Assembly: GCA_021325135.1 (NCBI GenBank)
Contig: JAJPHT010000051.1
Location: forward strand, 1-64,000
Source: Pseudomonadota bacterium
GTDB lineage: Archaea; Thermoplasmatota; SW-10-69-26; JACQPN01; JAJPHT01
DNA: 64,000 bases
Direction of reading: 5' to 3'
In this document: piece by piece, positions 1 through 64,000 of the stretch
Layout: every line of letters starts with the position of its first letter
Numbering within the stretch: position 1 is the first letter of the stretch
Notes under the pieces: model-generated
What the model saw: the letters and a program-made list of their open reading frames with translations, nothing else
Database searches by the model: none
What the model was told of the DNA's origin: nothing
Position numbers and translations under genes: made by a program

Positions 1-380
1 GCGCTGCGGATCGTGAGGCTGAAGCGCATCCCGCGCTCCACGGGGCACGCTCTCGTCCCAAGGCCGACGCCGCGGACGATGACCTGCGCGTCGCTCCACT
101 GGAGCACGCGGAGGTTGCAGGCGCTGTTCGCATCGGACGCGATCCAGGGCGCCACGTTGGCATCGCCGCTCGTGCCAAGGCTGACCAAGGGCTGGGTCCC
201 CGGCCCAGGATAGCTCGCGCCGAAGCCGCCGCCCGTCACGAGGAGGAGCGGGTTGGCCTGGAACCCCATGGGCGTGACGAGGCTGACGGTCACCGTTCCC
301 TGCGCAGCTGCGGGCGGAAGGAGAGGCGCCACGAGCGTGAGTACAATGACGGTGGCGACGAACGATCCACGGCTGGACAA
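1..380 (-). CDS. Secreted protein with IPT/TIG-like Ig domain (5' part; continues beyond window)
   Basis: My translation from TTG at 380 reads MSSRGSFVATVIVLTLVAPLLPPAAAQGTVTV...VTGGGFG...LRVLQWSDAQVIV. It has a signal peptide and IPT/TIG-like GxGFG and WSDxxI motifs, and is open to position 1. TTATAG lies upstream on the minus strand (~419-424). Confidence 0.65.
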   Translation of the reverse strand, partial: MSSRGSFVATVIVLTLVAPLLPPAAAQGTVTVSLVTPMGFQANPLLLVTGGGFGASYPGPGTQPLVSLGTSGDANVAPWIASDANSACNLRVLQWSDAQVIVRGVGLGTRACPVERGMRFSLTIRS

Positions 381-659
381 GGCTACAGCCCCGCTGCGGC
401 GGAAGGTGGGCGGGTCTGCTATAACGGTTCGGACGCACGTCGTGTTGGTCTATGCGGATTCTCCTCGCGCACGGAGAACCTTGAGGGCGAATCGCCAGGG
501 CGAGGCGTGGTCCCGTATCAAGGGTACGCATACGGAAGGGTGGCCCTCTCACCGAAAGAAAAACTCCTTCGCTCCGTCATGAGCCGCGCCTCTCAAGGCG
601 CAACTCTCCCTCCTCCATGACCCAATCCTCGGGCACGAGCATGCCCGCAGGTTTTCAAA

Positions 660-672
660 TTGGACCAAGCCC
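660..672 (+). promoter_or_regulatory. Element-specific motif TTGGACCAAGCCC (28 nt before ATG 688)
   Basis: One of 9-11 copies at near-constant spacing to a start codon. Confidence 0.7.
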
Positions 673-687
673 CGCCTTAGAACACTC

Positions 688-765
688 ATGTCGCACAGCA
701 AAGCTCTGAATCTCAGTCCTTCCCGCACATTCGTCACGGCGTCCAGCCCAGAGGTGTCTGAATGA
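688..765 (+). CDS. Putative 25-aa leader peptide MSHSKALNLSPSRTFVTASSPEVSE
   Basis: ATG is 28 nt after the motif. Its stop overlaps the next ATG (ATGA 762-765), and it contains a GAGGTG SD for the next gene. Confidence 0.4.
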   Translation: MSHSKALNLSPSRTFVTASSPEVSE

Positions 766-1316
766 TTGCACAAGAGCCCATCGTCTTGACGCTGATCGGC
801 AAGACCCATGCCTTGGACGACGAGGGCGGAGTCTATGCCGGAACCCACGTCACAATCCACCTGACGCACGCATGGGCGGACGCGCTTCTCGACACCATGC
901 GTCGCTGCGCGAGCCTTGCCACGTGGCCTCTCCTGGCGAAGAACGCGCACGCCGCCCGCCTCCACGACATCCGCATCTGGAATCCCATCAGACTCCAGCC
1001 CTGGACGTGCGACGAGGAGGCCGATTGGGACGCCGCGACACGGCCAGCGTTCGAGGGCCTCGACCTCCTCGGCCAAGCGTGGAGCGCGGAGACCGACGCC
1101 TGGTTCCTTCTGCCCGGTGAGGTGCCCATCCTCGAAGACGCTGCCTCGCGCGACGAATTCGCTTACGCGAGCGAGCTGGAATTCCTCCACGTGAGCCCCG
1201 AGGACGCTGCGTGGCGCTTCAACGTGAAGCATACGAGCGTCGTGATCCAGACTCCCGACCTCACGCTGCGCACTCTCGAAGACGCCCTTAGGCGCCTCGA
1301 TCCATCCAGCCCCTAG
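762..1316 (+). CDS. Hypothetical protein
   Basis: 184-aa ORF with a GAGGTG SD and acidic, protein-like composition. Confidence 0.7.
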   Translation: MIAQEPIVLTLIGKTHALDDEGGVYAGTHVTIHLTHAWADALLDTMRRCASLATWPLLAKNAHAARLHDIRIWNPIRLQPWTCDEEADWDAATRPAFEGLDLLGQAWSAETDAWFLLPGEVPILEDAASRDEFAYASELEFLHVSPEDAAWRFNVKHTSVVIQTPDLTLRTLEDALRRLDPSSP

Positions 1317-1390
1317 GCACTCCTGGACACCAAACCGCAGACGGGGCCGAACGTTCGTCCGCACGATCGCGCCTCATCCTCGCGCCCCCC

Positions 1391-1403
1391 TTGGACCAAG
1401 CCC
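1391..1403 (+). promoter_or_regulatory. Element-specific motif TTGGACCAAGCCC (27 nt before ATG 1418)
   Basis: Exact match to the copies at 660 and 4137. Confidence 0.7.
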
Positions 1404-1417
1404 ACAGCCTTGAAGCC

Positions 1418-2176
1418 ATGTTGAAACTCCATTCACCGAGCGCAAGCAAGCGAACCTCCGCGTTGTCTGCGAAGCAGAAACCGCGACCGAAATCATGGCT
1501 GACCCTCGGCAACGCCAAAGTTGGTGCGTGGACACCCACGTTCAATCTCCTGCCTGGCGATCCCGCGGAGGTGGCGGGGGGGACGTGCCCAGGCGCGTCT
1601 GCCTGGTGCGGCCAAAGATGTTACGCCCGTAGAGGCCGCCAAGCCTGGCCCAGTGTACGCAACCGCTACGCCTCCAACTTCCAACGCATCCAAGAGGAAG
1701 GTCTCGATGCCTTTGTCAAGGGCGTCGTCGCGGAGATTCGCGGACGGGCGGTTGGCATCGTCCGCCTTCACGCCGCGGGAGACTTCTTCGGCGAGGCGTA
1801 CGCGGACGCTTGGGTGCGCATTGTGCGGGCCTGCCCGCACACGCGCTTCTGGGCGTACACGCGCTCGTACCGCGTCCCCGCTCTCCTCCCCCATTTGGAA
1901 CGCCTACACGCGCTGCCCAACATGCAGCTCTTCGCCAGCATCGATCCCAGTATGCCGATCGTGAACCCCGATGCGCAAGACCTGGCGGCTCGCTACGGCG
2001 CGCCCCTCGGCTGGCGCGTCGCCTTGCTGACCACCCAGATCGAGCCGGGCACGAGCCCCCTGGTCTGCCCCCAGCAGGTCGGGAAGATGCCATCCTGCGC
2101 CGCCTGCCAGTTCTGCTTCTCCCGCACACCCGGCGAGAGCGAGACGCAAGGCCACGTCGCCTTCATCCCCCACTGA
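1418..2176 (+). CDS. GP88-family (phage gene product 88-like) Cys-rich Fe-S / radical-SAM-like protein
   Basis: Motifs GNAK, TCPGASAWCGQRCYA, VRLHAAGDF and FWAYTRS, plus a C-terminal CPQQ...CAACQFC, as in GP88-type phage proteins. Confidence 0.7.
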   Translation: MLKLHSPSASKRTSALSAKQKPRPKSWLTLGNAKVGAWTPTFNLLPGDPAEVAGGTCPGASAWCGQRCYARRGRQAWPSVRNRYASNFQRIQEEGLDAFVKGVVAEIRGRAVGIVRLHAAGDFFGEAYADAWVRIVRACPHTRFWAYTRSYRVPALLPHLERLHALPNMQLFASIDPSMPIVNPDAQDLAARYGAPLGWRVALLTTQIEPGTSPLVCPQQVGKMPSCAACQFCFSRTPGESETQGHVAFIPH

Positions 2177-2185
2177 ACAACGCCC
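2173..2185 (+). promoter_or_regulatory. Element-specific motif variant CTGAACAACGCCC (27 nt before ATG 2200)
   Basis: Same spacing as the other copies; overlaps the upstream TGA stop. Confidence 0.55.
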
Positions 2186-2199
2186 TTCAGCTTCTTCTC

Positions 2200-3261
2200 A
2201 TGCCACAGACGACCCTGGAGAGCTACGCCTCTCCTCCAAAACGCAATCTCCGCCCAGAACCAAGGCTGACCGTCTTGAGTTTCGGAGCAGGTCAGGACTC
2301 CACCGCGATGCTCTACCTCTACCGCTACGACGATGCCTGGCGCGCCCGCTGGGCACCACGGGACTTCCTCGTCGTGTTCAGCGACACCGGAGACGAGCAC
2401 CCCGAGACGTACGCCCACATCGAGCGCACGCGCGCCTGGTGCGCCAAGGAGAACATCGCGTTCGAGACCATCACGAAAGACCGAGGGTATCACGCACCCT
2501 CCTGGAGGGACCTCATCACTCACTACCGCGAGTACGAGACGGTCCAAGTCCACGGCTTCTCCGGCGCGTGCACGCAGCAGCTCAAGATCGCGCCCATCTA
2601 CAAGTTTCTCGACGACTGGATCGGCCAGACCTACGGGTATCCCAGCGGCCAGAAGCGGGCCATCCACGCCTTCGGCCGGGAGCATGGGAAGATCCGCGTC
2701 CTCTTGGGCATGGCCGCCAAGGAGACAAAGCGCGTCCCTTACGAGAAGCGGAAGCCCGAACACCAGACGCTCGCCCTCACGCGGGGCCGGGCCAAGAAAC
2801 CCCTCACCCCGCAGGAGCGCGCCGCGCGAAACAACCCGAGCCTGTGGGGCTACTGGATCGACCAGTGCTTCCCGCTCTACGAGGAGGATATCGACCGCGC
2901 GGGCGCCCAGGCCATCATCAAGCGGTACGGCTGCGAGGTTCCCCCTCCTTCGAACTGCATGCGCTGCCACTACCAGAGTCCCATCGAACTGGTCTGGCTC
3001 TGGCGCTTCCATCCCGACAAGTTCCACGAATGGGAGCAGCTTGAGGAGGCGAAGATCCAGCGCGATGCCGCGGGCCGCCCCGACCGCGAGGGCGGGCTGC
3101 GCGTCATCCCACTCGCGGAGTTCCATGGCGTGTACGGCCACAAGCGATTGCGCGAACGACTCAACGAAGCCCTCGCGCAGCACGGCCACATGACCGACGC
3201 GGAGCTTCACGAGTACAAAATGAGCCACGGCCATTGCACCATGACCAACTGGGGCGGATGA
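2200..3261 (+). CDS. PAPS reductase-like / PP-loop (adenine nucleotide alpha-hydrolase) protein
   Basis: LSFGAGQDS PP-loop, FSDTGDEHPETY, CTxxLKIxP, FPL and SNCMRC motifs. Confidence 0.8.
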   Translation: MPQTTLESYASPPKRNLRPEPRLTVLSFGAGQDSTAMLYLYRYDDAWRARWAPRDFLVVFSDTGDEHPETYAHIERTRAWCAKENIAFETITKDRGYHAPSWRDLITHYREYETVQVHGFSGACTQQLKIAPIYKFLDDWIGQTYGYPSGQKRAIHAFGREHGKIRVLLGMAAKETKRVPYEKRKPEHQTLALTRGRAKKPLTPQERAARNNPSLWGYWIDQCFPLYEEDIDRAGAQAIIKRYGCEVPPPSNCMRCHYQSPIELVWLWRFHPDKFHEWEQLEEAKIQRDAAGRPDREGGLRVIPLAEFHGVYGHKRLRERLNEALAQHGHMTDAELHEYKMSHGHCTMTNWGG

Positions 3262-3264
3262 CGC

Positions 3265-4020
3265 CTAACCGCCCGGGGTTGTGGACGTCGGGTCGTCCTG
3301 GTGATGATCATGGCGCCGCGCCTCCTCGGGCGAGGTGCCAAGGAGACGGGACAGATTCTCGTAGAATCCCCGTCCATGGGCGTTCCCGTAGCCTCGGCGC
3401 TTGTGCGAGCGGCTCAGGTGGCTGACTTCGTGCGCCATCAAGCGCGCGGGCTCGGTGACCGGATGCCGCCGCATGAGGTGGTCCACGTAGGAGCGCGACA
3501 CGCAGATGTCTCCCCGATGGTGGACCCAGCGCCTGCGCTTCAAGTGGACCAGTTCGCCCTTGATGCGACGCCAGCCCGGCGCGTAACCGACCGGGTGGGT
3601 GTGCACGTGGGCGCGCACGACTCGCGCGCACGCGCCCGGCGTGCCCGCCCAACGCACGGTCGGACGCACGACGCCAAGCGTCGTCGCGAAAGCTTCGGCC
3701 TCCCGTTGGAGGCGTGCCAAGAGCGCGGCCTCGTCCGCCTCCGCAGTCTCCCTCGTCTGCTCCTCCAACGCTTGGAAAAGCGTGGCAGGCTCGTGCACGG
3801 GTTCAGGCGGGGGCTCGGCGGCGCGGCGTTCCACGACGCGCCGGAGCGCGCGAGCGCTGCGCTCATGCCTCTTCATGAGCGTCGTGAGACGCTTGATCTT
3901 CGTAGCCAACTCTCGAACTTTCGTCTCAGCGAGAGCAAGGCGTTCCTCGGGAGTCTTCTTTGCGGCGCGGCGCTGCTTGGGCGTTGATATCACCGTGAAC
4001 GTAACGCCTTGCGAGGACAT
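3265..4020 (-). CDS. Zincin-like (SprT/YgjP-type) metallopeptidase-domain protein with N-terminal coiled coil
   Basis: LMAHEVSHL followed by HGRGFY (HExxH plus downstream HxxxF). Confidence 0.6.
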   Translation of the reverse strand: MSSQGVTFTVISTPKQRRAAKKTPEERLALAETKVRELATKIKRLTTLMKRHERSARALRRVVERRAAEPPPEPVHEPATLFQALEEQTRETAEADEAALLARLQREAEAFATTLGVVRPTVRWAGTPGACARVVRAHVHTHPVGYAPGWRRIKGELVHLKRRRWVHHRGDICVSRSYVDHLMRRHPVTEPARLMAHEVSHLSRSHKRRGYGNAHGRGFYENLSRLLGTSPEEARRHDHHQDDPTSTTPGG

Positions 4021-4136
4021 CTTTCCGTCGGCACGAGCGCGTTTGAGCGCATCGCAACAGTTGAAGCGATGAACACGCGGCGTGATATCACCAGCGCACG
4101 CTCATCGAACTTGAACTTGTTGTGGACACCTCGCGC

Positions 4137-4149
4137 TTGGACCAAGCCC
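4137..4149 (+). promoter_or_regulatory. Element-specific motif TTGGACCAAGCCC (28 nt before ATG 4165)
   Basis: Exact motif copy; predicts an unannotated Zn-finger ORF. Confidence 0.7.
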
Positions 4150-4164
4150 TTCTGCGTTGCTTGA

Positions 4165-4338
4165 ATGAACGATCCATTTGTCTGCATTCGATGTGGAAAG
4201 CCTGCCTACGGCTTCCCCACCCAGGCGGTGTGCCGCGCATGCCGCGGCGCTCCCCGGTCGCCCCCCCGAGTGCTGCGGCCCGATCCCGACGAGTTCCTCC
4301 CCGACCTCCCTGAAGTCCCGATGCCGGAGGCGACATGA
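4165..4338 (+). CDS. 57-aa CxxC/CxxC zinc-finger microprotein (not in ORF track)
   Basis: MNDPFVCIRCGKPAYGFPTQAVCRACRGAPRSPPRVLRPDPDEFLPDLPEVPMPEAT*. ATG lies 28 nt after the motif, and the stop overlaps the next gene (ATGA). Confidence 0.75.
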   Translation: MNDPFVCIRCGKPAYGFPTQAVCRACRGAPRSPPRVLRPDPDEFLPDLPEVPMPEAT

Positions 4339-4739
4339 GGCCACCCAACCCCATCACGGCCCAGCAGAGCGCGGCCATCGACGATCTTCTCGAGGCCTCC
4401 GACGAAGTCGCACGCCTGCTGGACGTCTCCCTCCCCGACCTCATGCCGGCCATCCGGCGCCGCCTGGAGCGTCGGCCGCGTCTCATCTCACGCGAGGAGT
4501 TCGTCGAGCGCCTGCGCACCAACCGCTCGCTCCACGAGCAGGCCACCGAAACGCTGCGCGACCTGAGCCTCGCCTTCGAGCTGCGTGCGGAGGAGCACGA
4601 GGACGCACTCCTGCGCGCCTTGGGCCACGACACCACGGCGCTGGCCAACCTGCGGGAAGAAGCCCACCAATTCCACGCCGCCCTGGCGCGCAGACGAGCC
4701 GACCTCCGCCTGAGCCCGGTCAGGAGCCCGGAGGGATGA
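4335..4739 (+). CDS. Hypothetical alpha-helical protein
   Basis: 134-aa ORF coupled to its neighbours, with a GGAGG SD upstream. Confidence 0.7.
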   Translation: MRPPNPITAQQSAAIDDLLEASDEVARLLDVSLPDLMPAIRRRLERRPRLISREEFVERLRTNRSLHEQATETLRDLSLAFELRAEEHEDALLRALGHDTTALANLREEAHQFHAALARRRADLRLSPVRSPEG

Positions 4740-4743
4740 GCGC

Positions 4744-5655
4744 GTGGCCCGCCTGCGTCGGCGCCCCTTCATCGTCTACGCCGGCAGCGTCGCCGGCCTC
4801 CACGCCCTCCGGGAGCTCATCAAGTTCCAGATGGGGCGCTTGATCGCCGCCACCGCCTGGAAGAACCCGGAGCCTCGCATTCCGTGGTGCTTCGACAACG
4901 GTGCCTACCACGCCTACAGGAAGGCCCTGCGCACGGGCAAGACACCCGTGTTCCCCGAGCGCGAGTTCACCCAATGCCTCTGGGACGAGACGGTGGGGGT
5001 GGGCAAGATCGAGATGGGCCTCTGGGGCGCCACGTTGCGCAGTGTCAAGAACCCCCGCCGCAAGCCCCTCAACACGGGCTTCGCCTCCTGGCCCGACTTC
5101 GGCGTCTGCCCCGACATCGTCATGGGCGGTCGGGAGAGTCTCCACTTCAGCCTCGGCTGGATCGACCGCCTTCCGCGCCAGATCCCATGGCTCTTCGCGG
5201 CCCAAGACGGCATGAGCCTGCGCGACATCGCCTACGCCTGGGAATATGCCCTGGAACTGGAGTGCCCCTTCTCGGGCATCTTCGTGGGCGGCAGCGACGC
5301 CTTCAAGGACGAGATGACGCCCAGCCTGGTGCGCTTCGTGGCGCGCCGGGCCAACGACTACGAGCCCGATCCCTACTGCCACGTGGGTCGGGTCAGCCGT
5401 GTCGAGCGGATTGCCTGGGCCATACGCGTGGGCGCCACGAGCGTCGACAGCAGCGCCTTCGGCCGCGCCCACACCTACCAGCGGGCCCAAGAAGCACGCA
5501 ACCTCGTCCGCGTCCAACGCCACCTGGCGGACCGCGTCACGTTCGAGGAGGATCTCCTCTCCCAGGAGCCCTCGCCCCGATTCGTGAGCCGCAAGCGGCG
5601 CAGGATTCAGCCGACACGGACCCGTGGAAGAAGCCTCCCAGGAACCCCCAGATGA
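4744..5655 (+). CDS. tRNA-guanine transglycosylase (TGT)/DpdA-like TIM-barrel protein
   Basis: FDNGAY, PDIV, AQDG, IFVGGSxxFK, CHVGRV and SVDSS follow the motif order of phage TGT/DpdA-like proteins (DSG-type, QG-type, HxxG, SxD). Confidence 0.6.
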   Translation: MARLRRRPFIVYAGSVAGLHALRELIKFQMGRLIAATAWKNPEPRIPWCFDNGAYHAYRKALRTGKTPVFPEREFTQCLWDETVGVGKIEMGLWGATLRSVKNPRRKPLNTGFASWPDFGVCPDIVMGGRESLHFSLGWIDRLPRQIPWLFAAQDGMSLRDIAYAWEYALELECPFSGIFVGGSDAFKDEMTPSLVRFVARRANDYEPDPYCHVGRVSRVERIAWAIRVGATSVDSSAFGRAHTYQRAQEARNLVRVQRHLADRVTFEEDLLSQEPSPRFVSRKRRRIQPTRTRGRSLPGTPR

Positions 5656-6089
5656 CAGAATGGATCAGCGACATCGTATTCTCCTTTGACCAAAACCGAC
5701 GCATCACGAGCGTGCCCTGCCCAGATTGTCCCAGCCGGGAGGGAGAGGTGTGCGTCGGTGTCCCTCAGGGATCTCACCACTTCCGCCGCGTCCAGGCCGC
5801 CGGCGTCCCCACGCCCATCGACGTGGGCCTCTCGGCCTACCTCGACGAAGCCCAGGCCAAGGCGGCCGCCCTCCTGACGCACCCCCCAGCCGCGCTGGCC
5901 GCGGACCTGCGCGCAGGCTACCTCGACGTGCTCGCTCGGGCCTTGGCTCTCCTGGCCGTCTTGGAGCGGAGCGGGCGACGCGACATCCTCGACACAGAAC
6001 CCATGGACATGCTCAGCGAGGCCTTGGAGGAAACGGCGTTCCTGATCCTCGTGGCCCACCACATGGCGGCACGCGACTCCCCCTCATAG
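5652..6089 (+). CDS. Zinc-finger protein (CPxC...C...H-xxR)
   Basis: ATGA overlap with the previous gene; CPDCPSREGEVCVGVPQGSHHFRR. Confidence 0.65.
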   Translation: MTEWISDIVFSFDQNRRITSVPCPDCPSREGEVCVGVPQGSHHFRRVQAAGVPTPIDVGLSAYLDEAQAKAAALLTHPPAALAADLRAGYLDVLARALALLAVLERSGRRDILDTEPMDMLSEALEETAFLILVAHHMAARDSPS

Positions 6090-6124
6090 ACTGCGCACCC
6101 CGAGAGCACGTTGGAACCGCCAGT

Positions 6125-6137
6125 CTGAACCAAGTCC
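6125..6137 (+). promoter_or_regulatory. Element-specific motif CTGAACCAAGTCC (27 nt before ATG 6152)
   Basis: Motif copy with one mismatch, same spacing. Confidence 0.65.
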
Positions 6138-6151
6138 CGACAGAGAAAACC

Positions 6152-6748
6152 ATGAGCCACCAGACCGAGACCATTCTGCACTCCCCCTACGAGACGCCCT
6201 ATGAGGACGCCTGCTTCTACCCAGCCGGAATCCTGGCCACGATCCGAGGCCCCAAGGGCAGCTTTGACATCGAAGCCCAAGGAGAACTCCGCGTCCTCAA
6301 CCACGAAACGGGCCAGGAGATCCGAGACTCGGACGAACTCCGCCGCGCGTTCCCCACGGGTCGTCTCCCGGACGAGACTGGCGAGGAGACGCCCTGGGAG
6401 GTCTCCTCCAACCGCTGGTGGGCCCTGATCCATCCCAACGACCCCTGTGGTGAACTCGACGACGTCTGCGACAGCTTCCACGGTGCCCTTGAGGCCGCCT
6501 TGGAGGCCGCGGGAGTGCCCTCCATGCCCTTTGACGAATTCGTCCAGCGCGATGGAGATGCCTGCCCGCACTGCTGGCTCAATCTCTCTGGCCGCGAATC
6601 CGCCAGCTTCGTCGAGGCCAGCCCCGGCAGCGTCCAGCGCGTCGGCACGTGCCCTGCCTGCAGAACGAGCTGGACCGAGCTGTGGAACCTCCGGGGCTAC
6701 GCCATCCTGACGCCCCAGCCGGAACCCACGCCCACCTCAAACGCATAG
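6152..6748 (+). CDS. Acidic hypothetical protein with C-terminal Zn ribbon
   Basis: CPHCW...CPACR; ATG follows the motif. Confidence 0.7.
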   Translation: MSHQTETILHSPYETPYEDACFYPAGILATIRGPKGSFDIEAQGELRVLNHETGQEIRDSDELRRAFPTGRLPDETGEETPWEVSSNRWWALIHPNDPCGELDDVCDSFHGALEAALEAAGVPSMPFDEFVQRDGDACPHCWLNLSGRESASFVEASPGSVQRVGTCPACRTSWTELWNLRGYAILTPQPEPTPTSNA

Positions 6749-6800
6749 GCCCGTCGGCACGACGCCTTCTTGGGGTCCCACCCCCTTGCAGAGGCCAGGC

Positions 6801-7388
6801 ATGACGGCGCCGCCACCCTCCTCGAGGAACACCCCCTCCGCTGAGGGGAAGGCCCGGTGGCCCACGCCCCAAGCGCTGGGCCGGATCCGAGTCCCAGCAG
6901 ACGTCCAGGAGGCTTGGCGCAGCATTCCTGAAGTGGCATGTAAGGGGCTCTGCCAGGCTTCCTGCCGGGCCTGGAGCGCGACCCAAGCCGAGGGCCGCAT
7001 CTTGGAGAGCGCCGTAGGCCCGGTCCAAGTCGAGGGCCCAACATGCCCCTTCTTGACCACAAAGGGGCGCTGCGGAGTTTACCGCCTGCGCCCCCTCGTG
7101 TGCCGCGCCTTCGGCGCAGTCCCGAGCCTTCCTTGCCCACACGGATGCGAGCCAAAAGACGGCATGCTGCTCTCGGATTTTGCCTTCTACGAGATCCACG
7201 CGCGCCTTGCTGGGAAGGGACCCAAGTATTCTCCCTGGGCCAGCGACGCTTGCCTTGCCTGTGGAGGCGCTTTGGACGCCGAGGCGCGGCAACGGGGCGA
7301 CCTGGAATGCGGGACGTGCCTCCTGAGGAACTTGGCCCAACGCGCGCCCGTCCTCTGGCAGCAACAAGAGGCCATGAACCTCGACTGA
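6801..7388 (+). CDS. YkgJ-family (zinc/iron-chelating cysteine cluster) protein
   Basis: CKGLCQASC...CPFL...GRCGVYxxRPLVCRAFG signature plus a C-terminal CxxC...CxxC. Confidence 0.75.
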   Translation: MTAPPPSSRNTPSAEGKARWPTPQALGRIRVPADVQEAWRSIPEVACKGLCQASCRAWSATQAEGRILESAVGPVQVEGPTCPFLTTKGRCGVYRLRPLVCRAFGAVPSLPCPHGCEPKDGMLLSDFAFYEIHARLAGKGPKYSPWASDACLACGGALDAEARQRGDLECGTCLLRNLAQRAPVLWQQQEAMNLD

Positions 7389-7410
7389 GCCAGCGGTCCC
7401 CGCCCTCAGG

Positions 7411-7692
7411 CTACGCGCTTGCCTCGCGGGCGCGCAGTCGGGCCGCGAAGGCGTCTAGGTCGTGCTCCCGGGCGAGCTTGACCCGGATCGTCTCGACGAG
7501 CGCCTCCACTTGCGGCCTGGTGAACACGAAGCTCACGCCCGTGTTCCCCGTCGTCGATTCGAGGAGCCAGTCCTCGCCATCCCGGCGCAGGACGATTCCT
7601 TCGGCGATCTCGACCTCCGCATTGACGAAGCGAATGTCGGCCATCATCCGCGCATCCTCTTCAGGCGTCAGGTCTCTTGCAGGTTCAACCAT
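7411..7692 (-). CDS. Hypothetical protein
   Basis: 93-aa ORF with a GAGGAG SD upstream. Confidence 0.6.
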   Translation of the reverse strand: MVEPARDLTPEEDARMMADIRFVNAEVEIAEGIVLRRDGEDWLLESTTGNTGVSFVFTRPQVEALVETIRVKLAREHDLDAFAARLRAREASA

Positions 7693-7913
7693 GCGCTCCT
7701 CGTGACCAGGAGGTATCTTGAGAGTGCCGGTGGCCCCTCCCTCGAACCGCCGGAGGGCTCAAGACCCCCACCACTGCAGCGCTGCGCCCGCGCTCGCCCA
7801 CCATTCGCCGAGGCCGCGTCTAAGCCTTCGGCACTCGCCCCTTCCCGCCGCAACAGCGCTCCTGCGATGAGAGAGCTGGCGCTGCACGTGTCCGAAGACT
7901 CCTGTTGACAACC

Positions 7914-8024
7914 ATGATCCCAACCGAATCCCCAGCCGTCTCCACCTCAAGTCCGCAAGACACGTCCCGTGTTCCGCCGACACCGAACCGGGCCCGCTCG
8001 GTTCTCCTCAGGAGGAAGGCCTGA
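7914..8024 (+). CDS. Putative 36-aa Ser/Pro/Thr-rich leader peptide
   Basis: MIPTESPAVSTSSPQDTSRVPPTPNRARSVLLRRKA*. TGATG overlap with 8024; contains an AGGAGG SD. Confidence 0.35.
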   Translation: MIPTESPAVSTSSPQDTSRVPPTPNRARSVLLRRKA

Positions 8025-8365
8025 TGCGAATCCGCCTTTCCGTCGAGGGCCCCGAGGATGAGGCCGCCTTGGTCGAGAGAGTGCGTCTCCTGGAAAAGGC
8101 AGAGGGCCACCCCGCATGGTACGCCCTGGTCAAGCTGCGCGACGGCCGAACCCTCTTCGGCACCTACGGCGCCGACGCGGAGGGGTGCATTCTCCTCACG
8201 AACGACTGGAACCTCGACAACCTCCCTGATCTCGCGCACGTGGCCCGACGCCACGGCTGGCTCGCCAGCGAGACCCGTGTCGCACTCCACCCCAGCAAGA
8301 TCCACTGGCTGGAGTTCGTCCCCGAAGGAAGCCCCTTCTTCTACTCGGGCGCGCGGCACGAGTAG
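8024..8365 (+). CDS. Hypothetical protein
   Basis: 113-aa ORF with a strong AGGAGG SD. Confidence 0.7.
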   Translation: MRIRLSVEGPEDEAALVERVRLLEKAEGHPAWYALVKLRDGRTLFGTYGADAEGCILLTNDWNLDNLPDLAHVARRHGWLASETRVALHPSKIHWLEFVPEGSPFFYSGARHE

Positions 8366-8383
8366 CCTCTCGTCTCTCATCGC

Positions 8384-8396
8384 CTGAACCAAGCCC
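8384..8396 (+). promoter_or_regulatory. Element-specific motif CTGAACCAAGCCC (28 nt before ATG 8412)
   Basis: Identical to the copy at 10983. Confidence 0.7.
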
Positions 8397-8411
8397 CTTG
8401 AGAACCATTCC

Positions 8412-8946
8412 ATGTCTTCCGACCAAACGACAGGCCCGAACAACCCCACTGCCCCGAACCACGCTGGCGCTCTCCTCCTGCTCGGCTCCCTCTTGGACCA
8501 GGACCACGTCGCCGCGACGCGCGCGAAGCTGAAGGAGGCGATGGAGAATCCCTGGTGGCTTCCCTACCAAGTCCACCACCCAGAGGGGGTGAGCGGCAAC
8601 GTTCGCCTCGCTCGGCGGCACGTGGCTGACGCGTGGACGTGGTCGCCCCCCAACGGGCATCATCTTCGACTGGGTCTGACACGACATCTGGCGCGACCTC
8701 GACCCCCGGAACCTCCTCGAATACGACCGGCTCACGCGCCGTTTCAAGAGCATCGCGAAGCGTCAGGAATGCTGGGCCGAGGCCTTCCTCGCTCGCCTCG
8801 CCAACATCTACGACGGGCTGGAGAGCGCGGTGGCCGAGGCCAACCGCGCCACGCGCGCCCTCAACGAGGAGCGCTACCACTCCCTCCTCAAGATCCTCGG
8901 GCTGGATGCCGCGCCCGCCACGCCCCCTTCCCGGGAGGGCACTTGA
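8412..8946 (+). pseudogene. Frameshifted hypothetical gene
   Basis: Protein-like sequence switches to the +1 frame near 8655 (GIIFDWV*HDIWRDLDPRNLLEY...REGT*), with an in-frame TGA at 8677-8679. Confidence 0.55.
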
Positions 8947-9094
8947 TGGCCACGGAGCAGCGCCTCTGGCCTCCAGACCCTTGAAAGCGGCAGGCGCCGC
9001 ATCGCTTCGCAAGAGCCCAGGTCGCATTCCACCGAGCGTTTGAAGCAGTCGGCCTGTATCACCCATCTACCCATCCCCCTGCCAAGGAGTCAAA

Positions 9095-9538
9095 ATGCCG
9101 TCTGTGAAAACCCGAGAATTCCAAGTTGTGGCAGCCCGCGAGGCCGACGTCTACCGCGACTTCGCCAGAATCCACGAGTCGGCGCGCAAGGACGGACGAG
9201 GCAGGCCAATGCTGGAGGGAACCATTGCGCGGGTCAGAGTCCATGGAGGCAAGCGAGCGCTCGTGATTCTCCGCGGTGACGAAGAGGGAAAAGGCCTGGT
9301 GCCTCCCAGAATCCGAATCGATGACGCAACACGCCAGAAGCTCGGCCTGGCCAAAGGCATCACAGTCAGCCTGGAACTTTCCAAACCCCGCATTCTTGGG
9401 ACCTGGCGTTGGGCATGGTCCGCGACCGATCCGGCGTACCGCGTTGCTGCCCGACTCGCCTTCATCTCCTTGGTCCTGGGATTGCTCGTGGGGATCCTGG
9501 GACTCGTCCTGGGCATCATCCCCTTCTTCATGCGCTGA
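9095..9538 (+). CDS. Hypothetical protein with C-terminal transmembrane helix
   Basis: AAGGAG SD; hydrophobic tail LAFISLVLGLLVGILGLVLGIIPFF. Confidence 0.7.
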   Translation: MPSVKTREFQVVAAREADVYRDFARIHESARKDGRGRPMLEGTIARVRVHGGKRALVILRGDEEGKGLVPPRIRIDDATRQKLGLAKGITVSLELSKPRILGTWRWAWSATDPAYRVAARLAFISLVLGLLVGILGLVLGIIPFFMR

Positions 9539-9565
9539 GATGCACTTCCGAGGCTCTGAGGGCCG

Positions 9566-10915
9566 ATGGACGAACACGAAGCCCGCGAACTCAACGAGGC
9601 CGTTCAGCAGGACGCAGCCGATTGTACGACCTTTCACCTCCTCGACATGCTGGTGAACGACGTCAGCGTCTACCGGATGATCCTGGGCTGGGACGATTCG
9701 CCGCTCCCCGCATGGTTCTGCACCCGCAAGGCACCGAGCTACGCCCTCAAGACGCGGCTCCTGAGCCGAGGCGAGGCTGAGGCAACCATCGATGCCTCGC
9801 GCTTCATCGAGGTGCGCAGGCACGAACCCGAGATCATCAGCTGGACGCCGGACATTCCCAGCATGGAGGATCATGGCATCCTTCTCCCAGGCGCTGTCTA
9901 TGAGTTCTGGGCTCGTCCGGAAGAATTCGCCGCCAAACACGCCGCCTGGGTCCAAGCCGACGTCGCGTTTCCCACGGGCGGGTTCCGACCTCGACCCGGC
10001 TACGCAGGCTCCACCATTGTGGTCCTCCCTCGGAAGCGGCCCTTCCTGAGGGGAGTTCATGAATTGGTGGTGCCTGGCGGCCTGGCGCAGGCCCAGCCAT
10101 TGGTCCTCAGTGAGACGCTCATGGACGGCCCCGTCCACCTCTCGACGAGCAGCACCCCCGTCCGCATCGCGCACGACGCCGACCACGAGGACCACAACCT
10201 ACACCTTCAGCTCGCTGAGTGCGAGCAGACCTTCGCCGCGATTCACGCGGCCACGCCTACATGGGACGTCCACGTTCGCAGGCCAACACGCTTCCGCACA
10301 CGATCCGCCCGCGACATGCGACTCGACCTCTCTCAAGGCGGGGACCATCTCTCCTCCGCGAGCGTAGGACTGATCGGCGAAATTCGCATGTCGTTCGCCG
10401 CCGGCGACGCAAACGCATTGATCAGCGAACTACGCTCCATCGCAACCGAACAGCCTTGGCGGACGCGCGTTCCGGAATTCGGCTTTTCGCCTGATGCCCA
10501 ACTCCTCTACATCCCTGCAAGAAGCGACCCTCAAGCCCTTGCCATGGCACGTCTCTGGTTCCAGTCCGATGACGGCCCCATCGCCCTGTGCGATCCCTAC
10601 GCATCGCCCGAAAGCATCACCGCCTACCTTGGCAAGACGCGCAAGCTTCGGGTTCTCATGGGCTCGCGGCAATGGCGAGAGTTGACAGCCATCCGGCAGC
10701 GTGACCTTCGCAAGCAGGCAACGGAGTTGCGCACGCTCCCCAAAGAGATCCACGACCGGTTCTTGATCACCGCCGAGTCTGCATACGTCCTGGGATGCTC
10801 GCTCAACGCAATCGGCAGCGCGCACTCCTTCATCGTCCGCGTCGACCACCGTCACCGCCTCGAACTCGAAGGCATCTTCAACACACTCTGGGAGAACGCC
10901 ACGCCGCCCGCGTGA
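9566..10915 (+). CDS. Protein with C-terminal PLD-like nuclease domain (VPA1262-like)
   Basis: DPY ... IHDRFLIT ... LGCSLNAIG signature of HDRF-type PLD-fold domains. Confidence 0.6.
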   Translation: MDEHEARELNEAVQQDAADCTTFHLLDMLVNDVSVYRMILGWDDSPLPAWFCTRKAPSYALKTRLLSRGEAEATIDASRFIEVRRHEPEIISWTPDIPSMEDHGILLPGAVYEFWARPEEFAAKHAAWVQADVAFPTGGFRPRPGYAGSTIVVLPRKRPFLRGVHELVVPGGLAQAQPLVLSETLMDGPVHLSTSSTPVRIAHDADHEDHNLHLQLAECEQTFAAIHAATPTWDVHVRRPTRFRTRSARDMRLDLSQGGDHLSSASVGLIGEIRMSFAAGDANALISELRSIATEQPWRTRVPEFGFSPDAQLLYIPARSDPQALAMARLWFQSDDGPIALCDPYASPESITAYLGKTRKLRVLMGSRQWRELTAIRQRDLRKQATELRTLPKEIHDRFLITAESAYVLGCSLNAIGSAHSFIVRVDHRHRLELEGIFNTLWENATPPA

Positions 10916-10982
10916 ATTCCCGGAGCGGAGCACCCTTTCCTGACACGACCGCACAGCGCCCCCTCAGGCGCACCTGTGCCCC

Positions 10983-10995
10983 CTGAACCAAGCCC
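10983..10995 (+). promoter_or_regulatory. Element-specific motif CTGAACCAAGCCC (26 nt before ATG 11009)
   Basis: Exact motif copy. Confidence 0.7.
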
Positions 10996-11008
10996 TTTTG
11001 GCATTCTC

Positions 11009-12175
11009 ATGGTAGTCCAAGGACACGCCAGCAGCAAGCCTGATTCCCACTTTCCTCACCAGACTTTCCAGACGCATCTAGGCGCTCTGCCACCTGCCCA
11101 GAAGACTAGTCCCTCCATCGCCCTCTGGGAAGCCAATGTTCTCGCCGACCTCGCTACAATGTCCTATGAAGAGGTCTCCGCGAAGCATGGCATCAGCCGA
11201 GGCAAGATCTGGAAACTCGCCCTCCGCCACAACGCGAGAAAGAACGAAGCACGAATCCAAGAACGCGCAGCCGCACGCGCCCGGCGACGGAAAGAGTTCC
11301 TTCAGGAGCTCCTCAACGCGTCCACGACGAGCGACGTCCTGGATTTCCTGGATGGGCTGCCGGATGAGTCGGTGGCGCTTCACATCACGTCGCCTCCCTA
11401 TAATGTGGGCAAGCCGTACGGCGACGCGCACCTGATCGACAAGCACCGCTTCCACTACTACATCGGCTGGCTTCTCCAAGTCGTCAGCGAGCTGGCCCGG
11501 ACGACGGCGCAGGGCGGGGTGATCTGTCTCCAGGTGGGCAACACGCACACGGACCAAGGCGCGCGCTACCCCCTTGACTGCGTCCTCTTCGAGCACCTCT
11601 GCGCCATGGGCCTGACCTACCAGGACCGCGTCGTCTGGGAATTCCCCCACGGCCTCACGCCCAAGAACCGGCTCGCCGAGCGCTACGAAGTCATGCTCAT
11701 TTTCAGCAAGGGCGCGCCCAAGACCTTCAACGCCACGCCCGCCCGCACGCCCCAGAAGGAACCCGACAAGCGCGCCTTCAAAGGACCCAACAAAGGCAAG
11801 TTGAGCGGCAACCCCTTCGGCGCCCACCCCACGAACGTGTGGCGCATCCGCCACCTGGGCCACAACCACAAGGAGCGAACCGGCCACCCCGCCCAGTTCC
11901 CCGAGGAGCTCGCCCGACGCGCCGTGCTTCTCTACACCATGCCCGGCGATCTCGTGGCCGATGTCTTTTCCGGAAGCGGGACAGCCCTGGCCGTCGCCAA
12001 GAAAACAGGTCGCGCCTTCGTCGGAGCCGACCTATACTACGAGGATCTCCGCGCGCAGCGGCTTGCCGCCATCGAGCCCGACCTCGCTAGCACCCTTCCC
12101 GGCGTGACGCCTGAGTCCATCGCCATCTGGGCGGCCGAAGCCCGAGCCGTCACGGCGAGCGCCACCCCATCCTGA
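11009..12175 (+). CDS. Orphan beta-class N4-cytosine/N6-adenine DNA methyltransferase with N-terminal HTH-like region
   Basis: ITSPPY (motif IV) precedes HPAQFPEEL and DVFSGSGT (motif I). The N-terminus SYEEVSAKHGISRGKIW resembles an HTH. Confidence 0.9.
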   Translation: MVVQGHASSKPDSHFPHQTFQTHLGALPPAQKTSPSIALWEANVLADLATMSYEEVSAKHGISRGKIWKLALRHNARKNEARIQERAAARARRRKEFLQELLNASTTSDVLDFLDGLPDESVALHITSPPYNVGKPYGDAHLIDKHRFHYYIGWLLQVVSELARTTAQGGVICLQVGNTHTDQGARYPLDCVLFEHLCAMGLTYQDRVVWEFPHGLTPKNRLAERYEVMLIFSKGAPKTFNATPARTPQKEPDKRAFKGPNKGKLSGNPFGAHPTNVWRIRHLGHNHKERTGHPAQFPEELARRAVLLYTMPGDLVADVFSGSGTALAVAKKTGRAFVGADLYYEDLRAQRLAAIEPDLASTLPGVTPESIAIWAAEARAVTASATPS

Positions 12176-12313
12176 GCGCGATCGCCGGGTGCCCCGGCTC
12201 ATCGACACATCCGATCCAGCCCTGTTGCACGAAGACCTCCACTACCAGCGGAGACACGGCGCAAGCTGCGCGGGACTCCAGCGGGAGGCCGATCAACTCG
12301 AAACATCGTCGAG

Positions 12314-13063
12314 CTACGGGGCGCGGCCGGCTGCGGCCCAGGCCTCGCCCGCCGCAGACCCAAGGAGGAACGCATCGTACGTCGCCAAACCCGCCTCGAC
12401 GTACCCCCAAGCTTCCTGAACTGACAGGGTCCGGCCGGCCAGTTTGAAGGGCTCCTGGAAGACCACGCCGGTGCCTTGGATCAGGGCGTATCCGTGGGAC
12501 CACCCGTTCCGCATGTCGGTGAGCGACCACGCGCCCCCGTGGTACCACCCCAGGTCCCAAAAGTGGGCCCAGAGGCGCTCGGGCTCGCGCGCGGCCCGGA
12601 CCTGCGCATCCTTGAGCGCTTCATCCCACGAGACCTTCACCATGTCGTTGAGCAGCTCGTTGAGCAACTCCAGACCGGTGAAGACCGCGAAGACGTTCTG
12701 GTGGTTCACGGGCTCGTCCACGATCAGGCGCAAATTCGTTTCGATGGCCCGCGTCCGTCCGGATGGGCGGTACGCGACGCCTCGCCAATGCCCCCTCGCG
12801 GAGGCGTTCGGCATCGCCCGGCGCACAGCCGCGCTGGCGGCCGCGTAGGCGTCCCAGGCATCGCCAACCAGGAGCTTGGCCCGCCGCGTCTCCGTCCATA
12901 GCACGTCAGCCAAGCGTGCATCGTCGATCGCGCGCCCCGGCCCGTGCGCCGCGCTCATGGTCCGGTGAATCTCGCCGAAGACGGGTCCGCCCTGGCGCCT
13001 CGCGAAGTCGAGGAAAATCTCGATCCGCTTCGCGCGACCCAATCCAGCCCCATCCTGGCCCAT
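12314..13063 (-). CDS. Hypothetical protein
   Basis: About 250-aa ORF with protein-like composition; ATG at 13063. Confidence 0.65.
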   Translation of the reverse strand: MGQDGAGLGRAKRIEIFLDFARRQGGPVFGEIHRTMSAAHGPGRAIDDARLADVLWTETRRAKLLVGDAWDAYAAASAAVRRAMPNASARGHWRGVAYRPSGRTRAIETNLRLIVDEPVNHQNVFAVFTGLELLNELLNDMVKVSWDEALKDAQVRAAREPERLWAHFWDLGWYHGGAWSLTDMRNGWSHGYALIQGTGVVFQEPFKLAGRTLSVQEAWGYVEAGLATYDAFLLGSAAGEAWAAAGRAP

Positions 13064-13127
13064 GCCGCCGCCAGGACGACGCACAGGCCATAATCCTTCC
13101 GGGGCGCCGCATCCTCGCCGCGCCGTG

Positions 13128-13140
13128 TTGAACAAACCGC
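13128..13140 (+). promoter_or_regulatory. Element-specific motif variant TTGAACAAACCGC (28 nt before ATG 13156)
   Basis: Degenerate copy at the same spacing. Confidence 0.55.
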
Positions 13141-13155
13141 CCTTGGACACCACCC

Positions 13156-13371
13156 ATGGACTCCAACCTGAGTTTCCTCGCCACCTACTGTGAGCTTTGC
13201 ACCTCCGGGCGTCGTGCGTTCACGTTCTCCTACGACTTGGGCGGCGGCCGTCGCGTCCGGGTCAAGGCGTGCACGCGATGCACGCGGCGTGAACAGCGGC
13301 GTCGCCCACGTCTGCGGCCCCGGCCGCTCAACCTGCCCACCACGACCCGACGCCAGCGCGAGCTGCGCTAG
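13156..13371 (+). CDS. Basic CxxC/CxxC zinc-finger microprotein
   Basis: CELC...CTRC with an Arg-rich tail; ATG follows the motif. Confidence 0.65.
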   Translation: MDSNLSFLATYCELCTSGRRAFTFSYDLGGGRRVRVKACTRCTRREQRRRPRLRPRPLNLPTTTRRQRELR

Positions 13372-13384
13372 ACGCTCCATCCCC

Positions 13385-13397
13385 TTGGACAAAGCCC
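13385..13397 (+). promoter_or_regulatory. Element-specific motif TTGGACAAAGCCC (26 nt before ATG 13411)
   Basis: Motif copy; suggests the true start is 13411 rather than 13399. Confidence 0.65.
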
Positions 13398-13410
13398 CAT
13401 GCAAACTTGT

Positions 13411-15513
13411 ATGACACGACAATCACGAGCCAGTCCCGAACGTCACAAGAAGATCGAGCGCGACTCCGAGCGTGCCCTCGAGGTCATGCGCCTGATCGCC
13501 CAGATTGAGACGAACAACCACAACGTCCCGTACGCGGGCATCCACGGCGCAGCGGCCGTGCCCTGCAGCACGTGCTACGCCCTGCCCCCGCATCCGTGCC
13601 TTCGCCCCAGCGGGCACGTCACGCGAGCGGGCTTCGGCGCCTTCCACGCCGCCCGACGTGCGTTGGCCGAACGCGTCAGCCTCGTGGGCCTGATCTGCCA
13701 GGATTGCAGCACCCCCGACGGGCCAGCCCACGACGACGAGGACGTCGGGCACTACGTTGCCGCCGTGGCCGACAGCGAAGAGAACCACAAGGCCGACCTC
13801 CCCATCGGGCGCCTGCTGTGCGGCCCCTGTTTCGCCAAGCGCGTCGGCACGGACCCACTCCCCCTGAAGCCCAAGCGAACCACGAAGAAGCACCTGAAAG
13901 ACCCGCAGCATCCCCCCAAGACAGACAAGCCGGCCGCCGAAGCGCCCTTCGAGACCGAGGGCTGGGTGCTCCTGGAGCACACCGTCACCATGGATGACGG
14001 ACGCACCTCGACGACACGCTTCTTCGTCAAGAAGGACCGGCCCCCCAAGACCGGGAGACCCATCCCATTGCCCGCGGACAGCGCCGTCGTCTGGACTCCT
14101 GCGGGGCCCGAACTGCGCGCAGCTCTACGACGCGGGCCCAGAGGGCGCCAGGCGCTCGCCCCGCTCCCGCATGAGCAGGCGTTGCCGCGCCTAGGGGGTC
14201 CGCATGACGCCCTCCGCGATGTGGAACTGTTCGGCCTCGACTCCGGACGACCCGAGAATGACGAGGCCGAAGCAAGGGCGCGCCGCACCTTCCTCGCTGA
14301 GGCCCACGCGGAGCGTTCCGACGCAGAGGCAGAGTTCGCTCGGTTGGCCGCCCAAGCATCCCTCATCGGAAAGCCGCTAGCGCAACCGACGACGACATCG
14401 AAACACTCGGACGGAGAGGCCGAGGGTCAGGTTCTCGTCATGGTGCGCGAAGCAGCGGAGCGCCACTTCCTCGTCTTCCGCGCCATCTTCGGGGAGCGCC
14501 GCGTCCGGAAATCTGGTCCTCCCTTCGCGTGGGGCAATCGGAGCCTTCTCGAAACGATCCTTCCTGCCTGCCTCGCGTTCGCGCGGGTCCACGGCGCGGC
14601 GCGCTTCCGCGTCGTGACCCCCGACGGGATGGGTCGCGAGTACGCCATCAAGGGCACCGAGGAGGCCACGCGCCTGAAGCCGATCGCGACGGGCCGGCGG
14701 CTCATGTACACGCGGCCTCCAACCGAGGCCGAATGCCAAGAGGCCGTCGAACTCGCCTTGGAGGTCGCCTGCTGCGTCTGCGCGGCCCCGCCCCACGTGA
14801 CTTGCAAGGGCGGCAAGCTACACGCGCCCCGCTTCGAGGCTGGCTGCCCGCCCTGTGTCGGATGGAATGGCCAACTCACACAGGCGCGAGGCACCCAGCC
14901 CGACAGCCCCACGGTCGCGAAGCCGGAGACCGCGACGTGCGCCACATGCGGACGCGACGACCTACGACAACGGACGAACGGCAACCTCGTCGCGCACGAC
15001 ACGCCGACAGGCGCACGTTGCGATGGCCAGCGGGCCCTGGGTGAGGATACCGCCCGCCGACACCTCTTGGCCCGCACCACGATGGAGGCCTACGCCGCCC
15101 GGCGCGATGCCCTCCTGAGCATCGCGCCGACTCCCGACCAGTGGGAGCCGCGCCAAGTCGAACTCCGGGAGGAGATCCAGCGCTGGATCAGCCTGGGCTT
15201 CCGCATCGGCACCGAGCCCTTCGAACGCTTCTGCCCGGACTGCCACGCTCCGCCATTCCTGTTGTGCATCGACAACGGCAAGCCGTGGGATGCCCCCGGC
15301 CTGAGCCCAACCCAGACCCACGCGGCCCGCCGTGCCGGTCCCACAGTCCAGGCCAGTGCCTCTACCCCACCGGCCCTGGCTAGTACCCCCAAGCCACAGA
15401 TCCCGGCATCAACTCAGCCTGCGGAGCCTCGACCGGCCTCACTGGAAGGATGGAAGCCCACCATCCAGGCGCGCCTGACCCGGTGGGTCGCCGACAGCCC
15501 AGCGACCCCGTAG
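13411..15513 (+). CDS. Large multi-zinc-finger protein
   Basis: Three CxxCxAxP...C...HxxR modules (CSTCYALP, CCVCAAPP, CPDCHAPP), plus CQDC...CGPC and CATC...H...C. Confidence 0.75.
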   Translation: MTRQSRASPERHKKIERDSERALEVMRLIAQIETNNHNVPYAGIHGAAAVPCSTCYALPPHPCLRPSGHVTRAGFGAFHAARRALAERVSLVGLICQDCSTPDGPAHDDEDVGHYVAAVADSEENHKADLPIGRLLCGPCFAKRVGTDPLPLKPKRTTKKHLKDPQHPPKTDKPAAEAPFETEGWVLLEHTVTMDDGRTSTTRFFVKKDRPPKTGRPIPLPADSAVVWTPAGPELRAALRRGPRGRQALAPLPHEQALPRLGGPHDALRDVELFGLDSGRPENDEAEARARRTFLAEAHAERSDAEAEFARLAAQASLIGKPLAQPTTTSKHSDGEAEGQVLVMVREAAERHFLVFRAIFGERRVRKSGPPFAWGNRSLLETILPACLAFARVHGAARFRVVTPDGMGREYAIKGTEEATRLKPIATGRRLMYTRPPTEAECQEAVELALEVACCVCAAPPHVTCKGGKLHAPRFEAGCPPCVGWNGQLTQARGTQPDSPTVAKPETATCATCGRDDLRQRTNGNLVAHDTPTGARCDGQRALGEDTARRHLLARTTMEAYAARRDALLSIAPTPDQWEPRQVELREEIQRWISLGFRIGTEPFERFCPDCHAPPFLLCIDNGKPWDAPGLSPTQTHAARRAGPTVQASASTPPALASTPKPQIPASTQPAEPRPASLEGWKPTIQARLTRWVADSPATP

Positions 15514-15598
15514 ACGCTCTGCGCGTCTTGACGAAGCGCGCCAAGGAGAAGTCTCCTGGACGTGACGCCCATCGGCATGCGGTCCATGCGGTCGGGGA

Positions 15599-15871
15599 CT
15601 ACTTCGCCAGGAGCCTGATCGCGCGCTCCAAAGCCAGCATCGCGGCGCACGTGGCGGCCTCGGCGCGCTTCGTGGGCTCCGCGAGGTCCATACTCGCGCG
15701 CTCGGCGTCCTGGATGGCGAAGACGGCGTGCCTGACGGCCTCCGTGGCGGCCTCCAAGGCGTCAGAGCGGTTGGCGGCCAACGCCTCGCGGGAGAGGGCG
15801 CCGGCCTTCTCCACGATGGCCTCTGCCTCCGTCAAGCGCGTGCGCGCGAGGTCCCGCGGTGAGGCGGCCAC
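15599..15871 (-). CDS. Small Ala-rich helical hypothetical protein (start uncertain)
   Basis: The C-terminal ~90 aa of ORF 15599..16870 is protein-like (VAASPRDLARTRLTEAEAIVEKA...). The rest of that ORF is antisense to a real gene. Confidence 0.45.
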   Translation of the reverse strand: MAASPRDLARTRLTEAEAIVEKAGALSREALAANRSDALEAATEAVRHAVFAIQDAERASMDLAEPTKRAEAATCAAMLALERAIRLLAK

Positions 15872-16234
15872 GGGCGGGCCAGCCGGGACGCAAGGGATGA
15901 GGTTTGGCGGGCTGCACGCCCTCGGGTGCGGCCACCATCTTGCGGCAAGCAGGAGGTTCGCCCCTCCCGAGAAGAAGGCCGACGGGCTGGGGGCCGGGCT
16001 CGCCCTCGGATGTCTCGCCTCGTTGGCCCTGGTCATGCGCTCCCGCCGGGAGCCATAGCGGGCCATCAGGGGAGGCCCAAGGCCGGCGAGGCTGTTGGCA
16101 CGCGGAGGCGATCCTCCAGCTCGCGCGGCGCCAAGCATCACCCGCCCATGTATTGCAGAAGCGCTTTCAACCCGGATAGTGTGCCCGCCCCCGTGGGCCC
16201 TGCTCGCTCCAAGCCGCTCCGGCAAGGAAGCGGC

Positions 16235-16858
16235 GTGGTGGCACTCGTGCGCCCGAGGATCAAGCGCATCGTCAGGGAAATCTACGAACTTCGAATCACC
16301 TTGGGGGGTATCGACCCGCCCGTGTGGCGGTTGGTTCACGTGCCGGCCGACGCCACGCTCCATCAACTCCACGATCTCATCCAAGCGATCATGCCCTGGA
16401 ACGGCGCGCACCTCTACGAGTTCTGGGCCCGCGACCAACGCATTGGCCTGCCCGACGAGGAAGCCGAGGACAACGAGGACGTCTTGGACTCGCGAGAAGT
16501 CCGACTCCTCGACTTGGGCCTGCGCCGAAGATCTTGGTTCATCTACGTCTGGGACTTCGGGGATGATTGGCGTCACACGATCCAGCTCGTAAACCGATTC
16601 CCGGCCGAGTCGGACGCCACCTACCCGTATTGCGTGGACGGGGGACGAGCTGCTCCACCCGACGACTGCGGAGGCCCAAGCGGCTACTTGCACATGCTCT
16701 CGGCCCTTCGCGACCCCGCGCATGCGGAACACGAGAGTTGGAAAACGTGGGTCGGGGACTCGTTCGATCCCGAAGCCTTCGACGTGGACATCGCGAACCA
16801 TGATCTTCGAGTCCTTTCTCGGTCCTGGCGAGGGCCACAGCGGAAAAGCCCTCGTTGA
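16235..16858 (+). CDS. Plasmid pRiA4b ORF-3 family protein
   Basis: YELRITL..PPVWR..LHQLHDLIQ..W..HLYEF..YVWDFGDDWRH..PPDDCGG signature. Confidence 0.9.
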   Translation: MVALVRPRIKRIVREIYELRITLGGIDPPVWRLVHVPADATLHQLHDLIQAIMPWNGAHLYEFWARDQRIGLPDEEAEDNEDVLDSREVRLLDLGLRRRSWFIYVWDFGDDWRHTIQLVNRFPAESDATYPYCVDGGRAAPPDDCGGPSGYLHMLSALRDPAHAEHESWKTWVGDSFDPEAFDVDIANHDLRVLSRSWRGPQRKSPR

Positions 16859-16997
16859 ACCTTGATGCATCGAAGTCGCTCCATCAGGGGGCCGTTCCTA
16901 CTATGCCGGCAGGGCGGTGTCCACCAAGGCCGTCGAGCCAAACTGAGTGTGGATGGTTCCACCAAAGGTCGATGCACGTGCTCTACGCTCCACGCCC

Positions 16998-17849
16998 GTG
17001 AGACTCCTCCTCCGCGCTCTGATCCTTCTCGCCCTGCTTTCTCCCCTCCTCATGCCCTCCTTGGGAGAGGCGCAAGGCGTCCCGTCCAATCTCGACCCCA
17101 CGCAGGGGCCCCTCATGACCCGCGCGACAGGAGCCTACCCCGCCTTGGACCCCATCGTGATCCCACCCGCATCCCAAGGCGGCTTCACGGTGTTCATTCT
17201 CCTGGCCAGCAACAAGGGAACGGCGGACTTCTCGGGCGATCTTCATGCCCAAATCCCCGAGTTCGGCATCGACGTGCGCGTGCCCTTCCCCATCCCATTG
17301 GGCAGCGTTGAGTTCGAGGTCGTCCCGGTCGACGTGCCCATGGATGCGCCGGATCTTGTGCACGTGCGCCTCGCGTTCGACGAGAACGGCACCGAGGTCG
17401 GGCACGGCGAGGAGCGGACGTTCCAAGTCGTCCCCGCCAACACGGACCCCTGCCAAGGCGCCGTCGGCATCGTGAGAAGCTCGGGAGCCAAGGCGGCCCT
17501 CGTGGGCGACGCCGCGCGATACGCCTACGTCGCCTGTAACGGTTCAAACACCACGCAGACGTTCGACGTCTCCTTCCACGACGCAACCACCCAGCGACCC
17601 CTCTGGACTCACGAGGAGGCCATCGCCTTCTTCGCCAACGCCACGAACGGCGCCATCGTGACTGACACGGTCGATCCCTACCATTTCACGCTCCCGCCCC
17701 ACGGGATTGAGTCATTCCTGTTCTCGATTGACGACGCGCCCCCGCCCAGCCAAATCAAGCCAATCGCAGAGCTTCGGATTAACAACGGGACGCCGAGTCA
17801 ACAATCAGGACTTGACCCGGTCACATTCGCTCCTCCCGCGTTCGGTTGA
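16998..17849 (+). CDS. Secreted beta-rich (Ig-like) protein
   Basis: Signal peptide RLLLRALILLALLSPLLMPSLGEAQ; several NxT sequons. Confidence 0.65.
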   Translation: MRLLLRALILLALLSPLLMPSLGEAQGVPSNLDPTQGPLMTRATGAYPALDPIVIPPASQGGFTVFILLASNKGTADFSGDLHAQIPEFGIDVRVPFPIPLGSVEFEVVPVDVPMDAPDLVHVRLAFDENGTEVGHGEERTFQVVPANTDPCQGAVGIVRSSGAKAALVGDAARYAYVACNGSNTTQTFDVSFHDATTQRPLWTHEEAIAFFANATNGAIVTDTVDPYHFTLPPHGIESFLFSIDDAPPPSQIKPIAELRINNGTPSQQSGLDPVTFAPPAFG

Positions 17850-18149
17850 ATCGGGACGTGTCCGTCCCCGAGGCAAGCTCCCAATTGTTGACGCGACCCG
17901 CGACCCCAGCGGGTAGCTGGGCCCGTGGCTGTGTTTCGTCGGACCCGACCGCCTCTGCATGAAGGATTGGAGGGTTGCCGCGCGGCTTTGGGGAAGCTTC
18001 TCTCGCGGCAACCCGTAACGCCCGCGCTTTCGCGGCGCGGGCCATGGGGCAAAGAATGCAGCATGCTTAACCGCCCCATCACGAGCCGTGATGAATTGCA
18101 AACCAACCTCCAAAGAATGGGCCGCCGGCGGCCCATCCCACGATGCTCC

Positions 18150-18389
18150 TCAGGGGAGTTCGATTCTCATGATGTTTGACCCGCTCACGGGTTGGAAGCC
18201 GCACTTGGCGTAGAATGCTCGCTGGCGTTCAAGGTCAGCGGCATAGCCGCCCGGTTCCACGAGAACCACGGCAGGGCCTTGCCGCCGGATGGCTTCCAGG
18301 AGCCGCTTGACCATGCGCTCCCCAAGGCCTCGGCCTCGCTGGGCCGGATCGCGGACGACGACCCGAGTGACGTACCACTCCAAGCCCAC
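18150..18389 (-). CDS. GNAT-family acetyltransferase (short; 5' end possibly disrupted)
   Basis: QRGRGLG acetyl-CoA motif A and FYAKCGF motif B. The frame is open ~30 codons further upstream without a start codon. Confidence 0.7.
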   Translation of the reverse strand: MGLEWYVTRVVVRDPAQRGRGLGERMVKRLLEAIRRQGPAVVLVEPGGYAADLERQRAFYAKCGFQPVSGSNIMRIELP

Positions 18390-18686
18390 GCGCGAGGCCT
18401 GAGCCGTCGCGATCGGAACGCCGGGACGACCGAGATGAACTGAGGATGCTCCATGACTGCCAACTCGGGGCTGGCTTCTCCCGCGGCCTCAGTCGGCGCG
18501 GATCCATCGATCACGACGCTTCACCCAAAACGAGAATCATAAACGTTCCCAGAAGAATCCCAAGAAGAGTGGGGTGCTCGACCCACGAACGCCCCTGCTT
18601 TCCCATGGCTCTGCGAAGGGACTACTTTCGTCCCGCCCACCAGAACCTTTGCTTCGTCTAAATGACTATTCCGGGGCAATTCGGAT

Positions 18687-19604
18687 GTGGTGGCCGTGGA
18701 CGCGCGGTCGAGTGTTGCCCAACTTCTCGCGCAAGGGGAGCAGTTGGAGCGGGACGTCGCCGGCTTGATGAAGCCGCGGGACCGGAAGGTGGTGGGGCAG
18801 TTCGGCCGTGCCGCGGCCCGTGAACTGAGCTTGCCACCCCTCGCGCAAACCGTTTCGGGACTCTTTTTTGACGGCAAGCTCAAGGAGCGACAGGCCGAAC
18901 TCGAGGCTCGCTGCAACGCGCTCTACACCCAAGCTCGTTCCGTCTTGGGGCAGGTCTCGGTCTACAAGCCATCGATCAAGATCGGCGGCAACAGCGCTGA
19001 GCTCGTACGTCAACTCGCCAAGGCGAACGATGGCGTCAAGCTCCTAACTCGAATCCGGAACCTGAATCGCGTGCTGCGCCGCCTTTCTGAGGCGGATCTC
19101 GTCTACAACGCCCACATCCCGGCGCGGATCAAGGAGGAGCAAATCCGAACGTGGCACGAGGAACGCGAACGTCGGGCATTGCGCTACGTGGACCTCTCCG
19201 ACTTGCCACCCGGCTTCGTCTCGATCAAGTTCCCCAACCGCGAAGCCCTCCTGAGCCGATTGGGCGGATACCCCGCCGTGCGGGAGATCATGGAGGGCGC
19301 CATCCACGCCGCCTCCGGGGATGCCCCTGATGGCCGCCAACAAGCGCTCGGCTCCTGCCGACGCGCTTTGGAAGCCCTGGGGCGCGAACTGACGGGAAAA
19401 GGCGACTGGCGCGAGATTGTCCTCCGCGTCGCCGACCCCGACGTTGGCGCCTTGCTACGCAAGCTCTACTCACTCCTTAGCGCAAAGGGCGCCCACGGAG
19501 GCAAACGCGCCTCCGAAGCGGATGTCGAACTAGGCATGCAACAGACCTTCGGAGCTCTCTTCTGGATGATCGAACACCGCACCAGCTTGGGGAGCAGAAG
19601 ATAG
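18687..19604 (+). CDS. Hypothetical protein with C-terminal Abi/HEPN-like helical domain
   Basis: ALGSCRRALEAL ... LYSLLSAKGAHG resembles abortive-infection C-terminal/HEPN domains. Confidence 0.5.
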   Translation: MVAVDARSSVAQLLAQGEQLERDVAGLMKPRDRKVVGQFGRAAARELSLPPLAQTVSGLFFDGKLKERQAELEARCNALYTQARSVLGQVSVYKPSIKIGGNSAELVRQLAKANDGVKLLTRIRNLNRVLRRLSEADLVYNAHIPARIKEEQIRTWHEERERRALRYVDLSDLPPGFVSIKFPNREALLSRLGGYPAVREIMEGAIHAASGDAPDGRQQALGSCRRALEALGRELTGKGDWREIVLRVADPDVGALLRKLYSLLSAKGAHGGKRASEADVELGMQQTFGALFWMIEHRTSLGSRR

Positions 19605-19717
19605 GTTCCCAGCACGCGTCGCATGGGATGACCACCATCCAAGCCCCTCAAAATGAGTCAATGACCCGAGCCTGGAACGGCGGTTCCTTCATCAGGGTCT
19701 TGCGGGTTTCGGCGGGC

Positions 19718-20965
19718 ATGTCATCCACAAGTCCTCGGTTGTGGGTCGTGACGATCCGTGCGACGTCCTCGATTCGGCTCAAGGACGATACCATCCTCTA
19801 CGTGCAGGCGGGCCCCGATTCGTCGCTGCCCGTCCGCGGCGTACGCTTGCGGAACTGGCGTAGCGAGGGTCAGGATGGAGCGATGGGACTCTTGGCCCAG
19901 GCCGCGGGCGAGTATGCCAGTGCCGAGGCCGCCGTCGCCACGCTGGCCAATCTGGCCTCGCCCTACCTTCAATTGGCGGCCATCGCGGCCAACGCGACGA
20001 TCAGCGAACCATTCGAGGTGATGGCCTCCGCCCCACCTCGAATGCCGACTGACACAGGCACCTTCGTCGTGGAGCGCCCCATCCAGCCCCAGTGGTCGCC
20101 GTGGGTAAGGCGGGAGCTTGACGCGAACGCCCTCAAGGAGTTCAGCCAAGCCGTCGAAGCCCACCCCCGCAAGGACCGGCTCCACCGAGCGATGGCCCAC
20201 TACAGCCTCGCCCTGGACAAGCTCGATCCAGGGAACTGGATCATGGCCGCGGAGCACCTCTACATGGCCGTGGAAAACCTCGGCCGCGTCGTCCACCAAC
20301 GCCTGCTCCAAGCCGGCGGGCTACCCGACACGGGCGAAAGCAAACACAAGCTCGCCATCGCCCACGGCTTCCAACCCGCGAACGAGAAGGACCGCTCCCA
20401 CCTCAATCGGTATGACGCCTGGGTCCGTGAAACTCACGTCTTTGGTGGCGACCGCGACTGCTACAAGAAGCTCCTCGACGCCAGCGACAAGCTCGAACAC
20501 GGCCTCTCCGGTTTCGATGAAATCCGCGGCCACGCCGACCAGGCCACCCTGAAAGCCTACGGCTACGTACGGCGCGCCATCCTCCGCGAGGCTGGCGTCC
20601 CCAAATCCTCGGAACTCTTCGCCAAGCGCCTGGACCTCCCCCTGGGACCGCTGCGGCCGATCATGGTTCTCGAAGGCACGTACACCGACACCTCGACGAC
20701 GCCCGAGCCCAACCCAGACCCTATCCAGGAGCCTTGGCCCATCTTCGATGGGCTCCAGCTCGCCGTGGAGATCGACCAAGTGACAGACGGTAAGGAGGAT
20801 GCGCGCCACGTCCAGCTCAAAGTGAACGGAGACGGCAGCCCCTTGAGCCCGGCGCAGACCGTCCACAGCCTCAAGCACACGCTCCTCTACCAGCATCCTG
20901 AAAAGGGAACGGTCACGATCCCAGTGTCGCCCACCGAAATCACCGTCCATGAACGTGCGCCGTGA
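19718..20965 (+). CDS. Hypothetical protein with ApeA/MauJ-like HEPN-type region (start uncertain, 19628-19718)
   Basis: RAMAHYSLAL...HLYMAVENL...ASDKLEHG fits the HEPN layout, but with a degenerate Rx4-6H. Confidence 0.5.
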   Translation: MSSTSPRLWVVTIRATSSIRLKDDTILYVQAGPDSSLPVRGVRLRNWRSEGQDGAMGLLAQAAGEYASAEAAVATLANLASPYLQLAAIAANATISEPFEVMASAPPRMPTDTGTFVVERPIQPQWSPWVRRELDANALKEFSQAVEAHPRKDRLHRAMAHYSLALDKLDPGNWIMAAEHLYMAVENLGRVVHQRLLQAGGLPDTGESKHKLAIAHGFQPANEKDRSHLNRYDAWVRETHVFGGDRDCYKKLLDASDKLEHGLSGFDEIRGHADQATLKAYGYVRRAILREAGVPKSSELFAKRLDLPLGPLRPIMVLEGTYTDTSTTPEPNPDPIQEPWPIFDGLQLAVEIDQVTDGKEDARHVQLKVNGDGSPLSPAQTVHSLKHTLLYQHPEKGTVTIPVSPTEITVHERAP

Positions 20966-20982
20966 AGCGTTCCAGCCGCGGG

Positions 20983-21792
20983 TTATCTCGGCTTGGGGCT
21001 TTCTGTGGGGTCGAGCTGCATTGTGGAGACGCTGAGGAAGCGGCCCTGGGGCGGCGTCCAGACGGCGCGGACCCACTCCGGAACATCCGCGTGGCGGCCC
21101 GCAAGGCTCGCGCGCGCTTGTCGGCCGGCAGCGTAGGCGACGAAGTCGGCCACTTCGACGCCAGGCTCGGCGAGCTTGCTGGGCGAGAAGAACTTCTCGG
21201 TCGGGATGGGGTGCAGCCCAGTATCGTTCTGGATGGCGAAGTGATAGGTTCCAAAGACGCGGCTGTATCTGGCGCGCAGCCGGTCGGTGGCCTCGAAGAT
21301 CATGAACGCGCGGGCGTACGATGTCGTGGGAATCGCCTCGGCGATCTTTGGCATGAGCGCCAGCGCGAAGGAGGCCATGAGCTCGTCGTTCCCGCGCAAG
21401 TCGCTTGAGGCCTCGACAAGCTGCTGGCCTGGATGCGTTGTGGCGTGGGTGAAGCCGCGGCCAACGCGGTTGAAATCACTGTGCAGGAAGAAGTCACGGA
21501 TCGGGTCGAGGAGATCGCGTGGGGCGCCGTTGAGGTCCTTGGCGTGCAGGTGCGTGTCAGCCCTGCCGAAGTGTTCCTCCTTCATGCGGCGCCACGGCCC
21601 ACGGATGAGAGCGAGGTAGTTGGCCACGGTGGTGACGACCGCGCCCATGCAGAAAACGGGCGATCCATCGCCAGAGGCCGTGGGAACCTCGTGGCCGCTC
21701 TCGTCGAGGAAGACCACGACATCAGAAGGGTCTGGTTGGACGGATTCCTGCCCGATGTTCAGGGTCCAAGTCCAACCTCCCGAAGCAGGCAC
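20983..21792 (-). CDS. DUF3800-family (RNase H-like fold) protein
   Basis: VFLDESG, F.MGAVV, LHAKDL and GVEVADFVAY motifs. GTG start lies ~29 nt from TATATA. Confidence 0.75.
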   Translation of the reverse strand: MPASGGWTWTLNIGQESVQPDPSDVVVFLDESGHEVPTASGDGSPVFCMGAVVTTVANYLALIRGPWRRMKEEHFGRADTHLHAKDLNGAPRDLLDPIRDFFLHSDFNRVGRGFTHATTHPGQQLVEASSDLRGNDELMASFALALMPKIAEAIPTTSYARAFMIFEATDRLRARYSRVFGTYHFAIQNDTGLHPIPTEKFFSPSKLAEPGVEVADFVAYAAGRQARASLAGRHADVPEWVRAVWTPPQGRFLSVSTMQLDPTESPKPR

Positions 21793-21815
21793 ACGACGCG
21801 ACAGAATCGCCGGGC

Positions 21816-21821
21816 TATATA
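21816..21821. promoter_or_regulatory. TATA box (TATATA) between divergent DUF3800 and DUF4917 genes
   Basis: Palindromic AT-rich hexamer in a 78-bp divergent spacer. Confidence 0.55.
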
Positions 21822-21870
21822 TGGCCTCGTTAGTGCGGGATCGTGGCGAGTCCTGAGGGGGCCTGAATCT

Positions 21871-23013
21871 GTGGCGGTCCACGTCCTCGACTACCTCAAA
21901 GAAGTCCTGCCCACAGGGCCCAAGGCCCCGTGGCCCACGGAAGGGGGACGCATTCTCCTCTTGGGGAACGGCTTCAGCATCGACCGCGACTCGGCGTTCC
22001 ACTACGACTCACTCTGGAACGTTGCCAGCGCAGCCGGCGCCCTTTCTCCCCGCGCGAAGGACTTGGCGGCCAAGCTGGGCACGACGAACTTCGAGACGGT
22101 CCTCGCCGCGCTCGAAACCCAACGCGGCCGCGACAAAGACATCGACGAGGACATCCAAGGCGTCCGGCTGGCTCTCATCACCGCGCTCAAGAAAATCCAC
22201 CTGGAACCCCATGTCGCTTTCAGTGAGCACGAGATCGCCTCGTGCGCCTTCTTCCTGGGCCAATTCAAGGAAGTCTTCACCACCAACTACGATCTCCTCC
22301 TCTACTGGATCTCCAACAAGAAGCACAAGCTCCTGGGCACCGGCGAGGAAGGCGCCTTGATCCAGTTGTTCAAGGACGGCTTCTGCCTCGAGGGGCAAGT
22401 CCCTGACGCTCTCGCCTTCGCACGCAGCGTCATGCTCCACCCCAAGGAGGGCACGCCCCAGCGCGGCTTCCACTTCCTGCATGGCGCCCTGCATCTGCTC
22501 CAGCAGGACGGTGTGGCGTGGAAGCGTCGCGTCCGCACCGCCGAATTGATGGGCCACAAGTTCAAGCTCGACTACCTGCGCCGCGACATCGTCGCGGCCA
22601 TCGAGAGGGGTCACCTGCCCCTCTTCGTCTCGGAGGGCGACAGCCAACGCAAGCTGGGACGCATCCGCGCCAACAATTACCTCCGCTTCTGCTACGACCG
22701 GCTCCAAAAAGGCGTCACTGGTGATCTTGTGACGTTCGGCTTCTCCTTCTCCGCGCAGGACGATCACATCCTCGAAGCCATCGCCAGAAACGCAGCCATC
22801 CGGCGCATCTTCGTGGGCGCCCGTCTCTACGAAGCTCAACCCAAGGAGGACCTGGTCAAACGCGTCGAACACCTGCGCGCCCGGCGCGAGGCCATCGCGA
22901 CCACGGCGCTGCTCCCGTACGAGCCGCTCGATGTCCTTTACTATGACGCGAGCACCGCATGCCCGTGGAACTCGCCTCTGGGGAAGGGCGATCACCCGCA
23001 TTGGAAGAAGTAG
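21871..23013 (+). CDS. DUF4917-family SIR2-like protein
   Basis: LLLGNGFS, FTTNYDLLLYW, FLHGALHL, PLFVSEG..K, YLRFCY and FGFSF..DDHI motifs. Confidence 0.85.
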   Translation: MAVHVLDYLKEVLPTGPKAPWPTEGGRILLLGNGFSIDRDSAFHYDSLWNVASAAGALSPRAKDLAAKLGTTNFETVLAALETQRGRDKDIDEDIQGVRLALITALKKIHLEPHVAFSEHEIASCAFFLGQFKEVFTTNYDLLLYWISNKKHKLLGTGEEGALIQLFKDGFCLEGQVPDALAFARSVMLHPKEGTPQRGFHFLHGALHLLQQDGVAWKRRVRTAELMGHKFKLDYLRRDIVAAIERGHLPLFVSEGDSQRKLGRIRANNYLRFCYDRLQKGVTGDLVTFGFSFSAQDDHILEAIARNAAIRRIFVGARLYEAQPKEDLVKRVEHLRARREAIATTALLPYEPLDVLYYDASTACPWNSPLGKGDHPHWKK

Positions 23014-23117
23014 TCGCTCGCGGGAATCATACGTTTCCTTCCGCAGGATGGGCCTCCGGTTGCACGGTGCCCATCAAGCCCTTCTCCGCGACGCATCGAA
23101 GGTGGGACCGACTGCGT

Positions 23118-23324
23118 TCACGGGCTCGCAAGTTCGTGCTTTGCCCGCCGGGGGTCATGGATGGCACGCACGACGTCCATCAGGCGCAGCCACTTGCCGC
23201 AAGAGGGGCAGGCCGTGCCGCCAGCGCGGGTCACGCTAATGAGGTGAACGCCGTGCGAGGCGGCGCAGATGGGGCAAACGAAAGGCACGAGCACGATGGC
23301 CTTGGACTCCGGAATACGACCCAC
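23118..23324 (-). CDS. Zn-ribbon microprotein
   Basis: CPIC...CPSCG. Confidence 0.6.
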   Translation of the reverse strand: MGRIPESKAIVLVPFVCPICAASHGVHLISVTRAGGTACPSCGKWLRLMDVVRAIHDPRRAKHELASP

Positions 23325-23563
23325 CCCCGTGGGGGCCTAACAAGCAAGAACTTGGTCATAAACGCTCTTGCGCCCATGCCGCCCAGGGCAGGCCAGCCCG
23401 CCAGTCCCTCTCTCAGGATGGCTCGTAGAAACCGTACCTAATCCGGCTGGCCGAACGCCTGGCGCAACGCGACCCATATGAACCCGACGCGGGTTTCATG
23501 CGAACTTCTAAGGCCCGGCTCGCCCACGGTTGCTCCGAGGGCACCCCGCGCGCCCTCCAGTCC

Positions 23564-23576
23564 CTGAACAAAGCCA
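23564..23576 (+). promoter_or_regulatory. Element-specific motif variant CTGAACAAAGCCA
   Basis: 31 nt before ATG 23595 (18-aa ORF). A more degenerate copy, CTGCCCAAAGCCC at 23745, is 29 nt before ATG 23774. Confidence 0.45.
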
Positions 23577-23773
23577 TGCATCCAAGGGACTCCCATGCAA
23601 ACCGACAACCACGCCAAGTCTGCCTCCAGCACGCTGGAGGCGATGATCTGAACTTCTGGCCCCTCGCGTGGGCCAGCCTCCTGCTGGCTCTCACCCTCAA
23701 GTTCCGGCTCGTGCAACGCCTCACCGCGTCGATCCGCCGAGCACCTGCCCAAAGCCCTGCACCCACGTCACCC

Positions 23774-24148
23774 ATGGATCCTATTCCTGAGCCCCTGCCG
23801 CACGCCAATGACCTAATCATCGTCCCCCTCCGCACAGCTTCCCCCTCGCTCCTGGAGCGCATGGAAGCCGCCGGCGAAGTCGCCCTCGCCGATCACAAAG
23901 CCCGCATGGCCCGCCTTGACGCGCTCTGTCTCGCCGTCGCGGACGCCCACGAAGAACGCGACGCGATCCTCCGCCTCGTCCCCGAAACGCAAGAGTGCCC
24001 CGCGTGGCCGCCTGCAGAGGCCCTCGCCGATATGTTCCGCGAGACTCCCGCTGTGGAGCTCCTACGTCGCCTCCCCATGGACCTCGACCTCCGCCCCGAC
24101 GACCATCGCCCCCTGAGCGCGTGGCAGGAGAGAGCCACATGGAACTAG
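23774..24148 (+). CDS. Hypothetical protein
   Basis: Protein-like from MDPIPEPL onward; precedes the ParB gene. Confidence 0.6.
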   Translation: MDPIPEPLPHANDLIIVPLRTASPSLLERMEAAGEVALADHKARMARLDALCLAVADAHEERDAILRLVPETQECPAWPPAEALADMFRETPAVELLRRLPMDLDLRPDDHRPLSAWQERATWN

Positions 24149-24173
24149 CCAACCCACCCCCGCGCGAGGTCCC

Positions 24174-25322
24174 ATGACGAGCCCCGCCGCCCCACGGGAC
24201 ATCGGGCCCGTCCAATACCTCTCCCCAAGCGTCCTCTTCGTCAGCCCCTTCAACGTGCGCTACGGCTTCCCCGTCGAACTCACTGACGAGGACGTCGCCG
24301 AGGTTCGCGCCCACGGCATCCGAACACCCCTGACCACGCGACCCTCCAAGAAAAAGCCTGGACACTACGAAGTCGTCTGCGGGGCCCGCCGCCTCGCTGC
24401 GGCGCAGGCCGCGGGGCTTGAGCGCGTGCCTTGCTCCATCAACGCGACGATGACCGACGAGGAGGCCCTTATCGAGTCGCACAACGAGAACGACAAACGC
24501 AAGGACCCGGACGCCATCCAAACCGCCCTCATCTACAAGAAAATGCTCGCCCAAACCAACGAGCGCGGGGAACGCATCTTCCCCACAAGCGCCGCCCTGG
24601 CCGCACGCCTCCACAAGGCCGAACCCACCATCGCCGACTACATGACAATCCTGACCCTGGCCCCCGAAACCCAGAAGCTCGTCAGCTCGCGCACCATCGG
24701 GTTCAAGGCCGCAGTCCGCCTCGCCTACGGCTTCAAGGAGCGCCCCGAGGACCAAGCGAAGCTCGCCGGCCTCGTCCAGGGCCTGCCCATCGAGGAGCAG
24801 ATCCGGATCGTGGACGCCGTGCGATCTGAACCCTCCCTTCTCAACCTCTCCTCCCACGAGTTCCGAACCTACATCGAAGGAATCCTCAGCGAGTTCACGC
24901 CCGAGGAGCGACGCCTCCTCGCCGTGCTCTACAAGAAGTGCGGCCTCGACTCGTCCGGCATCAAGTGGAGCAAGATGACACGCAAGCAGTACGAGCTTGA
25001 AGTCGTCAGCAAGCAACGCTTCCTGGAGGGCCGTCGAGGCGGCGCCCTTCTCGATCCCCACGTCGCCAGGAACTCAAGGAAGCTTGAGAGGGTCGAGGTC
25101 AAGCTCGCGGATCTTCCGCCAGCGAAACAACTCGACGAACTCGACGCCCAACTCGCCCAACTACTTGAAGAGATGTACGACATCACGCTGACCGTCGTCA
25201 TACAGAATCGGACGATCAGCGTTCCCCTGGCCATGCTCCGCCTCCAGGAAAGCCATTACGAGATGCTCAAGGCCCTCTTGGCAAGCCACATCCTCACTGA
25301 GACCGACGCTACGAGCACATAG
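24174..25322 (+). CDS. ParB/RepB/Spo0J-family protein
   Basis: YEVVCGARRLAA (GxxRxxA), SHNENDKRKD, then an HTH-like SAALAARLHKAEPTIADY. Confidence 0.85.
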   Translation: MTSPAAPRDIGPVQYLSPSVLFVSPFNVRYGFPVELTDEDVAEVRAHGIRTPLTTRPSKKKPGHYEVVCGARRLAAAQAAGLERVPCSINATMTDEEALIESHNENDKRKDPDAIQTALIYKKMLAQTNERGERIFPTSAALAARLHKAEPTIADYMTILTLAPETQKLVSSRTIGFKAAVRLAYGFKERPEDQAKLAGLVQGLPIEEQIRIVDAVRSEPSLLNLSSHEFRTYIEGILSEFTPEERRLLAVLYKKCGLDSSGIKWSKMTRKQYELEVVSKQRFLEGRRGGALLDPHVARNSRKLERVEVKLADLPPAKQLDELDAQLAQLLEEMYDITLTVVIQNRTISVPLAMLRLQESHYEMLKALLASHILTETDATST

Positions 25323-25361
25323 CGGGACTCGCGCTTCTCCCCGAGATGCACCCGTGACCCT

Positions 25362-25913
25362 TCACCGCGGGACCGAGGTGGCTGGCGAGACGGAGGCAAG
25401 GTAGGGACTCGCACGTTCCAGAAGGACTTCCTTAGTCAAGGGGACCACGATCTCGCGGTGCTTCTTGCCCTCCTTGGCGATCCCCTCGCGGACGCGGTGG
25501 ATGACGTCGGACGCGACGAGGGCATTGCCAGCCACCCACGCGAGGCGGAGGCCGACAGGGCGCGCGCCCTTGCGCTCCTCCAGGATGAAAACCGGCTCCC
25601 CGTGGAGGACGCAATCCGCCAGCGCGACAGCGGCGGCGAAGTCGTCCGCCGCGTCGTAGGCATCCATCACCATGGACAACGGCCCCGCAACCGTCTCGTT
25701 GACCACGACCTCGCGGCCTGCGTACCGGACCCTCGTACGGAGGTTCACGATGCCGGGGGCGTCCTCGGTCGCGCGCCCCTCTCGCAGGAGGAACTTGCCC
25801 AAGGTCTCCAAGGCGAGGGAGGCTGCCGGATCATCCAGGATGAAGGGCCGCTGGCCGAAGCTGTTCACGAAGGCGCGACGGGGCAATCGGGGATAAAGGT
25901 CTGTCTCCACCAA
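25362..25913 (-). CDS. Hypothetical protein
   Basis: 183-aa ORF with protein-like composition. Confidence 0.65.
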   Translation of the reverse strand: MVETDLYPRLPRRAFVNSFGQRPFILDDPAASLALETLGKFLLREGRATEDAPGIVNLRTRVRYAGREVVVNETVAGPLSMVMDAYDAADDFAAAVALADCVLHGEPVFILEERKGARPVGLRLAWVAGNALVASDVIHRVREGIAKEGKKHREIVVPLTKEVLLERASPYLASVSPATSVPR

Positions 25914-26209
25914 GCTTGAGCCCCATGTGGGCAGGTCTGGCCGCGTTCCGCTTCAGGGAAGCCATCATCGAGGCGACGGCAACCCGGGGTCGTGGCTTCC
26001 GACGCCTCGCGCCTTTTTGGTTGCCCGTCACGGCCCTTGCCGGCTGCAGGTCGCGCGCCGCCCCGCCCAGCCGGGCGTCCCGGCGTCCCGCGGGGACGCG
26101 CGTCGGGATTGCGGAGTTCGGAATCGGCTGAGTCGGGTGGTAGTGACGGCCTGGTGAGCGTCCGGTTCACCGGGCTATGCAGGGCTACCCAAGCCGTGGA
26201 TTTCCACAG

Positions 26210-26255
26210 AAAAAAGGAGTCGTGAACCGACCCGCAAGGGTTTTCTACGGGTCGG
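26210..26255 (-). terminator. Hairpin plus T-run downstream of the small host gene
   Basis: CCGACCCG (26227-26234) pairs with CGGGTCGG (26248-26255); T6 on the minus strand at 26210-26215. Confidence 0.5.
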
Positions 26256-26296
26256 GCAATTCGCTCTTAAGCGCGGGATGGGCTAGCTACTTCGCT

Positions 26297-26503
26297 TCAC
26301 TTCTTCCCCAGCACGAACATGCCAGTCTCGGTCTGCATGAGCTGGCGGTCCTTGGGGATCTCGGTGAGCTTCTTCCAGCCCTTCTTGGTGTCGTTGCGGG
26401 AGCCGACGTACATCATGTAGGGGCGCTCCTCGTTCTGGAAGATGGCCTTGTCGGCGGGGAGGCTGGTGAACACCTTGTTGTTCTTGGCGCTGGTCTTGGC
26501 CAT
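26297..26503 (-). CDS. 68-aa Lys-rich small protein
   Basis: MAKTSAKNNKVFTSLPADKAIF...GMFVLGKK with strongly GC3-biased codons. Confidence 0.75.
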   Translation of the reverse strand: MAKTSAKNNKVFTSLPADKAIFQNEERPYMMYVGSRNDTKKGWKKLTEIPKDRQLMQTETGMFVLGKK

Positions 26504-26683
26504 GGGACGGTCACTCTCTCCCCCGAGGGGGAACGGAGGCGTAAGCCGGCGCTCCAGGCTTAAGCCCAGCCGGTCCAACCCGGCGGGCCTTCCCTTGTTT
26601 CGGGTGGAAGGCCCCTTCCTGGCCGCGGCGTTTCGGGGGGTTTTTCCCTGGCTGGCGGCGTTGGGGGCGGGCAGGTCGTCCCG

Positions 26684-27520
26684 ATGACTCGACGCCGGAG
26701 CCTCTTCACCCTCGTCCTTCTTGCGGTCCTCGTCCTGGCGGGCTGCGCGACGAACAACACGGGCGGGACGCCCTCCACGTCCACCCCGTCCGGCTCGACG
26801 CCGGCCGCCAGCACGCCCGCGGGCACGACGCCCACCTCGCCGACGCTCACCATCAGGAGCATCAAGGTGGGCACCGAGGCGGACTACCCGCCCTTCGAGG
26901 ACACGACGCCGGATGGCAAGATCGTGGGCTTCGACATCGACCTCATGACGGAGATCGGAAACCGGACGGGCATCAACGTGAGCTATCAGAACGCGCAGTT
27001 CACGGCCATCATCCCCTCCATCCAGAGCGGGCAGTTCGACGCGGGCATCAGCGCGTTCACCATCACCGACGAGCGCAAGCAGCAGGTGGACTTCTCGGTG
27101 TCGTACTACGACAACTCGCTCATGGTGGGCGTGCGCTCCGGCAGCGCGGACATCAACAAGCCCGAGGACCTCCAGGCGCACAAGGTCTGCACGCAGACCG
27201 GCACGACGTCCTACGACTACCTGGTGGCGCACGGGCAGAAGAACGAGTCGATGCTGCTGGAGGACCACTTCCCCGACTGCGTGCCGGCGCTGGAGCGCGG
27301 CGACGTGGACGCGATGATGATCGACCGCGCCGTTGTGCGCACGCTCATCACGAGCTCCAACGGGCAGCTCAAGAAGGCCTTCGAGGTCCCCACGGAGGAG
27401 CAGTTCGGCATCGCCATCGCGAAGGGCAAGCCCGAGCTGCTGACCGCCATCAACGGCGCGCTGGTGTCCATGAAGCAGGACGGGACGCTCCAGACCCTCG
27501 CCGACAAGTGGCAGGTGTAG
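26684..27520 (+). CDS. Polar amino acid ABC transporter substrate-binding lipoprotein
   Basis: Lipobox LAGC; GTEADYPPFE, GFDIDL, TITDERKQQVDFS. Confidence 0.95.
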   Translation: MTRRRSLFTLVLLAVLVLAGCATNNTGGTPSTSTPSGSTPAASTPAGTTPTSPTLTIRSIKVGTEADYPPFEDTTPDGKIVGFDIDLMTEIGNRTGINVSYQNAQFTAIIPSIQSGQFDAGISAFTITDERKQQVDFSVSYYDNSLMVGVRSGSADINKPEDLQAHKVCTQTGTTSYDYLVAHGQKNESMLLEDHFPDCVPALERGDVDAMMIDRAVVRTLITSSNGQLKKAFEVPTEEQFGIAIAKGKPELLTAINGALVSMKQDGTLQTLADKWQV

Positions 27521-27526
27521 GCGCCC

Positions 27527-28824
27527 ATGCGCCGCGGCCGCGCGAGCCTCGTCCTCCTCGCGGCGCTCCTCGCGGCGCCGCCGCTGGCGGGCGCGCAGCG
27601 CGACGCGCCGCTGGCCTACTTCACCCTGGACCAGGCGAAGGTCGGCACGGGGGAGAAGGTCCTCGCGGACGCCTCCGAGTCCATCGCGTCCTCCGGCGCC
27701 CGCATCGCGGAGTACGCGTGGCGCTGGGACGAGGGCGCGGCCTACGTCGCGGGCAACCTCACCGAGCCGCACGCGTACTCCCAGGGCGGGCTGCACGTCG
27801 TGGGCCTGCGCGTGACGGACAGCGCCGGGCGCGTCGCGTTCGTGAACCAGACGCTCCTCGTCATCGGCGCGCGCCCCGAGGCCAACTTCATCATCGCGCG
27901 GCAGGAGCCGCAGAACGGCGGGCTCCTCATCGTCGTGAACGCGACGTTCAGCCAGCCCAGCCGCGGCGCCACGCGCATCGTCTCCTACGAGTGGGACTGG
28001 GGCGAGCCCGGAGGACCCGGCTTCGTCCCGGGCAACGTGACCGAGACGCACGTCTTCGCCGTCGCCTCCGCCTACGACGTGCGGCTGCGCGTGACCGACG
28101 ACCAGGGGCGCAACGACACGTTCCTGGAGCCCGTCGTCGTGAAGTCGACGTTCCTCACGCGCCTCCTGGAGGTGTGGGGCATCCGCGACGCGTTCCTGCG
28201 CGGCGCAACCTTCACGGTGGAATTGGCCGTCGTGACGACGATCCTGGGCTTCGTGCTCGCCGTCGTGCTCGCCCTCATGCGCGTGAGCCGATGGCGCATC
28301 CTGCGCTGGCCTGCCGCCGCGTACATCGAGGTCATCCGCGGCACGCCGCTGCTCGTCCAGATCCTCATCGCGTGGCTCGTGCTCCCCTTCGTGGGCCTGA
28401 AGCTCCCCATCCTCATCGCCGGCGGGCTCGCGCTCACGGTGAACACCAGCGCGTACCAGGCGGAGGCGATGCGCGCCGGCATCCAGGCCATCCCCACGGG
28501 GCAGATGGAGGCCAGCATCAGCCTGGGCATGACGTACCTCCAGGCGATGCGCCACATCATCGTGCCCCAGGCGTTCCGCCTCGCCATCCCGCCCCTGGGC
28601 AACGAGTTCGTGACGCTCCTCAAGGACACCTCCCTCGTCTCGGTCATCGGCGTCGTGGAGCTGACGCAGGTCGCGCGCATCTTCTCCGCGCAGACGTTCA
28701 TCGTGCTGGAGGCGTTCCTGGGCGTCGCGCTGATCTACTTCGTCATGACGTACTCCATCACCACCGCGCTTCGCTATCTTGAGCGCCGCCTCGCGATCCC
28801 GGGGCTCGGGCTGGGGGCCGCGCC

Positions 28825-28828
<4 letters not shown>
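27527..28828 (+). CDS. Amino acid ABC permease with two N-terminal PKD domains
   Basis: Signal peptide; two PKD repeats (YAWRWD..H.Y..V.LRVTD; YEWDWG..H.F..VRLRVTD); RGTPLLVQ and [17 protein letters not shown]. Confidence 0.9.
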
Positions 28829-29559
<731 letters not shown>

Positions 29560-29605
29560 GGATGACGCGGGAAGGTTCATGGGAAGGAGGGGTCTCGCAC
29601 CCCTG

Positions 29606-30073
29606 ATGAGCCGCCCCTTGCGCGTCGGCGAGGAAGCGCCCCCGTTCCGCGCGCCCGACGCCACGGGCCGCACGTGGACGCTGGACGACCTGCGGGGCCG
29701 CGCGTTCGTCCTCTACTTCTACCCCAAGGACGAGACGCCGGGCTGCATCGTGGAGGCGTGCGCGTACCGCGACGCGTGGGAGGATTTCCAGGACGCGCGC
29801 GTGCTCGTCATCGGCGTCTCGCGCGACGACCTGGAGAGCCACCGCCGCTTCGTGGAGCACCGCAAGCTCCCCTTTGCGCTCCTCTCCGACGGCAGCGGCC
29901 GCATGCACGACGACTACGGCGCCACCATGCTCGGCGGCCTCCCCCGCCGCGTGAGCTACCTCGTGGGCCCCGACGGGCGCGTGGCGGCCGCGTTCGACTC
30001 GCACCTGAGGCCCGAGGCGCACGCCATGAAGATGCTGGCCGCGGCGCGCGAGCTTGGGTACGCGCGGGCGTGA
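29606..30073 (+). CDS. bcp: Peroxiredoxin (BCP/PrxQ)
   Basis: FYPKDETPGCIVEAC (PxxxTxxC). Confidence 0.9.
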   Translation: MSRPLRVGEEAPPFRAPDATGRTWTLDDLRGRAFVLYFYPKDETPGCIVEACAYRDAWEDFQDARVLVIGVSRDDLESHRRFVEHRKLPFALLSDGSGRMHDDYGATMLGGLPRRVSYLVGPDGRVAAAFDSHLRPEAHAMKMLAAARELGYARA

Positions 30074-30082
30074 CGGCTCCCA

Positions 30083-30179
30083 CCGCCTCCGGCGGGGAAA
30101 CCCGCGAATCTCCGAATCTCAGAATCACCGTCGGAGATTCGGCGATTCGGAGATTCGTGGATCCCCCCGCCGGAGGCGG
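30083..30179. repeat. Intergenic palindrome, family A (GAATC/GATTC octamer core)
   Basis: 15-bp outer IR. The 48-nt core 30103-30150 matches 60828-60875 in inverted orientation at 45/48. Confidence 0.85.
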
Positions 30180-30180
30180 C

Positions 30181-32391
30181 TCAAGAGAAGTCGAACAGCT
30201 TGACCTGCTTGGTCGGGCGCCAATCGATGTCAAGGCGATCGAGCACCGTCTCGATGAGCCCCTTGTAGTATTCCTTGTCGAGGCGCTTGAAGGCCTCCTC
30301 GGTGGGGGGCTCGTAGCCCTGGCTCGTCTTGACGTACTCCAATTGCTCGCCCTTCTTGATCTCGCGGCCGTACTTCTCCTGGTACTTGCGCGCGACCTGG
30401 GCGCCCACGGCGTTCTCGGCCGCATAGTCCGAGAGCGACTTCCCCAGGCGCACGCGCATGACGAAGTCCTCGTTGGGATACTGCGCGAGGTCGAACGCGG
30501 CGCGGCCCACGGTCTTGGGGTCGGCGCGGCGCGTGAGGAGCGCGTCGGAGACGGCGGCCAGCGTCTTGTCGAACACGCCGCACTGCGAGGAGGCCTTGAA
30601 CGCGACGCCGTGCTTCTCGATGCGGCCGTCGTGGTGGAGAAGAAGGTACGACTTCCGCTCGTGGAAGTAGCCCGCCTTGTACGCGTCCATCTCCAGGCGC
30701 ATGAAGTTCTCGCCGCCCAGCTCGTGGGAGACGAACCCTTCGACGACGCGGTTGATGCCCTCGACGTCGATGGGCTTCGCGGTGTAGATGCCGTCGGTGT
30801 CCGTCTCGACCTTGCCGTCCCCGATGAACTCCTCGCACACGCGGATGAGCCGGCGCGCGACGCCCACGATGGCGACGGCCACTGGGAGCGAGCCGTAGCG
30901 GGAGAAGCCGCTGGCCATGTTGCCGTAGATGGAGTTGAGGACGACCTTGATGACGTTCTGCTGGGCGACGAGGCGGTCGCGCTCGTCGGGGTCCGTCGTC
31001 TCCTTGGCCTTCTTCTTCAGCTCCAGGCGCAGCTTCAGGAGGCGCCGCATCTCCAGCGCCATGGGGCTGACGCCATCGACCTCCACGAGGAGGTTCACGC
31101 CGCGGCTCTCGTCGGGGATGCTGTAGATGCGCTTCGCGCCGTCGCGCCGGCTGCTGAGCGACTTGGTCAACTCCTCGGTGCCGATGAAGCGCGTGTTGTC
31201 CGCGCCGCAGCCCAGGGAGACCATGATGCTGGGGTACATCGACGAGAAGTCGACCTTCCAGAGCGGCTCGAAGAGGCCGCGCTGGTAGATCTCCACGATG
31301 CCACCCACGAAGGCGACGCCGCCGGTCTGGCCGAAGAGGTCCTTGTAGCGCTCCTCGTTGGTGCCGTCGCTCACGATGCGCGGGCTCGCGTTCTTGAAGA
31401 CGCGCCCCTGGAGGATGTTGGTGTGGAAGATGCTCGTGCTGCGGAGGACCACGTTGAGGGGCGCGCCGTAGAACTCCGCCAGCGCGATGAAGTTCCTCCA
31501 GTAGATGCGCGCCAGGTTGCGCGTGAGCCGCACGTCGTTCTTGTTGTAGTCCGCGAGGCGCTGCGTGCCCACGAGGCTGCGCGTGTCCGTCATGTCCTCC
31601 TTGACGACGGGGAACTTCATCCAGGCCGCGACGGTCTTCAGCTTGAGGTCCTTGATGCCGTGGAGCGTCTGGTCCAGCTTGACGCTGGTGAAGACGTCGT
31701 ACACCAGGCGGCCGTCGAGGACGATCTCGTCCTCCTCCTCGTCGGGCGTGCGGTTGCCGCGCCCCAGGCGGCTCGCCTGCATGCCGTTCTGCTTGAGGCG
31801 CTTGATGATCATGGGCAGGTCGTAGCCCGTGACGTTGTAGCCCACCAGCACGTCGGGGTCGTGCTTCTTGATGGCCGCGAGGAACGCCTCCAGGATGGGG
31901 ACGTCCGACTTGCCGTCGCCCAGCGCGACCTCCGGCTCCAGGTCGTCCACGGTCCAGCCGATGGCGATGAGCGGGTCCTTCTCCGTGGGGAAGCCGCTCC
32001 CGGAGGTCAATTGCTCGATGTCGATGAACATGAGGCGCGGCTCGCGGCCCAGGGGGAAGCGGCGGAAGAAGTCGGGCTCGTCCATGAGGACGCGCTCGAC
32101 GTAGGGGTTGTGGTTGTCCGCCATCTCCAGCGGCTTCTCCTCGCGGTTCATGTCGGCGACGCCGCGCACCGTGGGGAAGTCGTACTGGTACCACGTCTCG
32201 GGCTTCAGCGACGAGACGGGCTTGAGCGTCACCTCGCGGACGTTCGCGGCATTGGGCACGTCGCGGCGGCGCTTCGAGAAGCAGTAGGGAAGGAAGGGCG
32301 CAGGCACGCGCTCCAGCCCGTTGGCCGCCCAGACGTCGACCTGCTGGCGGTCGTTGACGATGCTGCGGTAGGCCGCGAGCGGGACTTGCAC
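30181..32391 (-). CDS. polB: Family B DNA polymerase with 3'-5' exonuclease
   Basis: DIE, GYN..YDLP, YN..DV; DFSSMYPS, KVVLNSIYG, TDTDG; C-terminal PIP box QVKLFDF. Confidence 0.95.
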   Translation of the reverse strand: MQVPLAAYRSIVNDRQQVDVWAANGLERVPAPFLPYCFSKRRRDVPNAANVREVTLKPVSSLKPETWYQYDFPTVRGVADMNREEKPLEMADNHNPYVERVLMDEPDFFRRFPLGREPRLMFIDIEQLTSGSGFPTEKDPLIAIGWTVDDLEPEVALGDGKSDVPILEAFLAAIKKHDPDVLVGYNVTGYDLPMIIKRLKQNGMQASRLGRGNRTPDEEEDEIVLDGRLVYDVFTSVKLDQTLHGIKDLKLKTVAAWMKFPVVKEDMTDTRSLVGTQRLADYNKNDVRLTRNLARIYWRNFIALAEFYGAPLNVVLRSTSIFHTNILQGRVFKNASPRIVSDGTNEERYKDLFGQTGGVAFVGGIVEIYQRGLFEPLWKVDFSSMYPSIMVSLGCGADNTRFIGTEELTKSLSSRRDGAKRIYSIPDESRGVNLLVEVDGVSPMALEMRRLLKLRLELKKKAKETTDPDERDRLVAQQNVIKVVLNSIYGNMASGFSRYGSLPVAVAIVGVARRLIRVCEEFIGDGKVETDTDGIYTAKPIDVEGINRVVEGFVSHELGGENFMRLEMDAYKAGYFHERKSYLLLHHDGRIEKHGVAFKASSQCGVFDKTLAAVSDALLTRRADPKTVGRAAFDLAQYPNEDFVMRVRLGKSLSDYAAENAVGAQVARKYQEKYGREIKKGEQLEYVKTSQGYEPPTEEAFKRLDKEYYKGLIETVLDRLDIDWRPTKQVKLFDFS

Positions 32392-32428
32392 GGATCGCCC
32401 AGCGTGGGCTTCGCCCTAAAGCGTTCCG

Positions 32429-32584
32429 TCAGATGGTGTTGCCGCGGATGGTGGCCGTCAGCCGGCTCACGCCGCAGATGGGGCAGGAGACGCGGGCGCC
32501 ACCGGACACGCGGTCCCAGGTCACGGGAAGCTCGCGGGGGCCGCCCTGGCGGCAGGCGTGGTGGTAGTGGACCGCGTGGGTCAT
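32429..32584 (-). CDS. CPxCG Zn-ribbon microprotein
   Basis: MTHAVHYHHAC...SCPICG, 51 aa. Confidence 0.6.
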   Translation of the reverse strand: MTHAVHYHHACRQGGPRELPVTWDRVSGGARVSCPICGVSRLTATIRGNTI

Positions 32585-32681
32585 GCAACCTGGCCTCGGC
32601 GCGTCGGCGGATATGAAGCTTCGGAAAGCGGCGTTGGGGACCCCCGCAATCCCCAAGGGGGCATGCGCGGGTGAAACCCTC

Positions 32682-32885
32682 ATGCCCGCGAAGACGCCCG
32701 CCCCGCCCACGCCCCCCGACCTCGCCGCGGCGCTGGCGGAGCGCCCCGAGGCCCGGGAGCGCTGGGAGCGCCTGCCCCCGTCGCACCGGCGCGAGCACCT
32801 GCGCTACGTGGACGAGGCGAAGCGGCCCGAGACGCGGGCGCGCCGCATCGCGAAGACCGTCGAGGACCTCGCGGCCAAAGCTTGA
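32682..32885 (+). CDS. YdeI/OmpD-associated family protein
   Basis: PPDLAAAL...LPPSHRRE...EAKRPETRARRI signature. Confidence 0.85.
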   Translation: MPAKTPAPPTPPDLAAALAERPEARERWERLPPSHRREHLRYVDEAKRPETRARRIAKTVEDLAAKA

Positions 32886-32921
32886 AGAACGGAACCCCCG
32901 CTTGCCCGCCGGGACACCCCC

Positions 32922-33320
32922 ATGGCCGGCGCGACGAAGATCCCCGACAACCTCCGCTACACCGAGGACCACGAGTGGGTCGAGGTCCACGGGAGCCGCG
33001 TCAAGGTGGGCATCACGGACTACGCGCAGGAGGCGCTCACGGACGTCGTGTACGTGGAGCTTCCCGACGTGGGCGAGGAGTTCGGCCACCACGACTCCAT
33101 GGGCGTCGTCGAGTCGGTGAAGTCGGTGAACGACATCTTCGCGCCCCTGGCCGGCAAGGTCGTCGAGGTCAACGGCGCGCTGGACGACGAGCCCGAGCTC
33201 ATGAACCAGGACCCCTACGGCAAGGGCTGGTTCTGCGTCATCGAGGTGGCGGACAAAGCGGGCCTCGCGAGCCTCATGGACGCGGCGGCGTACCGCAAGT
33301 TCCTGGAGACCGCGCACTAG
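32922..33320 (+). CDS. gcvH: Glycine cleavage system H protein
   Basis: HEW, GITDYAQ, VESVK (lipoyl Lys), NQDPYGKGW. Confidence 0.95.
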   Translation: MAGATKIPDNLRYTEDHEWVEVHGSRVKVGITDYAQEALTDVVYVELPDVGEEFGHHDSMGVVESVKSVNDIFAPLAGKVVEVNGALDDEPELMNQDPYGKGWFCVIEVADKAGLASLMDAAAYRKFLETAH

Positions 33321-34015
33321 GGCCTCAGGTCCTCGCGCCGGAAGAGGCGCCGCGGGGCTTCGCTCTTCGGCCGCTCGGCCACCTTGTCCTGGCCGTGCTT
33401 GCGGCCGTATGCCGTCGCGAAGGCGACGGAGACCGCGCCCACGAGCCCACCCGCGGCGTCCATGAGGAGGTCGAGCATCGTGTCGGTGTTGCCGTTCTGC
33501 TCCTGCGTGTGGAAGAACGTGTCCATGCCGAACTCCAGGATCTCCCAGAGGGCGCCCAGGGCGAGCACCATGGAGAAGCAGTAGATGGCGACCTCCACGG
33601 GCGTCACGCGGCGCCACTGCCAGATCCAGTCCACGGACTGCGAGAGCGCGAAGAGCACGAACGCGAGGGCGAGGGGCTCCGCGAAGTGCAGCGCCTTGTC
33701 GTACCACGCGAACTGCGCGTAGAAGCCCAGCGCGTGCCCCATGACGTGGAGCAGGAAGAGCGCCAGCACGGTCGCCTCGGCGGCCTTCAGCGTGCGGGGG
33801 CGCCGCGTCGGGACGAAGGCGAAGCCCAGGCTGCACGCGAGGCCCAGGAGCGCGGAGACGACCAGCAGCGGGCGCGTCGTGTAGCGCGGCGTCACCACGA
33901 GGCTGTAGGCGGCGAGGCAGGCGAGGAGCCCCCTCAGGAGCCACACGACGATGGCCTCGGGGAAGCCCGCCTCGGGCGTCAGCGCCGCGCGCCAAGGGCT
34001 TGGTCGCCAATCCAT
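33317..34015 (-). CDS. DUF2238-like membrane protein
   Basis: WYDKALH ... GALWEILEF ... DTMLDL motifs. Confidence 0.75.
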   Translation of the reverse strand: MDWRPSPWRAALTPEAGFPEAIVVWLLRGLLACLAAYSLVVTPRYTTRPLLVVSALLGLACSLGFAFVPTRRPRTLKAAEATVLALFLLHVMGHALGFYAQFAWYDKALHFAEPLALAFVLFALSQSVDWIWQWRRVTPVEVAIYCFSMVLALGALWEILEFGMDTFFHTQEQNGNTDTMLDLLMDAAGGLVGAVSVAFATAYGRKHGQDKVAERPKSEAPRRLFRREDLRP

Positions 34016-34119
34016 AGGCCCAGGCTGGCTGCGCACGGCTTTGGCCTTCCCGCGGGCTCGTCGATCCTTCCAGCCCTGATCCACGAGCCTCAAGGCGCCT
34101 CCGCCCCTCGGTTCGAGCC

Positions 34120-34986
34120 ATGTCCGCCAGCCTGGAAGCGATGCGCGCCGAGCTGCGTCGCGCCTGGCCCTATGCCCTCGTCCTCGCCCTCGGGCTGGGG
34201 ACGGTCGTCGTGGTCGGCGCCAACCTCAGCAACGCGTTCCCCTCCCAGTCGCGCCCCTTCGGGTGGCCCGGCCCCGCGAGCCTGGAGAACGGCGTCGCCA
34301 TGGTGCGGACCGAGATCGTCCTGGCCTGCACGCTGCCGGCGCTCCTCCTGGGCGCCACCGCGCTGCGCGGCCGCGACCCGCGGGAGGACCCGGCGCGGAC
34401 GCTGCTGCCCGCCCTCGCGACGGACGCGGCGCTCCTCGTCGTCGCGGCCTTCCTGGCGGCCCTCATCGCCTTCGTGGGCGCGGCGCGCAGCCCGCCGGCC
34501 GCCCTCCTGGCCTTCGGGAGCGCGGAGTCGCTGCTGGCCCTCGCGTTCTTCTCCATGGGCTACCTCGCGGCCGCGGTCGCGTCGCGCCACGCCGTCGCCG
34601 CCGCGTTCGGCGTCTGGGCGTTCTTCACGCTGGTCTACGAGAACTGGACCCGCGTGATCCTCTTCCGCCAGGTGGGCTACGACCCGCTGGCGTCGGGGGA
34701 TTTCCCTACGTGGTTCTGGGTGTCGCAGGGGCTCTCGCCGCTCACGGCGTACCGCGGCGTGCTGATCCTCTGGCGGCCGGGCTTCATGGACTACCTGGAG
34801 AAGGCTGCGCTCTCCGGCGCCGCGCTCCCCGCATGGATGACGCCCGCCACGTTCGCGGGCATCCTCCTGGTCATGTGGGTGCTGGCGCCCGTCGCGCTCG
34901 CGCTGGGCGCGTGGTGGGTCCGCGGCCGCATCGCCCGCGCCGGGTCGCCATCAGGCTTATGGCAGAAGGCCGGGATCGCCCGTTGA
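34120..34986 (+). CDS. ABC-2/NosY-type permease
   Basis: Six TM helices with an LSPxxAY motif. Confidence 0.65.
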   Translation: MSASLEAMRAELRRAWPYALVLALGLGTVVVVGANLSNAFPSQSRPFGWPGPASLENGVAMVRTEIVLACTLPALLLGATALRGRDPREDPARTLLPALATDAALLVVAAFLAALIAFVGAARSPPAALLAFGSAESLLALAFFSMGYLAAAVASRHAVAAAFGVWAFFTLVYENWTRVILFRQVGYDPLASGDFPTWFWVSQGLSPLTAYRGVLILWRPGFMDYLEKAALSGAALPAWMTPATFAGILLVMWVLAPVALALGAWWVRGRIARAGSPSGLWQKAGIAR

Positions 34987-34991
34987 TCCCC

Positions 34992-35480
34992 ATGCTCAAC
35001 GTCGGCGACACGGTGCCTGACTTCGAACTCCCCCTGGCCTTCGCGGACGGCAAGAAGGAGAAGGTCCAGTTCAAGACCCTCCTGGGAAAGGGCCCCGTCG
35101 TCATCGCGTTCTACCCCCTGGCGTTCACCGGCGTCTGCACGACGGAGAACTGCCAGCTTCGCGACGCGCAGGCGCACCTCGACCACCTCCAGGCGACCGT
35201 CGTCGGCTTCAGCGCGGACACGCCCCACTCCAACGCGGCCTTCGCCCACGCGAACCGCATGTGGCACGGCCTCTACAGCGACGCGAACCACGAGGTCCTC
35301 GACAAGATCTGGCAGACCATGACCGTGGGCGGCGTCGCGCGCCGCGCCAAGCGCGGCTGGATGGTCGTCGACCCCCACGGCAAGGTCGCCGCCAAGTGGG
35401 TCAGCGAAGACCCCGCCGTCTGGTCGGGCCTGGAGCCCATCCAGAAGGCGCTGGAGCCCTTCCACACCCACAAGCACTGA
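34992..35480 (+). CDS. Peroxiredoxin/redoxin (AhpC/TSA family)
   Basis: FYPLAFTGVCTTENC. Confidence 0.85.
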   Translation: MLNVGDTVPDFELPLAFADGKKEKVQFKTLLGKGPVVIAFYPLAFTGVCTTENCQLRDAQAHLDHLQATVVGFSADTPHSNAAFAHANRMWHGLYSDANHEVLDKIWQTMTVGGVARRAKRGWMVVDPHGKVAAKWVSEDPAVWSGLEPIQKALEPFHTHKH

Positions 35481-35484
35481 TCCT

Positions 35485-35591
35485 TGGTCAAGGGTCCAAA
35501 GAACGCGACGAGCGCAAAGAGCGCAAAGGACGCGACGAAAGAAAACTTGGCGACCTTGGCGCTCTTTGCGCTCGTCGCGTTCTTTGGACCC
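35485..35591. repeat. Family B palindrome: gene-less (MITE-like) copy of the GxxExxY element arms
   Basis: Arms 35485-35537 and 35550-35591 closely match the TIRs at 59230-59286 and 59755-59811; they are joined by a 12-nt loop. Confidence 0.85.
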
Positions 35592-35635
35592 GAACACCGA
35601 AAGAGGAAAATCCCTCTGCGTGGCTTGTTGAAGAG

Positions 35636-36121
35636 ATGATCCACGTCGGCCAGAAGGTCCAGGACTTCGAGCTCCCCGTCGGCCGCGCCGACCTGCACCG
35701 CGAGAAGGTCCGCCTCTCCTCGCTCCTCGCCAAGGGCCCCGTCGTCATCAGCTTCTTCCCGCTGGCGTTCACGCGCGTCTGCACGACGCAGATGTGCGAC
35801 GCCCGCGACCACCTGGGCGCCATCGCGGGCCTGGGCGCGCAAGTCGTGGGCTTCTCCTGCGACTCGGCCTACGCCAACGCGGCCTTCGCCAAGGAGCAGG
35901 GGCTCCCCTTCCCCATCCTCAGCGACGCGAACCGCGAGGTCGTGGACGCCCTCTGGGAGACGCAGGACGTGGCCGGCGTCGCGCGCGTGCCCAAGCGCGG
36001 CTGGATGCTCGTCGCGCCCGACGGCACCGTCGCCGAGCGCTGGGTCGCCGAGGTCCCCGGCGCCGCGTGGCCCGGGAACGGGCCCATCGAGGCGGCGCTC
36101 TCGAAGCTCGCCAGCGGGTGA
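35636..36121 (+). CDS. Peroxiredoxin/redoxin paralog
   Basis: FFPLAFTRVCTTQMC; tandem paralog of 34992..35480. Confidence 0.85.
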   Translation: MIHVGQKVQDFELPVGRADLHREKVRLSSLLAKGPVVISFFPLAFTRVCTTQMCDARDHLGAIAGLGAQVVGFSCDSAYANAAFAKEQGLPFPILSDANREVVDALWETQDVAGVARVPKRGWMLVAPDGTVAERWVAEVPGAAWPGNGPIEAALSKLASG

Positions 36122-37317
36122 GCCGAGTGGTGGACTTCGCCCTCCCCGACGAGGTCCGCATGATCCGCGAGGGCGTCGCGGCCTTCGTGGAGAAGGAGGT
36201 CGTCCCCGAGGAGCGGCGCCTCGCGCGCTTCCTGGACGACGAGCGGCACGCCCTCGCGGAGGACGGCCGGCTGCGCCCCGAGGTCGTGGAGGCCGTGAAG
36301 CGCATCCGCCGCAGGAGCGCGCAGGCCGGCTGGTACGCCATGCACATGCCGGAGAGCGTGGGTGGCGCGGGCGTGAGCAAGGTCGCGACGTACCTCGCGT
36401 GGCGCGAGGTGATGAAGCGCGGCCCGGGCCTCAACATGGCGACGCTCTCCTTCGTCGAGGGCCCGACCCCGCTCTTCCTGAGGATGACGCCGCAGCAGCA
36501 GGAGACGTGGCTTGCGCCCCTCGTGCGCGGCGAGCGGAGCAGCGCGTTCTGCCTCACCGAGCCTGGCGCGGGCAGCGACGTCGCGGCGCTGGAGACGACC
36601 GCGCGGCGCGAGGGGGACGAGTACGTGATCGACGGGACGAAGACGTTCGTCACCAACGGCCCCTACGCGGACTTCCTCCAGGTGTTCGCCAAGACCGACC
36701 CCGCGGCCGGGCTCGCGGGCCTCTCGTGCTTCATCGTCCCGGCCGACGCGCCCGGCGCGCGCAGGGGGCGCGTCCAGCAGAGCATCATGGACGACGGCGG
36801 CCAGTGCGAGTGGGTCTTCGAGGGGTGCCGCGTGCCGGCGGAGAACCGCGTGGGCGAGGAGGGGGACGGCTTCGCGCTGGCCATCGGCAACATCGGCGAC
36901 ACGCGCGTGACCATCGGCGGCCAGTGCGTGGGCCTCGCCGAGACGTGCCTCGCGCGCATGGTGGAGTACGCCAGCCAGCGCAAGGCGTTCGGCCGCGCGA
37001 TCGGCAAGCAGGGCCAGCTCCAGGCCATGGTCGCGGACACGGCGATCGACCTGTACGCCGCGGACAACATGGTGCTCAACACCTGCTGGCGCATCGACCA
37101 GGGCATGGACGTGGTGATGGAGAGCAGCGCCGTCAAGGTGTTCTGCACCGAGATGCTCTTCCGCGCCGCGGACCGCGCGATCCAGGTCCACGGCGGGACG
37201 GGCCTCATGAAGGAGGTTGGGCTGGAGCGCATCTTCCGGTTCGCGCGCCTCCTGCGCATTCCGGAAGGCACGAGCGAGATCCAGCGCTGGACGATCGCGA
37301 AGGCGCTGGGGCTCTAG
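36118..37317 (+). CDS. Acyl-CoA dehydrogenase
   Basis: FCLTEPGAGSD, GTKTFVTNG, IQVHGG, IPEGTSEIQR. Confidence 0.95.
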   Translation: MSRVVDFALPDEVRMIREGVAAFVEKEVVPEERRLARFLDDERHALAEDGRLRPEVVEAVKRIRRRSAQAGWYAMHMPESVGGAGVSKVATYLAWREVMKRGPGLNMATLSFVEGPTPLFLRMTPQQQETWLAPLVRGERSSAFCLTEPGAGSDVAALETTARREGDEYVIDGTKTFVTNGPYADFLQVFAKTDPAAGLAGLSCFIVPADAPGARRGRVQQSIMDDGGQCEWVFEGCRVPAENRVGEEGDGFALAIGNIGDTRVTIGGQCVGLAETCLARMVEYASQRKAFGRAIGKQGQLQAMVADTAIDLYAADNMVLNTCWRIDQGMDVVMESSAVKVFCTEMLFRAADRAIQVHGGTGLMKEVGLERIFRFARLLRIPEGTSEIQRWTIAKALGL

Positions 37318-37330
37318 GGACGGGAGAGGG

Positions 37331-37558
37331 TCACTCGTCGCGCCCGTCGAGGGTCGCGTCCACGCCCGCGTGCTTCAGCCTCTTGCGCTCCTTCGTCGTG
37401 AGCCGCGCGGCGAGGGGCAGGTCCTCCGGAGGCGGGGGCGGCGGCGCGGTGGGCTCGGCCACGTCGATGGGCGGGTAGGGCGTCTTGTAGCCCAGCGCGT
37501 CCTGCCGCGCGACGTAGGCCTGCTCCTTGAGCGTCTTGTGACGGCGGCCGTGCTTCAT
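37331..37558 (-). CDS. Small basic hypothetical protein
   Basis: 75-aa ORF coupled (ATGA) to the upstream gene. Confidence 0.6.
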   Translation of the reverse strand: MKHGRRHKTLKEQAYVARQDALGYKTPYPPIDVAEPTAPPPPPPEDLPLAARLTTKERKRLKHAGVDATLDGRDE

Positions 37559-37938
37559 GCGACCTTCACCGCCGCGCGCTTCGCCGCCTGCTTGACGAGC
37601 CTCGCGAGCTTCGCCTTGGAGACCGCGCCCACGGCGGCGACCTTGACGTGGCGCAGCCCCTTGCCCGTGCCCTCCAGGAGGCCGTCGGGGTCGCTCATCT
37701 GCGCGCCCTCCACGAAGCCGAGGTTGACGTGGCGGCTGTGCGCGGCGACGTAGCAGAAGACGACGCCCTCGCCGACGCAGAACTTGGGGCTGCCGTGGTG
37801 GATCGCCTCGGTGGATGCGGGGACGGCGCCGCGCACGAGGTCCACGAGCCAGCGCGTGGTCTCGCCCAGGGCGCCCGGCTGCTCCTGGACGTAGGCCTCC
37901 ACCTCGGGGTCGCGGGGCCGCGCGCGCTGGATCCTCAC
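37555..37938 (-). CDS. DUF1801 (YdhG-like) domain protein
   Basis: HVNLGF..GA...DPDGLLEGTGKGLRHVK. Confidence 0.85.
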   Translation of the reverse strand: MRIQRARPRDPEVEAYVQEQPGALGETTRWLVDLVRGAVPASTEAIHHGSPKFCVGEGVVFCYVAAHSRHVNLGFVEGAQMSDPDGLLEGTGKGLRHVKVAAVGAVSKAKLARLVKQAAKRAAVKVA

Positions 37939-37998
37939 GCCGTTGGATCGGCCCCGGCCTATGAAAGCTTCATGCTCCCCGCCCGGACTCGCGCCCCC

Positions 37999-38457
37999 AT
38001 GCCCCTGCCCATGCACGCGGACGCGCACAAGTGGAACGAGCTGCCGGCCAAGTTCACGCTCCACGACGCGCCCGCCGAGCTGCGCCTCCAGTGCTTCCTC
38101 CTCATCCGCGACGAGCACGACCGCGTCGCGCTGGCGAAGCTCCAGGACACCGAGGGGTGGGCGTTCCCCGCCGAGACGATGCGCTTCAACGAGTCGCCCG
38201 ACGAGGCGGTGGCGCGCGTCGCCCGCTCGTGGTTCGAGGTCCCGCCCTCCGAAGTGTGGCTGGAGCGCGTGCTCTCCTTCCCCGCCACCGGGCCCGAGGA
38301 CAGCCGGTGGTACGTCCTGTTCGTCTACGGCGCGAAGGCGCCCGGCGACCTGAAGCCCACGCCCGACACGGAGAAGCTCTCCTTCTTCGCCATGGACAAG
38401 CCGCCCGAGCGCCTCGCGTTCTCGCACGTCGACGTCTGGCGCGCGTTGCAGGAGTAG
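37999..38457 (+). CDS. NUDIX-fold protein (degenerate Nudix box)
   Basis: WAFPAETMRFNESPDEAVAR. Confidence 0.7.
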   Translation: MPLPMHADAHKWNELPAKFTLHDAPAELRLQCFLLIRDEHDRVALAKLQDTEGWAFPAETMRFNESPDEAVARVARSWFEVPPSEVWLERVLSFPATGPEDSRWYVLFVYGAKAPGDLKPTPDTEKLSFFAMDKPPERLAFSHVDVWRALQE

Positions 38458-38471
38458 ACATCGTCGTCTCC

Positions 38472-38586
38472 GCCGCGCCGCAGCGCGGCCAAAATGGGGG
38501 GTTTCAGGGGGGCTCGCCCCCCTGACGTTTTCGTCGTCTGCCGGAACGGGACTTCACGTCAGGGGGCTGCGCCCCCCGAACCCCCC
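38472..38586. repeat. Intergenic palindrome, family C (GGGGGC..GCCCCC REP-like)
   Basis: Inverted homolog of 62318-62429; lies between convergent genes. Confidence 0.8.
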
Positions 38587-39120
38587 TCACTCGTGGGCGA
38601 CGTCGCCAGTCTCCGCCACGGTGGGGCGCGCGCCCGCGTCGGTGAGGAAGCGCTGCAGGTGCGCGAAGTACGCCCGCGCCCGCAGGCCCGACCAGGAATC
38701 GAGGAGAAGCAGCACGGCGCCTTCGGCCGCGAGCGCGAGCCCCACCGAGAGCCACGGCGTGGACGCGCGCAGGGCGATGGCCAGCGCGGCGCCCACGGAC
38801 AGGAGGAGCGCCTCGAACCCCAGCGTGAAGCGCAGCGCGGAGAGCGCGTGGCCGACGCGCGCCGCCTCCTGGTGCTGGAAGCGGCCCGGGTCCTGCGCGA
38901 GGAGGACGGCGAGGCGCTCGCGGCGCCGCCCCGCGGCGGCGAAGTGCGCGGCGGCGCCCATCACCTGCGCCGCGCCGACCAGCGCCAGCGGGATGCCCGC
39001 CGCCGCGTAGGGCGTGCCCAGCAGGCGCAGCGCGAGGGCCAGGGCGGCGAGGCCCGCGAGCGTCGCCACGACGGCCTCGCGCCGCTCGCCCGCCGCGTCC
39101 GCGCGCATCTCCTCACGCAT
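38587..39120 (-). CDS. Membrane protein
   Basis: Four hydrophobic segments. Confidence 0.7.
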   Translation of the reverse strand: MREEMRADAAGERREAVVATLAGLAALALALRLLGTPYAAAGIPLALVGAAQVMGAAAHFAAAGRRRERLAVLLAQDPGRFQHQEAARVGHALSALRFTLGFEALLLSVGAALAIALRASTPWLSVGLALAAEGAVLLLLDSWSGLRARAYFAHLQRFLTDAGARPTVAETGDVAHE

Positions 39121-39179
39121 GCCCGCGCATCGCGCCGCCGCCGCAAGGAGCTATCCGTGCGCCCGGCGATGGCCGCCGC

Positions 39180-39818
39180 ATGGATGCGGTCGTGGCGGGC
39201 GGGACCGGGCTCGTGGGGCGCGCCCTCCTGGCGGAGCTTGCCGCCGACGCGTCGTTCGGCCGCGTGGCCGCCCTCTCGCGCCGCCCCTTCGACGCGCCCG
39301 CCCGCGTGGAGGCGCGCGTGCTGGACCTCGCGACGCTGGAGCCCGAGGAGATGCCGCCCGCCGACGCGGGCTTCTGCTGCCTGGGGACCACCATCAAGGC
39401 CGCGGGCTCGCAGGAGGCGTTCCGCGCGGTGGACCACGGCCTCGTGCTGCGCTTCGCCCGCGCGTGCCGCGACTCGGGCGTCTCCTCCTTCCACGTCGTG
39501 AGCGCGCTGGGCGCCAACGCGGAGTCGCGCGTCTTCTACAACCGCGTGAAGGGCGAGATGGAGCGCGACGTCGCGGCCTTGGGCTTCGAGACGCTGCGCG
39601 TCTACCGCCCCTCGCTCCTCCTGGGCGAGCGCCAGGAGCCGCGCCGCGGCGAGCGCGCGGGCATCGCCGTGGCGAAGGCGCTGCGGCCGCTCATTCCCAG
39701 GCGATATCGCGGCGTGCCGGCCGAGGTCGTGGCGCGGGCCATGGCGCGCGGCGCCAAGGAGGGCGGCCCCGGGCTCCGCGTCGTGGAGTCGGACGATATC
39801 GCGCGCCTTGGCGCGTGA
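39180..39818 (+). CDS. NAD(P)-binding Rossmann protein (TIP30/YraR-like)
   Basis: GGTGLVG, FCCLGTTIK, YNRVKGEME, RPSLLLG. Confidence 0.9.
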   Translation: MDAVVAGGTGLVGRALLAELAADASFGRVAALSRRPFDAPARVEARVLDLATLEPEEMPPADAGFCCLGTTIKAAGSQEAFRAVDHGLVLRFARACRDSGVSSFHVVSALGANAESRVFYNRVKGEMERDVAALGFETLRVYRPSLLLGERQEPRRGERAGIAVAKALRPLIPRRYRGVPAEVVARAMARGAKEGGPGLRVVESDDIARLGA

Positions 39819-39839
39819 TCGCCGCCCTCCAGGAAGCGC

Positions 39840-41006
39840 CTACCCCCCGAGGGTCCGCTCGTAGATGCGCCGGTGGAGCCAGTGGGGCCCCTCCTCCTCG
39901 CGCGGCGCGAAACGGCCCCGCGGCGCGAAGCCGGAGGCCACGCCGCGGCCCACCTGCGTCATGGCGTCCACGTCCTCCAGGTCGACGTCGGTGTTCATCC
40001 AGACGCTCTCGCGCTGCGCGTACTTCTCCCGGTCCCAGGCGTGGTGGTACCACAGGAAGAGCGTGCGGCGCGGCTTGCCGGGGACGGGCATGTAGACGTT
40101 GACCGAGAGGCCCCACGGGTAGAAGTTGAGCGCCAGGTTGGGGAAGACGAGCCACCACAGGGCGAAGACGCGGCGGCCGCGCGCGTCGCGGAAGCGGTCC
40201 GGCAGCAGCGCGGGGTCGAAGCCGTGGGCGGGGTCCTTGGCGTAGGCCCACTGGAGCGCGGCCTCGCCGTGGATCTCGGTTTGATAGCTTGATAGCTCCA
40301 GCGCGTCGGCGAGGCCTCCGGGCTTGCGGTGGATGAAGGGGATGTGGAACTTGTCCATGTAGTTCCACGCGTGCTGCTTCCAGTTGCCGTCCAGCTCGCG
40401 CACCTCGCCCGCGAGGGGCTGGCGCTGGAGCGCGTCCAGGGGGAGGCGGCCCAGCGAGGCGCGCACGGGGCCCAGCGCGTCGTCGAAGGAGACGGCGGGC
40501 TTGCCGAGGCACGCGAAGAGGAGCTTCGACCACTCGGCGACCTCGAAGGGCTGGAGGTGGTCGCGCTCGCCGGGGAACCCGGGACAATCCTCGAAGCCGG
40601 GCTGCGTCACGAAGCGGCCGTGCGCATCGAACTGGCGCCCGTGCTGCGGGCAGGTGATGGTGCGCGCGCGGTCGGGCCCCTGGACGAGGGTGTGCCACGC
40701 GTGCGTGCAGACGTTGGGGAACGCGCGCAGGCCGCCCTCCCAGTCGCGCTGGAGGAAGAGGGGCGCGTCGAGGAGCGAGACGGGCGCCCGCGCGCCGCGC
40801 CGCGAGACGAGGTCGGCCAGCGAGCGCGGGTCGTCGCGCATCTCGGCCGCCGTGCGGTCGGGGACCAGCAGCCACGAGGAGCGGAAGATCGTCCGCAGCT
40901 CCAGGTCCAGGAACGCGGGGTCGACGAACGCCGCGGGTGGCAGCGTGAGGGCGCGCGCGATGCTCGCGTCGACGTGGTACTCCTCCCGGTCGAAGGCCGC
41001 GGCCAT
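39840..41006 (-). CDS. Rieske non-heme iron oxygenase alpha subunit (choline monooxygenase-like)
   Basis: NVCTH...CPQHG Rieske site; NWK..NYMD.FHIPFIH; EDVDA. Confidence 0.9.
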   Translation of the reverse strand: MAAAFDREEYHVDASIARALTLPPAAFVDPAFLDLELRTIFRSSWLLVPDRTAAEMRDDPRSLADLVSRRGARAPVSLLDAPLFLQRDWEGGLRAFPNVCTHAWHTLVQGPDRARTITCPQHGRQFDAHGRFVTQPGFEDCPGFPGERDHLQPFEVAEWSKLLFACLGKPAVSFDDALGPVRASLGRLPLDALQRQPLAGEVRELDGNWKQHAWNYMDKFHIPFIHRKPGGLADALELSSYQTEIHGEAALQWAYAKDPAHGFDPALLPDRFRDARGRRVFALWWLVFPNLALNFYPWGLSVNVYMPVPGKPRRTLFLWYHHAWDREKYAQRESVWMNTDVDLEDVDAMTQVGRGVASGFAPRGRFAPREEEGPHWLHRRIYERTLGG

Positions 41007-41059
41007 CGAGGCGCGCATGGCGGCGTTGGCTCTTTAGCCCTCCCGGCGGATGGCGCGGC

Positions 41060-42280
41060 GTGGCGGGCTGGCGCGAGCGGTGGTTCCGTCGGCCCCGCGT
41101 CGCGGACCTCCGTGCCGCCGCGGAGGCCTCTCCCCTGCGGCGCTCGCTGGGCGCGGGGCGCCTCTTCGCGCTGGGCCTGGGCGCCGTGGTGGGCGCCGGC
41201 GCCTTCTCGGTCCTGGGCCTCGCGGCGCAGGCGGCGGGCCCCCTGGTCGCGCTCTCCGTCGCGCTTGTCGCCGCGGCGTGCGCGCTGGTGGCGCTCTGCT
41301 ACGCGGAGCTTGCGACGCTCCTGCCCGTGAGCGGAAGCACCTACTCCTACGCGCTGGCCTCCATGGGGCCCCTCGCGGCGTGGCTCGTGGCATGGTCCGT
41401 CGCGCTCTCCTACGTCATCGGCAACGGCGCGGTGGCCGCGAGCTTCAGCGCCAACGCCTAGGGCGCGCTGGCCTCGGCGGGGCTGCGGCTCCCTCCGTGG
41501 CTCTCCGCCCCGCCCGCGGGGGGCGGCGTGGTGGACGCGCCCGCCCTCCTCGCCGTGCTGGGCCTCACGGTCCTCCTGCTGCGCCCCGTCAAGGAGAGCG
41601 CGACGCAGAACGCCATCCTCGTGGCGGCGCGAGGCGCGATCCTGGCAGTCTTCGTCGGGATCGCGCTGCTCGCCGGCCGCCCCGCCGCGCTCCAGCCCGT
41701 GGCTCCCCACGGCGCGGGCGGCGCGCTCGCGGCGGCGGGGCTCGTCTTCTTCGCGTTCCTGGGCTTCGAGACGGTGAGCGCCGCGGCGCAGGAGGCGAAG
41801 GACCCCGCCCGCGACGTGCCGCGCGCGATGCTCTGGACCGTGGGCGCTGCGGCGGCGGTCTATGCGGCGCTGGCGCTCCTCCTCCTGGCCCTCGCGCCGC
41901 CGTGGCTGGCCCAGGTCCACGCGCGCCACGGCACGCCCAACCGCATGACGCTCCTCGTGGGCGGCGCCACGGCCCTCAGCGCCGCGCTCCTTCCGCTGGG
42001 CTTCCTCGTCTCGCTCACCAACGAGGCGAACCTCCTCTTCTTCGCCGCCATCGCGCTGGCGGTCCCGCTGCTGCGCCGCGCGGCCCCCGACGCGCCCCGC
42101 CCCTTCCGCTGCCCCGGCTCGCCGTGGGTCCCCCTCCTCGCGGCCGGCGCGTGCGTGGCGCTCGTGGCGACCTTCCCGCTGGCGATCCACCTGGGCTTCC
42201 TCGCGTGGCTCGGCCTGGGCACCATGGTCTTCGCCCGCCCACGTAACATCCAACGTGGAGCCTTGTCGCCTCCGCCATAA
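41060..42280 (+). pseudogene. APC amino acid permease interrupted by in-frame TAG
   Basis: GAVVGAG, CYAELA, GSTYSY and FFAFLGFE motifs lie in one frame across TAG 41459-41461; an internal segment also appears deleted. Confidence 0.75.
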
Positions 42281-42341
42281 CAAATTAACCTCGGGCGCGG
42301 GCTAGCAGCGCCCCCGCGATCGCGGGAGGTTGAACTCCGCC

Positions 42342-42620
42342 ATGACCCCCACTCCCACCACCACCCACCAGCGCGCCGGCACGTCCCTCTTCCCCGGAAG
42401 CCCCTGGGGCTACGACGAGAACGGCCGCCTCGTCTATCTCCCCCTCTGGGACCCCGTGCCCGAGAACGTCCGCCCGGAGACGCGCGACATCCTCATCGGC
42501 CTCGCCATCCAGGACCTCGCCTCGAAGCTGAGCCGCGCGGAGGTCCGCGAGGGCATCCAGAAGTACGCCCACGAGGCGATCCAGGGCGCCGCCCTTCAGC
42601 AGTCCGGCAAGATGCGCTGA
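42342..42620 (+). CDS. Hypothetical protein
   Basis: 92-aa ORF with a GGAGGT SD upstream. Confidence 0.65.
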   Translation: MTPTPTTTHQRAGTSLFPGSPWGYDENGRLVYLPLWDPVPENVRPETRDILIGLAIQDLASKLSRAEVREGIQKYAHEAIQGAALQQSGKMR

Positions 42621-42703
42621 GGGCCCTCATCGCCGGCGGGCCGCGCGGGGAGCCTCCGGGTCCGCCGCGAGGGCCCGGCCTCTCCCCGCAAGATCCGGCT
42701 CGT

Positions 42704-44626
42704 TCACTCGGCGAACTTCGCCAGGATGACGTCGTACACCTTCTTCTCGGCGCCGGAGGCCTTGCTCTGGAGACGCCTCAGGATGAACTCCGGCGTGCTC
42801 CGCGCGCGGTAGTTCATGCGCGGGCTCCGGTCCACGACGAGGTTGAAGTGCTCGTCGAGCCCGCGCGCCTCGATGCCGTCGATGCGCACCGAGGTGTATT
42901 GCGACACCTGCTCGGCCATGTGGGTGACGCAGACGCCGAAGCTGCCGGTGTCCTTGAGCATCTCGATGAAGGTGCCCACGATCTTGCTGGCGGCCTCCAG
43001 CTCGGTCATGGCCTCCAGCTCGTCGGCCAGCACGAGCTTGGCGCCCTTGCTGGTGACGATGGGGAGGAAGCCGCGCAGGAAGCTCTCGAAGGCGCCCGCG
43101 TCCAGGCTGCGCTTCTGCGTGAAGAAGTAGACGCCCTCGACCGCGGGGACGGTCGCGCTCCTGGCGTTCACGGGGAGGCCCAGGTGCGCGAGGATGGCCA
43201 CCTGCGCGAGCGTCTCCAGGAGCGTCGTCTTGCCGCCGGAGTTGGCGCCGGTGAGGAGCGCCACCTGGCTCTCCTTGTCCAGCAGGTAGTCGATGGGCAC
43301 GCCGCCCACGCGGGCGAGGTTGAGGTGCACGGCGCCCTCGACGCGAAGCTCCTTGCCAAAGGCCGCGGGCTCCAGGCCGTACTCCAGGGCAAAGCTGCCC
43401 AGGGCGAAGGCGTAGTCGAACTCCAGGAGGGAGAGCACCTCGGCCTCGGCCTTCTCGCGCAGGCCGCCCAGCTTGCGGGCGGCGTCGACCTTGCCGCGGA
43501 ACGCGACGCGCTTCTTGCGGGCCTCAAGCTCCTGGCGCTTGCGCTCCATGGCCTCGTCGTCGACCTTCACCGGGAAGCCGTCGGTGAAGACGCTGGTGAA
43601 GTCCTCGCCGGTCTCCTTGAGGATGCGCTCGCGCCCCTCGCGGAGCACCGCCGCGTGGAGGTCGCGCACCTTGCGCGGCGTCTTGCCGGCCATCATCTCC
43701 AGCACCTCGTCGCCGCTCATGGAGAGCGACTTGGTGCGCGCGGCGATCTCGGCGTTGATCCACGCCACCGCGTCGTTCACGCCCTTCTCCACGGCCTCGA
43801 AGCTGAACTCCTTCTGCTGGAGCCCGTCCAGGGTGTCCAGGATGCTCCGCATGACGCTGGGCTTGCCCAGGATGCCTTGCAGCTCCAGCGCGGCCTCCCA
43901 GATGGCGCGGTTCTCGCGGTAGTACGCCAGCGCGGCGTCGGGGACGAGGTCCGCGACGTGGCGGCTGAAGGGGACCTGGATGACGTTCTCGGCGCCCGTC
44001 AAGTCCAGAAGGCCCTGCGAGTAGGCGTAGATAAGGACCTCGTTGCCCGGGGTGCCGTCCTCGGCGGTGCTGACCTGGCAGACGCGGTCGACGCCGGCCT
44101 TCACCAGGGCGTCGTAGTCGGCCTGCGTGTCCACGACGACGCACACGCTGCTGTCGAACTTGGGGCGCGGGTGGCGGGGGCGCGCGACGCGGCCCAGGAG
44201 CTTCGCCACGGCGGCGCGGTCCAGGGAGGCCACGCGCTTGCGGGCGTCCAGGACGAAGGCGAGGCGCTCCTTGGCCTCCTTCTGCGGGAGGGGGACGAGA
44301 AGGCTGACCTTGTTGCGGGCGTGGGAGGTGTTGGCGAAGCTGGAGATGCGCGCGAGGACGTCCTCGTAGAGCGTCTCCGCGCGGGGCGTGCGGAGGAAGT
44401 CCGAGGGGGCGCGACCTTGGATGGAGAGAACAAGCTCCACGGCCTTGCGCTCGGAGATGCCCTCCACCGCCGCGATGCGGTCGACCTGCGACTCGCGGGC
44501 GGCCTGGTAGAAGGCCTCGGCGCTGCCGAACTCCTTCACCAGGCGCTCGGCCAGGGCGTCGCCGACGCCGTGCAGCTCGGTGAGCGCGGGCTTCTCAGGC
44601 TCTTTGGGTGGCGCCAGGACGGCCAG
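42704..44626 (-). CDS. Archaeal MutS-related ATPase with N-terminal helix-hairpin-helix
   Basis: LTGANSGGKTTLLE, DAGAFE, LADELE, VTH; HhH LHGVG/VEGIS. Start is CTG 44626 or GTG 44539. Confidence 0.85.
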   Translation of the reverse strand: MAVLAPPKEPEKPALTELHGVGDALAERLVKEFGSAEAFYQAARESQVDRIAAVEGISERKAVELVLSIQGRAPSDFLRTPRAETLYEDVLARISSFANTSHARNKVSLLVPLPQKEAKERLAFVLDARKRVASLDRAAVAKLLGRVARPRHPRPKFDSSVCVVVDTQADYDALVKAGVDRVCQVSTAEDGTPGNEVLIYAYSQGLLDLTGAENVIQVPFSRHVADLVPDAALAYYRENRAIWEAALELQGILGKPSVMRSILDTLDGLQQKEFSFEAVEKGVNDAVAWINAEIAARTKSLSMSGDEVLEMMAGKTPRKVRDLHAAVLREGRERILKETGEDFTSVFTDGFPVKVDDEAMERKRQELEARKKRVAFRGKVDAARKLGGLREKAEAEVLSLLEFDYAFALGSFALEYGLEPAAFGKELRVEGAVHLNLARVGGVPIDYLLDKESQVALLTGANSGGKTTLLETLAQVAILAHLGLPVNARSATVPAVEGVYFFTQKRSLDAGAFESFLRGFLPIVTSKGAKLVLADELEAMTELEAASKIVGTFIEMLKDTGSFGVCVTHMAEQVSQYTSVRIDGIEARGLDEHFNLVVDRSPRMNYRARSTPEFILRRLQSKASGAEKKVYDVILAKFAE

Positions 44627-44725
44627 GGTGCATCCCCGCTCCCGGCCGAGGGCGCCGGGAGGGATTGCCTTTCAGGGGGGCGCGCCGAAAGTTAAGCCGG
44701 GGCGCGTTCGGGCCTCGCGCTCGCC

Positions 44726-45412
44726 CTACATGACGAAGCGTTCCAGCAGGTCGACCTCGACCTGGACCGCCTGGCCCTGGCCCCCCACGGTGATCGTCCA
44801 GGCGCCGCTCTCGGGCATCTCAAGGGCGGCCGTGTACTTCTTCGCCAGCGGCGCCGCGGGATCGACGCCGACGCTGCTGCCGCTGCCGGCGAGGGTGAAG
44901 GTCTTGGTCGTGTTGGCGCCCTTCATCTGGAGCGTGACGTCGCCCTGCCCGCCGGGGCCCAGCGCCAGGTAGGGGCCCTGGCCGGTGTCGTTGACGTACA
45001 CCGTGGCGAAGAGCGTCATCGTGCCCTCGTCCAGGGCGACGGTGGCCTTCTGGTCGGTCCCCTGGAGGTTGAGCGCGATCTTGACCGGCGTCAGGGCCTG
45101 GTCCGGGCGGGGTCCCGCGTTGGCCTCCTGGGCCTTGGCGTAGGCCTCGGCCTGCGCCGCGGTGCAGCCGGGCATGTCCATGCCGCGCATGCATGAGCTC
45201 GGGTCGTCGGGCATGCTGGGGTCCTTGGCCGGGGCGGTCTGGTTCGCCGTGGCGTTCGTCCCGGCGGTGGCGTTCACGGGGGCGCTCGCGGACTCGTTCG
45301 TGGCCGCCGTCGTCTCCGGCCCGTTCTCCGGGGCGGGCTCCCCCTTGCTGGCGCACCCGGCCAGGAGGAGGACGGCCCCAAGGGAGAGAGCGAGGAGGGT
45401 GGGACGACGCAT
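44726..45412 (-). CDS. Lipoprotein
   Basis: Lipobox LAGC; beta-rich C-terminal domain. Confidence 0.75.
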   Translation of the reverse strand: MRRPTLLALSLGAVLLLAGCASKGEPAPENGPETTAATNESASAPVNATAGTNATANQTAPAKDPSMPDDPSSCMRGMDMPGCTAAQAEAYAKAQEANAGPRPDQALTPVKIALNLQGTDQKATVALDEGTMTLFATVYVNDTGQGPYLALGPGGQGDVTLQMKGANTTKTFTLAGSGSSVGVDPAAPLAKKYTAALEMPESGAWTITVGGQGQAVQVEVDLLERFVM

Positions 45413-45481
45413 GCCTCCGGACCTGGAGAAGGGGGTCTTGGGTCTTGTGGCATGAGGCTCCTCAGGCCCCAGGGGGGAGCC

Positions 45482-45919
45482 CTAGTCCTGCGTCGCCATG
45501 AGCACGACGCTGTTGCGATAGCGGACGTGCTCCCCCAGCCGCGCCGCGAGGACGGGCTCCCCAGCGAGGAAGCGCGCGAGGCCGGGCCCGGTGATGGTGG
45601 CCACGTCGGCGAGGCGCCCCGCCTTCTGGAGCTCGCGGGCGATCAGGGCCTTGTCGAAGACGCACGAGGGCTGGAGGCGCGCGATCACGCTGGCGTCGCC
45701 CGCGCGGAAGCGGCCGCGGGGCGCCTCGCGGGTGAGGGCCGCGCTGGCGGTCAGCTCCAGCTCGGCGCGGAGGTACGCAAGCTGGTCCTCGATCTCCCGG
45801 CGCTTGCGCGTCAGCTCCACGTAGCGGCGCACCAGGTCCTCGGGCGCGGCGAGGAGGGCGGGCTCGGCGCGCTCGTCCGCGAAGGTCAGCGCCCTGGGCA
45901 GCGAGGGGGAGGATGTCAT
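45482..45919 (-). CDS. Hypothetical protein with coiled coil
   Basis: About 145-aa ORF. Confidence 0.65.
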   Translation of the reverse strand: MTSSPSLPRALTFADERAEPALLAAPEDLVRRYVELTRKRREIEDQLAYLRAELELTASAALTREAPRGRFRAGDASVIARLQPSCVFDKALIARELQKAGRLADVATITGPGLARFLAGEPVLAARLGEHVRYRNSVVLMATQD

Positions 45920-46002
45920 CGCCCCCCGGAGGCGTTGCGTCGACATCCCTTTTGTCCCGGGATCACTGGAAGTTTCATGGCGGGAGGGCCGTCTCCCTGC
46001 CC

Positions 46003-46943
46003 GTGGCCCGCCTCGTCCGCATCCCTCTGGCGCGGGAGTTCCCCGTCCCCGTCGACGCCGCGTGGGCGTGGCTCACCGACTACAGCGAGCAGGACGGCGA
46101 CCTGGCGGGCGACGTCGTCCACGCCCGCAATGTGCTGGAGCGCTCCGAGGGGCGCGCGCTCCTCCAGACCTTCGTCACGACGCCCACGGGGAAGGTGCAG
46201 GAGCGCATCCAGGAGGTCCTCCTCGACGCGGCGACGCGCACCTGGCATTCGCGCATCGTGGAGGGCGCCGGCAAGGGGAGCCGCAACGACTACCGCCTCG
46301 TGCCGACGCCCCAGGGCGGCTCGCGGCTGGAGATCGACTACCACCTCACCTTCGGCACCGCGCTGGAGCGCCTCCTCCTCTCGGCGGGCAAGCCCCTCGC
46401 GCGCCGCCGCCTGCACCGCATGTGGGACGGCTACGAGGAGGCCATGCTCCGCGACCTCGGGGTGGCGAAGCGAAGGAGACGTTCGTCGACGTCGCGTACC
46501 GGCGCACGTTCCCCCACGACGTCGCGCGCGTCTACGCCTGGCTCACGGACTACCGGGACGACGACCACGAGCGGGCGGGCGCCATCGTGCAGCGCCGCAC
46601 CGTGCTGCGCCGCGAGGGCGACGTCGTCTTGCTGGAGGGGCACAACGTCACGCTGGGACGCCACGCCCGAGGACAGGCCGAGGTGCGCCTCTTCCCCGAG
46701 GAGCGCCGCTGGGAAGCGCGCATCCTGTCGGGCAACGGCCGCGGCAGCGTCTACACGTACCGCCTGACGCCCACGCCCTCGGGGCACGCGCGCCTGGAGG
46801 TGCACTACAAGACGTGCGTGCGGCGCCTCAAGGGGCTCCTCCTCCTGAACCTCGCGAGGCCCGCCATCAAGCGCGAGGTCGCGCGCATGTGGGACGGGTT
46901 CGCGGAGGCGATGGAGAAGGACCTGGCCGCTCAGAGGTCCTGA
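46003..46943 (+). pseudogene. Tandem SRPBCC-domain gene split by a 5-bp duplication
   Basis: Two homologous domains (WLTDY...RMWDG) lie in different frames. Removing one CGAAG at 46466-46475 fuses them. Confidence 0.65.
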
Positions 46944-47146
46944 CGGGAGCCGTCGTCGATCTCCGCTTGGCGAAGGATCGCCGCGACCGTGCCGGTCCTG
47001 AGGCGCGCATGCCGGGGGACGCTGACCTGCGTCCCGTCCTTGCCGACGACGGTGTGCCTGGCGCCCTCGCGCACGACGCTCCATCCGTGATGACGCAGGA
47101 ATCGGAGGAGCCTGTCGTGGGAGACGCCGCGGGGCAGCTTAGGCAT
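46931..47146 (-). CDS. hicA: HicA-family toxin
   Basis: GWSVVREGARH...VSVPRH...GTVAAILRQA. Confidence 0.85.
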   Translation of the reverse strand: MPKLPRGVSHDRLLRFLRHHGWSVVREGARHTVVGKDGTQVSVPRHARLRTGTVAAILRQAEIDDGSRQDL

Positions 47147-47348
47147 CGACTTCGACCGACTCGAAGCTCGCCTGGAGGCGTCGGGCCTCCTCGCGGCGGA
47201 CCTCGAGGACGAGGGCGATGGCCTCCTGGACGTTGGCCAAGGCCTCCTCGCGCGTGTCCCCTTCGGAGATGGCGCCGGGGACCTCGATGCACTGGGCGGT
47301 GAATCCGCCATCGGGGTCGGCCACCAGGGAGACGGTGAATCGCATCAT
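47139..47348 (-). CDS. hicB: HicB-family antitoxin (short form)
   Basis: GGFTAQCIEVPGAISEGDTREEALANVQEAI. Confidence 0.9.
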   Translation of the reverse strand: MMRFTVSLVADPDGGFTAQCIEVPGAISEGDTREEALANVQEAIALVLEVRREEARRLQASFESVEVDA

Positions 47349-47411
47349 CGCCCCATGGGATGGGCGAGGTCGAAATAGTTTTTCTCCGGGAATCACCCAT
47401 CGCGCATCCCG

Positions 47412-47762
47412 ATGCCCCGCCGCACGGGCGCGTTCCTCAAGGAGTTCGTCGTCCTCTTCGGGTTCCTCAACGGCGTGTGGATCGCCGTGGGCGTGAACCC
47501 GGGCCAGGAGTTCCTCTCCATCCTCCGCGGCGTGGTGGAGAGCCTCGCGGGCGCCAACGGCGCGGTGGAGTTCCTCTTCACCGCGATCCCGCTGGCGCTC
47601 CTGGTCGCGGCGCTGGCGGCGATCTGGCGCCGCGGGGGGTGGCTGGGGCTCGTCGCCGTGGCGCTGGGCTTCGTCTCGGGGCTCTACGTGGTCGCCGAGC
47701 CGCGCTTCTCCTTCGGCGCGCTCCTCGTCGCGCTGGCGCTGGGCTGGTTCGCGACGCGGTGA
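47412..47762 (+). CDS. Small membrane protein
   Basis: Four TM segments. Confidence 0.7.
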   Translation: MPRRTGAFLKEFVVLFGFLNGVWIAVGVNPGQEFLSILRGVVESLAGANGAVEFLFTAIPLALLVAALAAIWRRGGWLGLVAVALGFVSGLYVVAEPRFSFGALLVALALGWFATR

Positions 47763-47764
47763 CC

Positions 47765-49828
47765 TCAGCGGCGGCGGCGCGCGCCCAGGACGACCAGCGC
47801 GACGCCGGCCGCGCCCAGGAGCATGATGGCGTCGGGGCCGGGCGACTTCTTGGCGTCGTTCTTGGCGGCCAGGAAGACCTTGGTCTCGTCGCTGGAGGCG
47901 TTGCCGGTGGTGGCGACGGTGGTCTTCGTGCGCGCGAGGGCCATCTTGGAGGGGTCGCTCTTGGCGTGGGCGAAGACGAGGACCTCGAGGCTCTGGCCGT
48001 CCTTGAAGTCGGGCGGGATGGAGACGCCCAGCGTGACCTGCTTGGTCTCCTTGGCGGCCAGGGTGACCTCGCCGTTGGGCACGAGGTTGCCGCGCTTGGC
48101 GTCGGTGCCCGCCGTCTCCAGGACGAACGTGTCGTCGGTGAAGCCGGTGTTCTGGAGGTCGAAGGTGTAGGTGAGCAGCGTGCCGGGGCGGCCCGCCTTC
48201 TCCACGGGGCCGTCGGCCTTGAGGTCCACCGCGCTGGCGGCCTCGCTGATGCCGGTGAGGCGGTCCGCGTACTCGTTGAGCGGCAGGACCATCTTGAAGC
48301 CGTCCACCTGGAGCGTGGGCTCCTCGTTGCTGCTGATGCAGCAGAAGTAGGGCGTCGCGCCCGACTGGCTCAGGTCGATGATGAGGCCCAGGTTCTGGTG
48401 CGAGTCGAAGGGGATGTAGTCCGACTCGGGCGTCGGCGTCATCTGGAGCTTGAAGGGCGACGCCGTGTTGAGGGAGAGCGAGACGTCCTGGCTGTTGGAC
48501 TTCGCCAGCACGAGGGGCTTGGAGCCGCCGTTGTCGGTGCGCACGAGGACGAGCTTCGCGCTGACGGTGGCCGAGCCCACCGTGTGGCCCACGATGTTGC
48601 CCGCGATGGAGCCCGTGCGGGCGAGGTCCATGTCGATGCCGATCTGGAGCTGCGGGTTGAGGGGGATGTACCAGCCGTTGGCGTTGTCGGGGGTGTAGCC
48701 CATGGAGAGCTGCTGGGACGCCTCCTCCGGCTTGGGGGCCTCGGTGTTCATGACGCCCGTCGTGTAGGGGAACACCGTGCCGCTCACGCCCGAGTTGGAG
48801 AAGTCGGGGTGGATGTAGATCTCGCTGTGGTGGCCGGCGGGCTGCGGGATGGGCGTGTGGAGGATGCCCATGCGCAGCACGGCGTTGGAGTTGGGGTCGG
48901 TCTGGCTCTGCGCCGAGAGGTTGAACGCGCTGAAGCCGCCGTGGACGTGCGCGAAGGGCACGGAGGCGAGCACGCTGAACGTCTTGAGGCCGTGGCCGGG
49001 GACCTTGATGGGGGTCTCCACGGTGCCGTTCCAGCCCGCGGGCATGTCGCGCAGCGCGAGGTCCACGGTGTCCGTGGAGTCCGCGTTGTTGGAGAGCGTG
49101 ACGGTGTAGACGAAGGTGGCCGCGCCTCCGTTGGAGACGCGGATGCGGTCGGGGCTGGAGAGGGAGAGGTGGCCGTGGCTCTCGTCGCCGATCTGCACGG
49201 TGTAGCGCACGGCGTCCGCGTCGGGCATGCGGTCCTCGACGCTGCCGCAGCCGGTGCAGAAGAGGCTGTCCTGCGACTCGACGTAGATGTTGGTGAAGTT
49301 GTCCCCGCGGCTGGGCAGGCGCTTGAGGCCGTCGAGGACGTAGGCCTTCTGGATCTCGAAGGAGAGCTTGGCGTTCGCCGCGTCCTCCTTCACCACGAGG
49401 CTCGCGACGTAGGAGCCGTAGCTGGAGTAGTAGTTGCCCTTGTCGTCGCTGGAGACGGCGGTGAGGTCGCCGGCCACGTAGTGGTCGCCCGTGGGCAGGA
49501 TCTGGCGCGTCACGAACGCGGTGTAGCTCATGTTGCGGAAGTCGAAGTGGACCTGGTACTGGCTGAAGTCCACGCTGCTGGAGAAGCCCGCGACCTGGAG
49601 CGTCATGTCGTAGGCCATGTCGGTCTCCTGGAGGTCCAGCGAGAGGAGGTCCGCGCTGGCCACGGCCTGGTTGCCGACGGGGACGCCCGTGGGCGCGCCC
49701 GCGACGTTGAACGTGGTGTCGCCCGTCCCGTCCTGGAGGAAAGGCTTGGACGCGCCCGCCGCGCTGGCGGCGGGGGCCGCGAAGCTCGCGGCGAGGAGGG
49801 CCATCGTGAGGAGCCAGGCGGAGCGCAT
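47765..49828 (-). CDS. Cell-surface glycoprotein with COG1470-like Ig repeats and PGF-CTERM-like anchor
   Basis: Signal peptide; YTVTLSN/YTFDLQNTG repeats; C-terminal SPG + TM + RRRR. Confidence 0.75.
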   Translation of the reverse strand: MRSAWLLTMALLAASFAAPAASAAGASKPFLQDGTGDTTFNVAGAPTGVPVGNQAVASADLLSLDLQETDMAYDMTLQVAGFSSSVDFSQYQVHFDFRNMSYTAFVTRQILPTGDHYVAGDLTAVSSDDKGNYYSSYGSYVASLVVKEDAANAKLSFEIQKAYVLDGLKRLPSRGDNFTNIYVESQDSLFCTGCGSVEDRMPDADAVRYTVQIGDESHGHLSLSSPDRIRVSNGGAATFVYTVTLSNNADSTDTVDLALRDMPAGWNGTVETPIKVPGHGLKTFSVLASVPFAHVHGGFSAFNLSAQSQTDPNSNAVLRMGILHTPIPQPAGHHSEIYIHPDFSNSGVSGTVFPYTTGVMNTEAPKPEEASQQLSMGYTPDNANGWYIPLNPQLQIGIDMDLARTGSIAGNIVGHTVGSATVSAKLVLVRTDNGGSKPLVLAKSNSQDVSLSLNTASPFKLQMTPTPESDYIPFDSHQNLGLIIDLSQSGATPYFCCISSNEEPTLQVDGFKMVLPLNEYADRLTGISEAASAVDLKADGPVEKAGRPGTLLTYTFDLQNTGFTDDTFVLETAGTDAKRGNLVPNGEVTLAAKETKQVTLGVSIPPDFKDGQSLEVLVFAHAKSDPSKMALARTKTTVATTGNASSDETKVFLAAKNDAKKSPGPDAIMLLGAAGVALVVLGARRRR

Positions 49829-49961
49829 GGAACCAGCTTCCGTTCTCTGGCCGCGACTCGGGACCCGGTATAAAATGCATTATGTACCGAACCTTGAACG
49901 GATTGGAAGATTCCACCCCCGCCGCGGAACGCTTATGAAGGACCCGCCCGTCGGCCCCGGC

Positions 49962-51383
49962 ATGGCCGCGTGGAGCCGCGTCGGGGGCCCCCTCCTCCTC
50001 GCGCTCCTGCTTCTGGCCCCCCTGGCGGCGGCCCAGGCCCCGGGGGGCGCCCGCGTCTCCCTGGAGGCCGCGGGCGACGTGGAGAACGGCCTCTCCCAGC
50101 GAGCGGCATCCGGGGCGGGCTTCTACGACGTGTGGGTGCCCCCCGACGCGCGGCTTCACGCCGTGGAGGCCGTGACGCCCTCGGGCAACGTGAGCGCCCC
50201 CTGGCGGGCCTCCGGCGCGTCGTCGCTCCGGGTGGAGGCCCCCGCCAACGCCACCGCCGTCCAGGTCTCCTTCGACGTGCGCGTGGGGCCCCTGGCGTCG
50301 CTGGCCTACGCGGCCCCCGACTCGCCCTCCCGCGTGGATGTGGAGGTGAAGGCCCCTGAAGGGCAGGCCGTCCTGGGGTTCGCGCAGGGGCCGGACGGCC
50401 TCTGGCGGGCCAGCCTGGAGTCGCCCCGCCCAGGGGACACGCTCCAGGTGCGACTCGTGGACGCCGACCGCGTGGGCGAGCTTCCCATCCTCGCCACCGT
50501 GGCGGTGGTCGCCGGGCTCTCCTTCGCGGGCATCCTCCTCTGGCACCGCCTTCGGCCCCCCCTGGACGGGCGCCCGGCGCGGACCTTCCTGGAGCACCTG
50601 GGCGAGCTTCAGCAGCGGCTCCTCCCCCCGGTCCTCGTCTTCGCGTTCCTCAACTTCTGGTACTTCGCCTCGGGGCTGCGCCTCGTGCGCTGGCAGGGCG
50701 TGACGCTGGTGGCGCCCACCTTCAGCGTGGACGCGAGCCTCGCCTCCCGTGCGTTCGAGGCCTTCTCCGAGCGCCTCGTCCCGGCCGGCGTCCAGCTCGT
50801 GGTGCTGCGCCCCGCGGACGCGGTGCTGGCCCAGGTGCAGATGACGCTCTTCCTGGCCTTCGTGAGCGTGCTGCCCGTCCTCCTCTACGAGCTTGCGGTC
50901 TTCGTGGGGCCCGCGCTCCAGGCCCGCGAGCGGAGGATGGCGCTGCGGAGCATCCCGCTGGTCTCTGCCCTCTTCGTCGTGGGCGCCCTCTTCGGCTACC
51001 TCGTCATGGCGCCGCTCATGATCCGCACGCTCTACGGCTTCGCGCCCTCCACGGGCGCCACGGCGCTCCTGGTCATCGGGGACCTCGTGAGCTTCAGCCT
51101 CGTGGTCATCGTCGCCTTCGGCCTCGCCTTCGAGCTTCCCGTCCTCATGTACGTCACCGCGCGGCTGGGCCTCGTCCAGGCGCGCACCTACCGCCGCTAC
51201 CTGCGCCACGCCATCGTGATCATCGTCGTCGTTGCGGGCGTCGTCACGCCCGACCCCAGCGTCGTGAGCCAGCTGCTGGTGGCCGTGCCCGTGACCACCC
51301 TCTACGTGCTGGGCATGGTGGCGGCCAGCTTCGCGGAGCGCCGCCGGGCGCGGGCCGCGGACGCGCGCGCCGCCGGGGCCTAG
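49962..51383 (+). CDS. tatC: TatC with N-terminal extracellular domain
   Basis: TFLEHLGELQQRL, FVGPAL, FGLAFELP, VTPDPS; preceded by a signal peptide and ~150-aa domain. Confidence 0.9.
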   Translation: MAAWSRVGGPLLLALLLLAPLAAAQAPGGARVSLEAAGDVENGLSQRAASGAGFYDVWVPPDARLHAVEAVTPSGNVSAPWRASGASSLRVEAPANATAVQVSFDVRVGPLASLAYAAPDSPSRVDVEVKAPEGQAVLGFAQGPDGLWRASLESPRPGDTLQVRLVDADRVGELPILATVAVVAGLSFAGILLWHRLRPPLDGRPARTFLEHLGELQQRLLPPVLVFAFLNFWYFASGLRLVRWQGVTLVAPTFSVDASLASRAFEAFSERLVPAGVQLVVLRPADAVLAQVQMTLFLAFVSVLPVLLYELAVFVGPALQARERRMALRSIPLVSALFVVGALFGYLVMAPLMIRTLYGFAPSTGATALLVIGDLVSFSLVVIVAFGLAFELPVLMYVTARLGLVQARTYRRYLRHAIVIIVVVAGVVTPDPSVVSQLLVAVPVTTLYVLGMVAASFAERRRARAADARAAGA

Positions 51384-51526
51384 GCATCCAGGCATCATCC
51401 GCAGATTCATGATTGCCGCGTCTGTTAGCGCGCCGCGGCGATTCACAATTTTCCTTGCATAGGGTCATGGCGCCCCCCAGGATTGTTTCCGGCGCAGGGC
51501 CATCAAGCGCCTTGCGACGTGAGACC

Positions 51527-51940
51527 ATGACGTACTTCAAGCCCCTCTTTGCCCCCGTGCACAGCGACCGCGAGTCCGCCGGCTGCTGCTTCTACTTCGA
51601 CAACGCCGGCAACCAGGTCTACTACTACCCCAGCTCGGGCAACCCCGGCCCCGGGACCTACGCGACCGTGAACGACAAGGGCGCCTCCATCACGCTCATC
51701 TGCGGCAGCACGGGGACGTTCCTCACGCAGCCCCAGACCTTCGGCATCCCCGCCGGGACCAGTGGCGTCAACGCCGCCGTCTCCAACGACGGCTGCGGGA
51801 CCGCCGCGGTGGGCCCGAGCCTCGGCGTCTCCGCCGGCGGCGCGCAGGTGCTCCAGGTGCCGCTCCCCACCGGCGTCACGCCTGTGCAGTTCTGCGCCCG
51901 GCTCCCGACCTGCTCCGGCACTCCGGTGTGCACGGGCTGA
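51527..51940 (+). CDS. Cys/Gly/Thr-rich hypothetical protein
   Basis: 137-aa ORF with good codon bias. Confidence 0.65.
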   Translation: MTYFKPLFAPVHSDRESAGCCFYFDNAGNQVYYYPSSGNPGPGTYATVNDKGASITLICGSTGTFLTQPQTFGIPAGTSGVNAAVSNDGCGTAAVGPSLGVSAGGAQVLQVPLPTGVTPVQFCARLPTCSGTPVCTG

Positions 51941-51956
51941 GCGCGCGCTGCGGGCC

Positions 51957-52685
51957 CTAGGCGGCCTTCTCCGCGACGAAGAGGACCACGGCGCCGCGCA
52001 GGAGCGGCGTCGCCTCCACGTGCGCGAAGCCGGCCTCGCCCATGCGGCGCGCGATGACGTCGGGAGGGTCCACGCGCGCGACGGAGTCCGCGAGATAGCC
52101 ATACGCCTCCGGGTTGCCCGAGAGGCGGCGCATGACGCGGGGCATGACGCCCAGGAAGTAGAACCGGTACAGGGGCCCGAAGACGCGGCCGGGGGGACGG
52201 TTGATCTCCAGGCTCACGAGGCGCCCCCCGGGCTGGAGCGCGCGCAGCGCCTCGCGGAAGAAGGCGCCCTGGTCCGCGAGGTTGCGCAGCACGAAGGCGT
52301 TGGTGATCCCCTCGAAGGCGCCCTCCCGCGCGGGGATGGCGAGGCCCGACGCGTGGACCATGCCCATCCGGTGGGGGTCGAACGCCTTCTTGGCGCGCCC
52401 CCGGGCGAGCATGCCCCGGGCGAGGTCGAGGCCCAGCACGCGGGCGCGGGGCGCGGCGCGGGCCAGGGCGAAGGTGAGGTCCCCGGTGCCGGCGCCCACG
52501 TCCAGGAAGGGCCCGCGGCCTGCTCCCACGGCCTCCCGCGCGGCGCGGCGGCGCCAGCGCTGGTCCAGGTTCGCCGCCATGAGACGGTTCAGGAGGTCGT
52601 AGCGCGGGGCGATGCTGTCGAACATCCCCTGCACGTAGGCCTCCTTCTCCTGGGGGGAATCGAACTGGGAGACGCCCTTCGCCAC
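51957..52685 (-). CDS. menG: Demethylmenaquinone methyltransferase UbiE/MenG
   Basis: MFDSIAPRYDLLN, LDVGAGTGD, FVLRN, YGYLADS. Confidence 0.9.
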   Translation of the reverse strand: MAKGVSQFDSPQEKEAYVQGMFDSIAPRYDLLNRLMAANLDQRWRRRAAREAVGAGRGPFLDVGAGTGDLTFALARAAPRARVLGLDLARGMLARGRAKKAFDPHRMGMVHASGLAIPAREGAFEGITNAFVLRNLADQGAFFREALRALQPGGRLVSLEINRPPGRVFGPLYRFYFLGVMPRVMRRLSGNPEAYGYLADSVARVDPPDVIARRMGEAGFAHVEATPLLRGAVVLFVAEKAA

Positions 52686-52796
52686 GCGTGCGCCACCGCG
52701 GGAGCCCTTCAAATGCGTTGCCCACGGGGGCTCAGGGCGCCGCGGGGCGGGGCCGGCTCCGGCGTTCGCGCGATATCAGCGGAAAACGATCGCACC

Positions 52797-52802
52797 TTTA
52801 TA
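52797..52802 (+). promoter_or_regulatory. TATA box of the peptide ABC operon
   Basis: TTTATA preceded by purine-rich GGAAAA; 200 nt upstream of ATG 53002. Confidence 0.5.
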
Positions 52803-53001
52803 CCATGACCCTGCGCGGGGAGCGGTCAGCGCCAACTTCACACCAGAGTGAAAACTCCAGTGGAAACGCTCGGGTCGCGCCCCGCGACCGAACGAACGCC
52901 GTCAATGCGTGCGACCTAGCGAAAGAGTCAAACATGGACCCGGGCCTCTTTCGACGAAACCCTCTCCTCGTCCGCTATCGAGGCGGGTTGTGGTGGAACC
53001 G

Positions 53002-54831
53002 ATGATCAGACGAACGCTCACGATTGCGATCACCGCGGTGTTCCTGGGCATGGCCCTGGCGGGCTGCGCCACGAACAACGGCACCAACCCAGGAAACACG
53101 ACCACGACGACGACAAGCCCGACCTCCGGCGGAACCGGCGTGAAGAACCCCGACGTGTTCACCACGCTCACCATCAGCGAGGCCGAGTCCCTGGACCCGG
53201 CCTACGACTACGAGTCGGCGGGCGGCCAGATCCTCCAGAACGTCTACAACACGCTCTACTTCTACAAGGGGAGCAGCGCCACCGACCTCGTCCCCGTCCT
53301 CGCCAGCGCCATGCCCAACTTCAGCGCGGACAAGAAGGAGGTCACCATCCCCCTGCGCGCCGACGCGAAGTTCCACGACGGGAACCTCATGACGGCGGAC
53401 GACGTGGTCTTCTCCCTCAACCGCGTCATCCTCATGAACGACCCCGACGGCCCCGCGGCCATCCTCAACAGCGTCGCGGGCGCCACGGCCTACAACGGCG
53501 GCGACGGCTCCGCCGCGGCCCGCACCACCTACCTCGCGGCCGGCGGCATCACCAAGGTGGACGACCACACGGTGAAGATCAAGCTCGACTACCCCGACCC
53601 CGCCCTCCTCTACAAGCTCGCCTTCACCCTGGGCAGCGTCGTGGAGAAGAGCTACGTCTGCGCGCACAAGGGCGCGGACTTCGGCGCGGACTGCCTCCCG
53701 CCCCCGGGCAAGACCCGCGATCCCTGGATGGACGAGCACGAGATGGGCACGGGCGCCTTCATGCTGGACAGCTGGCAGAAGGGCCAGCAGCTCTCCATGA
53801 AGCGCTGGGACCAGTTCTTCGGCACCAAGGCGCTCGTGAGCCAGGTCATCGTGAAGAAGGTCGACGACGTGAACACGCGCGAGCTGGCCCTCTTCAGCGG
53901 CGACGCGGACGACGTCTACATCCCCGTGGACCACGCCGGCGACCTGCAGGGCAAGTCGGGCCTCCGCATCGTGGAGAACGACTCCTTCACGGTGGCGTTC
54001 ATCGGGTTCAACCAGCACTTCTGCGGCGACAAGAACGTCAACCTCACCGCGTACACGACGTGCATGGCGACCAACGGCGTGAACGCCCCCAAGGGCGCCA
54101 ACGGCGCGCCGGACACGGACTTCTTCGCCGACAAGAACATGCGCCTGGCGTGGATCAACGCGTTCGACTACGACCAGTACATCAACGACATCCTGGGCCA
54201 CCACGGGTCGCTCCTCAACGGCGTCATCCCCAAGGGCATGTTCGGCTACGACTCGTCCATCCCCGTGCCGCACCGCGACATGACCAAGGCGAAGGACTAC
54301 TACTCGAAGTCGAACCACAGCGACGGCTTCACGCTGACGATCTTCTACAACACGGGCAACACCGTGCGCGAGAAGACCGCCGAGCTGCTCGCGCAGAACC
54401 TCGCCGAGCTGGGCCCCAACATCCACGTGGACACCAAGGGCCTCGACTTCAGCACGGCGTTCCTCGCGGCGCAGCGCGCGAAGGCCCTCCCCGTGTTCTA
54501 CCTCGGCTGGGCGCCCGACTACGCGTTCCCCGACGACTACACGACGCCCTTCGCGGACAGCCAGGCCGGCGTGTACGCGAAGCGCGTCGGGTACGCGAAC
54601 CCCGCCATGGACGACCTGCTCCACTCGCTGCTGCGCGAGACGGACCAGACGAAGCTCCAGCAGGGCTACAGCCAGGTGACGAAGATGCTCAACGACGACG
54701 CGGCGTACATCTTCCTGGCGCAGGCGTCGGCGTACCACGTCGAGCGCGACTGGGTGCACGGGTTCTACTTCAACCCGATGCAGAACGGGGCGCCCAACGT
54801 CGGCGACTTCTCGACGGTCTCCAAGCAATAG
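53002..54831 (+). CDS. dppA: Di/oligopeptide ABC transporter substrate-binding lipoprotein
   Basis: Lipobox LAGC; SLDPA, KFHDG..TADDVVFS, GTGAF. Confidence 0.9.
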   Translation: MIRRTLTIAITAVFLGMALAGCATNNGTNPGNTTTTTTSPTSGGTGVKNPDVFTTLTISEAESLDPAYDYESAGGQILQNVYNTLYFYKGSSATDLVPVLASAMPNFSADKKEVTIPLRADAKFHDGNLMTADDVVFSLNRVILMNDPDGPAAILNSVAGATAYNGGDGSAAARTTYLAAGGITKVDDHTVKIKLDYPDPALLYKLAFTLGSVVEKSYVCAHKGADFGADCLPPPGKTRDPWMDEHEMGTGAFMLDSWQKGQQLSMKRWDQFFGTKALVSQVIVKKVDDVNTRELALFSGDADDVYIPVDHAGDLQGKSGLRIVENDSFTVAFIGFNQHFCGDKNVNLTAYTTCMATNGVNAPKGANGAPDTDFFADKNMRLAWINAFDYDQYINDILGHHGSLLNGVIPKGMFGYDSSIPVPHRDMTKAKDYYSKSNHSDGFTLTIFYNTGNTVREKTAELLAQNLAELGPNIHVDTKGLDFSTAFLAAQRAKALPVFYLGWAPDYAFPDDYTTPFADSQAGVYAKRVGYANPAMDDLLHSLLRETDQTKLQQGYSQVTKMLNDDAAYIFLAQASAYHVERDWVHGFYFNPMQNGAPNVGDFSTVSKQ

Positions 54832-54927
54832 GCCGCCATGGCGGGAGGCCTCCCGTGGGGCCTCCCGCCCTTCCCCCTGCTATCCTGTCAATACGTTCAT
54901 GGTCCGAAGCGTGAAAGGTCCCTTGGC

Positions 54928-55980
54928 ATGGCCCTCTGGCAATACGTCGCCCGGCGCCTCGTGCTCCTCGTGCCCGTCCTCCTGGGCATCAGCGTGATCA
55001 CGTTCGGCCTCGCCTGGTTCGCGACGCACGGCCATCTGGAGGTGCAATACCTCCGCCAGTCGGACCGCCTGCACGAGGACCAGGTGCAGCGCATCATCCA
55101 GCAGCACGGCTTCGACAAGCCCGCCTACGTGCAGTATTTCCTCTACCTCAAGGACGTGCTGCACGGCGACCTGGGCCTCTCCACATCGGTCAACGACCCG
55201 GTGCTGGACGTCATCAAAAGCAAGTTCCCCGCCAGCGTGGAATTGGCCCTCGTGGCCATGGTCTTCGCCGTCCTCCTGGGCATCCCGTGGGGCATCCTCT
55301 CCGCCACGCGCCGCGACAAGCCCGCCGACCACGTGACGCGCTTCCTCGCGCTCTCGGGGGTGAGCGTGCCGGTCTTCTGGCTGGCGCTCATCCTGCAGCT
55401 GTTCCTCTCGTACTACCTCTCGCAGCAGGGCTTCTCGTGGTTCCCGCTCTTCGGGCGCTACGACGCCATCCTCGCCGGCTCGCACCCCTCGCTCCTCAAC
55501 GGCCCCACGCACTTCCTCCTCGTGGACACGCTCCTCGCGGGCGACCTCGTCGCGTTCGGCGACGTCGTGCGCCACCTCGTCCTCCCCGGCTTCACGCTGG
55601 GCTTCGTCACCCTCGCCATCATCACGCGCATGATGCGCGCCTCCATGCTGGAGGTCCTGGGCCTCGACTACGTGCGCACCGCCCGAGCCAAGGGGCTGGA
55701 GGAGAAGGTCGTCGTGAACCGCCACGCGCGCCGCAACGCCCTCATCCCCACCACCACCGTCATCGGCCTCTCCCTGGGGAGCCTCATGGGCGGCGCCGTC
55801 CTCACCGAGACGATCTTCCAGTGGCCCGGCCTCGGCTACTGGGCCGCGAAGGGCATCCTCTCCGTGGACACGGCCGCCATCATGGGCTTCGTGGGCCTCA
55901 CCGCGCTCATCTACGTGCTCGCGAACCTCCTGGTGGACGTGATCTACGCCTACCTCGACCCGCGCGTGAGGCTGGACTGA
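54928..55980 (+). CDS. dppB: Peptide ABC permease
   Basis: DYVRTARAKGL, LTETIFQWPGLG, YAYLDPR. Confidence 0.95.
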   Translation: MALWQYVARRLVLLVPVLLGISVITFGLAWFATHGHLEVQYLRQSDRLHEDQVQRIIQQHGFDKPAYVQYFLYLKDVLHGDLGLSTSVNDPVLDVIKSKFPASVELALVAMVFAVLLGIPWGILSATRRDKPADHVTRFLALSGVSVPVFWLALILQLFLSYYLSQQGFSWFPLFGRYDAILAGSHPSLLNGPTHFLLVDTLLAGDLVAFGDVVRHLVLPGFTLGFVTLAIITRMMRASMLEVLGLDYVRTARAKGLEEKVVVNRHARRNALIPTTTVIGLSLGSLMGGAVLTETIFQWPGLGYWAAKGILSVDTAAIMGFVGLTALIYVLANLLVDVIYAYLDPRVRLD

Positions 55981-55981
55981 C

Positions 55982-56907
55982 ATGGTCGCCCTCACCGAGA
56001 AGGAGGTCCGCCTCACGGGCTTCCGCGCCGCCATGGCCCCGCGCCTGCGGGAGTGGAAGTACGGCCTCTACCGCCTCTGGCAGAGCAAGCTCGCCATCGT
56101 GGGGCTCGCGCTGGTCGTGCTCTACGTCGCCGTGGCCCTCTTCGCGCCGCTGATCTCCCCCAGCGAGGCGGGGTCGCTGGACGACTACCGCATGCGCCTC
56201 CACTTCTCCGAAGGGCTCCAGCCCCCCGGCTGGCACGGCAAGCCCTTCGGCACGGGGGAGAACGGCATCGACCTCTTCCACGGCGTCGTGTGGGGCACGC
56301 GCATCTCCATGGTCATGGGCCTCGCCATCACGGCGTTCGGCGCCGTCGTGGGCACGATCCTGGGCGGCCTCGCCGGCTACTTCGGCGGGAAGACCGACGA
56401 GGCCATCATGCGCTTGACCGACGTGTTCCTCGCCATGCCCATCCTCATCCTGGCCATGGCCGTGACCGTCGCCCTGGGGCCGGGCCTCTTCAACATCGGC
56501 CTCGCGCTCGCGCTCACGTGGTGGCCCAGCTACACGCGCCTCGTGCGCGGCACCGTGCTATCAATCCGGGAGAACCAGTACGTCGAGGCGGCGCGCGCCG
56601 TGGGCGCCTCCGACATGCGCATCATCCTGCGCCACATCATCCCCAACAGCCTCTCCCCCATCCTCGTGCAGGCCACGCTGGACATCGGCTCCGTGGTGCT
56701 GCTCTCCGCCGCGCTCTCCTTCATCGGCTTCGGCCCCAGCGGCAGCAACTTCTCCGAGTGGGGCAACCTCGTCTCCCGCGGCCAATCCTACATGCTGGGG
56801 CACTGGTGGGTCGTCACGATCCCCGGGCTCGCCATCTTCGGGTTCGTCCTGGCGTTCAACCTGCTTGGGGACGGCCTTCGCGACCTGCTTGATCCGAGGT
56901 TGAGGAA

Positions 56908-56911
<4 letters not shown>
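55982..56911 (+). CDS. dppC: Peptide ABC permease
   Basis: YVEAARAVGAS, HIIPN, FNLLGDGLRD. Confidence 0.95.
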
Positions 56912-58181
<1,270 letters not shown>

Positions 58182-58185
<4 letters not shown>

Positions 58186-59201
58186 GCGAAGCCCTGCTGG
58201 AGGTCGAGGACCTCAAGAAACACTTCCCCATCCGCGGCGGCTTCATCCGGCGCAACGTGAACCACGTGCGCGCCGTGGACGGCGTGTCCTTCGACATCCC
58301 GCAGGGCCAGACGTTGGGCCTCGTGGGCGAGAGCGGCTGCGGCAAGACCACCGTGGGCCGCACGCTGCTGCGCCTCACCGACCCCACCGCGGGGAGCATC
58401 CGCTTCCGCGGCCAGGAGATCGCCACCCTCTCGCGGCGCCGCATGCGCGAGCTTCGGCCCAAGATGCAGATCGTCTTCCAGGACCCGATGTCGAGCCTCA
58501 ACCCGCGCATGACGATCAAGCAGATCCTCACCGAGCCGCTGCGCCTCAACGGCGTCGGCCGCGACGCCGCGCACAAGCGCATCGTGGAGCTGCTGGAGAC
58601 GGTGGGCATGACGGCGGAGCAGGCCAACCGCTTCCCCCACGAGTTCTCCGGGGGCCAGCGCCAGCGCATCGGCGTCGCGCGCGCCCTCGCCCTCAACCCC
58701 GACTTCATCGTCCTCGACGAGCCCACGAGCGCGCTGGACGTCTCCGTGCAGGCGCAGGTGCTCAACCTCCTGAGCAGGCTCCAGAAGGAGCTGGACCTCA
58801 CCTACCTCTTCATCAGCCACGACCTCAGCGTGATCCGCCACCTCTGCGACGAGGTCGCCGTCATGTACCTGGGCCGCATCGTCGAGAAGGGCCCCGTGGA
58901 GAAGGTCTTCACCTCGCCGCAGCACCCCTACACGCAAGCGCTCCTCTCGGCCGTCCCCATCCCCGACCCCGAGACGCGCGCGAAGCGCATCATCCTCACC
59001 GGCGACGTGCCCAGCCCCGTGAACCCGCCCAAGGCCTGCCGCTTCCACCCGCGCTGCCCCCGCGCGCAGGCGATCTGCCGCGAGATCGACCCTCCCCTGG
59101 AAGCCAAGGAGGCCGGGCACCTCGCGGCGTGCCACTTCCCCGGGCCCCAGGAGAAGTGGCCCATCACGCAGACGCGCGAGGTCAAGGTGTCCGAGGGATA
59201 G
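58182..59201 (+). CDS. dppF: Peptide ABC ATP-binding protein
   Basis: [25 protein letters not shown]. Confidence 0.95.
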
Positions 59202-59229
59202 GCTTCTTGGCCACCGCCTTCGAGTTTTT

Positions 59230-59811
59230 TCTCTGGTCAAGGGTCCAAAGAACGCGATGAGCGCGAAGAGCGCCAAGGTCGCGACGAGCGGGGAACGACT
59301 TATGATCCGGCTTGCGCCCGCAGGGCGGTGCCCCGCGATTGGCTCCAGGACGCGGACGTCGAACTGCCGGCGGAGATCGAAGCGGCGGGAGCCGACGTGC
59401 TTGACGTCGCTTTCAGGGTCCACACCGCCATCGGGCCCGGCGCGCTGGAAAGCGTGTACCAGAAGTGCATGGCGCTCGGCCTCCGCAAGCGCGGCCGCGA
59501 GGTGGAGGAGAGGGTCTGGGTCGACGTCTCGTTCGAGGAGGAGATCATCGAGCGGGTGCTCCAGATCGACCTGCTCGTGGATGGCGCGGTCGTCGTCGAA
59601 ATGAAAGCGGTCGACACCCTCGCAGATGTCCACATGGCCCAGCTCGTCTCGTACTTGCGCCTCGGCCAACACCCGCTGGGCTACCTGCTCAACTTCCACG
59701 TCTCGCGGATGAAAGCCGGAATCCACCGGAGGATCAACAGTCGTGCCCTTCCCCCGTCGCGACCTTGGCGCTCTTTGCGCTCATCGCGTTCTTTGGACCC
59801 TTGACCAGAGA
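59230..59811. mobile_element. 582-bp TIR-bounded element carrying a GxxExxY nuclease gene
   Basis: 57-bp inverted repeats (59230-59286 / 59755-59811, one mismatch) enclose a TTATG promoter-like box and a single ORF. Confidence 0.75.
59328..59804 (+). CDS. GxxExxY protein (PD-(D/E)XK nuclease family)
   Basis: VHTAIGPGALESVY, IDLLVDGAVVVEMKA, AQLVSYL, GYLLNF. Confidence 0.95.
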   Translation: MPRDWLQDADVELPAEIEAAGADVLDVAFRVHTAIGPGALESVYQKCMALGLRKRGREVEERVWVDVSFEEEIIERVLQIDLLVDGAVVVEMKAVDTLADVHMAQLVSYLRLGQHPLGYLLNFHVSRMKAGIHRRINSRALPPSRPWRSLRSSRSLDP

Positions 59812-59881
59812 GGCAAGAAAAGACACCATTGACCCAAGACCCAAACGCAACCCCCAAGACCCAAGGCGCCTACCCAGAAGA

Positions 59882-60790
59882 GTGCGCCGCGCCGCGCTCC
59901 TCCTCGTGCTGGTCGCCCTCAGCGGCTGCACCCTGGGCGGAGACCATCCCATCGTGGGGGGCTCGACGCCGGTGAGCACGACGCCGGGGGACGACCCGCA
60001 CTTCCCGCCGCTGCACTTCGGCGGCACGGTGGTGGACGCGTTGAGCGGCGCGCCCGTCACGGACGCCGAGGCGCACCTGGACCTGGCCGCGGTCGTGCCG
60101 TGCCGCAACGAGGGCCTCCTCTGGCAGCAGGACGCGCTGCCCTCGGGGGGCTTCGAGGGGCGCTTCGGTCCCGCCGAGGCGCCGCGTCCGCGCACGGACG
60201 ACTTCGCCTACTTCCTGCACGTCAACGCGCCCGGCTACGCGGAGAACGTCACGTTCATCGGGCCCGCGGAGGCGCGCGGCGACCTGGGCAACCTCACCGT
60301 CGTGCTGCATCCCAGCGCCGCGGTGGAGGGGACCGCGCCGCCGGGCACGGTGGTCGCGCTGGACGCGCCGGGCCACCCGCAACTGGCGGCCGCCGACGCC
60401 AACGGCACGTTCCGCATCGCGCCCGCCCGCGTGCTGCCCGCCTCCTTCGTCGCGGCCCTGGACGTGCCCTACGTGGATGTCGTGGCCGCGCCCGCGAACC
60501 TCACGCTCGCGGAAGGCAACGCCACGGGCTGGCGCGTGCAGGGGAGCGTGCACGCGCAGAGCGGCGCCGCGCTGGCGGCCGACGTGGTGGCGCGCAACGC
60601 GACGGGCGCGCTGGTGGGCGCCGCGCGCACGGCCGACGACGGCTCGTTCACCCTGCACGTCGCGCCCACGCCCGCGGACCTCACCCTCCAGGCCTGGACC
60701 GAGGACGGACGCTACGCCGGCGTGGCGCCGCTTCCCGTGAACGGAGCGCCCGCGACGCGCTTCCCCATCGTGGCGCGCGCGCAGTGCTAG
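59882..60790 (+). CDS. Lipoprotein with carboxypeptidase-regulatory-like domains
   Basis: Lipobox LSGC; GTVVDALSGAPV, ADANGTF, TADDGSF. Confidence 0.75.
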   Translation: MRRAALLLVLVALSGCTLGGDHPIVGGSTPVSTTPGDDPHFPPLHFGGTVVDALSGAPVTDAEAHLDLAAVVPCRNEGLLWQQDALPSGGFEGRFGPAEAPRPRTDDFAYFLHVNAPGYAENVTFIGPAEARGDLGNLTVVLHPSAAVEGTAPPGTVVALDAPGHPQLAAADANGTFRIAPARVLPASFVAALDVPYVDVVAAPANLTLAEGNATGWRVQGSVHAQSGAALAADVVARNATGALVGAARTADDGSFTLHVAPTPADLTLQAWTEDGRYAGVAPLPVNGAPATRFPIVARAQC

Positions 60791-60925
60791 TCTCTTCTTG
60801 CGCCGGGGGGCTCCGCCCCTTCAACCCCCGAATCACCGAATCTCCGACAGGGATTCTGAGATTCGGAGATTCGCGTCTTTCCCAGGGGGAAAGGGGGCGG
60901 AGCCCCCAGCGACAAGAAAAAGAGA
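60791..60925. repeat. Intergenic palindrome, family A core inside GGGGGCTCCGCCCC arms
   Basis: Fills the whole gap between convergent genes; core matches 30103-30150. Confidence 0.85.
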
Positions 60926-61243
60926 TCATTCGCCAGGCTTCGGGACGTAGTGCCCCGTCTGCCCGCCGCGGGCCTTCTCCTCGACGGCGTGGATCTGCTC
61001 GACCATGCGGCGCTCGAACTCCTGCGCCTTCTTGGGGTCGAGCTTGCCCTGGATGACCAGCCCCTGGAACTCCATGATCTTCGTGCGCAGGCGCCCGTGC
61101 TCGGCCTGCATCTCCAGGAAGCTCATGCGCTCGGGCAGGGGGCGGAGGTACTCGGACTCCAGCTCGGCCTCCAGGCGCTTCGCGTTGGCCTCGCGCTCGG
61201 CGGCCTTGCGGGCGCGGCGCTGCTCCGCGGTCTCCTCGGTCAT
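60926..61243 (-). CDS. Hypothetical helical protein
   Basis: 105-aa ORF with strong codon bias. Confidence 0.75.
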   Translation of the reverse strand: MTEETAEQRRARKAAEREANAKRLEAELESEYLRPLPERMSFLEMQAEHGRLRTKIMEFQGLVIQGKLDPKKAQEFERRMVEQIHAVEEKARGGQTGHYVPKPGE

Positions 61244-61286
61244 CAGCGGCGCGAGGCGGGGGCCGGTCCTAAATGCTTCTGCCCGC

Positions 61287-61676
61287 TCAGCGCGGCGCGG
61301 AGAAGTGGGCCATGGCGATGCGCAGGCCGTCCTTGGTGTCCACCAGCACGACGCTGGCGAGGCGGGTGGCCGTGACGGCGGTGCCCCAGAGGTCGCGCAC
61401 GGAGATGTCGTAGGCGAACGTCACGAGGGCCGTGCCCCCCTCCAAGGGCTCCACGAGGACGTCGTGCACCTCGACGCGGTCGATGAGGTGGCGCTCGATG
61501 TCGCGCTGGAGGCGGACGCGCACGTCCAGCCAGTCCTTCACGCGCTCGCCGTCGGAGAAGGTGACCAGCGGCTGGGGGTCGCGCAGGAACAGGTCGGAGA
61601 GGCGCTCGACGTCGCGGGCCTCCTGGGCGCGGGCCCAGGCCTGGACCAGCGCGTGGGCTGCGCCTCGGATCTCCAT
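61287..61676 (-). CDS. NTF2/SnoaL-like fold protein
   Basis: 129 aa ending in LRIAMAHFS, typical of SnoaL-like domains. Confidence 0.75.
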   Translation of the reverse strand: MEIRGAAHALVQAWARAQEARDVERLSDLFLRDPQPLVTFSDGERVKDWLDVRVRLQRDIERHLIDRVEVHDVLVEPLEGGTALVTFAYDISVRDLWGTAVTATRLASVVLVDTKDGLRIAMAHFSAPR

Positions 61677-61806
61677 CGGCCCGGGGTGCGCCCCGCGACT
61701 ATAAGAATCTCCTGGCTTTGGGGTCAAAGGGTCGTGTCCGAGCCTGGAAAAAGGCGCCCAACGCTTAAAGCGAGCCGCCTCCTTCGCGCTGGCCGAGGAG
61801 AACGGC

Positions 61807-62316
61807 GTGCGGCGCGACTCGGTGGTGGGCCTGGTGGGCGCCGTCATCCTGCTCGTCGCCCTCGTGGGCGTGTTCCGCTACGAGTCCGCCAACGTGGACA
61901 GCGGGCCTCTGTACGGCCTCGCGGCCGCGAAGACGGTGGGCGGCTTCGAGGGCAACGCGGCCCCCAACCAGCAGTACCTCTCCACCGTGGCGGTGAAGGA
62001 GGCCAACCTCACGCGGCTGGACTTCGTGCTGGACGCCTCCAGCGGCACGTTCAACCTCAGCGTGAAGGACCCCTCGGGCCAGGTGCGCGCCATGCAGGGC
62101 TCGGCTCCCGTGCGCGTGTCCTTCCCCGTGGCGCCCGTGCCCGCCAACGGCACGCAGCCCGCCAACGCGACCGCCGGCCAGGGGGCCTACACGGTCACCG
62201 TGACGCTGGTTTCGGGGGCTTCGGGCCCGCAGGTCCCGGTGACGGTGCCCGTGGTGGGGAGCAGCGGCACGCCGTTCAAGGTGACCGCCATGGCGACCTC
62301 CTACGAGGCGCGCTAA
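61807..62316 (+). CDS. Membrane-anchored hypothetical protein
   Basis: N-terminal TM helix, beta-rich domain, GAGGAG SD. Confidence 0.7.
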   Translation: MRRDSVVGLVGAVILLVALVGVFRYESANVDSGPLYGLAAAKTVGGFEGNAAPNQQYLSTVAVKEANLTRLDFVLDASSGTFNLSVKDPSGQVRAMQGSAPVRVSFPVAPVPANGTQPANATAGQGAYTVTVTLVSGASGPQVPVTVPVVGSSGTPFKVTAMATSYEAR

Positions 62317-62317
62317 A

Positions 62318-62429
62318 GGGGGGTTCGGGGGGCGAAGCCCCCTGACGTCTTGATCGTCGGATCAAAAACGAAAACGTCAGGGGGCTTCGCCCCCTGAAAC
62401 CCCCTCGGATCGCCGCGCTGCGGCGCGGC
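62318..62429. repeat. Intergenic palindrome, family C
   Basis: GGGGGCGAAGCCCCCTGACGT...ACGTCAGGGGGCTTCGCCCCC; inverted homolog of 38472-38586. Confidence 0.8.
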
Positions 62430-62454
62430 CGAACGACTCCCCGAAACCCCCGCC

Positions 62455-62652
62455 CTAGGCGTTCATGTCCGTGAACACCTTCTCCTTGCGGTACCCGAGC
62501 ACGTCGTACTTGCGTTGGGGCCAGTGCTCGTAGATCATCATCTGCCGGCGCAGGTAGTCCGAGCAGTTGAGAAGGTAGCGCTCGTAGGCGTCGCCCTGCT
62601 TCGGCGGCGCGGGGGAATCCAGGGAGAAGGGGGCGTCGTCGACGGATTCCAA
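62455..62652 (-). CDS. Small hypothetical protein (65 aa)
   Basis: TTG start ~26 nt from TTAAG; YERYLLNCSDYLRRQMMIYEHWPQRKYD. Confidence 0.6.
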   Translation of the reverse strand: MESVDDAPFSLDSPAPPKQGDAYERYLLNCSDYLRRQMMIYEHWPQRKYDVLGYRKEKVFTDMNA

Positions 62653-62706
62653 CGTGGAATCAGGGCCCCTCGGATTGCTTAAGCGTTTTGGAGCCGTGCA
62701 GGCGCC

Positions 62707-63990
62707 GTGGCCCGTCGCCGCCCCAGCTTCGCGACGTACGCCCGCCGCCGCTGGCGCGTCGTGGGGCTGCTCGTCGTGCTGCTGGCCGGCTCCCTCCTCA
62801 TCCTGGCCATCACCGACCGGGGGCACGACCCGACCTGGCAGGTCCGGGGGGCCGACACCGAGCAGGCGGCGCTCTCGCCCTCGGGCGACGCGGTGTACGC
62901 CCTGGTGCGCGGGCACGGGAACATCACGGCGCTGGACGCCCGCCGCGGCAGCGACGGGCACCTCCTCTGGGAGAGCCCCCTGAACGCGACGCGGGCGCTC
63001 CTCGTCGCGGGGGACGACGGCGTGGCCCTGGCCACGGACTTCCCGCAGGCGTTCCTCACCTTCTACGCCAAGGACGGCGCCGTCCGCTATCAGGTCCCCC
63101 TGGCCGGCGTGCCCCGCGCCATGGCCGTCGAGGGGCCCCGCGTGGCCCTCGCCCTCACGGCGCCCGACAACCCCGTCGTCGTCTACGACAACGGCACGCA
63201 GGCCATGGTCCACCGCTTCCCGGACTTCGTGAACGCGCTGGACATGCGCGGCGGCCGCCTCGCCGCGGGGACCGGCGCCGGGAGCGTGCGCATCGAGGGC
63301 GCGCTCAACGGCACGCTCCTCTACAACGGCTCCTTCTCCATCTCCGTGCGTAGCCTGCGCCTCGCGGGCGACGGCGGCTCCATGGTGCTTGGCGGGGCGA
63401 GCCTCCTCCAGGGGGACCTCACCGGCATGGTGGCGTTCGTCGACCTGCTCAGCGACCAGCCGGTGCGGTGGTCGAAGCAGACCACCTCGGGCGTAGGCTA
63501 CGTCGACCTGGACCGCGCGGGCCTCTGGGCCATCGCGGCGGAGACCGCGCCCCCCCGCGACGTCGTGCACGCCTACGAGGCCTACACGGGGCGCGAGCGC
63601 TGGAGCCGCGTCGTCGAGGGGGGCCTCGCCCAGGGGGACGCCAACGCGGGAGGCGGCGTCGCGCTCAGCGCCGACGGCCAGACCGTCGCGGTGGGCACGC
63701 TGCACGGCGGCATCGGCGCCTACCGCATGGTGGACGGCGCGCGCCTCTGGAGCTATCGCGCCGAGGGCACGACGCTGGTCGTCTTCGCGGGCGCCAACGG
63801 CGACGCCCTTCTGGCCAACGGCCGCTTCGCCGCGGGCGGCTCGGACTCGGGCCTCTTCTCCTTCTCCGTCGCGCGGGAGCCCTTCGCGGGGCGCCTCCCC
63901 GCGCTGGCGCTCCTGGTCGCCGCGCTGCTCATCGCCGCCGCGGCCGCGATCCTGGGCGTCGGATACTGGCGCCTGCGCCGCTCGTACTGA
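62707..63990 (+). CDS. PQQ/WD40-like beta-propeller membrane protein
   Basis: ALSPSG, ALSADG and G..LW repeats; N- and C-terminal TM helices. Confidence 0.8.
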   Translation: MARRRPSFATYARRRWRVVGLLVVLLAGSLLILAITDRGHDPTWQVRGADTEQAALSPSGDAVYALVRGHGNITALDARRGSDGHLLWESPLNATRALLVAGDDGVALATDFPQAFLTFYAKDGAVRYQVPLAGVPRAMAVEGPRVALALTAPDNPVVVYDNGTQAMVHRFPDFVNALDMRGGRLAAGTGAGSVRIEGALNGTLLYNGSFSISVRSLRLAGDGGSMVLGGASLLQGDLTGMVAFVDLLSDQPVRWSKQTTSGVGYVDLDRAGLWAIAAETAPPRDVVHAYEAYTGRERWSRVVEGGLAQGDANAGGGVALSADGQTVAVGTLHGGIGAYRMVDGARLWSYRAEGTTLVVFAGANGDALLANGRFAAGGSDSGLFSFSVAREPFAGRLPALALLVAALLIAAAAAILGVGYWRLRRSY

Positions 63991-64000
63991 CGCGTGGGGT

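Follow-up and report, generated by a model that had tools for sequence, protein, structure and literature searches.

A GC-rich word private to a large archaeal mobile element, most likely the promoter of ~45 to 50 of its gene units

A GC-rich, nonpalindromic word of 12 to 13 positions, YTGRAC[C/G/A]AAG[C/T/A]CC, is private to a low-GC integrated mobile element of ~183 kb in a soil archaeon of an uncultured lineage. Since the word is essentially absent from the rest of the genome and from ~400 related genomes, it is most likely the private promoter with which ~45 to 50 gene units of this element begin. To our knowledge, every archaeal promoter studied, viral promoters included, has been described as a TATA-type box plus BRE read by TBP and TFB; here, ~50 units of a very large element appear to start from one invariant GC-rich word in place of a TATA-type box.

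The genome is archaeal and Thermoplasmatota-like, with one TBP and three TFBs, and no sigma-70 domain was found in it. The element is divided between two contigs, occupying positions 1 to 26,200 of the window (the whole stretch of 64,000 nucleotides analyzed here) and continuing leftward into positions 1 to 157,000 of contig C46, read as the reverse complement. Where the two contigs would meet, an opposite-strand ORF from 552 runs off the window at position 1, and a 1,725-codon frame facing it likewise runs off C46 at position 1; the motif-bearing block carries on across the minus strand of C46. The GC content of the window part is 0.65 to 0.68 versus 0.72 in the host. The motif block is ~70 kb long and co-directional and harbors DNA-modification, anti-restriction, and repair genes, including those for C5, N6/N4, and Eco57I-type methyltransferases, a Mom-like protein, and ParB-like proteins; it is also rich in DUF3560, ligase, and small unknown genes, and this gene set is probably an early or anti-defense one. 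The cargo and partition part (14000–26200; DUF3800, DUF4917, and ParB genes) lacks the word, and several of its genes have host-type BRE/TATA boxes (starts at 15871(−), 16998(+), 18514(−), and 25868(−)). Within the motif block itself, an antisense gene (12314–13063, minus strand), for whose protein we looked for a family and found none, has a host-type BRE/TATA, GAAGGATTATGGCC, 36 nt before its ATG; the element thus uses host promoters too.

Distribution of the word in the genome and the window

An earlier note on this DNA had taken the word to be element-private, and genome-wide scans bear this out. Across the element, 44 sites of at least 12 bits have a correctly spaced ATG (24 to 29 nt after the T of the word), on one strand only, against a single comparably scoring site in the other 3.59 Mb, which is host DNA; a strict scan (PWM score of at least 15 bits, an ATG, and a frame of 20 codons or more) returns 39 sites in the element and one in the host. 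Positional bias is likewise present, as an ATG lies 25 to 27 nt after the T in 35 of 61 core-pattern matches on the element coding strands versus 9 of 301 outside the element. Essentially no word precedes a host gene in 2,689 host upstream regions and the whole host genome. Among ~400 different genomes of Thermoplasmatota relatives (covered by a search of 100 and another of 400 genomes, which overlap), none has more than two pattern matches, versus 16 in this genome, and 0 of 34 related loci carry the word. Conservation is confined to the 12 to 13 positions of the word, with unconserved flanks, which argues for selection on the word itself and not for recently duplicated cassettes.

Six exact copies are found in the window, at 660, 1391, 4137, 8384, 10983, and 13385 (expected number 0, from 100 shuffles), whereas the copies at 2173 and 6125 are one base off and that at 13128 is two bases off. 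These nine stand from among eleven that the earlier note had listed, as do its ATG distances of 26 to 28 nt counted from Y, the plus-strand orientation of all copies, and their absence ahead of host genes and of the 14 to 26 kb cargo. The two “looser” copies at 23564 and 23745 (23564–23757, plus strand) are doubtful: the former has an 18-codon ORF at 30 to 31 nt, and the latter scores 9.7 bits, its ATG lying inside a longer frame. Two possible copies absent from that list, at 3160 and 5624, are described below in their places.

From left to right, all on the plus strand, the copy at 660–672 (20.5 bits) precedes an ATG at 688 that opens a 25-codon ORF, followed by a Shine-Dalgarno–led gene (762–1316), and that at 1391–1403 (21.6 bits) precedes the ATG (1418) of a GP88-family protein (252 aa). 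The variant CTGAACAACGCCC (2173–2185; 12.2 bits) leads to a 353-codon frame with its ATG at 2200, a putative PAPS reductase as judged by inspecting its sequence; a PHROGs match to PAPS reductase is present somewhere among a set of 98 proteins and is not tied to this frame. A possible extra copy, CTCAACGAAGCCC (3160–3172; 14.7 bits), is followed by an ATG at 3190 with 23 codons only, running antisense into the gene at 3265–4020(−). The copy at 4137–4149 (21.8 bits) precedes ATG 4165 and an ORF of 57 aa (4165–4338) with a CxxC...CxxC zinc ribbon, the earlier note having mentioned a zinc-finger gene predicted from the motif; Shine-Dalgarno–led genes lie downstream (4335–4739 and 4744–5655). A possible weak copy, GTGGAAGAAGCCT (5624–5636; 13.6 bits), sits within the end of the preceding gene, ahead of ATG 5652 and a 145-aa ORF. 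The copies at 6125–6137 (20.4 bits; ATG 6152) and 8384–8396 (21.1 bits; ATG 8412) introduce proteins of 198 and 190 aa, respectively, neither with a Pfam family, and that at 10983–10995 (21.4 bits; ATG 11009) introduces an N6/N4 DNA methyltransferase (388 aa). A weak copy, TTGAACAAACCGC (13128–13140; <9 bits), precedes the ATG (13156) of a 71-aa cysteine-pair protein with a basic tail, and the last strong copy of the block (13385–13397; 20.3 bits) precedes ATG 13411 and a 700-aa protein with phage-type zinc-finger domains.

Register, start sites, and host promoters

Host genes are leaderless, as the earlier note had described, with AA at −34/−33 and T-Y-A-W-G at −29 to −25; their boxes take the forms TTAT, TTAA, TTTT, or TCAAG, ~29 nt before the start, and at −30 to −28 TCAAG is about as frequent as TTAT. 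The element word occupies −27 to −15, with T-G-R-A-C at −26 to −22, and is not AT-rich. Its T, at −26 ± 1, lies ~3 nt nearer the ATG than the host T at −29, such that the earlier placement of the word at the TATA position holds for the approximate register and not for the exact one; only about 3% of host boxes lie as near as −27. The ATG follows the T by 25, 26, and 27 nt in 12, 13, and 10 cases, and this ±1 nt spread is similar to that of host boxes. Motif-linked ATGs open frames of at least 100 codons in 86% of cases versus 44% of control ATGs, and the N terminus of one 588-aa protein aligns with the N termini of nine homologues; the motif-linked ATG is therefore the real start.

The canonical BRE plus TATA, with an AT-rich box in host register, centered some 26 to 27 nt ahead of the start, and a purine- or A-rich BRE immediately before it, is not what motif genes carry. 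A host-type BRE/TATA is present in 8% of them versus 31% of host genes, which indicates that the word replaces BRE/TATA instead of being added to one. Where the A-rich BRE is missing, positions −36 to −28 of motif promoters contain 40 to 60% C with no A enrichment, and −13 to −2 is unusually AT-rich, unlike in host promoters. C is found at −1 in 81% of motif genes versus 73% of host BRE/TATA genes, with the A of the start codon at +1, so that by sequence motif genes appear to have the start-site signature of leaderless transcription, a pyrimidine at −1 and a purine at +1. No second promoter signal was seen at −60 to −41 of motif genes. The word holds ~18 bits of information, far above the host box. 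These bits lie in G/C and A positions that do not vary, within a nonpalindromic site, and information so placed would suit base-specific reading more than the shape reading of TBP. The AAGNCC half with the T-rich stretch resembles host AA-SS-YTYAWG with a 15-nt shift, and at this shifted offset scores exceed 6 bits for 6 of the 37 motif genes, a point against the account proposed below, though partly trivial from the AAGCC letters.

The word and Shine-Dalgarno–like sequences are almost mutually exclusive. A Shine-Dalgarno–like sequence is present in 14% of motif genes, and their upstream gaps have a median of 53.5 nt and are never shorter than 36 nt; for nonmotif genes of the block, the corresponding figures are 62% and a median of 2 nt, with many 4-nt overlaps. 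Wide gaps and rare Shine-Dalgarno–like sequences at motif genes show that the word stands ahead of first cistrons, which is the behavior expected of a promoter.

The reader of the word and competing explanations

We propose, at about even confidence, that the word is the core promoter of ~45 to 50 leaderless units and is read by a dedicated, element-encoded factor working with the host RNA polymerase. The word would form the upstream core-promoter element of these short transcription units, with transcription most likely starting at or beside the A of the ATG. Its −27 to −15 site would be read base-specifically by a factor, probably a product of the element that cannot be recognized from its sequence, which recruits or replaces TBP/TFB; the transcribing enzyme is most likely the host RNA polymerase, and the AT-rich stretch at −13 to −2 may ease DNA opening.

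The earlier note had inferred a TBP/TFB-like factor, activator, or RNA polymerase of the element, probably encoded outside the window; the rest of the element, on C46, was searched, and no such factor or polymerase was found. TBP is located on C33 only, the TFBs on C47, C19, and C12 only, and the Rpb1 and Rpb2 domains on C40 only, which is host DNA. Pfam identified no TBP or TFB on the element, and phmmer queries with the TBP and TFBs of the host, run on every frame of the element, gave nothing below E = 0.7; nor was a TFB zinc ribbon found there, and domain searches found no multisubunit RNA polymerase. The T7-type polymerase Pfam model has no match on the element, yet none in any control genome either, so that this negative carries little weight. 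Searches of ~165 element proteins (Pfam, PHROGs, phmmer, and Atlas) yielded, as possible readers, two tandem winged-helix proteins and small zinc ribbons only, the winged-helix family having 66 matches in the host, and no candidate factor gene, which speaks against a dedicated reader. No recognizable family is seen for many proteins of the element, including several large ones, and the large ones examined have the appearance of surface proteins. The reader may be an unrecognizable factor, or host TBP/TFB may read the word directly.

Alternative TFB/TBP regulons are known from the TBP/TFB families of Halobacterium and TFB3 of Sulfolobales. As in those regulons, a dedicated promoter class here marks a block that could be turned on as a unit, comparable to the use of an alternative sigma factor in bacteria, but those systems encode a recognizable TFB/TBP paralogue beside the regulon. 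We rejected this assignment, as Pfam and phmmer found no dedicated paralogue on the element, and all three host TFBs are also found, in the same number, in five relatives without the word.

That host TBP/TFB and RNA polymerase read the word directly, as an unusually strong or otherwise unusual TATA-region variant that has spread in the element, is the strongest competing account, although we regard it as rather unlikely. Host boxes are degenerate (72% GC, TCAAG common) and YTGRAC lies 2 to 4 nt downstream of their register, so the host factors might accept it. Host promoters are already GC-tolerant, YTGRAC fits four of the six host positions Y-T-x-A-W-x, AAGCC and GAAGCC rank among the commonest host promoter words, other element genes have host-type boxes, and the search for a factor gene on the element found none. 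Archaeal viruses moreover are reported to depend on the host RNA polymerase (PMC5569661), and viral early-gene consensus promoters are built around host-type BRE/TATA (PMC11065993). Against direct reading stand the displaced T, at a distance reached by few host boxes, the missing A-rich BRE with C-rich sequence at −35 to −28, and an information content far beyond that of the host box. A strong site for the general factors would also be expected before highly expressed host genes, as in the case of SIRV2 (PMC11065993), and essentially no host gene has the word.

A different possibility is that the word works in RNA, as a private translation-start or RNA-processing signal within long read-through transcripts, which we consider improbable. 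Gaps down to 36 nt leave no room for a terminator and make read-through likely, the near exclusivity of the word and Shine-Dalgarno–like sequences would fit, and the AT-rich stretch upstream of the ATG would suit an unstructured ribosome landing site. Phages provide a precedent for fixed words ahead of many genes: Cluster K mycobacteriophages reportedly have a 13-nt start-associated sequence directly before the start codon that includes the ribosome-binding site, and the two are alike in length, in their fixed distance, and in recurring ahead of over a dozen genes within a single element. The element word, however, ends 13 to 15 nt upstream of the ATG, beyond Shine-Dalgarno–type contact. It has no Shine-Dalgarno sequence within it, and its distance from the ATG is that of a promoter of leaderless genes. 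When it is compared with the 16S rRNA of a relative from the same genus (3′ end, GGATCACCTCCT; the assembly that contains the window lacks a 16S gene), complementary matches are at chance level (41 versus 35.6 expected), and all of them carry three mismatches; we thus rejected a Shine-Dalgarno–type or start-associated signal. The coincidence of the word with the promoter position of host leaderless genes, the C(−1)/A(+1) start-site signature, and the lack of an upstream promoter signal at −60 to −41 further disfavor a role in RNA.

Archaeal repressors commonly sit between about −27 and −15, the very zone of the word. A global repressor could accordingly use the word as its operator and keep the integrated block silent, with some other sequence as the true core promoter; the element encodes two winged-helix proteins, and virus-specific regulatory sequences that surround early promoters are presumed to be repressor-binding sites (PMC11065993). 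Yet no other core promoter is visible, given the few motif genes with a host-type box, and most copies of the word are nonpalindromic, so that we consider this very improbable. Least probable of all is a fully orthogonal system in which the word serves as promoter for an RNA polymerase that the element itself encodes and that is unrelated to known ones, since a private, highly conserved, nonpalindromic word unlike host boxes, an opening region unlike that of host promoters, and many family-less proteins have to be set against the polymerase domains not found (with the T7-type model matching no control genome either), a ±1 nt spread and C(−1)/A(+1) in agreement with the host polymerase, the surface-protein look of the large unknown proteins, and a report that archaeal viruses bring regulators and encode no RNA polymerase (PMC5569661).

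Relation to known systems and significance

The closest parallel is the virus-specific consensus found before early and anti-defense genes of the Sulfolobales viruses SIRV2, SIFV2, SMV2, and the SSVs (PMC11065993). In both cases, many small, poorly conserved and probably early or anti-defense genes of one element share an upstream sequence that varies between elements; however, the viral consensus is a strong BRE plus TATA that also precedes highly expressed host genes (PMC11065993), whereas the element word is GC-rich, lacks a host-type BRE/TATA, and is not used by host genes. Halovirus HF2 has intergenic repeats of 29 to 58 bp with AT-rich, TATA-like motifs and promoter activity in a reporter assay (PMC8707807). 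These are likewise repeated, private to a virus genus, and placed as promoters before many genes, but the element word is shorter (12 to 13 bp), is not AT-rich, and is a putative promoter. Anti-defense blocks in the leading regions of conjugative plasmids are reported to use single-strand hairpin promoters and Shine-Dalgarno–led genes in bacteria (PMC11541004) and resemble the motif block in being long and co-directional, with orphan methyltransferases, ParB-like, DUF3560, ligase, and small unknown genes. The units of the element differ in that each has a leaderless ATG preceded by a short word of duplex type; homologous blocks are found on bacterial-like contigs that use Shine-Dalgarno sequences.

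A dedicated reader, if true, would be a new way to recruit archaeal RNA polymerase and a natural orthogonal expression switch, and direct reading by host TBP/TFB, if true, would redefine the limits of the “TATA box” in high-GC archaea. The boldest formulation, a TATA-less and BRE-less private promoter of ~50 units read by a factor or polymerase of the element unrelated to TBP, TFB, and known RNA polymerases, we hold to be doubtful; if true, it would constitute an orthogonal initiation system in a domain whose known transcription, viral transcription included, is always initiated through TBP/TFB at TATA-type boxes. In practical terms, the word flags a likely early or anti-defense gene set in an uncultured lineage and serves as a gene-start marker that fixes ~45 start codons and exposes small ORFs that gene callers miss.

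A promoter-distance word on one strand of a mobile element

The assembly (3.77 Mb, 72% GC, 51 contigs, with the window as positions 1 to 64000 of contig C29) belongs to the domain Archaea and carries one TBP gene (contig C33) and three TFB genes (C47, C19, and C12); sigma-70 region 2 was not found in this genome in a search that was positive in ten bacterial control genomes. The first 26 kb of the window have a GC content of 0.65 to 0.68, below that of the remainder, and positions 1 to 157 kb of a second contig of the same assembly, C46, are likewise GC-poor. An opposite-strand frame that begins at 552 is open at position 1 of C29 (window 1–552, minus strand); facing it, at position 1 of C46, is an open frame of 1,725 codons (C46:1–5178, plus strand). 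Because these open frames face each other at the contig ends, C29 and C46 are probably neighbors, with the assembly probably broken by one giant gene that spans the junction; joined, the frames would form a gene of 1,900 codons or more on the opposite strand, splitting the block of word-led genes. With the two contigs adjoining, the element would measure ≈183 kb, and a comparison of its two ends showed no direct repeat longer than 15 nt.

The GC-rich word YTGRAC[C/G/A]AAG[C/T/A]CC is found in the window as the exact 13-mer YTGRACMAAGCCC six times, all on the plus strand from 660 to 13385, where shuffled sequences are expected to contain none. These six copies and those at 2173, 6125, and 13128, which are one- or two-mismatch variants, had been listed in an earlier note with distances to the ATG that prove correct. 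Two looser copies from that list, at 23564 and 23745, are doubtful: the former is followed by an ORF of just 18 codons, and the latter, with a score of 9.7 bits, stands ahead of an ATG internal to a longer frame. Two possible additional copies lie at 3160 and 5624. Genome-wide, the word is confined to the plus strand of C29 and the minus strand of C46 between 56 and 11 kb, where copies whose sixth position is G (TGGACGAAG) are as frequent as the C form. Iterated refinement of the weight matrix was discarded when it drifted into a codon pattern (CTGGACGAGGCC, Leu-Asp-Glu-Ala), and a fixed core plus ATG spacing was then used. With a matrix score of ≥15 bits, an ATG 24 to 29 nt after the T, and an ORF of ≥20 codons, 39 sites are found on one strand of the element versus one on both strands of the other 3.59 Mb; at ≥12 bits the number of sites is 44. 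A stringent pattern matches 16 times here versus at most twice per genome in ≈400 different Thermoplasmatota genomes, drawn from two overlapping searches (100 relatives and 400 genomes from the phylum) in which most genomes are repeated. The privacy of the word to the element, first proposed from the window alone, thus holds in both the genome-wide scan and this wider survey.

Several strong copies depart from the usual arrangement. Those at C46:13750, 26700, and 31635 (minus strand), which score up to 21 bits, lack an ATG at the usual spacing, and the first sits 110 nt upstream of a second copy in a shared intergenic region; such copies may be tandem promoters or non-coding RNA starts. The copy at C46:19083 (minus strand) is followed at 25 nt by TTG rather than ATG and heads a 413-aa methyltransferase-like gene (17817–19058) that, if this reading is correct, would have a leaderless TTG start. 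Several strong copies also lead into tiny ORFs of 21 to 25 codons (window 688–765 and 3190–3261, and C46:17772 downward) located before genes led by a Shine-Dalgarno sequence, with the ORF at 3190 running antisense into the minus-strand gene 3265–4020. These ORFs may be leader peptides or mark an antisense transcript.

Start codons, first cistrons, and promoter anatomy

Motif-linked ATGs open at least 100 codons in 86% of cases versus 44% for all same-strand ATGs, and the N-terminus of a word-led 588-aa protein (C46:37803–39569, minus strand) with an N-terminal GHKL-ATPase-like motif, ELFQN...DDGxGC, aligns with the N-termini of nine homologues. These comparisons indicate that the motif-linked ATG is the true start codon. 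Upstream gaps of the motif genes in the block have a median of 53.5 nt and a minimum of 36 nt, and a Shine-Dalgarno-like sequence precedes only 14% of these genes. Non-motif genes of the block on the same strand lie close behind the preceding gene (median gap 2 nt, with 4-nt overlaps common), carry a Shine-Dalgarno-like sequence in 62% of cases, and start with GTG or TTG as well as ATG. The word thus marks first cistrons. In archaea, a promoter usually drives a leaderless first cistron, with ribosome-binding sites reserved for downstream cistrons; the match to this arrangement is the strongest sequence-level argument for the word acting as a promoter.

As a host reference, we called 2,689 host genes from codon usage. 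Upstream A+T content peaks at −34/−33, −29 to −26, and −10, with C favored at −1, and the refined host matrix reads AA-S-S-Y-T-Y-A-W-G from −35. The host consensus has AA at −34/−33 and T-Y-A-W-G at −29 to −25. The box is realized as TTTT, TCAAG, TTAT, or TTAA, with TCAAG roughly as frequent as TTAT or TTTT, and scores above 6 bits at the canonical place in 31% of host genes versus 3.5% at a control place. This profile and matrix indicate that host genes are mostly leaderless with a degenerate BRE/TATA, a pattern with which the three host genes cited in the earlier note agree.

Aligned on the ATG, the word spans −27 to −15, with its T at −25, −26, and −27 in 12, 13, and 10 of 39 cases, respectively. 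Nine positions (T, G, A, C, A, A, G, C, and C) are nearly invariant, and the flanks are unconserved except for a C-rich upstream side. A host-type BRE/TATA sits at the canonical place in just 8% of motif genes, whose −1 position is C in 81%, and A+T content from −13 to −2 is 49% versus 22% in host BRE/TATA promoters. AAGNCC with a T-rich stretch after it resembles the host AA-SS-YTYAWG shifted by 15 nt, scoring above 6 bits at that offset in six of 37 motif genes. This likeness is only partly explained: some of the score follows trivially from the letters AAGCC, and the start-codon evidence excludes transcription beginning 15 nt within the coding region. Equating CAAG with the host TCAAG box was rejected, since its spacing is 7 nt too short and transcription would begin within the coding region, whereas the ATG is the true start. 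Taking TGGAC/TTGAAC as a sigma-54 or −35-like element was likewise rejected, as the genome has no sigma-70 domain and the ATG spacing fits neither type.

Candidate readers of the word

Taken together, the word is probably a DNA-level promoter element for leaderless units. The best reading of how it works, to which we give an even chance, is recognition by a dedicated sequence-specific factor acting with the host polymerase, since the site is invariant, GC-rich, non-palindromic, and displaced 3 nt from the host register, lacks a BRE, and is used by no host gene. Direct reading by host TBP and TFB is less likely but keeps an appreciable probability; in its favor, host boxes are already degenerate and host promoters serve the other genes of the element. 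All three host TFBs recur in five relatives without the word, and thus none is peculiar to this genome.

The earlier note had proposed that the element uses a TBP/TFB-like factor, activator, or RNA polymerase of its own, probably encoded outside the window, and our searches for such a TBP/TFB-like factor or polymerase came back empty: no TBP, TFB cyclin repeat, TFB zinc ribbon, Rpb1, or Rpb2 domain was detected on the element, phmmer with host TBP and TFBs against all six-frame element ORFs gave nothing below E = 0.7, and a T7-type polymerase family search, which matched neither the element nor any control genome, carries no information. Among 68 element proteins scanned with Pfam and a further 98 scanned with Pfam and PHROGs, two winged-helix proteins were the sole transcription machinery identified. 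These paralogues (C46:89196–89705 and C46:103447–104001, both plus strand), each with two HVO_0163/ArsR-like domains, are the only recognizable DNA-binding or transcription regulators on the element, and their family has 66 host matches; speculatively, a single chain with two winged-helix domains could read an asymmetric 12-bp site.

The remaining readings are less likely than recognition by a dedicated factor or by TBP and TFB. That the word is an RNA-level signal seems improbable; when compared with 16S rRNA from a relative in the same genus, it shows no complementarity above chance. The assembly itself lacks a 16S gene. A repressor operator is more improbable still: the TTGGACCAAG form (window 660–672, 1391–1403, and 4137–4149) does hold a palindrome, TTGG-N-CCAA, and the 4137 copy scores on the minus strand too, but the commoner forms CTGAACCAAG and CTGGACGAAG are non-palindromic, so symmetry is no part of the signal. 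Least likely, by a little, is reading by an element-encoded polymerase.

Element-private consensus promoters are known in Sulfolobales viruses (PMC11065993) and halovirus HF2 (PMC8707807); those contain a canonical AT-rich BRE/TATA, whereas the word described here replaces the canonical box. What appears to be new is this replacement on an element with no recognizable gene for a factor that reads the word. That initiation here is truly orthogonal seems unlikely.

Gene content of the block and related loci

The block encodes C5, N6/N4, and Eco57I-type DNA methyltransferases, an XPG/FEN-type nuclease, an ATP-dependent DNA ligase, DUF3560, GP88, PAPS-reductase-like, and Mom-like proteins, zinc ribbons (including window 4165–4338 and 13156–13371), and several ParB-like proteins, and most of its proteins have no recognizable family. 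This content resembles the anti-defense "leading regions" of conjugative plasmids (PMC11541004) and the early/anti-defense genes that archaeal viruses carry behind shared virus-specific promoters (PMC11065993). Elsewhere on the element, in the cargo at window 14–26 kb and the surface-protein modules on C46, the word is unused and several genes have host-type boxes; the element thus has two promoter classes. The 855-aa protein behind its strongest host-type promoter was rejected as a candidate factor, as it is an Ig-like/CARDB surface protein. Atlas look-ups of a 249-aa antisense protein and a 700-aa zinc-finger protein (window 13411–15513) gave no usable lead, and the two ≈250-aa antisense proteins are not paralogues.

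The 588-aa protein matches no Pfam family (HATPase_c_3 is found only in its most distant homologue) and has no homologue among 100 related genomes; scans of viral contigs with this protein and with the 700-aa protein, one at a time, gave no relatives. Many metagenomic elements encode homologues of the 588-aa protein, at 36 to 44% identity (P0001–P0012), within gene blocks of anti-restriction-like character. On these metagenomic contigs the blocks are similarly co-directional, and their products include GP88, methyltransferases, ligase, DUF3560, SSB, RadC, and a bacterial-type sliding clamp. Strong Shine-Dalgarno sequences precede the genes, and the word occurs in none of 34 related loci. In two contigs with homologous blocks, L015 and L014, nearly all genes have an extended, near-identical Shine-Dalgarno context (for example AACTGGAGGACAGC or TAGGAGGA) 6 to 8 nt before the ATG, conserved far beyond what a ribosome-binding site needs, which may be an element-private translation signal in these bacterial-like elements.

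Follow-up and report, generated by a model that had tools for sequence, protein, structure and literature searches.

Does a small gene that lies between long inverted repeats form one mobile unit with these repeats, and if so, what moves it? The question is raised by a locus of 582 bp at positions 59230-59811 of the window, by which we mean the whole stretch of 64,000 nucleotides that was analysed. A reading made from the sequence alone had taken this locus for the autonomous partner of a pair of elements, driven by a restriction-like nuclease.

The window (contig C29) belongs to an archaeal MAG, G000, of 3.77 Mb with 71.6% G+C and 51 contigs, which is 94% complete. Archaea_SRP RNA scored above the Rfam gathering threshold in G000, a threshold that among the control genomes only archaea reached, and EarA-like regulators are encoded in the genome as well. 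In the window itself the Rfam scan gave no RNA gene. G000 was compared with four genomes of the same genus, G001, G002, G003 and G004; all compared genomes are MAGs and 86-99% complete. A second strain-level assembly was sought with the exact 158-aa protein of the locus, and none was on record.

Architecture of the filled cassette

The features of the locus, together with a gene-less relative elsewhere in the window, were as follows.

58182-59201, plus strand: upstream flanking gene, ATP-binding subunit of an oligopeptide-type ABC transporter (oppF-like); anchor for the comparison of orthologous sites
59202-59229, no strand: probable left remnant of an older CCAAGA/TTCTTGG-family palindrome, with a CTTCTTGG word, judged by alignment to the intact G003 palindrome at the orthologous site
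59230-59286, plus strand: left arm of the Family A cassette; outer terminal module TCTCTGGTCAAGG, then five 9-nt words of the CGCNAAG type
59287-59327, plus strand: internal leader of 41 nt; weak continuation of the inverted repeat (GGGGAA), contains the TTATGATCCGG box
59328-59804, plus strand: GxxExxY / PDDEXK_3 gene, 158 aa; GTG start, TGA stop; E41, D81, E91 and K93 intact
59755-59811, plus strand: right arm of the Family A cassette; reverse complement of the left arm, 56/57
59812-59870, no strand: probable right remnant of the same older CCAAGA/TTCTTGG palindrome, with CCAAGAC words, judged by alignment to G003
about 35483-35591, no strand: gene-less Family A palindrome (miniature); stem of ~45 bp, loop of 12-16 nt

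The anatomy largely agreed with what had been noticed from the letters alone. The 57-nt inverted repeat is near-perfect at the reported coordinates, with 56 of 57 positions complementary and the arms 468 nt apart, and its phasing in 9-nt units is directly visible. The end of the ORF does lie inside the right arm, which encodes the last ~16 codons and the TGA stop, and the gene-less copy was found in the window at about 35483-35591. On the other hand, the cassette had been placed just after the end of an operon; instead it separates the oppF-like ATPase gene from a co-directional lipoprotein gene. The 37-nt core of the arm occurred four times in the window, compared with no occurrence in 100 shuffles. 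As single-stranded DNA the window miniature gave a folding energy of -55.6 kcal/mol (z = -13.7), and the 582-bp cassette can fold with a 57-bp closing stem.

The TTATG box that had been pointed out ahead of the GTG is present at 59299-59303, 25-29 nt upstream of the start. We considered it as an archaeal promoter and discarded the idea, because no AT-rich box recurs at a constant distance from the start in the other cassettes of the genus, which carry a GC-rich box instead. This box, approximately GTGATTCCCGGAGAAGG, is located between left arm and ORF and is common to cassettes of this archaeal genus (L003:1400-1420, L004:1400-1420, L002:1915-1935 on the minus strand, L123, L129, L174 and L175). 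It occurs with both cargo types, GxxExxY and the four-helix-bundle gene described below. The window cassette has a weaker version of it, TTATGATCCGG, at 59298-59308.

The GxxExxY protein

The 158-aa product matched PF13366 (PDDEXK_3) with an E-value of 2e-34 and 118.8 bits (cut-off 22), and TIGR04256 (GxxExxY) with 5e-33 and 114 bits (cut-off 35). Its name-giving motif reads G38-A-L-E41-S-V-Y44. Among 81 sequences E41, E91 and K93 were invariant and D81 was at least 90% conserved; all of them, including D81, are present here. An AlphaFold2 model based on the 81 sequences (pLDDT 83, pTM 0.80) showed an N-terminal pair of helices followed by a mixed sheet, with the arm-encoded tail of residues 145-158 disordered. 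Fold searches against the PDB gave weak matches, all of them to PD-(D/E)XK proteins, with a Foldseek E-value of 0.024 to Cas4. Fold comparison by VIA gave modest scores, with Z of 7.9 to 3ijm, 7.5 to BpuSI and 7.2 to BamHI; further PD-(D/E)XK matches, with Z no higher than 7.9, were lambda exonuclease and Hjc. The matches are generic for PD-(D/E)XK and indicate neither a single enzyme nor a specific activity. A search of PDB sequences for relatives was equally discarded; it returned only Dps, at chance level.

The PF13366 match is the only ORF in the cassette, and no transposase of a recognised family lies within it. GxxExxY/PDDEXK_3 proteins form a large and often multi-copy family whose function is listed as unknown in a standard survey (PMC3424549).

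Family A is multi-copy and mostly gene-less

The Family A arm core occurred 61 times in G000, which corresponds to 31 paired elements, 30 of them gene-less and one filled. The cores of the gene-less copies are 51-103 bp apart, and these copies come in two orientations that differ by a flip of the loop. Across G000, G001, G002, G003 and G004 the arm counts were 61, 0, 0, 1 and 0, the G003 match being weak with two mismatches. Contigs of the congeners often stop exactly at positions that carry Family A in G000 (G004 C220/C195, G003 C329/C80 and the start of G002:C69). Such ends are expected if the repeats break assemblies, and palindrome counts in MAGs are therefore lower bounds.

All miniatures carry an A.A (or T.T) mismatch in the stem, which is absent from the filled copy, and they form subfamilies with identical asymmetric arm differences at unlinked loci. 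The shared mismatch and the subfamily differences imply that miniatures were copied whole from a miniature founder, while the absence of the mismatch from the filled copy means that the present filled copy is not the direct parent of today's miniatures. The miniatures are thus not independent decays of the present filled copy.

The copies are intergenic and packed tightly against ORF ends. According to crude stop-to-stop gene calls, 12 lie between convergent, 17 between tandem and two between divergent neighbours, and miniatures are found in both orientations relative to the adjacent genes. The absence of a target-site duplication, already suspected from the single locus, extended to the flanks of all 31 copies and to the reconstructed empty junction (see below). 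TGAT was present within 40 nt to the left of nine and ATCA within 40 nt to the right of 12 of the 31 copies, compared with a background of ~5%. This is a 5-7-fold enrichment at Family A ends; none was seen left of Family B. The two motifs may be linked to the genus-wide TGATATCA word, either as a target or as an element end.

Two domain searches of G000 were negative: the 94%-complete genome yielded neither a Y1/RAYT transposase (PF01797) nor an RNase III domain (PF14622).

Paralogous genes and further palindrome families

All four PF13366 genes of G000 are enclosed by inverted repeats, each of a different sequence, with 56/57 matching positions in C29, 57/57 in C30, 27/28 in C6 and 36/41 in C3. 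The four proteins are 34-45% identical, and all retain E41, D81, E91 and K93 while each has its own arm words. Three of the four repeat families also have gene-less copies. In the four congeners 14 of 16 PF13366 matches are flanked by repeats of similar words.

Family B, with its filled copy in C30 and CGAACCA words, had 40 arm matches in G000. The counts in G000 to G004 were 40, 1, 0, 0 and 0, where the G001 match is weak with three mismatches. Families A and B differ in their inner words and share an outer terminal motif, CTGGTCARG ... CYTGACCAG, seen for example at 59230-59242 of the window (A) and at L004:1338-1360 (B); their proteins are the closest paralogs (45% identical).

Family C comprises a filled copy at C6 with CGAATCTC words and gene-less copies. 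One gene-less palindrome of CGAATCTC words lies in the window at 30083-30179, and its outer sequence, CCGCCTCCGGCGGGGAA..., matches that of the C6 cassette; a second cognate miniature family is thereby represented in the window. The GxxExxY frame of the C6 cassette (L002:832-1950, minus strand) has no stop inside the cassette and runs for 372 codons through the arm, antisense to the neighbouring gene.

Family D palindromes have neither words nor a gene. A palindrome of this appearance, GGGGGGTTCGGGGGGCGAAGCCCCCTGACGT..., without phased words or an associated gene, is located at 62317-62405 of the window and has several copies in the genome. Inverted repeats also enclose two winged-helix genes of the EarA-like type (PF07381): L097:414-910 (G000:C18:15913-16409; E 4e-9, repeats 48/57) and L098 (G000:C6:48696-49408; E 2e-5, repeats 29/34). 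They may represent a third small cargo, or their repeats may be autoregulatory sites.

Among the congeners, the CACGAAG family of G002 (filled copy in C55) had arm counts of 0, 0, 22, 0 and 0 across G000 to G004, the CGCGATG cassette of G001 had only its own two arms and no further copies, and L135 of G003 is a gene-bearing copy of the CCAAGA/TTCTTGG family. The multi-copy Families A, B and CACGAAG are each confined to the genome that carries the cognate filled copy, apart from the weak single matches. Such co-occurrence by species does not alone separate a gene that drives its repeats from a gene that entered resident repeats. A strict rule of one gene for one family was ruled out by the CACAGAGG family, which has 18 arms, occurs in G002 only and has no cognate PF13366 gene in this 99%-complete assembly. 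It may be an orphan left after gene loss, a route that is suggested by a deletion in G002 at the site orthologous to C6 (see below), or it may be a sign that the gene is dispensable.

Signs of insertion, decay and replacement at orthologous sites

The cassette of the window was absent from the orthologous site in all four congeners. In G004 the flanking genes overlap without a spacer, in G001 there is a short plain spacer and in G002 other DNA. G003 has a different gene-less palindrome there, made of TTCTTGG/CCAAGA words. When positions 59230-59811 were excised in silico, the resulting junction GTTTTT|GGCAAGA... aligned with the inner part of the G003 palindrome. Because removal of exactly this segment restores similarity to G003 across the junction, the ends of the element are probably the ends of the repeat, with no duplication made. 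The short intergenic alignment indicates that the cassette is probably nested in an older palindrome.

A miniature site of Family A, C36:55673, was cleanly empty in G002, where two convergent stop codons overlap. Thus the search for filled and empty alleles that had been proposed for the locus turned up both among genomes of the same genus, in the form of the four congeners without the cassette and the empty miniature site.

At the site orthologous to C6, G002 has kept the arms and has lost ~190 nt over the D..ExK core. This allele is a direct intermediate on the way from cassette to miniature. A related cassette is present in G002 at the C3 site (L118/L123, G002:C21:31019-31551). The proteins of the two genomes are 61% identical with a dN/dS of ~0.23 and a dS of ~1.4, while the flanks are 89-90% identical in nucleotides. 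This divergence would fit replacement or re-insertion better than simple vertical descent. The gene in G002 has the opposite orientation relative to the conserved flanks, which points to arm-mediated inversion or to re-insertion.

At five of seven Family A sites with conserved flanks, one or more congeners had a palindrome from another family:

Window site: CCAAGA palindrome in G003
C2:41624: CACAGAGG palindrome in G002
C2:52588: GGRCTCNG palindrome in G002
C26:33913: GGGAC-word palindrome in G001
C36:59737: GACGARG palindrome in G001

With ~120-150 palindromes per genome over ~3,500 spacers, only a few percent of the spacers are occupied. Re-use of five in seven sites is, for this small sample, therefore far above independent placement. 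Either resident palindromes are preferred targets or a few gene ends are hot spots. A precedent for the former is the insertion of IS elements into REPs (PMC1525189).

A second cargo, the four-helix-bundle gene

PF05635 (S23p / 23S_rRNA_IVP) was absent from G000 and had nine matches in G001 to G004. Six of the eight that were examined lie inside word-array inverted repeats. One of them, G002:C49:4102-4574, is a gene for a four-helix-bundle '23S rRNA IVS protein' between GGRCTCNG arms. The GGRCTCNG family is the largest that we counted; all of its 150 arm matches among the five genomes were in G002. A palindrome population can thus accompany a gene that does not encode a nuclease, which shows that nuclease chemistry is not required for such a population. 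We think that two unrelated folds can serve as the loop protein, and that binding of words or hairpins with recruitment of host functions is the most economical common role.

Generality beyond the genus

Repeats around GxxExxY homologues had been predicted to be general. Besides the four of four genes in G000 and the 14 of 16 matches in the congeners, we examined 80 homologous loci, drawn from Acidobacteriota, Bacteroidota, Planctomycetota, Gemmatimonadota, Caulobacterales and other groups. A flanking repeat with a score of 14 or more accompanied 61% of them, compared with 1% of 289 windows displaced as controls. Two or more CRCNRAG words upstream, together with two or more of their complement downstream, were present at 49 of the 80 loci and at none of 293 controls. 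In the bacterial cassettes purine-rich words abut the start codon in the manner of a ribosome-binding site.

The closest proteins in a collection of 5.8 billion were 61% and 56% identical, and both have arms of CGCGAAG words related to Family A. On the contig of the 61% homologue (L165:1-780) copies of the arm are present in direct and inverted orientation and a gene-less palindrome adjoins the gene, an arrangement that looks nested or tandem. Similarity of arm word profiles had a mean cosine of 0.21 at protein identities of at least 70% and of 0.02-0.05 below, values which are descriptive only since the pairs are not independent. The related words in the closest homologues and the rise of word similarity with protein identity favor a unit in which protein and arms are inherited together.

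What may move the cassette

We favor the view that the locus is a mobile cassette whose gene-less miniatures are propagated by its own word-binding protein, and we give this view about an even chance. It builds on the observed architecture and census, on the occurrence of gene and miniatures in the same species, on alleles of three kinds (filled, empty, deletion) and on protein and arm words being inherited together. The 582-bp unit would be one copy of a selfish cassette that is mobile now or was so recently, in which inverted arms of short phased words enclose a small gene whose product recognises these words. Internal deletion of cassettes would give rise to gene-less miniatures of ~100 bp, and these would multiply on their own with the cognate protein supplied in trans. 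New copies would land at gene ends without target duplication, often in or on resident palindromes. The catalytically intact PD-(D/E)XK nuclease may cut the arms while they form a hairpin or cruciform or are synapsed as a pair; host replication or repair would then complete the copying.

Binding of the words, cleavage and the copying step are the parts that we infer. We know of no route by which a nuclease of ~130 aa would achieve strand transfer. The nuclease as the motor of mobility, as the sequence-only reading had it, is a conjecture that is weakened by the second cargo type. The pair of an autonomous and a non-autonomous element thus holds in so far as one family has 31 copies with a single filled one and as anatomy, polymorphism and co-inheritance fit; the part assigning the drive to the nuclease was not supported.

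A different account is that the palindromes themselves are replicators moved by a host enzyme or some other enzyme, while the GxxExxY and four-helix-bundle genes are passengers in the loop, for example with functions in defence, as toxins or in addiction. We consider this unlikely, even though it readily accommodates two unrelated cargo genes in the same design, the multi-copy CACAGAGG family of G002 that has no gene, and the Family D palindromes that lack both words and gene. That a filled copy is found together with its family would follow automatically, as it would be expected if a gene had merely entered a resident palindrome. Yet arms and protein vary together, and the word type is the same in the nearest homologues. 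Furthermore, the paralogs are ancient (34-45% identical) and each stays with its own family, nothing points to recent hops between families, a candidate for the mobilising enzyme was not found (no Y1 transposase), and the deletion allele of G002 shows that gene loss can yield an orphan.

Homing would be another way of spreading: alleles that are gene-less or empty would be cut by the nuclease and then converted by repair that uses the filled copy as template. Small PD-(D/E)XK homing endonucleases such as I-Ssp6803I exist and provide a precedent. Insertion without duplication and the replacement of different palindromes by each other at fixed sites are in line with homing, and so are the same-site cassettes of G000 and G002, which have diverged far more than their flanks and suggest replacement. 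However, 30 of 31 copies are unfilled with no second filled copy of Family A, and the miniatures bear diagnostic changes of their own. Homing into empty palindromes, which had been suggested for this locus, is disfavored by the unfilled copies and by paralogs that are only 34-45% identical and have their own arms. We regard it as improbable.

We also judge it very improbable that the arms act in RNA, where a long stem would insulate, process or silence the transcript and the protein would have nothing to do with the spread. The design does match the Coxiella IVS (PMC4990558), the cassette folds with a 57-bp closing stem and the bacterial words sit next to the start codon as a ribosome-binding site would. 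Nevertheless this leaves unexplained why 30 dispersed gene-less copies are confined to one species, the orientation of miniatures relative to adjacent genes is not fixed, and an RNase III domain was not found in G000; an IVS role of the RNase III type is unlikely here.

Finally, a chance juxtaposition of an ordinary gene and two repeat halves, for which nothing speaks except that repeats are common in G000, is practically negligible and already refuted by the controls (four of four genes in G000, 14 of 16 in the congeners, 61% of 80 loci against 1% of controls).

A possible class of mobile elements

Extending the preferred view of a mobile cassette with its own word-binding protein, we tentatively propose that palindromes of word arrays with a GxxExxY gene or a four-helix-bundle IVS/Avd-like gene in the loop may be one undescribed class of mobile elements in archaea and bacteria. 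The protein would read the words, miniatures would ride along and palindromes resident at gene ends would give way to new copies without target duplication; the 23S rRNA IVSs would be members that landed in rRNA. The proposal is a real possibility, although we would not yet bet on it. If it is true, it adds a system of repeat plus enzyme that does without an HUH transposase, extends a REP-like genome architecture to Archaea and suggests where the intervening sequences of 23S rRNA came from. GxxExxY would gain a specific partner in DNA, namely the phased words in its arms, and this makes a hypothesis that can be tested directly at the bench. The turnover of palindrome families at the same gene ends also affects the evolution of operon spacers and 3' ends.

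Comparison with known systems

In the searchable literature, with subscription journals outside its coverage, we found no description of this gene-in-palindrome cassette. Pairs of IS and MITE resemble it in their terminal inverted repeats and in miniatures that retain both ends and lose the gene, and a deletion intermediate was seen here. They are unlike it in that the cassette makes no target-site duplication, has no transposase of a known family and has much longer, internally periodic arms. With REP-targeting IS elements and with duplication-free elements such as IS200/IS605 and IS110 (PMC1525189) it shares insertion into or onto resident palindromes without duplication; it differs in that no Y1 transposase (PF01797) was found in G000.

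The REPIN/RAYT systems, or REPtrons (PMC3116915, PMC3337134, PMC3733652), likewise combine a single-copy gene, enclosed by its own repeat in inverted copies, with tens of intergenic gene-less palindromic doublets; they too have several pairs of gene and repeat per genome and lineage-specific populations. On the other hand, the enzyme here is a PD-(D/E)XK nuclease of ~130-160 aa and not a Y1 HUH transposase, and the arms are phased arrays of 7-10-nt words instead of one REP hairpin of 20-40 bp. In addition, the cassette is polymorphic among species, has an alternative cargo that is not a nuclease and resides in an archaeal host.

The IVS of Coxiella combines a terminal stem of 28 bp with heptamer repeats (GACAGAT) and an S23p ORF in the loop, and has been described as a selfish element with an unknown mode of spread (PMC4990558). 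The 23S rRNA IVSs of Coxiella and Leptospira (PMC4990558) share with the cassette a size of ~0.4-0.6 kb, a stem of terminal inverted repeats, tandem words beside the ORF and the position of this small ORF in the loop, and the congeners of G000 carry PF05635 genes in the same kind of word palindrome. Unlike them, the cassette is located between the genes of an ABC-transporter ATPase and a lipoprotein and not in helix 25 or 45 of 23S rRNA, its cargo is a nuclease and not S23p, and it is accompanied by dozens of gene-less copies. IVSs are excised by RNase III, which was not found in G000. Taken together, REPIN/RAYT and the 23S rRNA IVS are the closest known systems, and the cassette departs from each of them in a defining feature.
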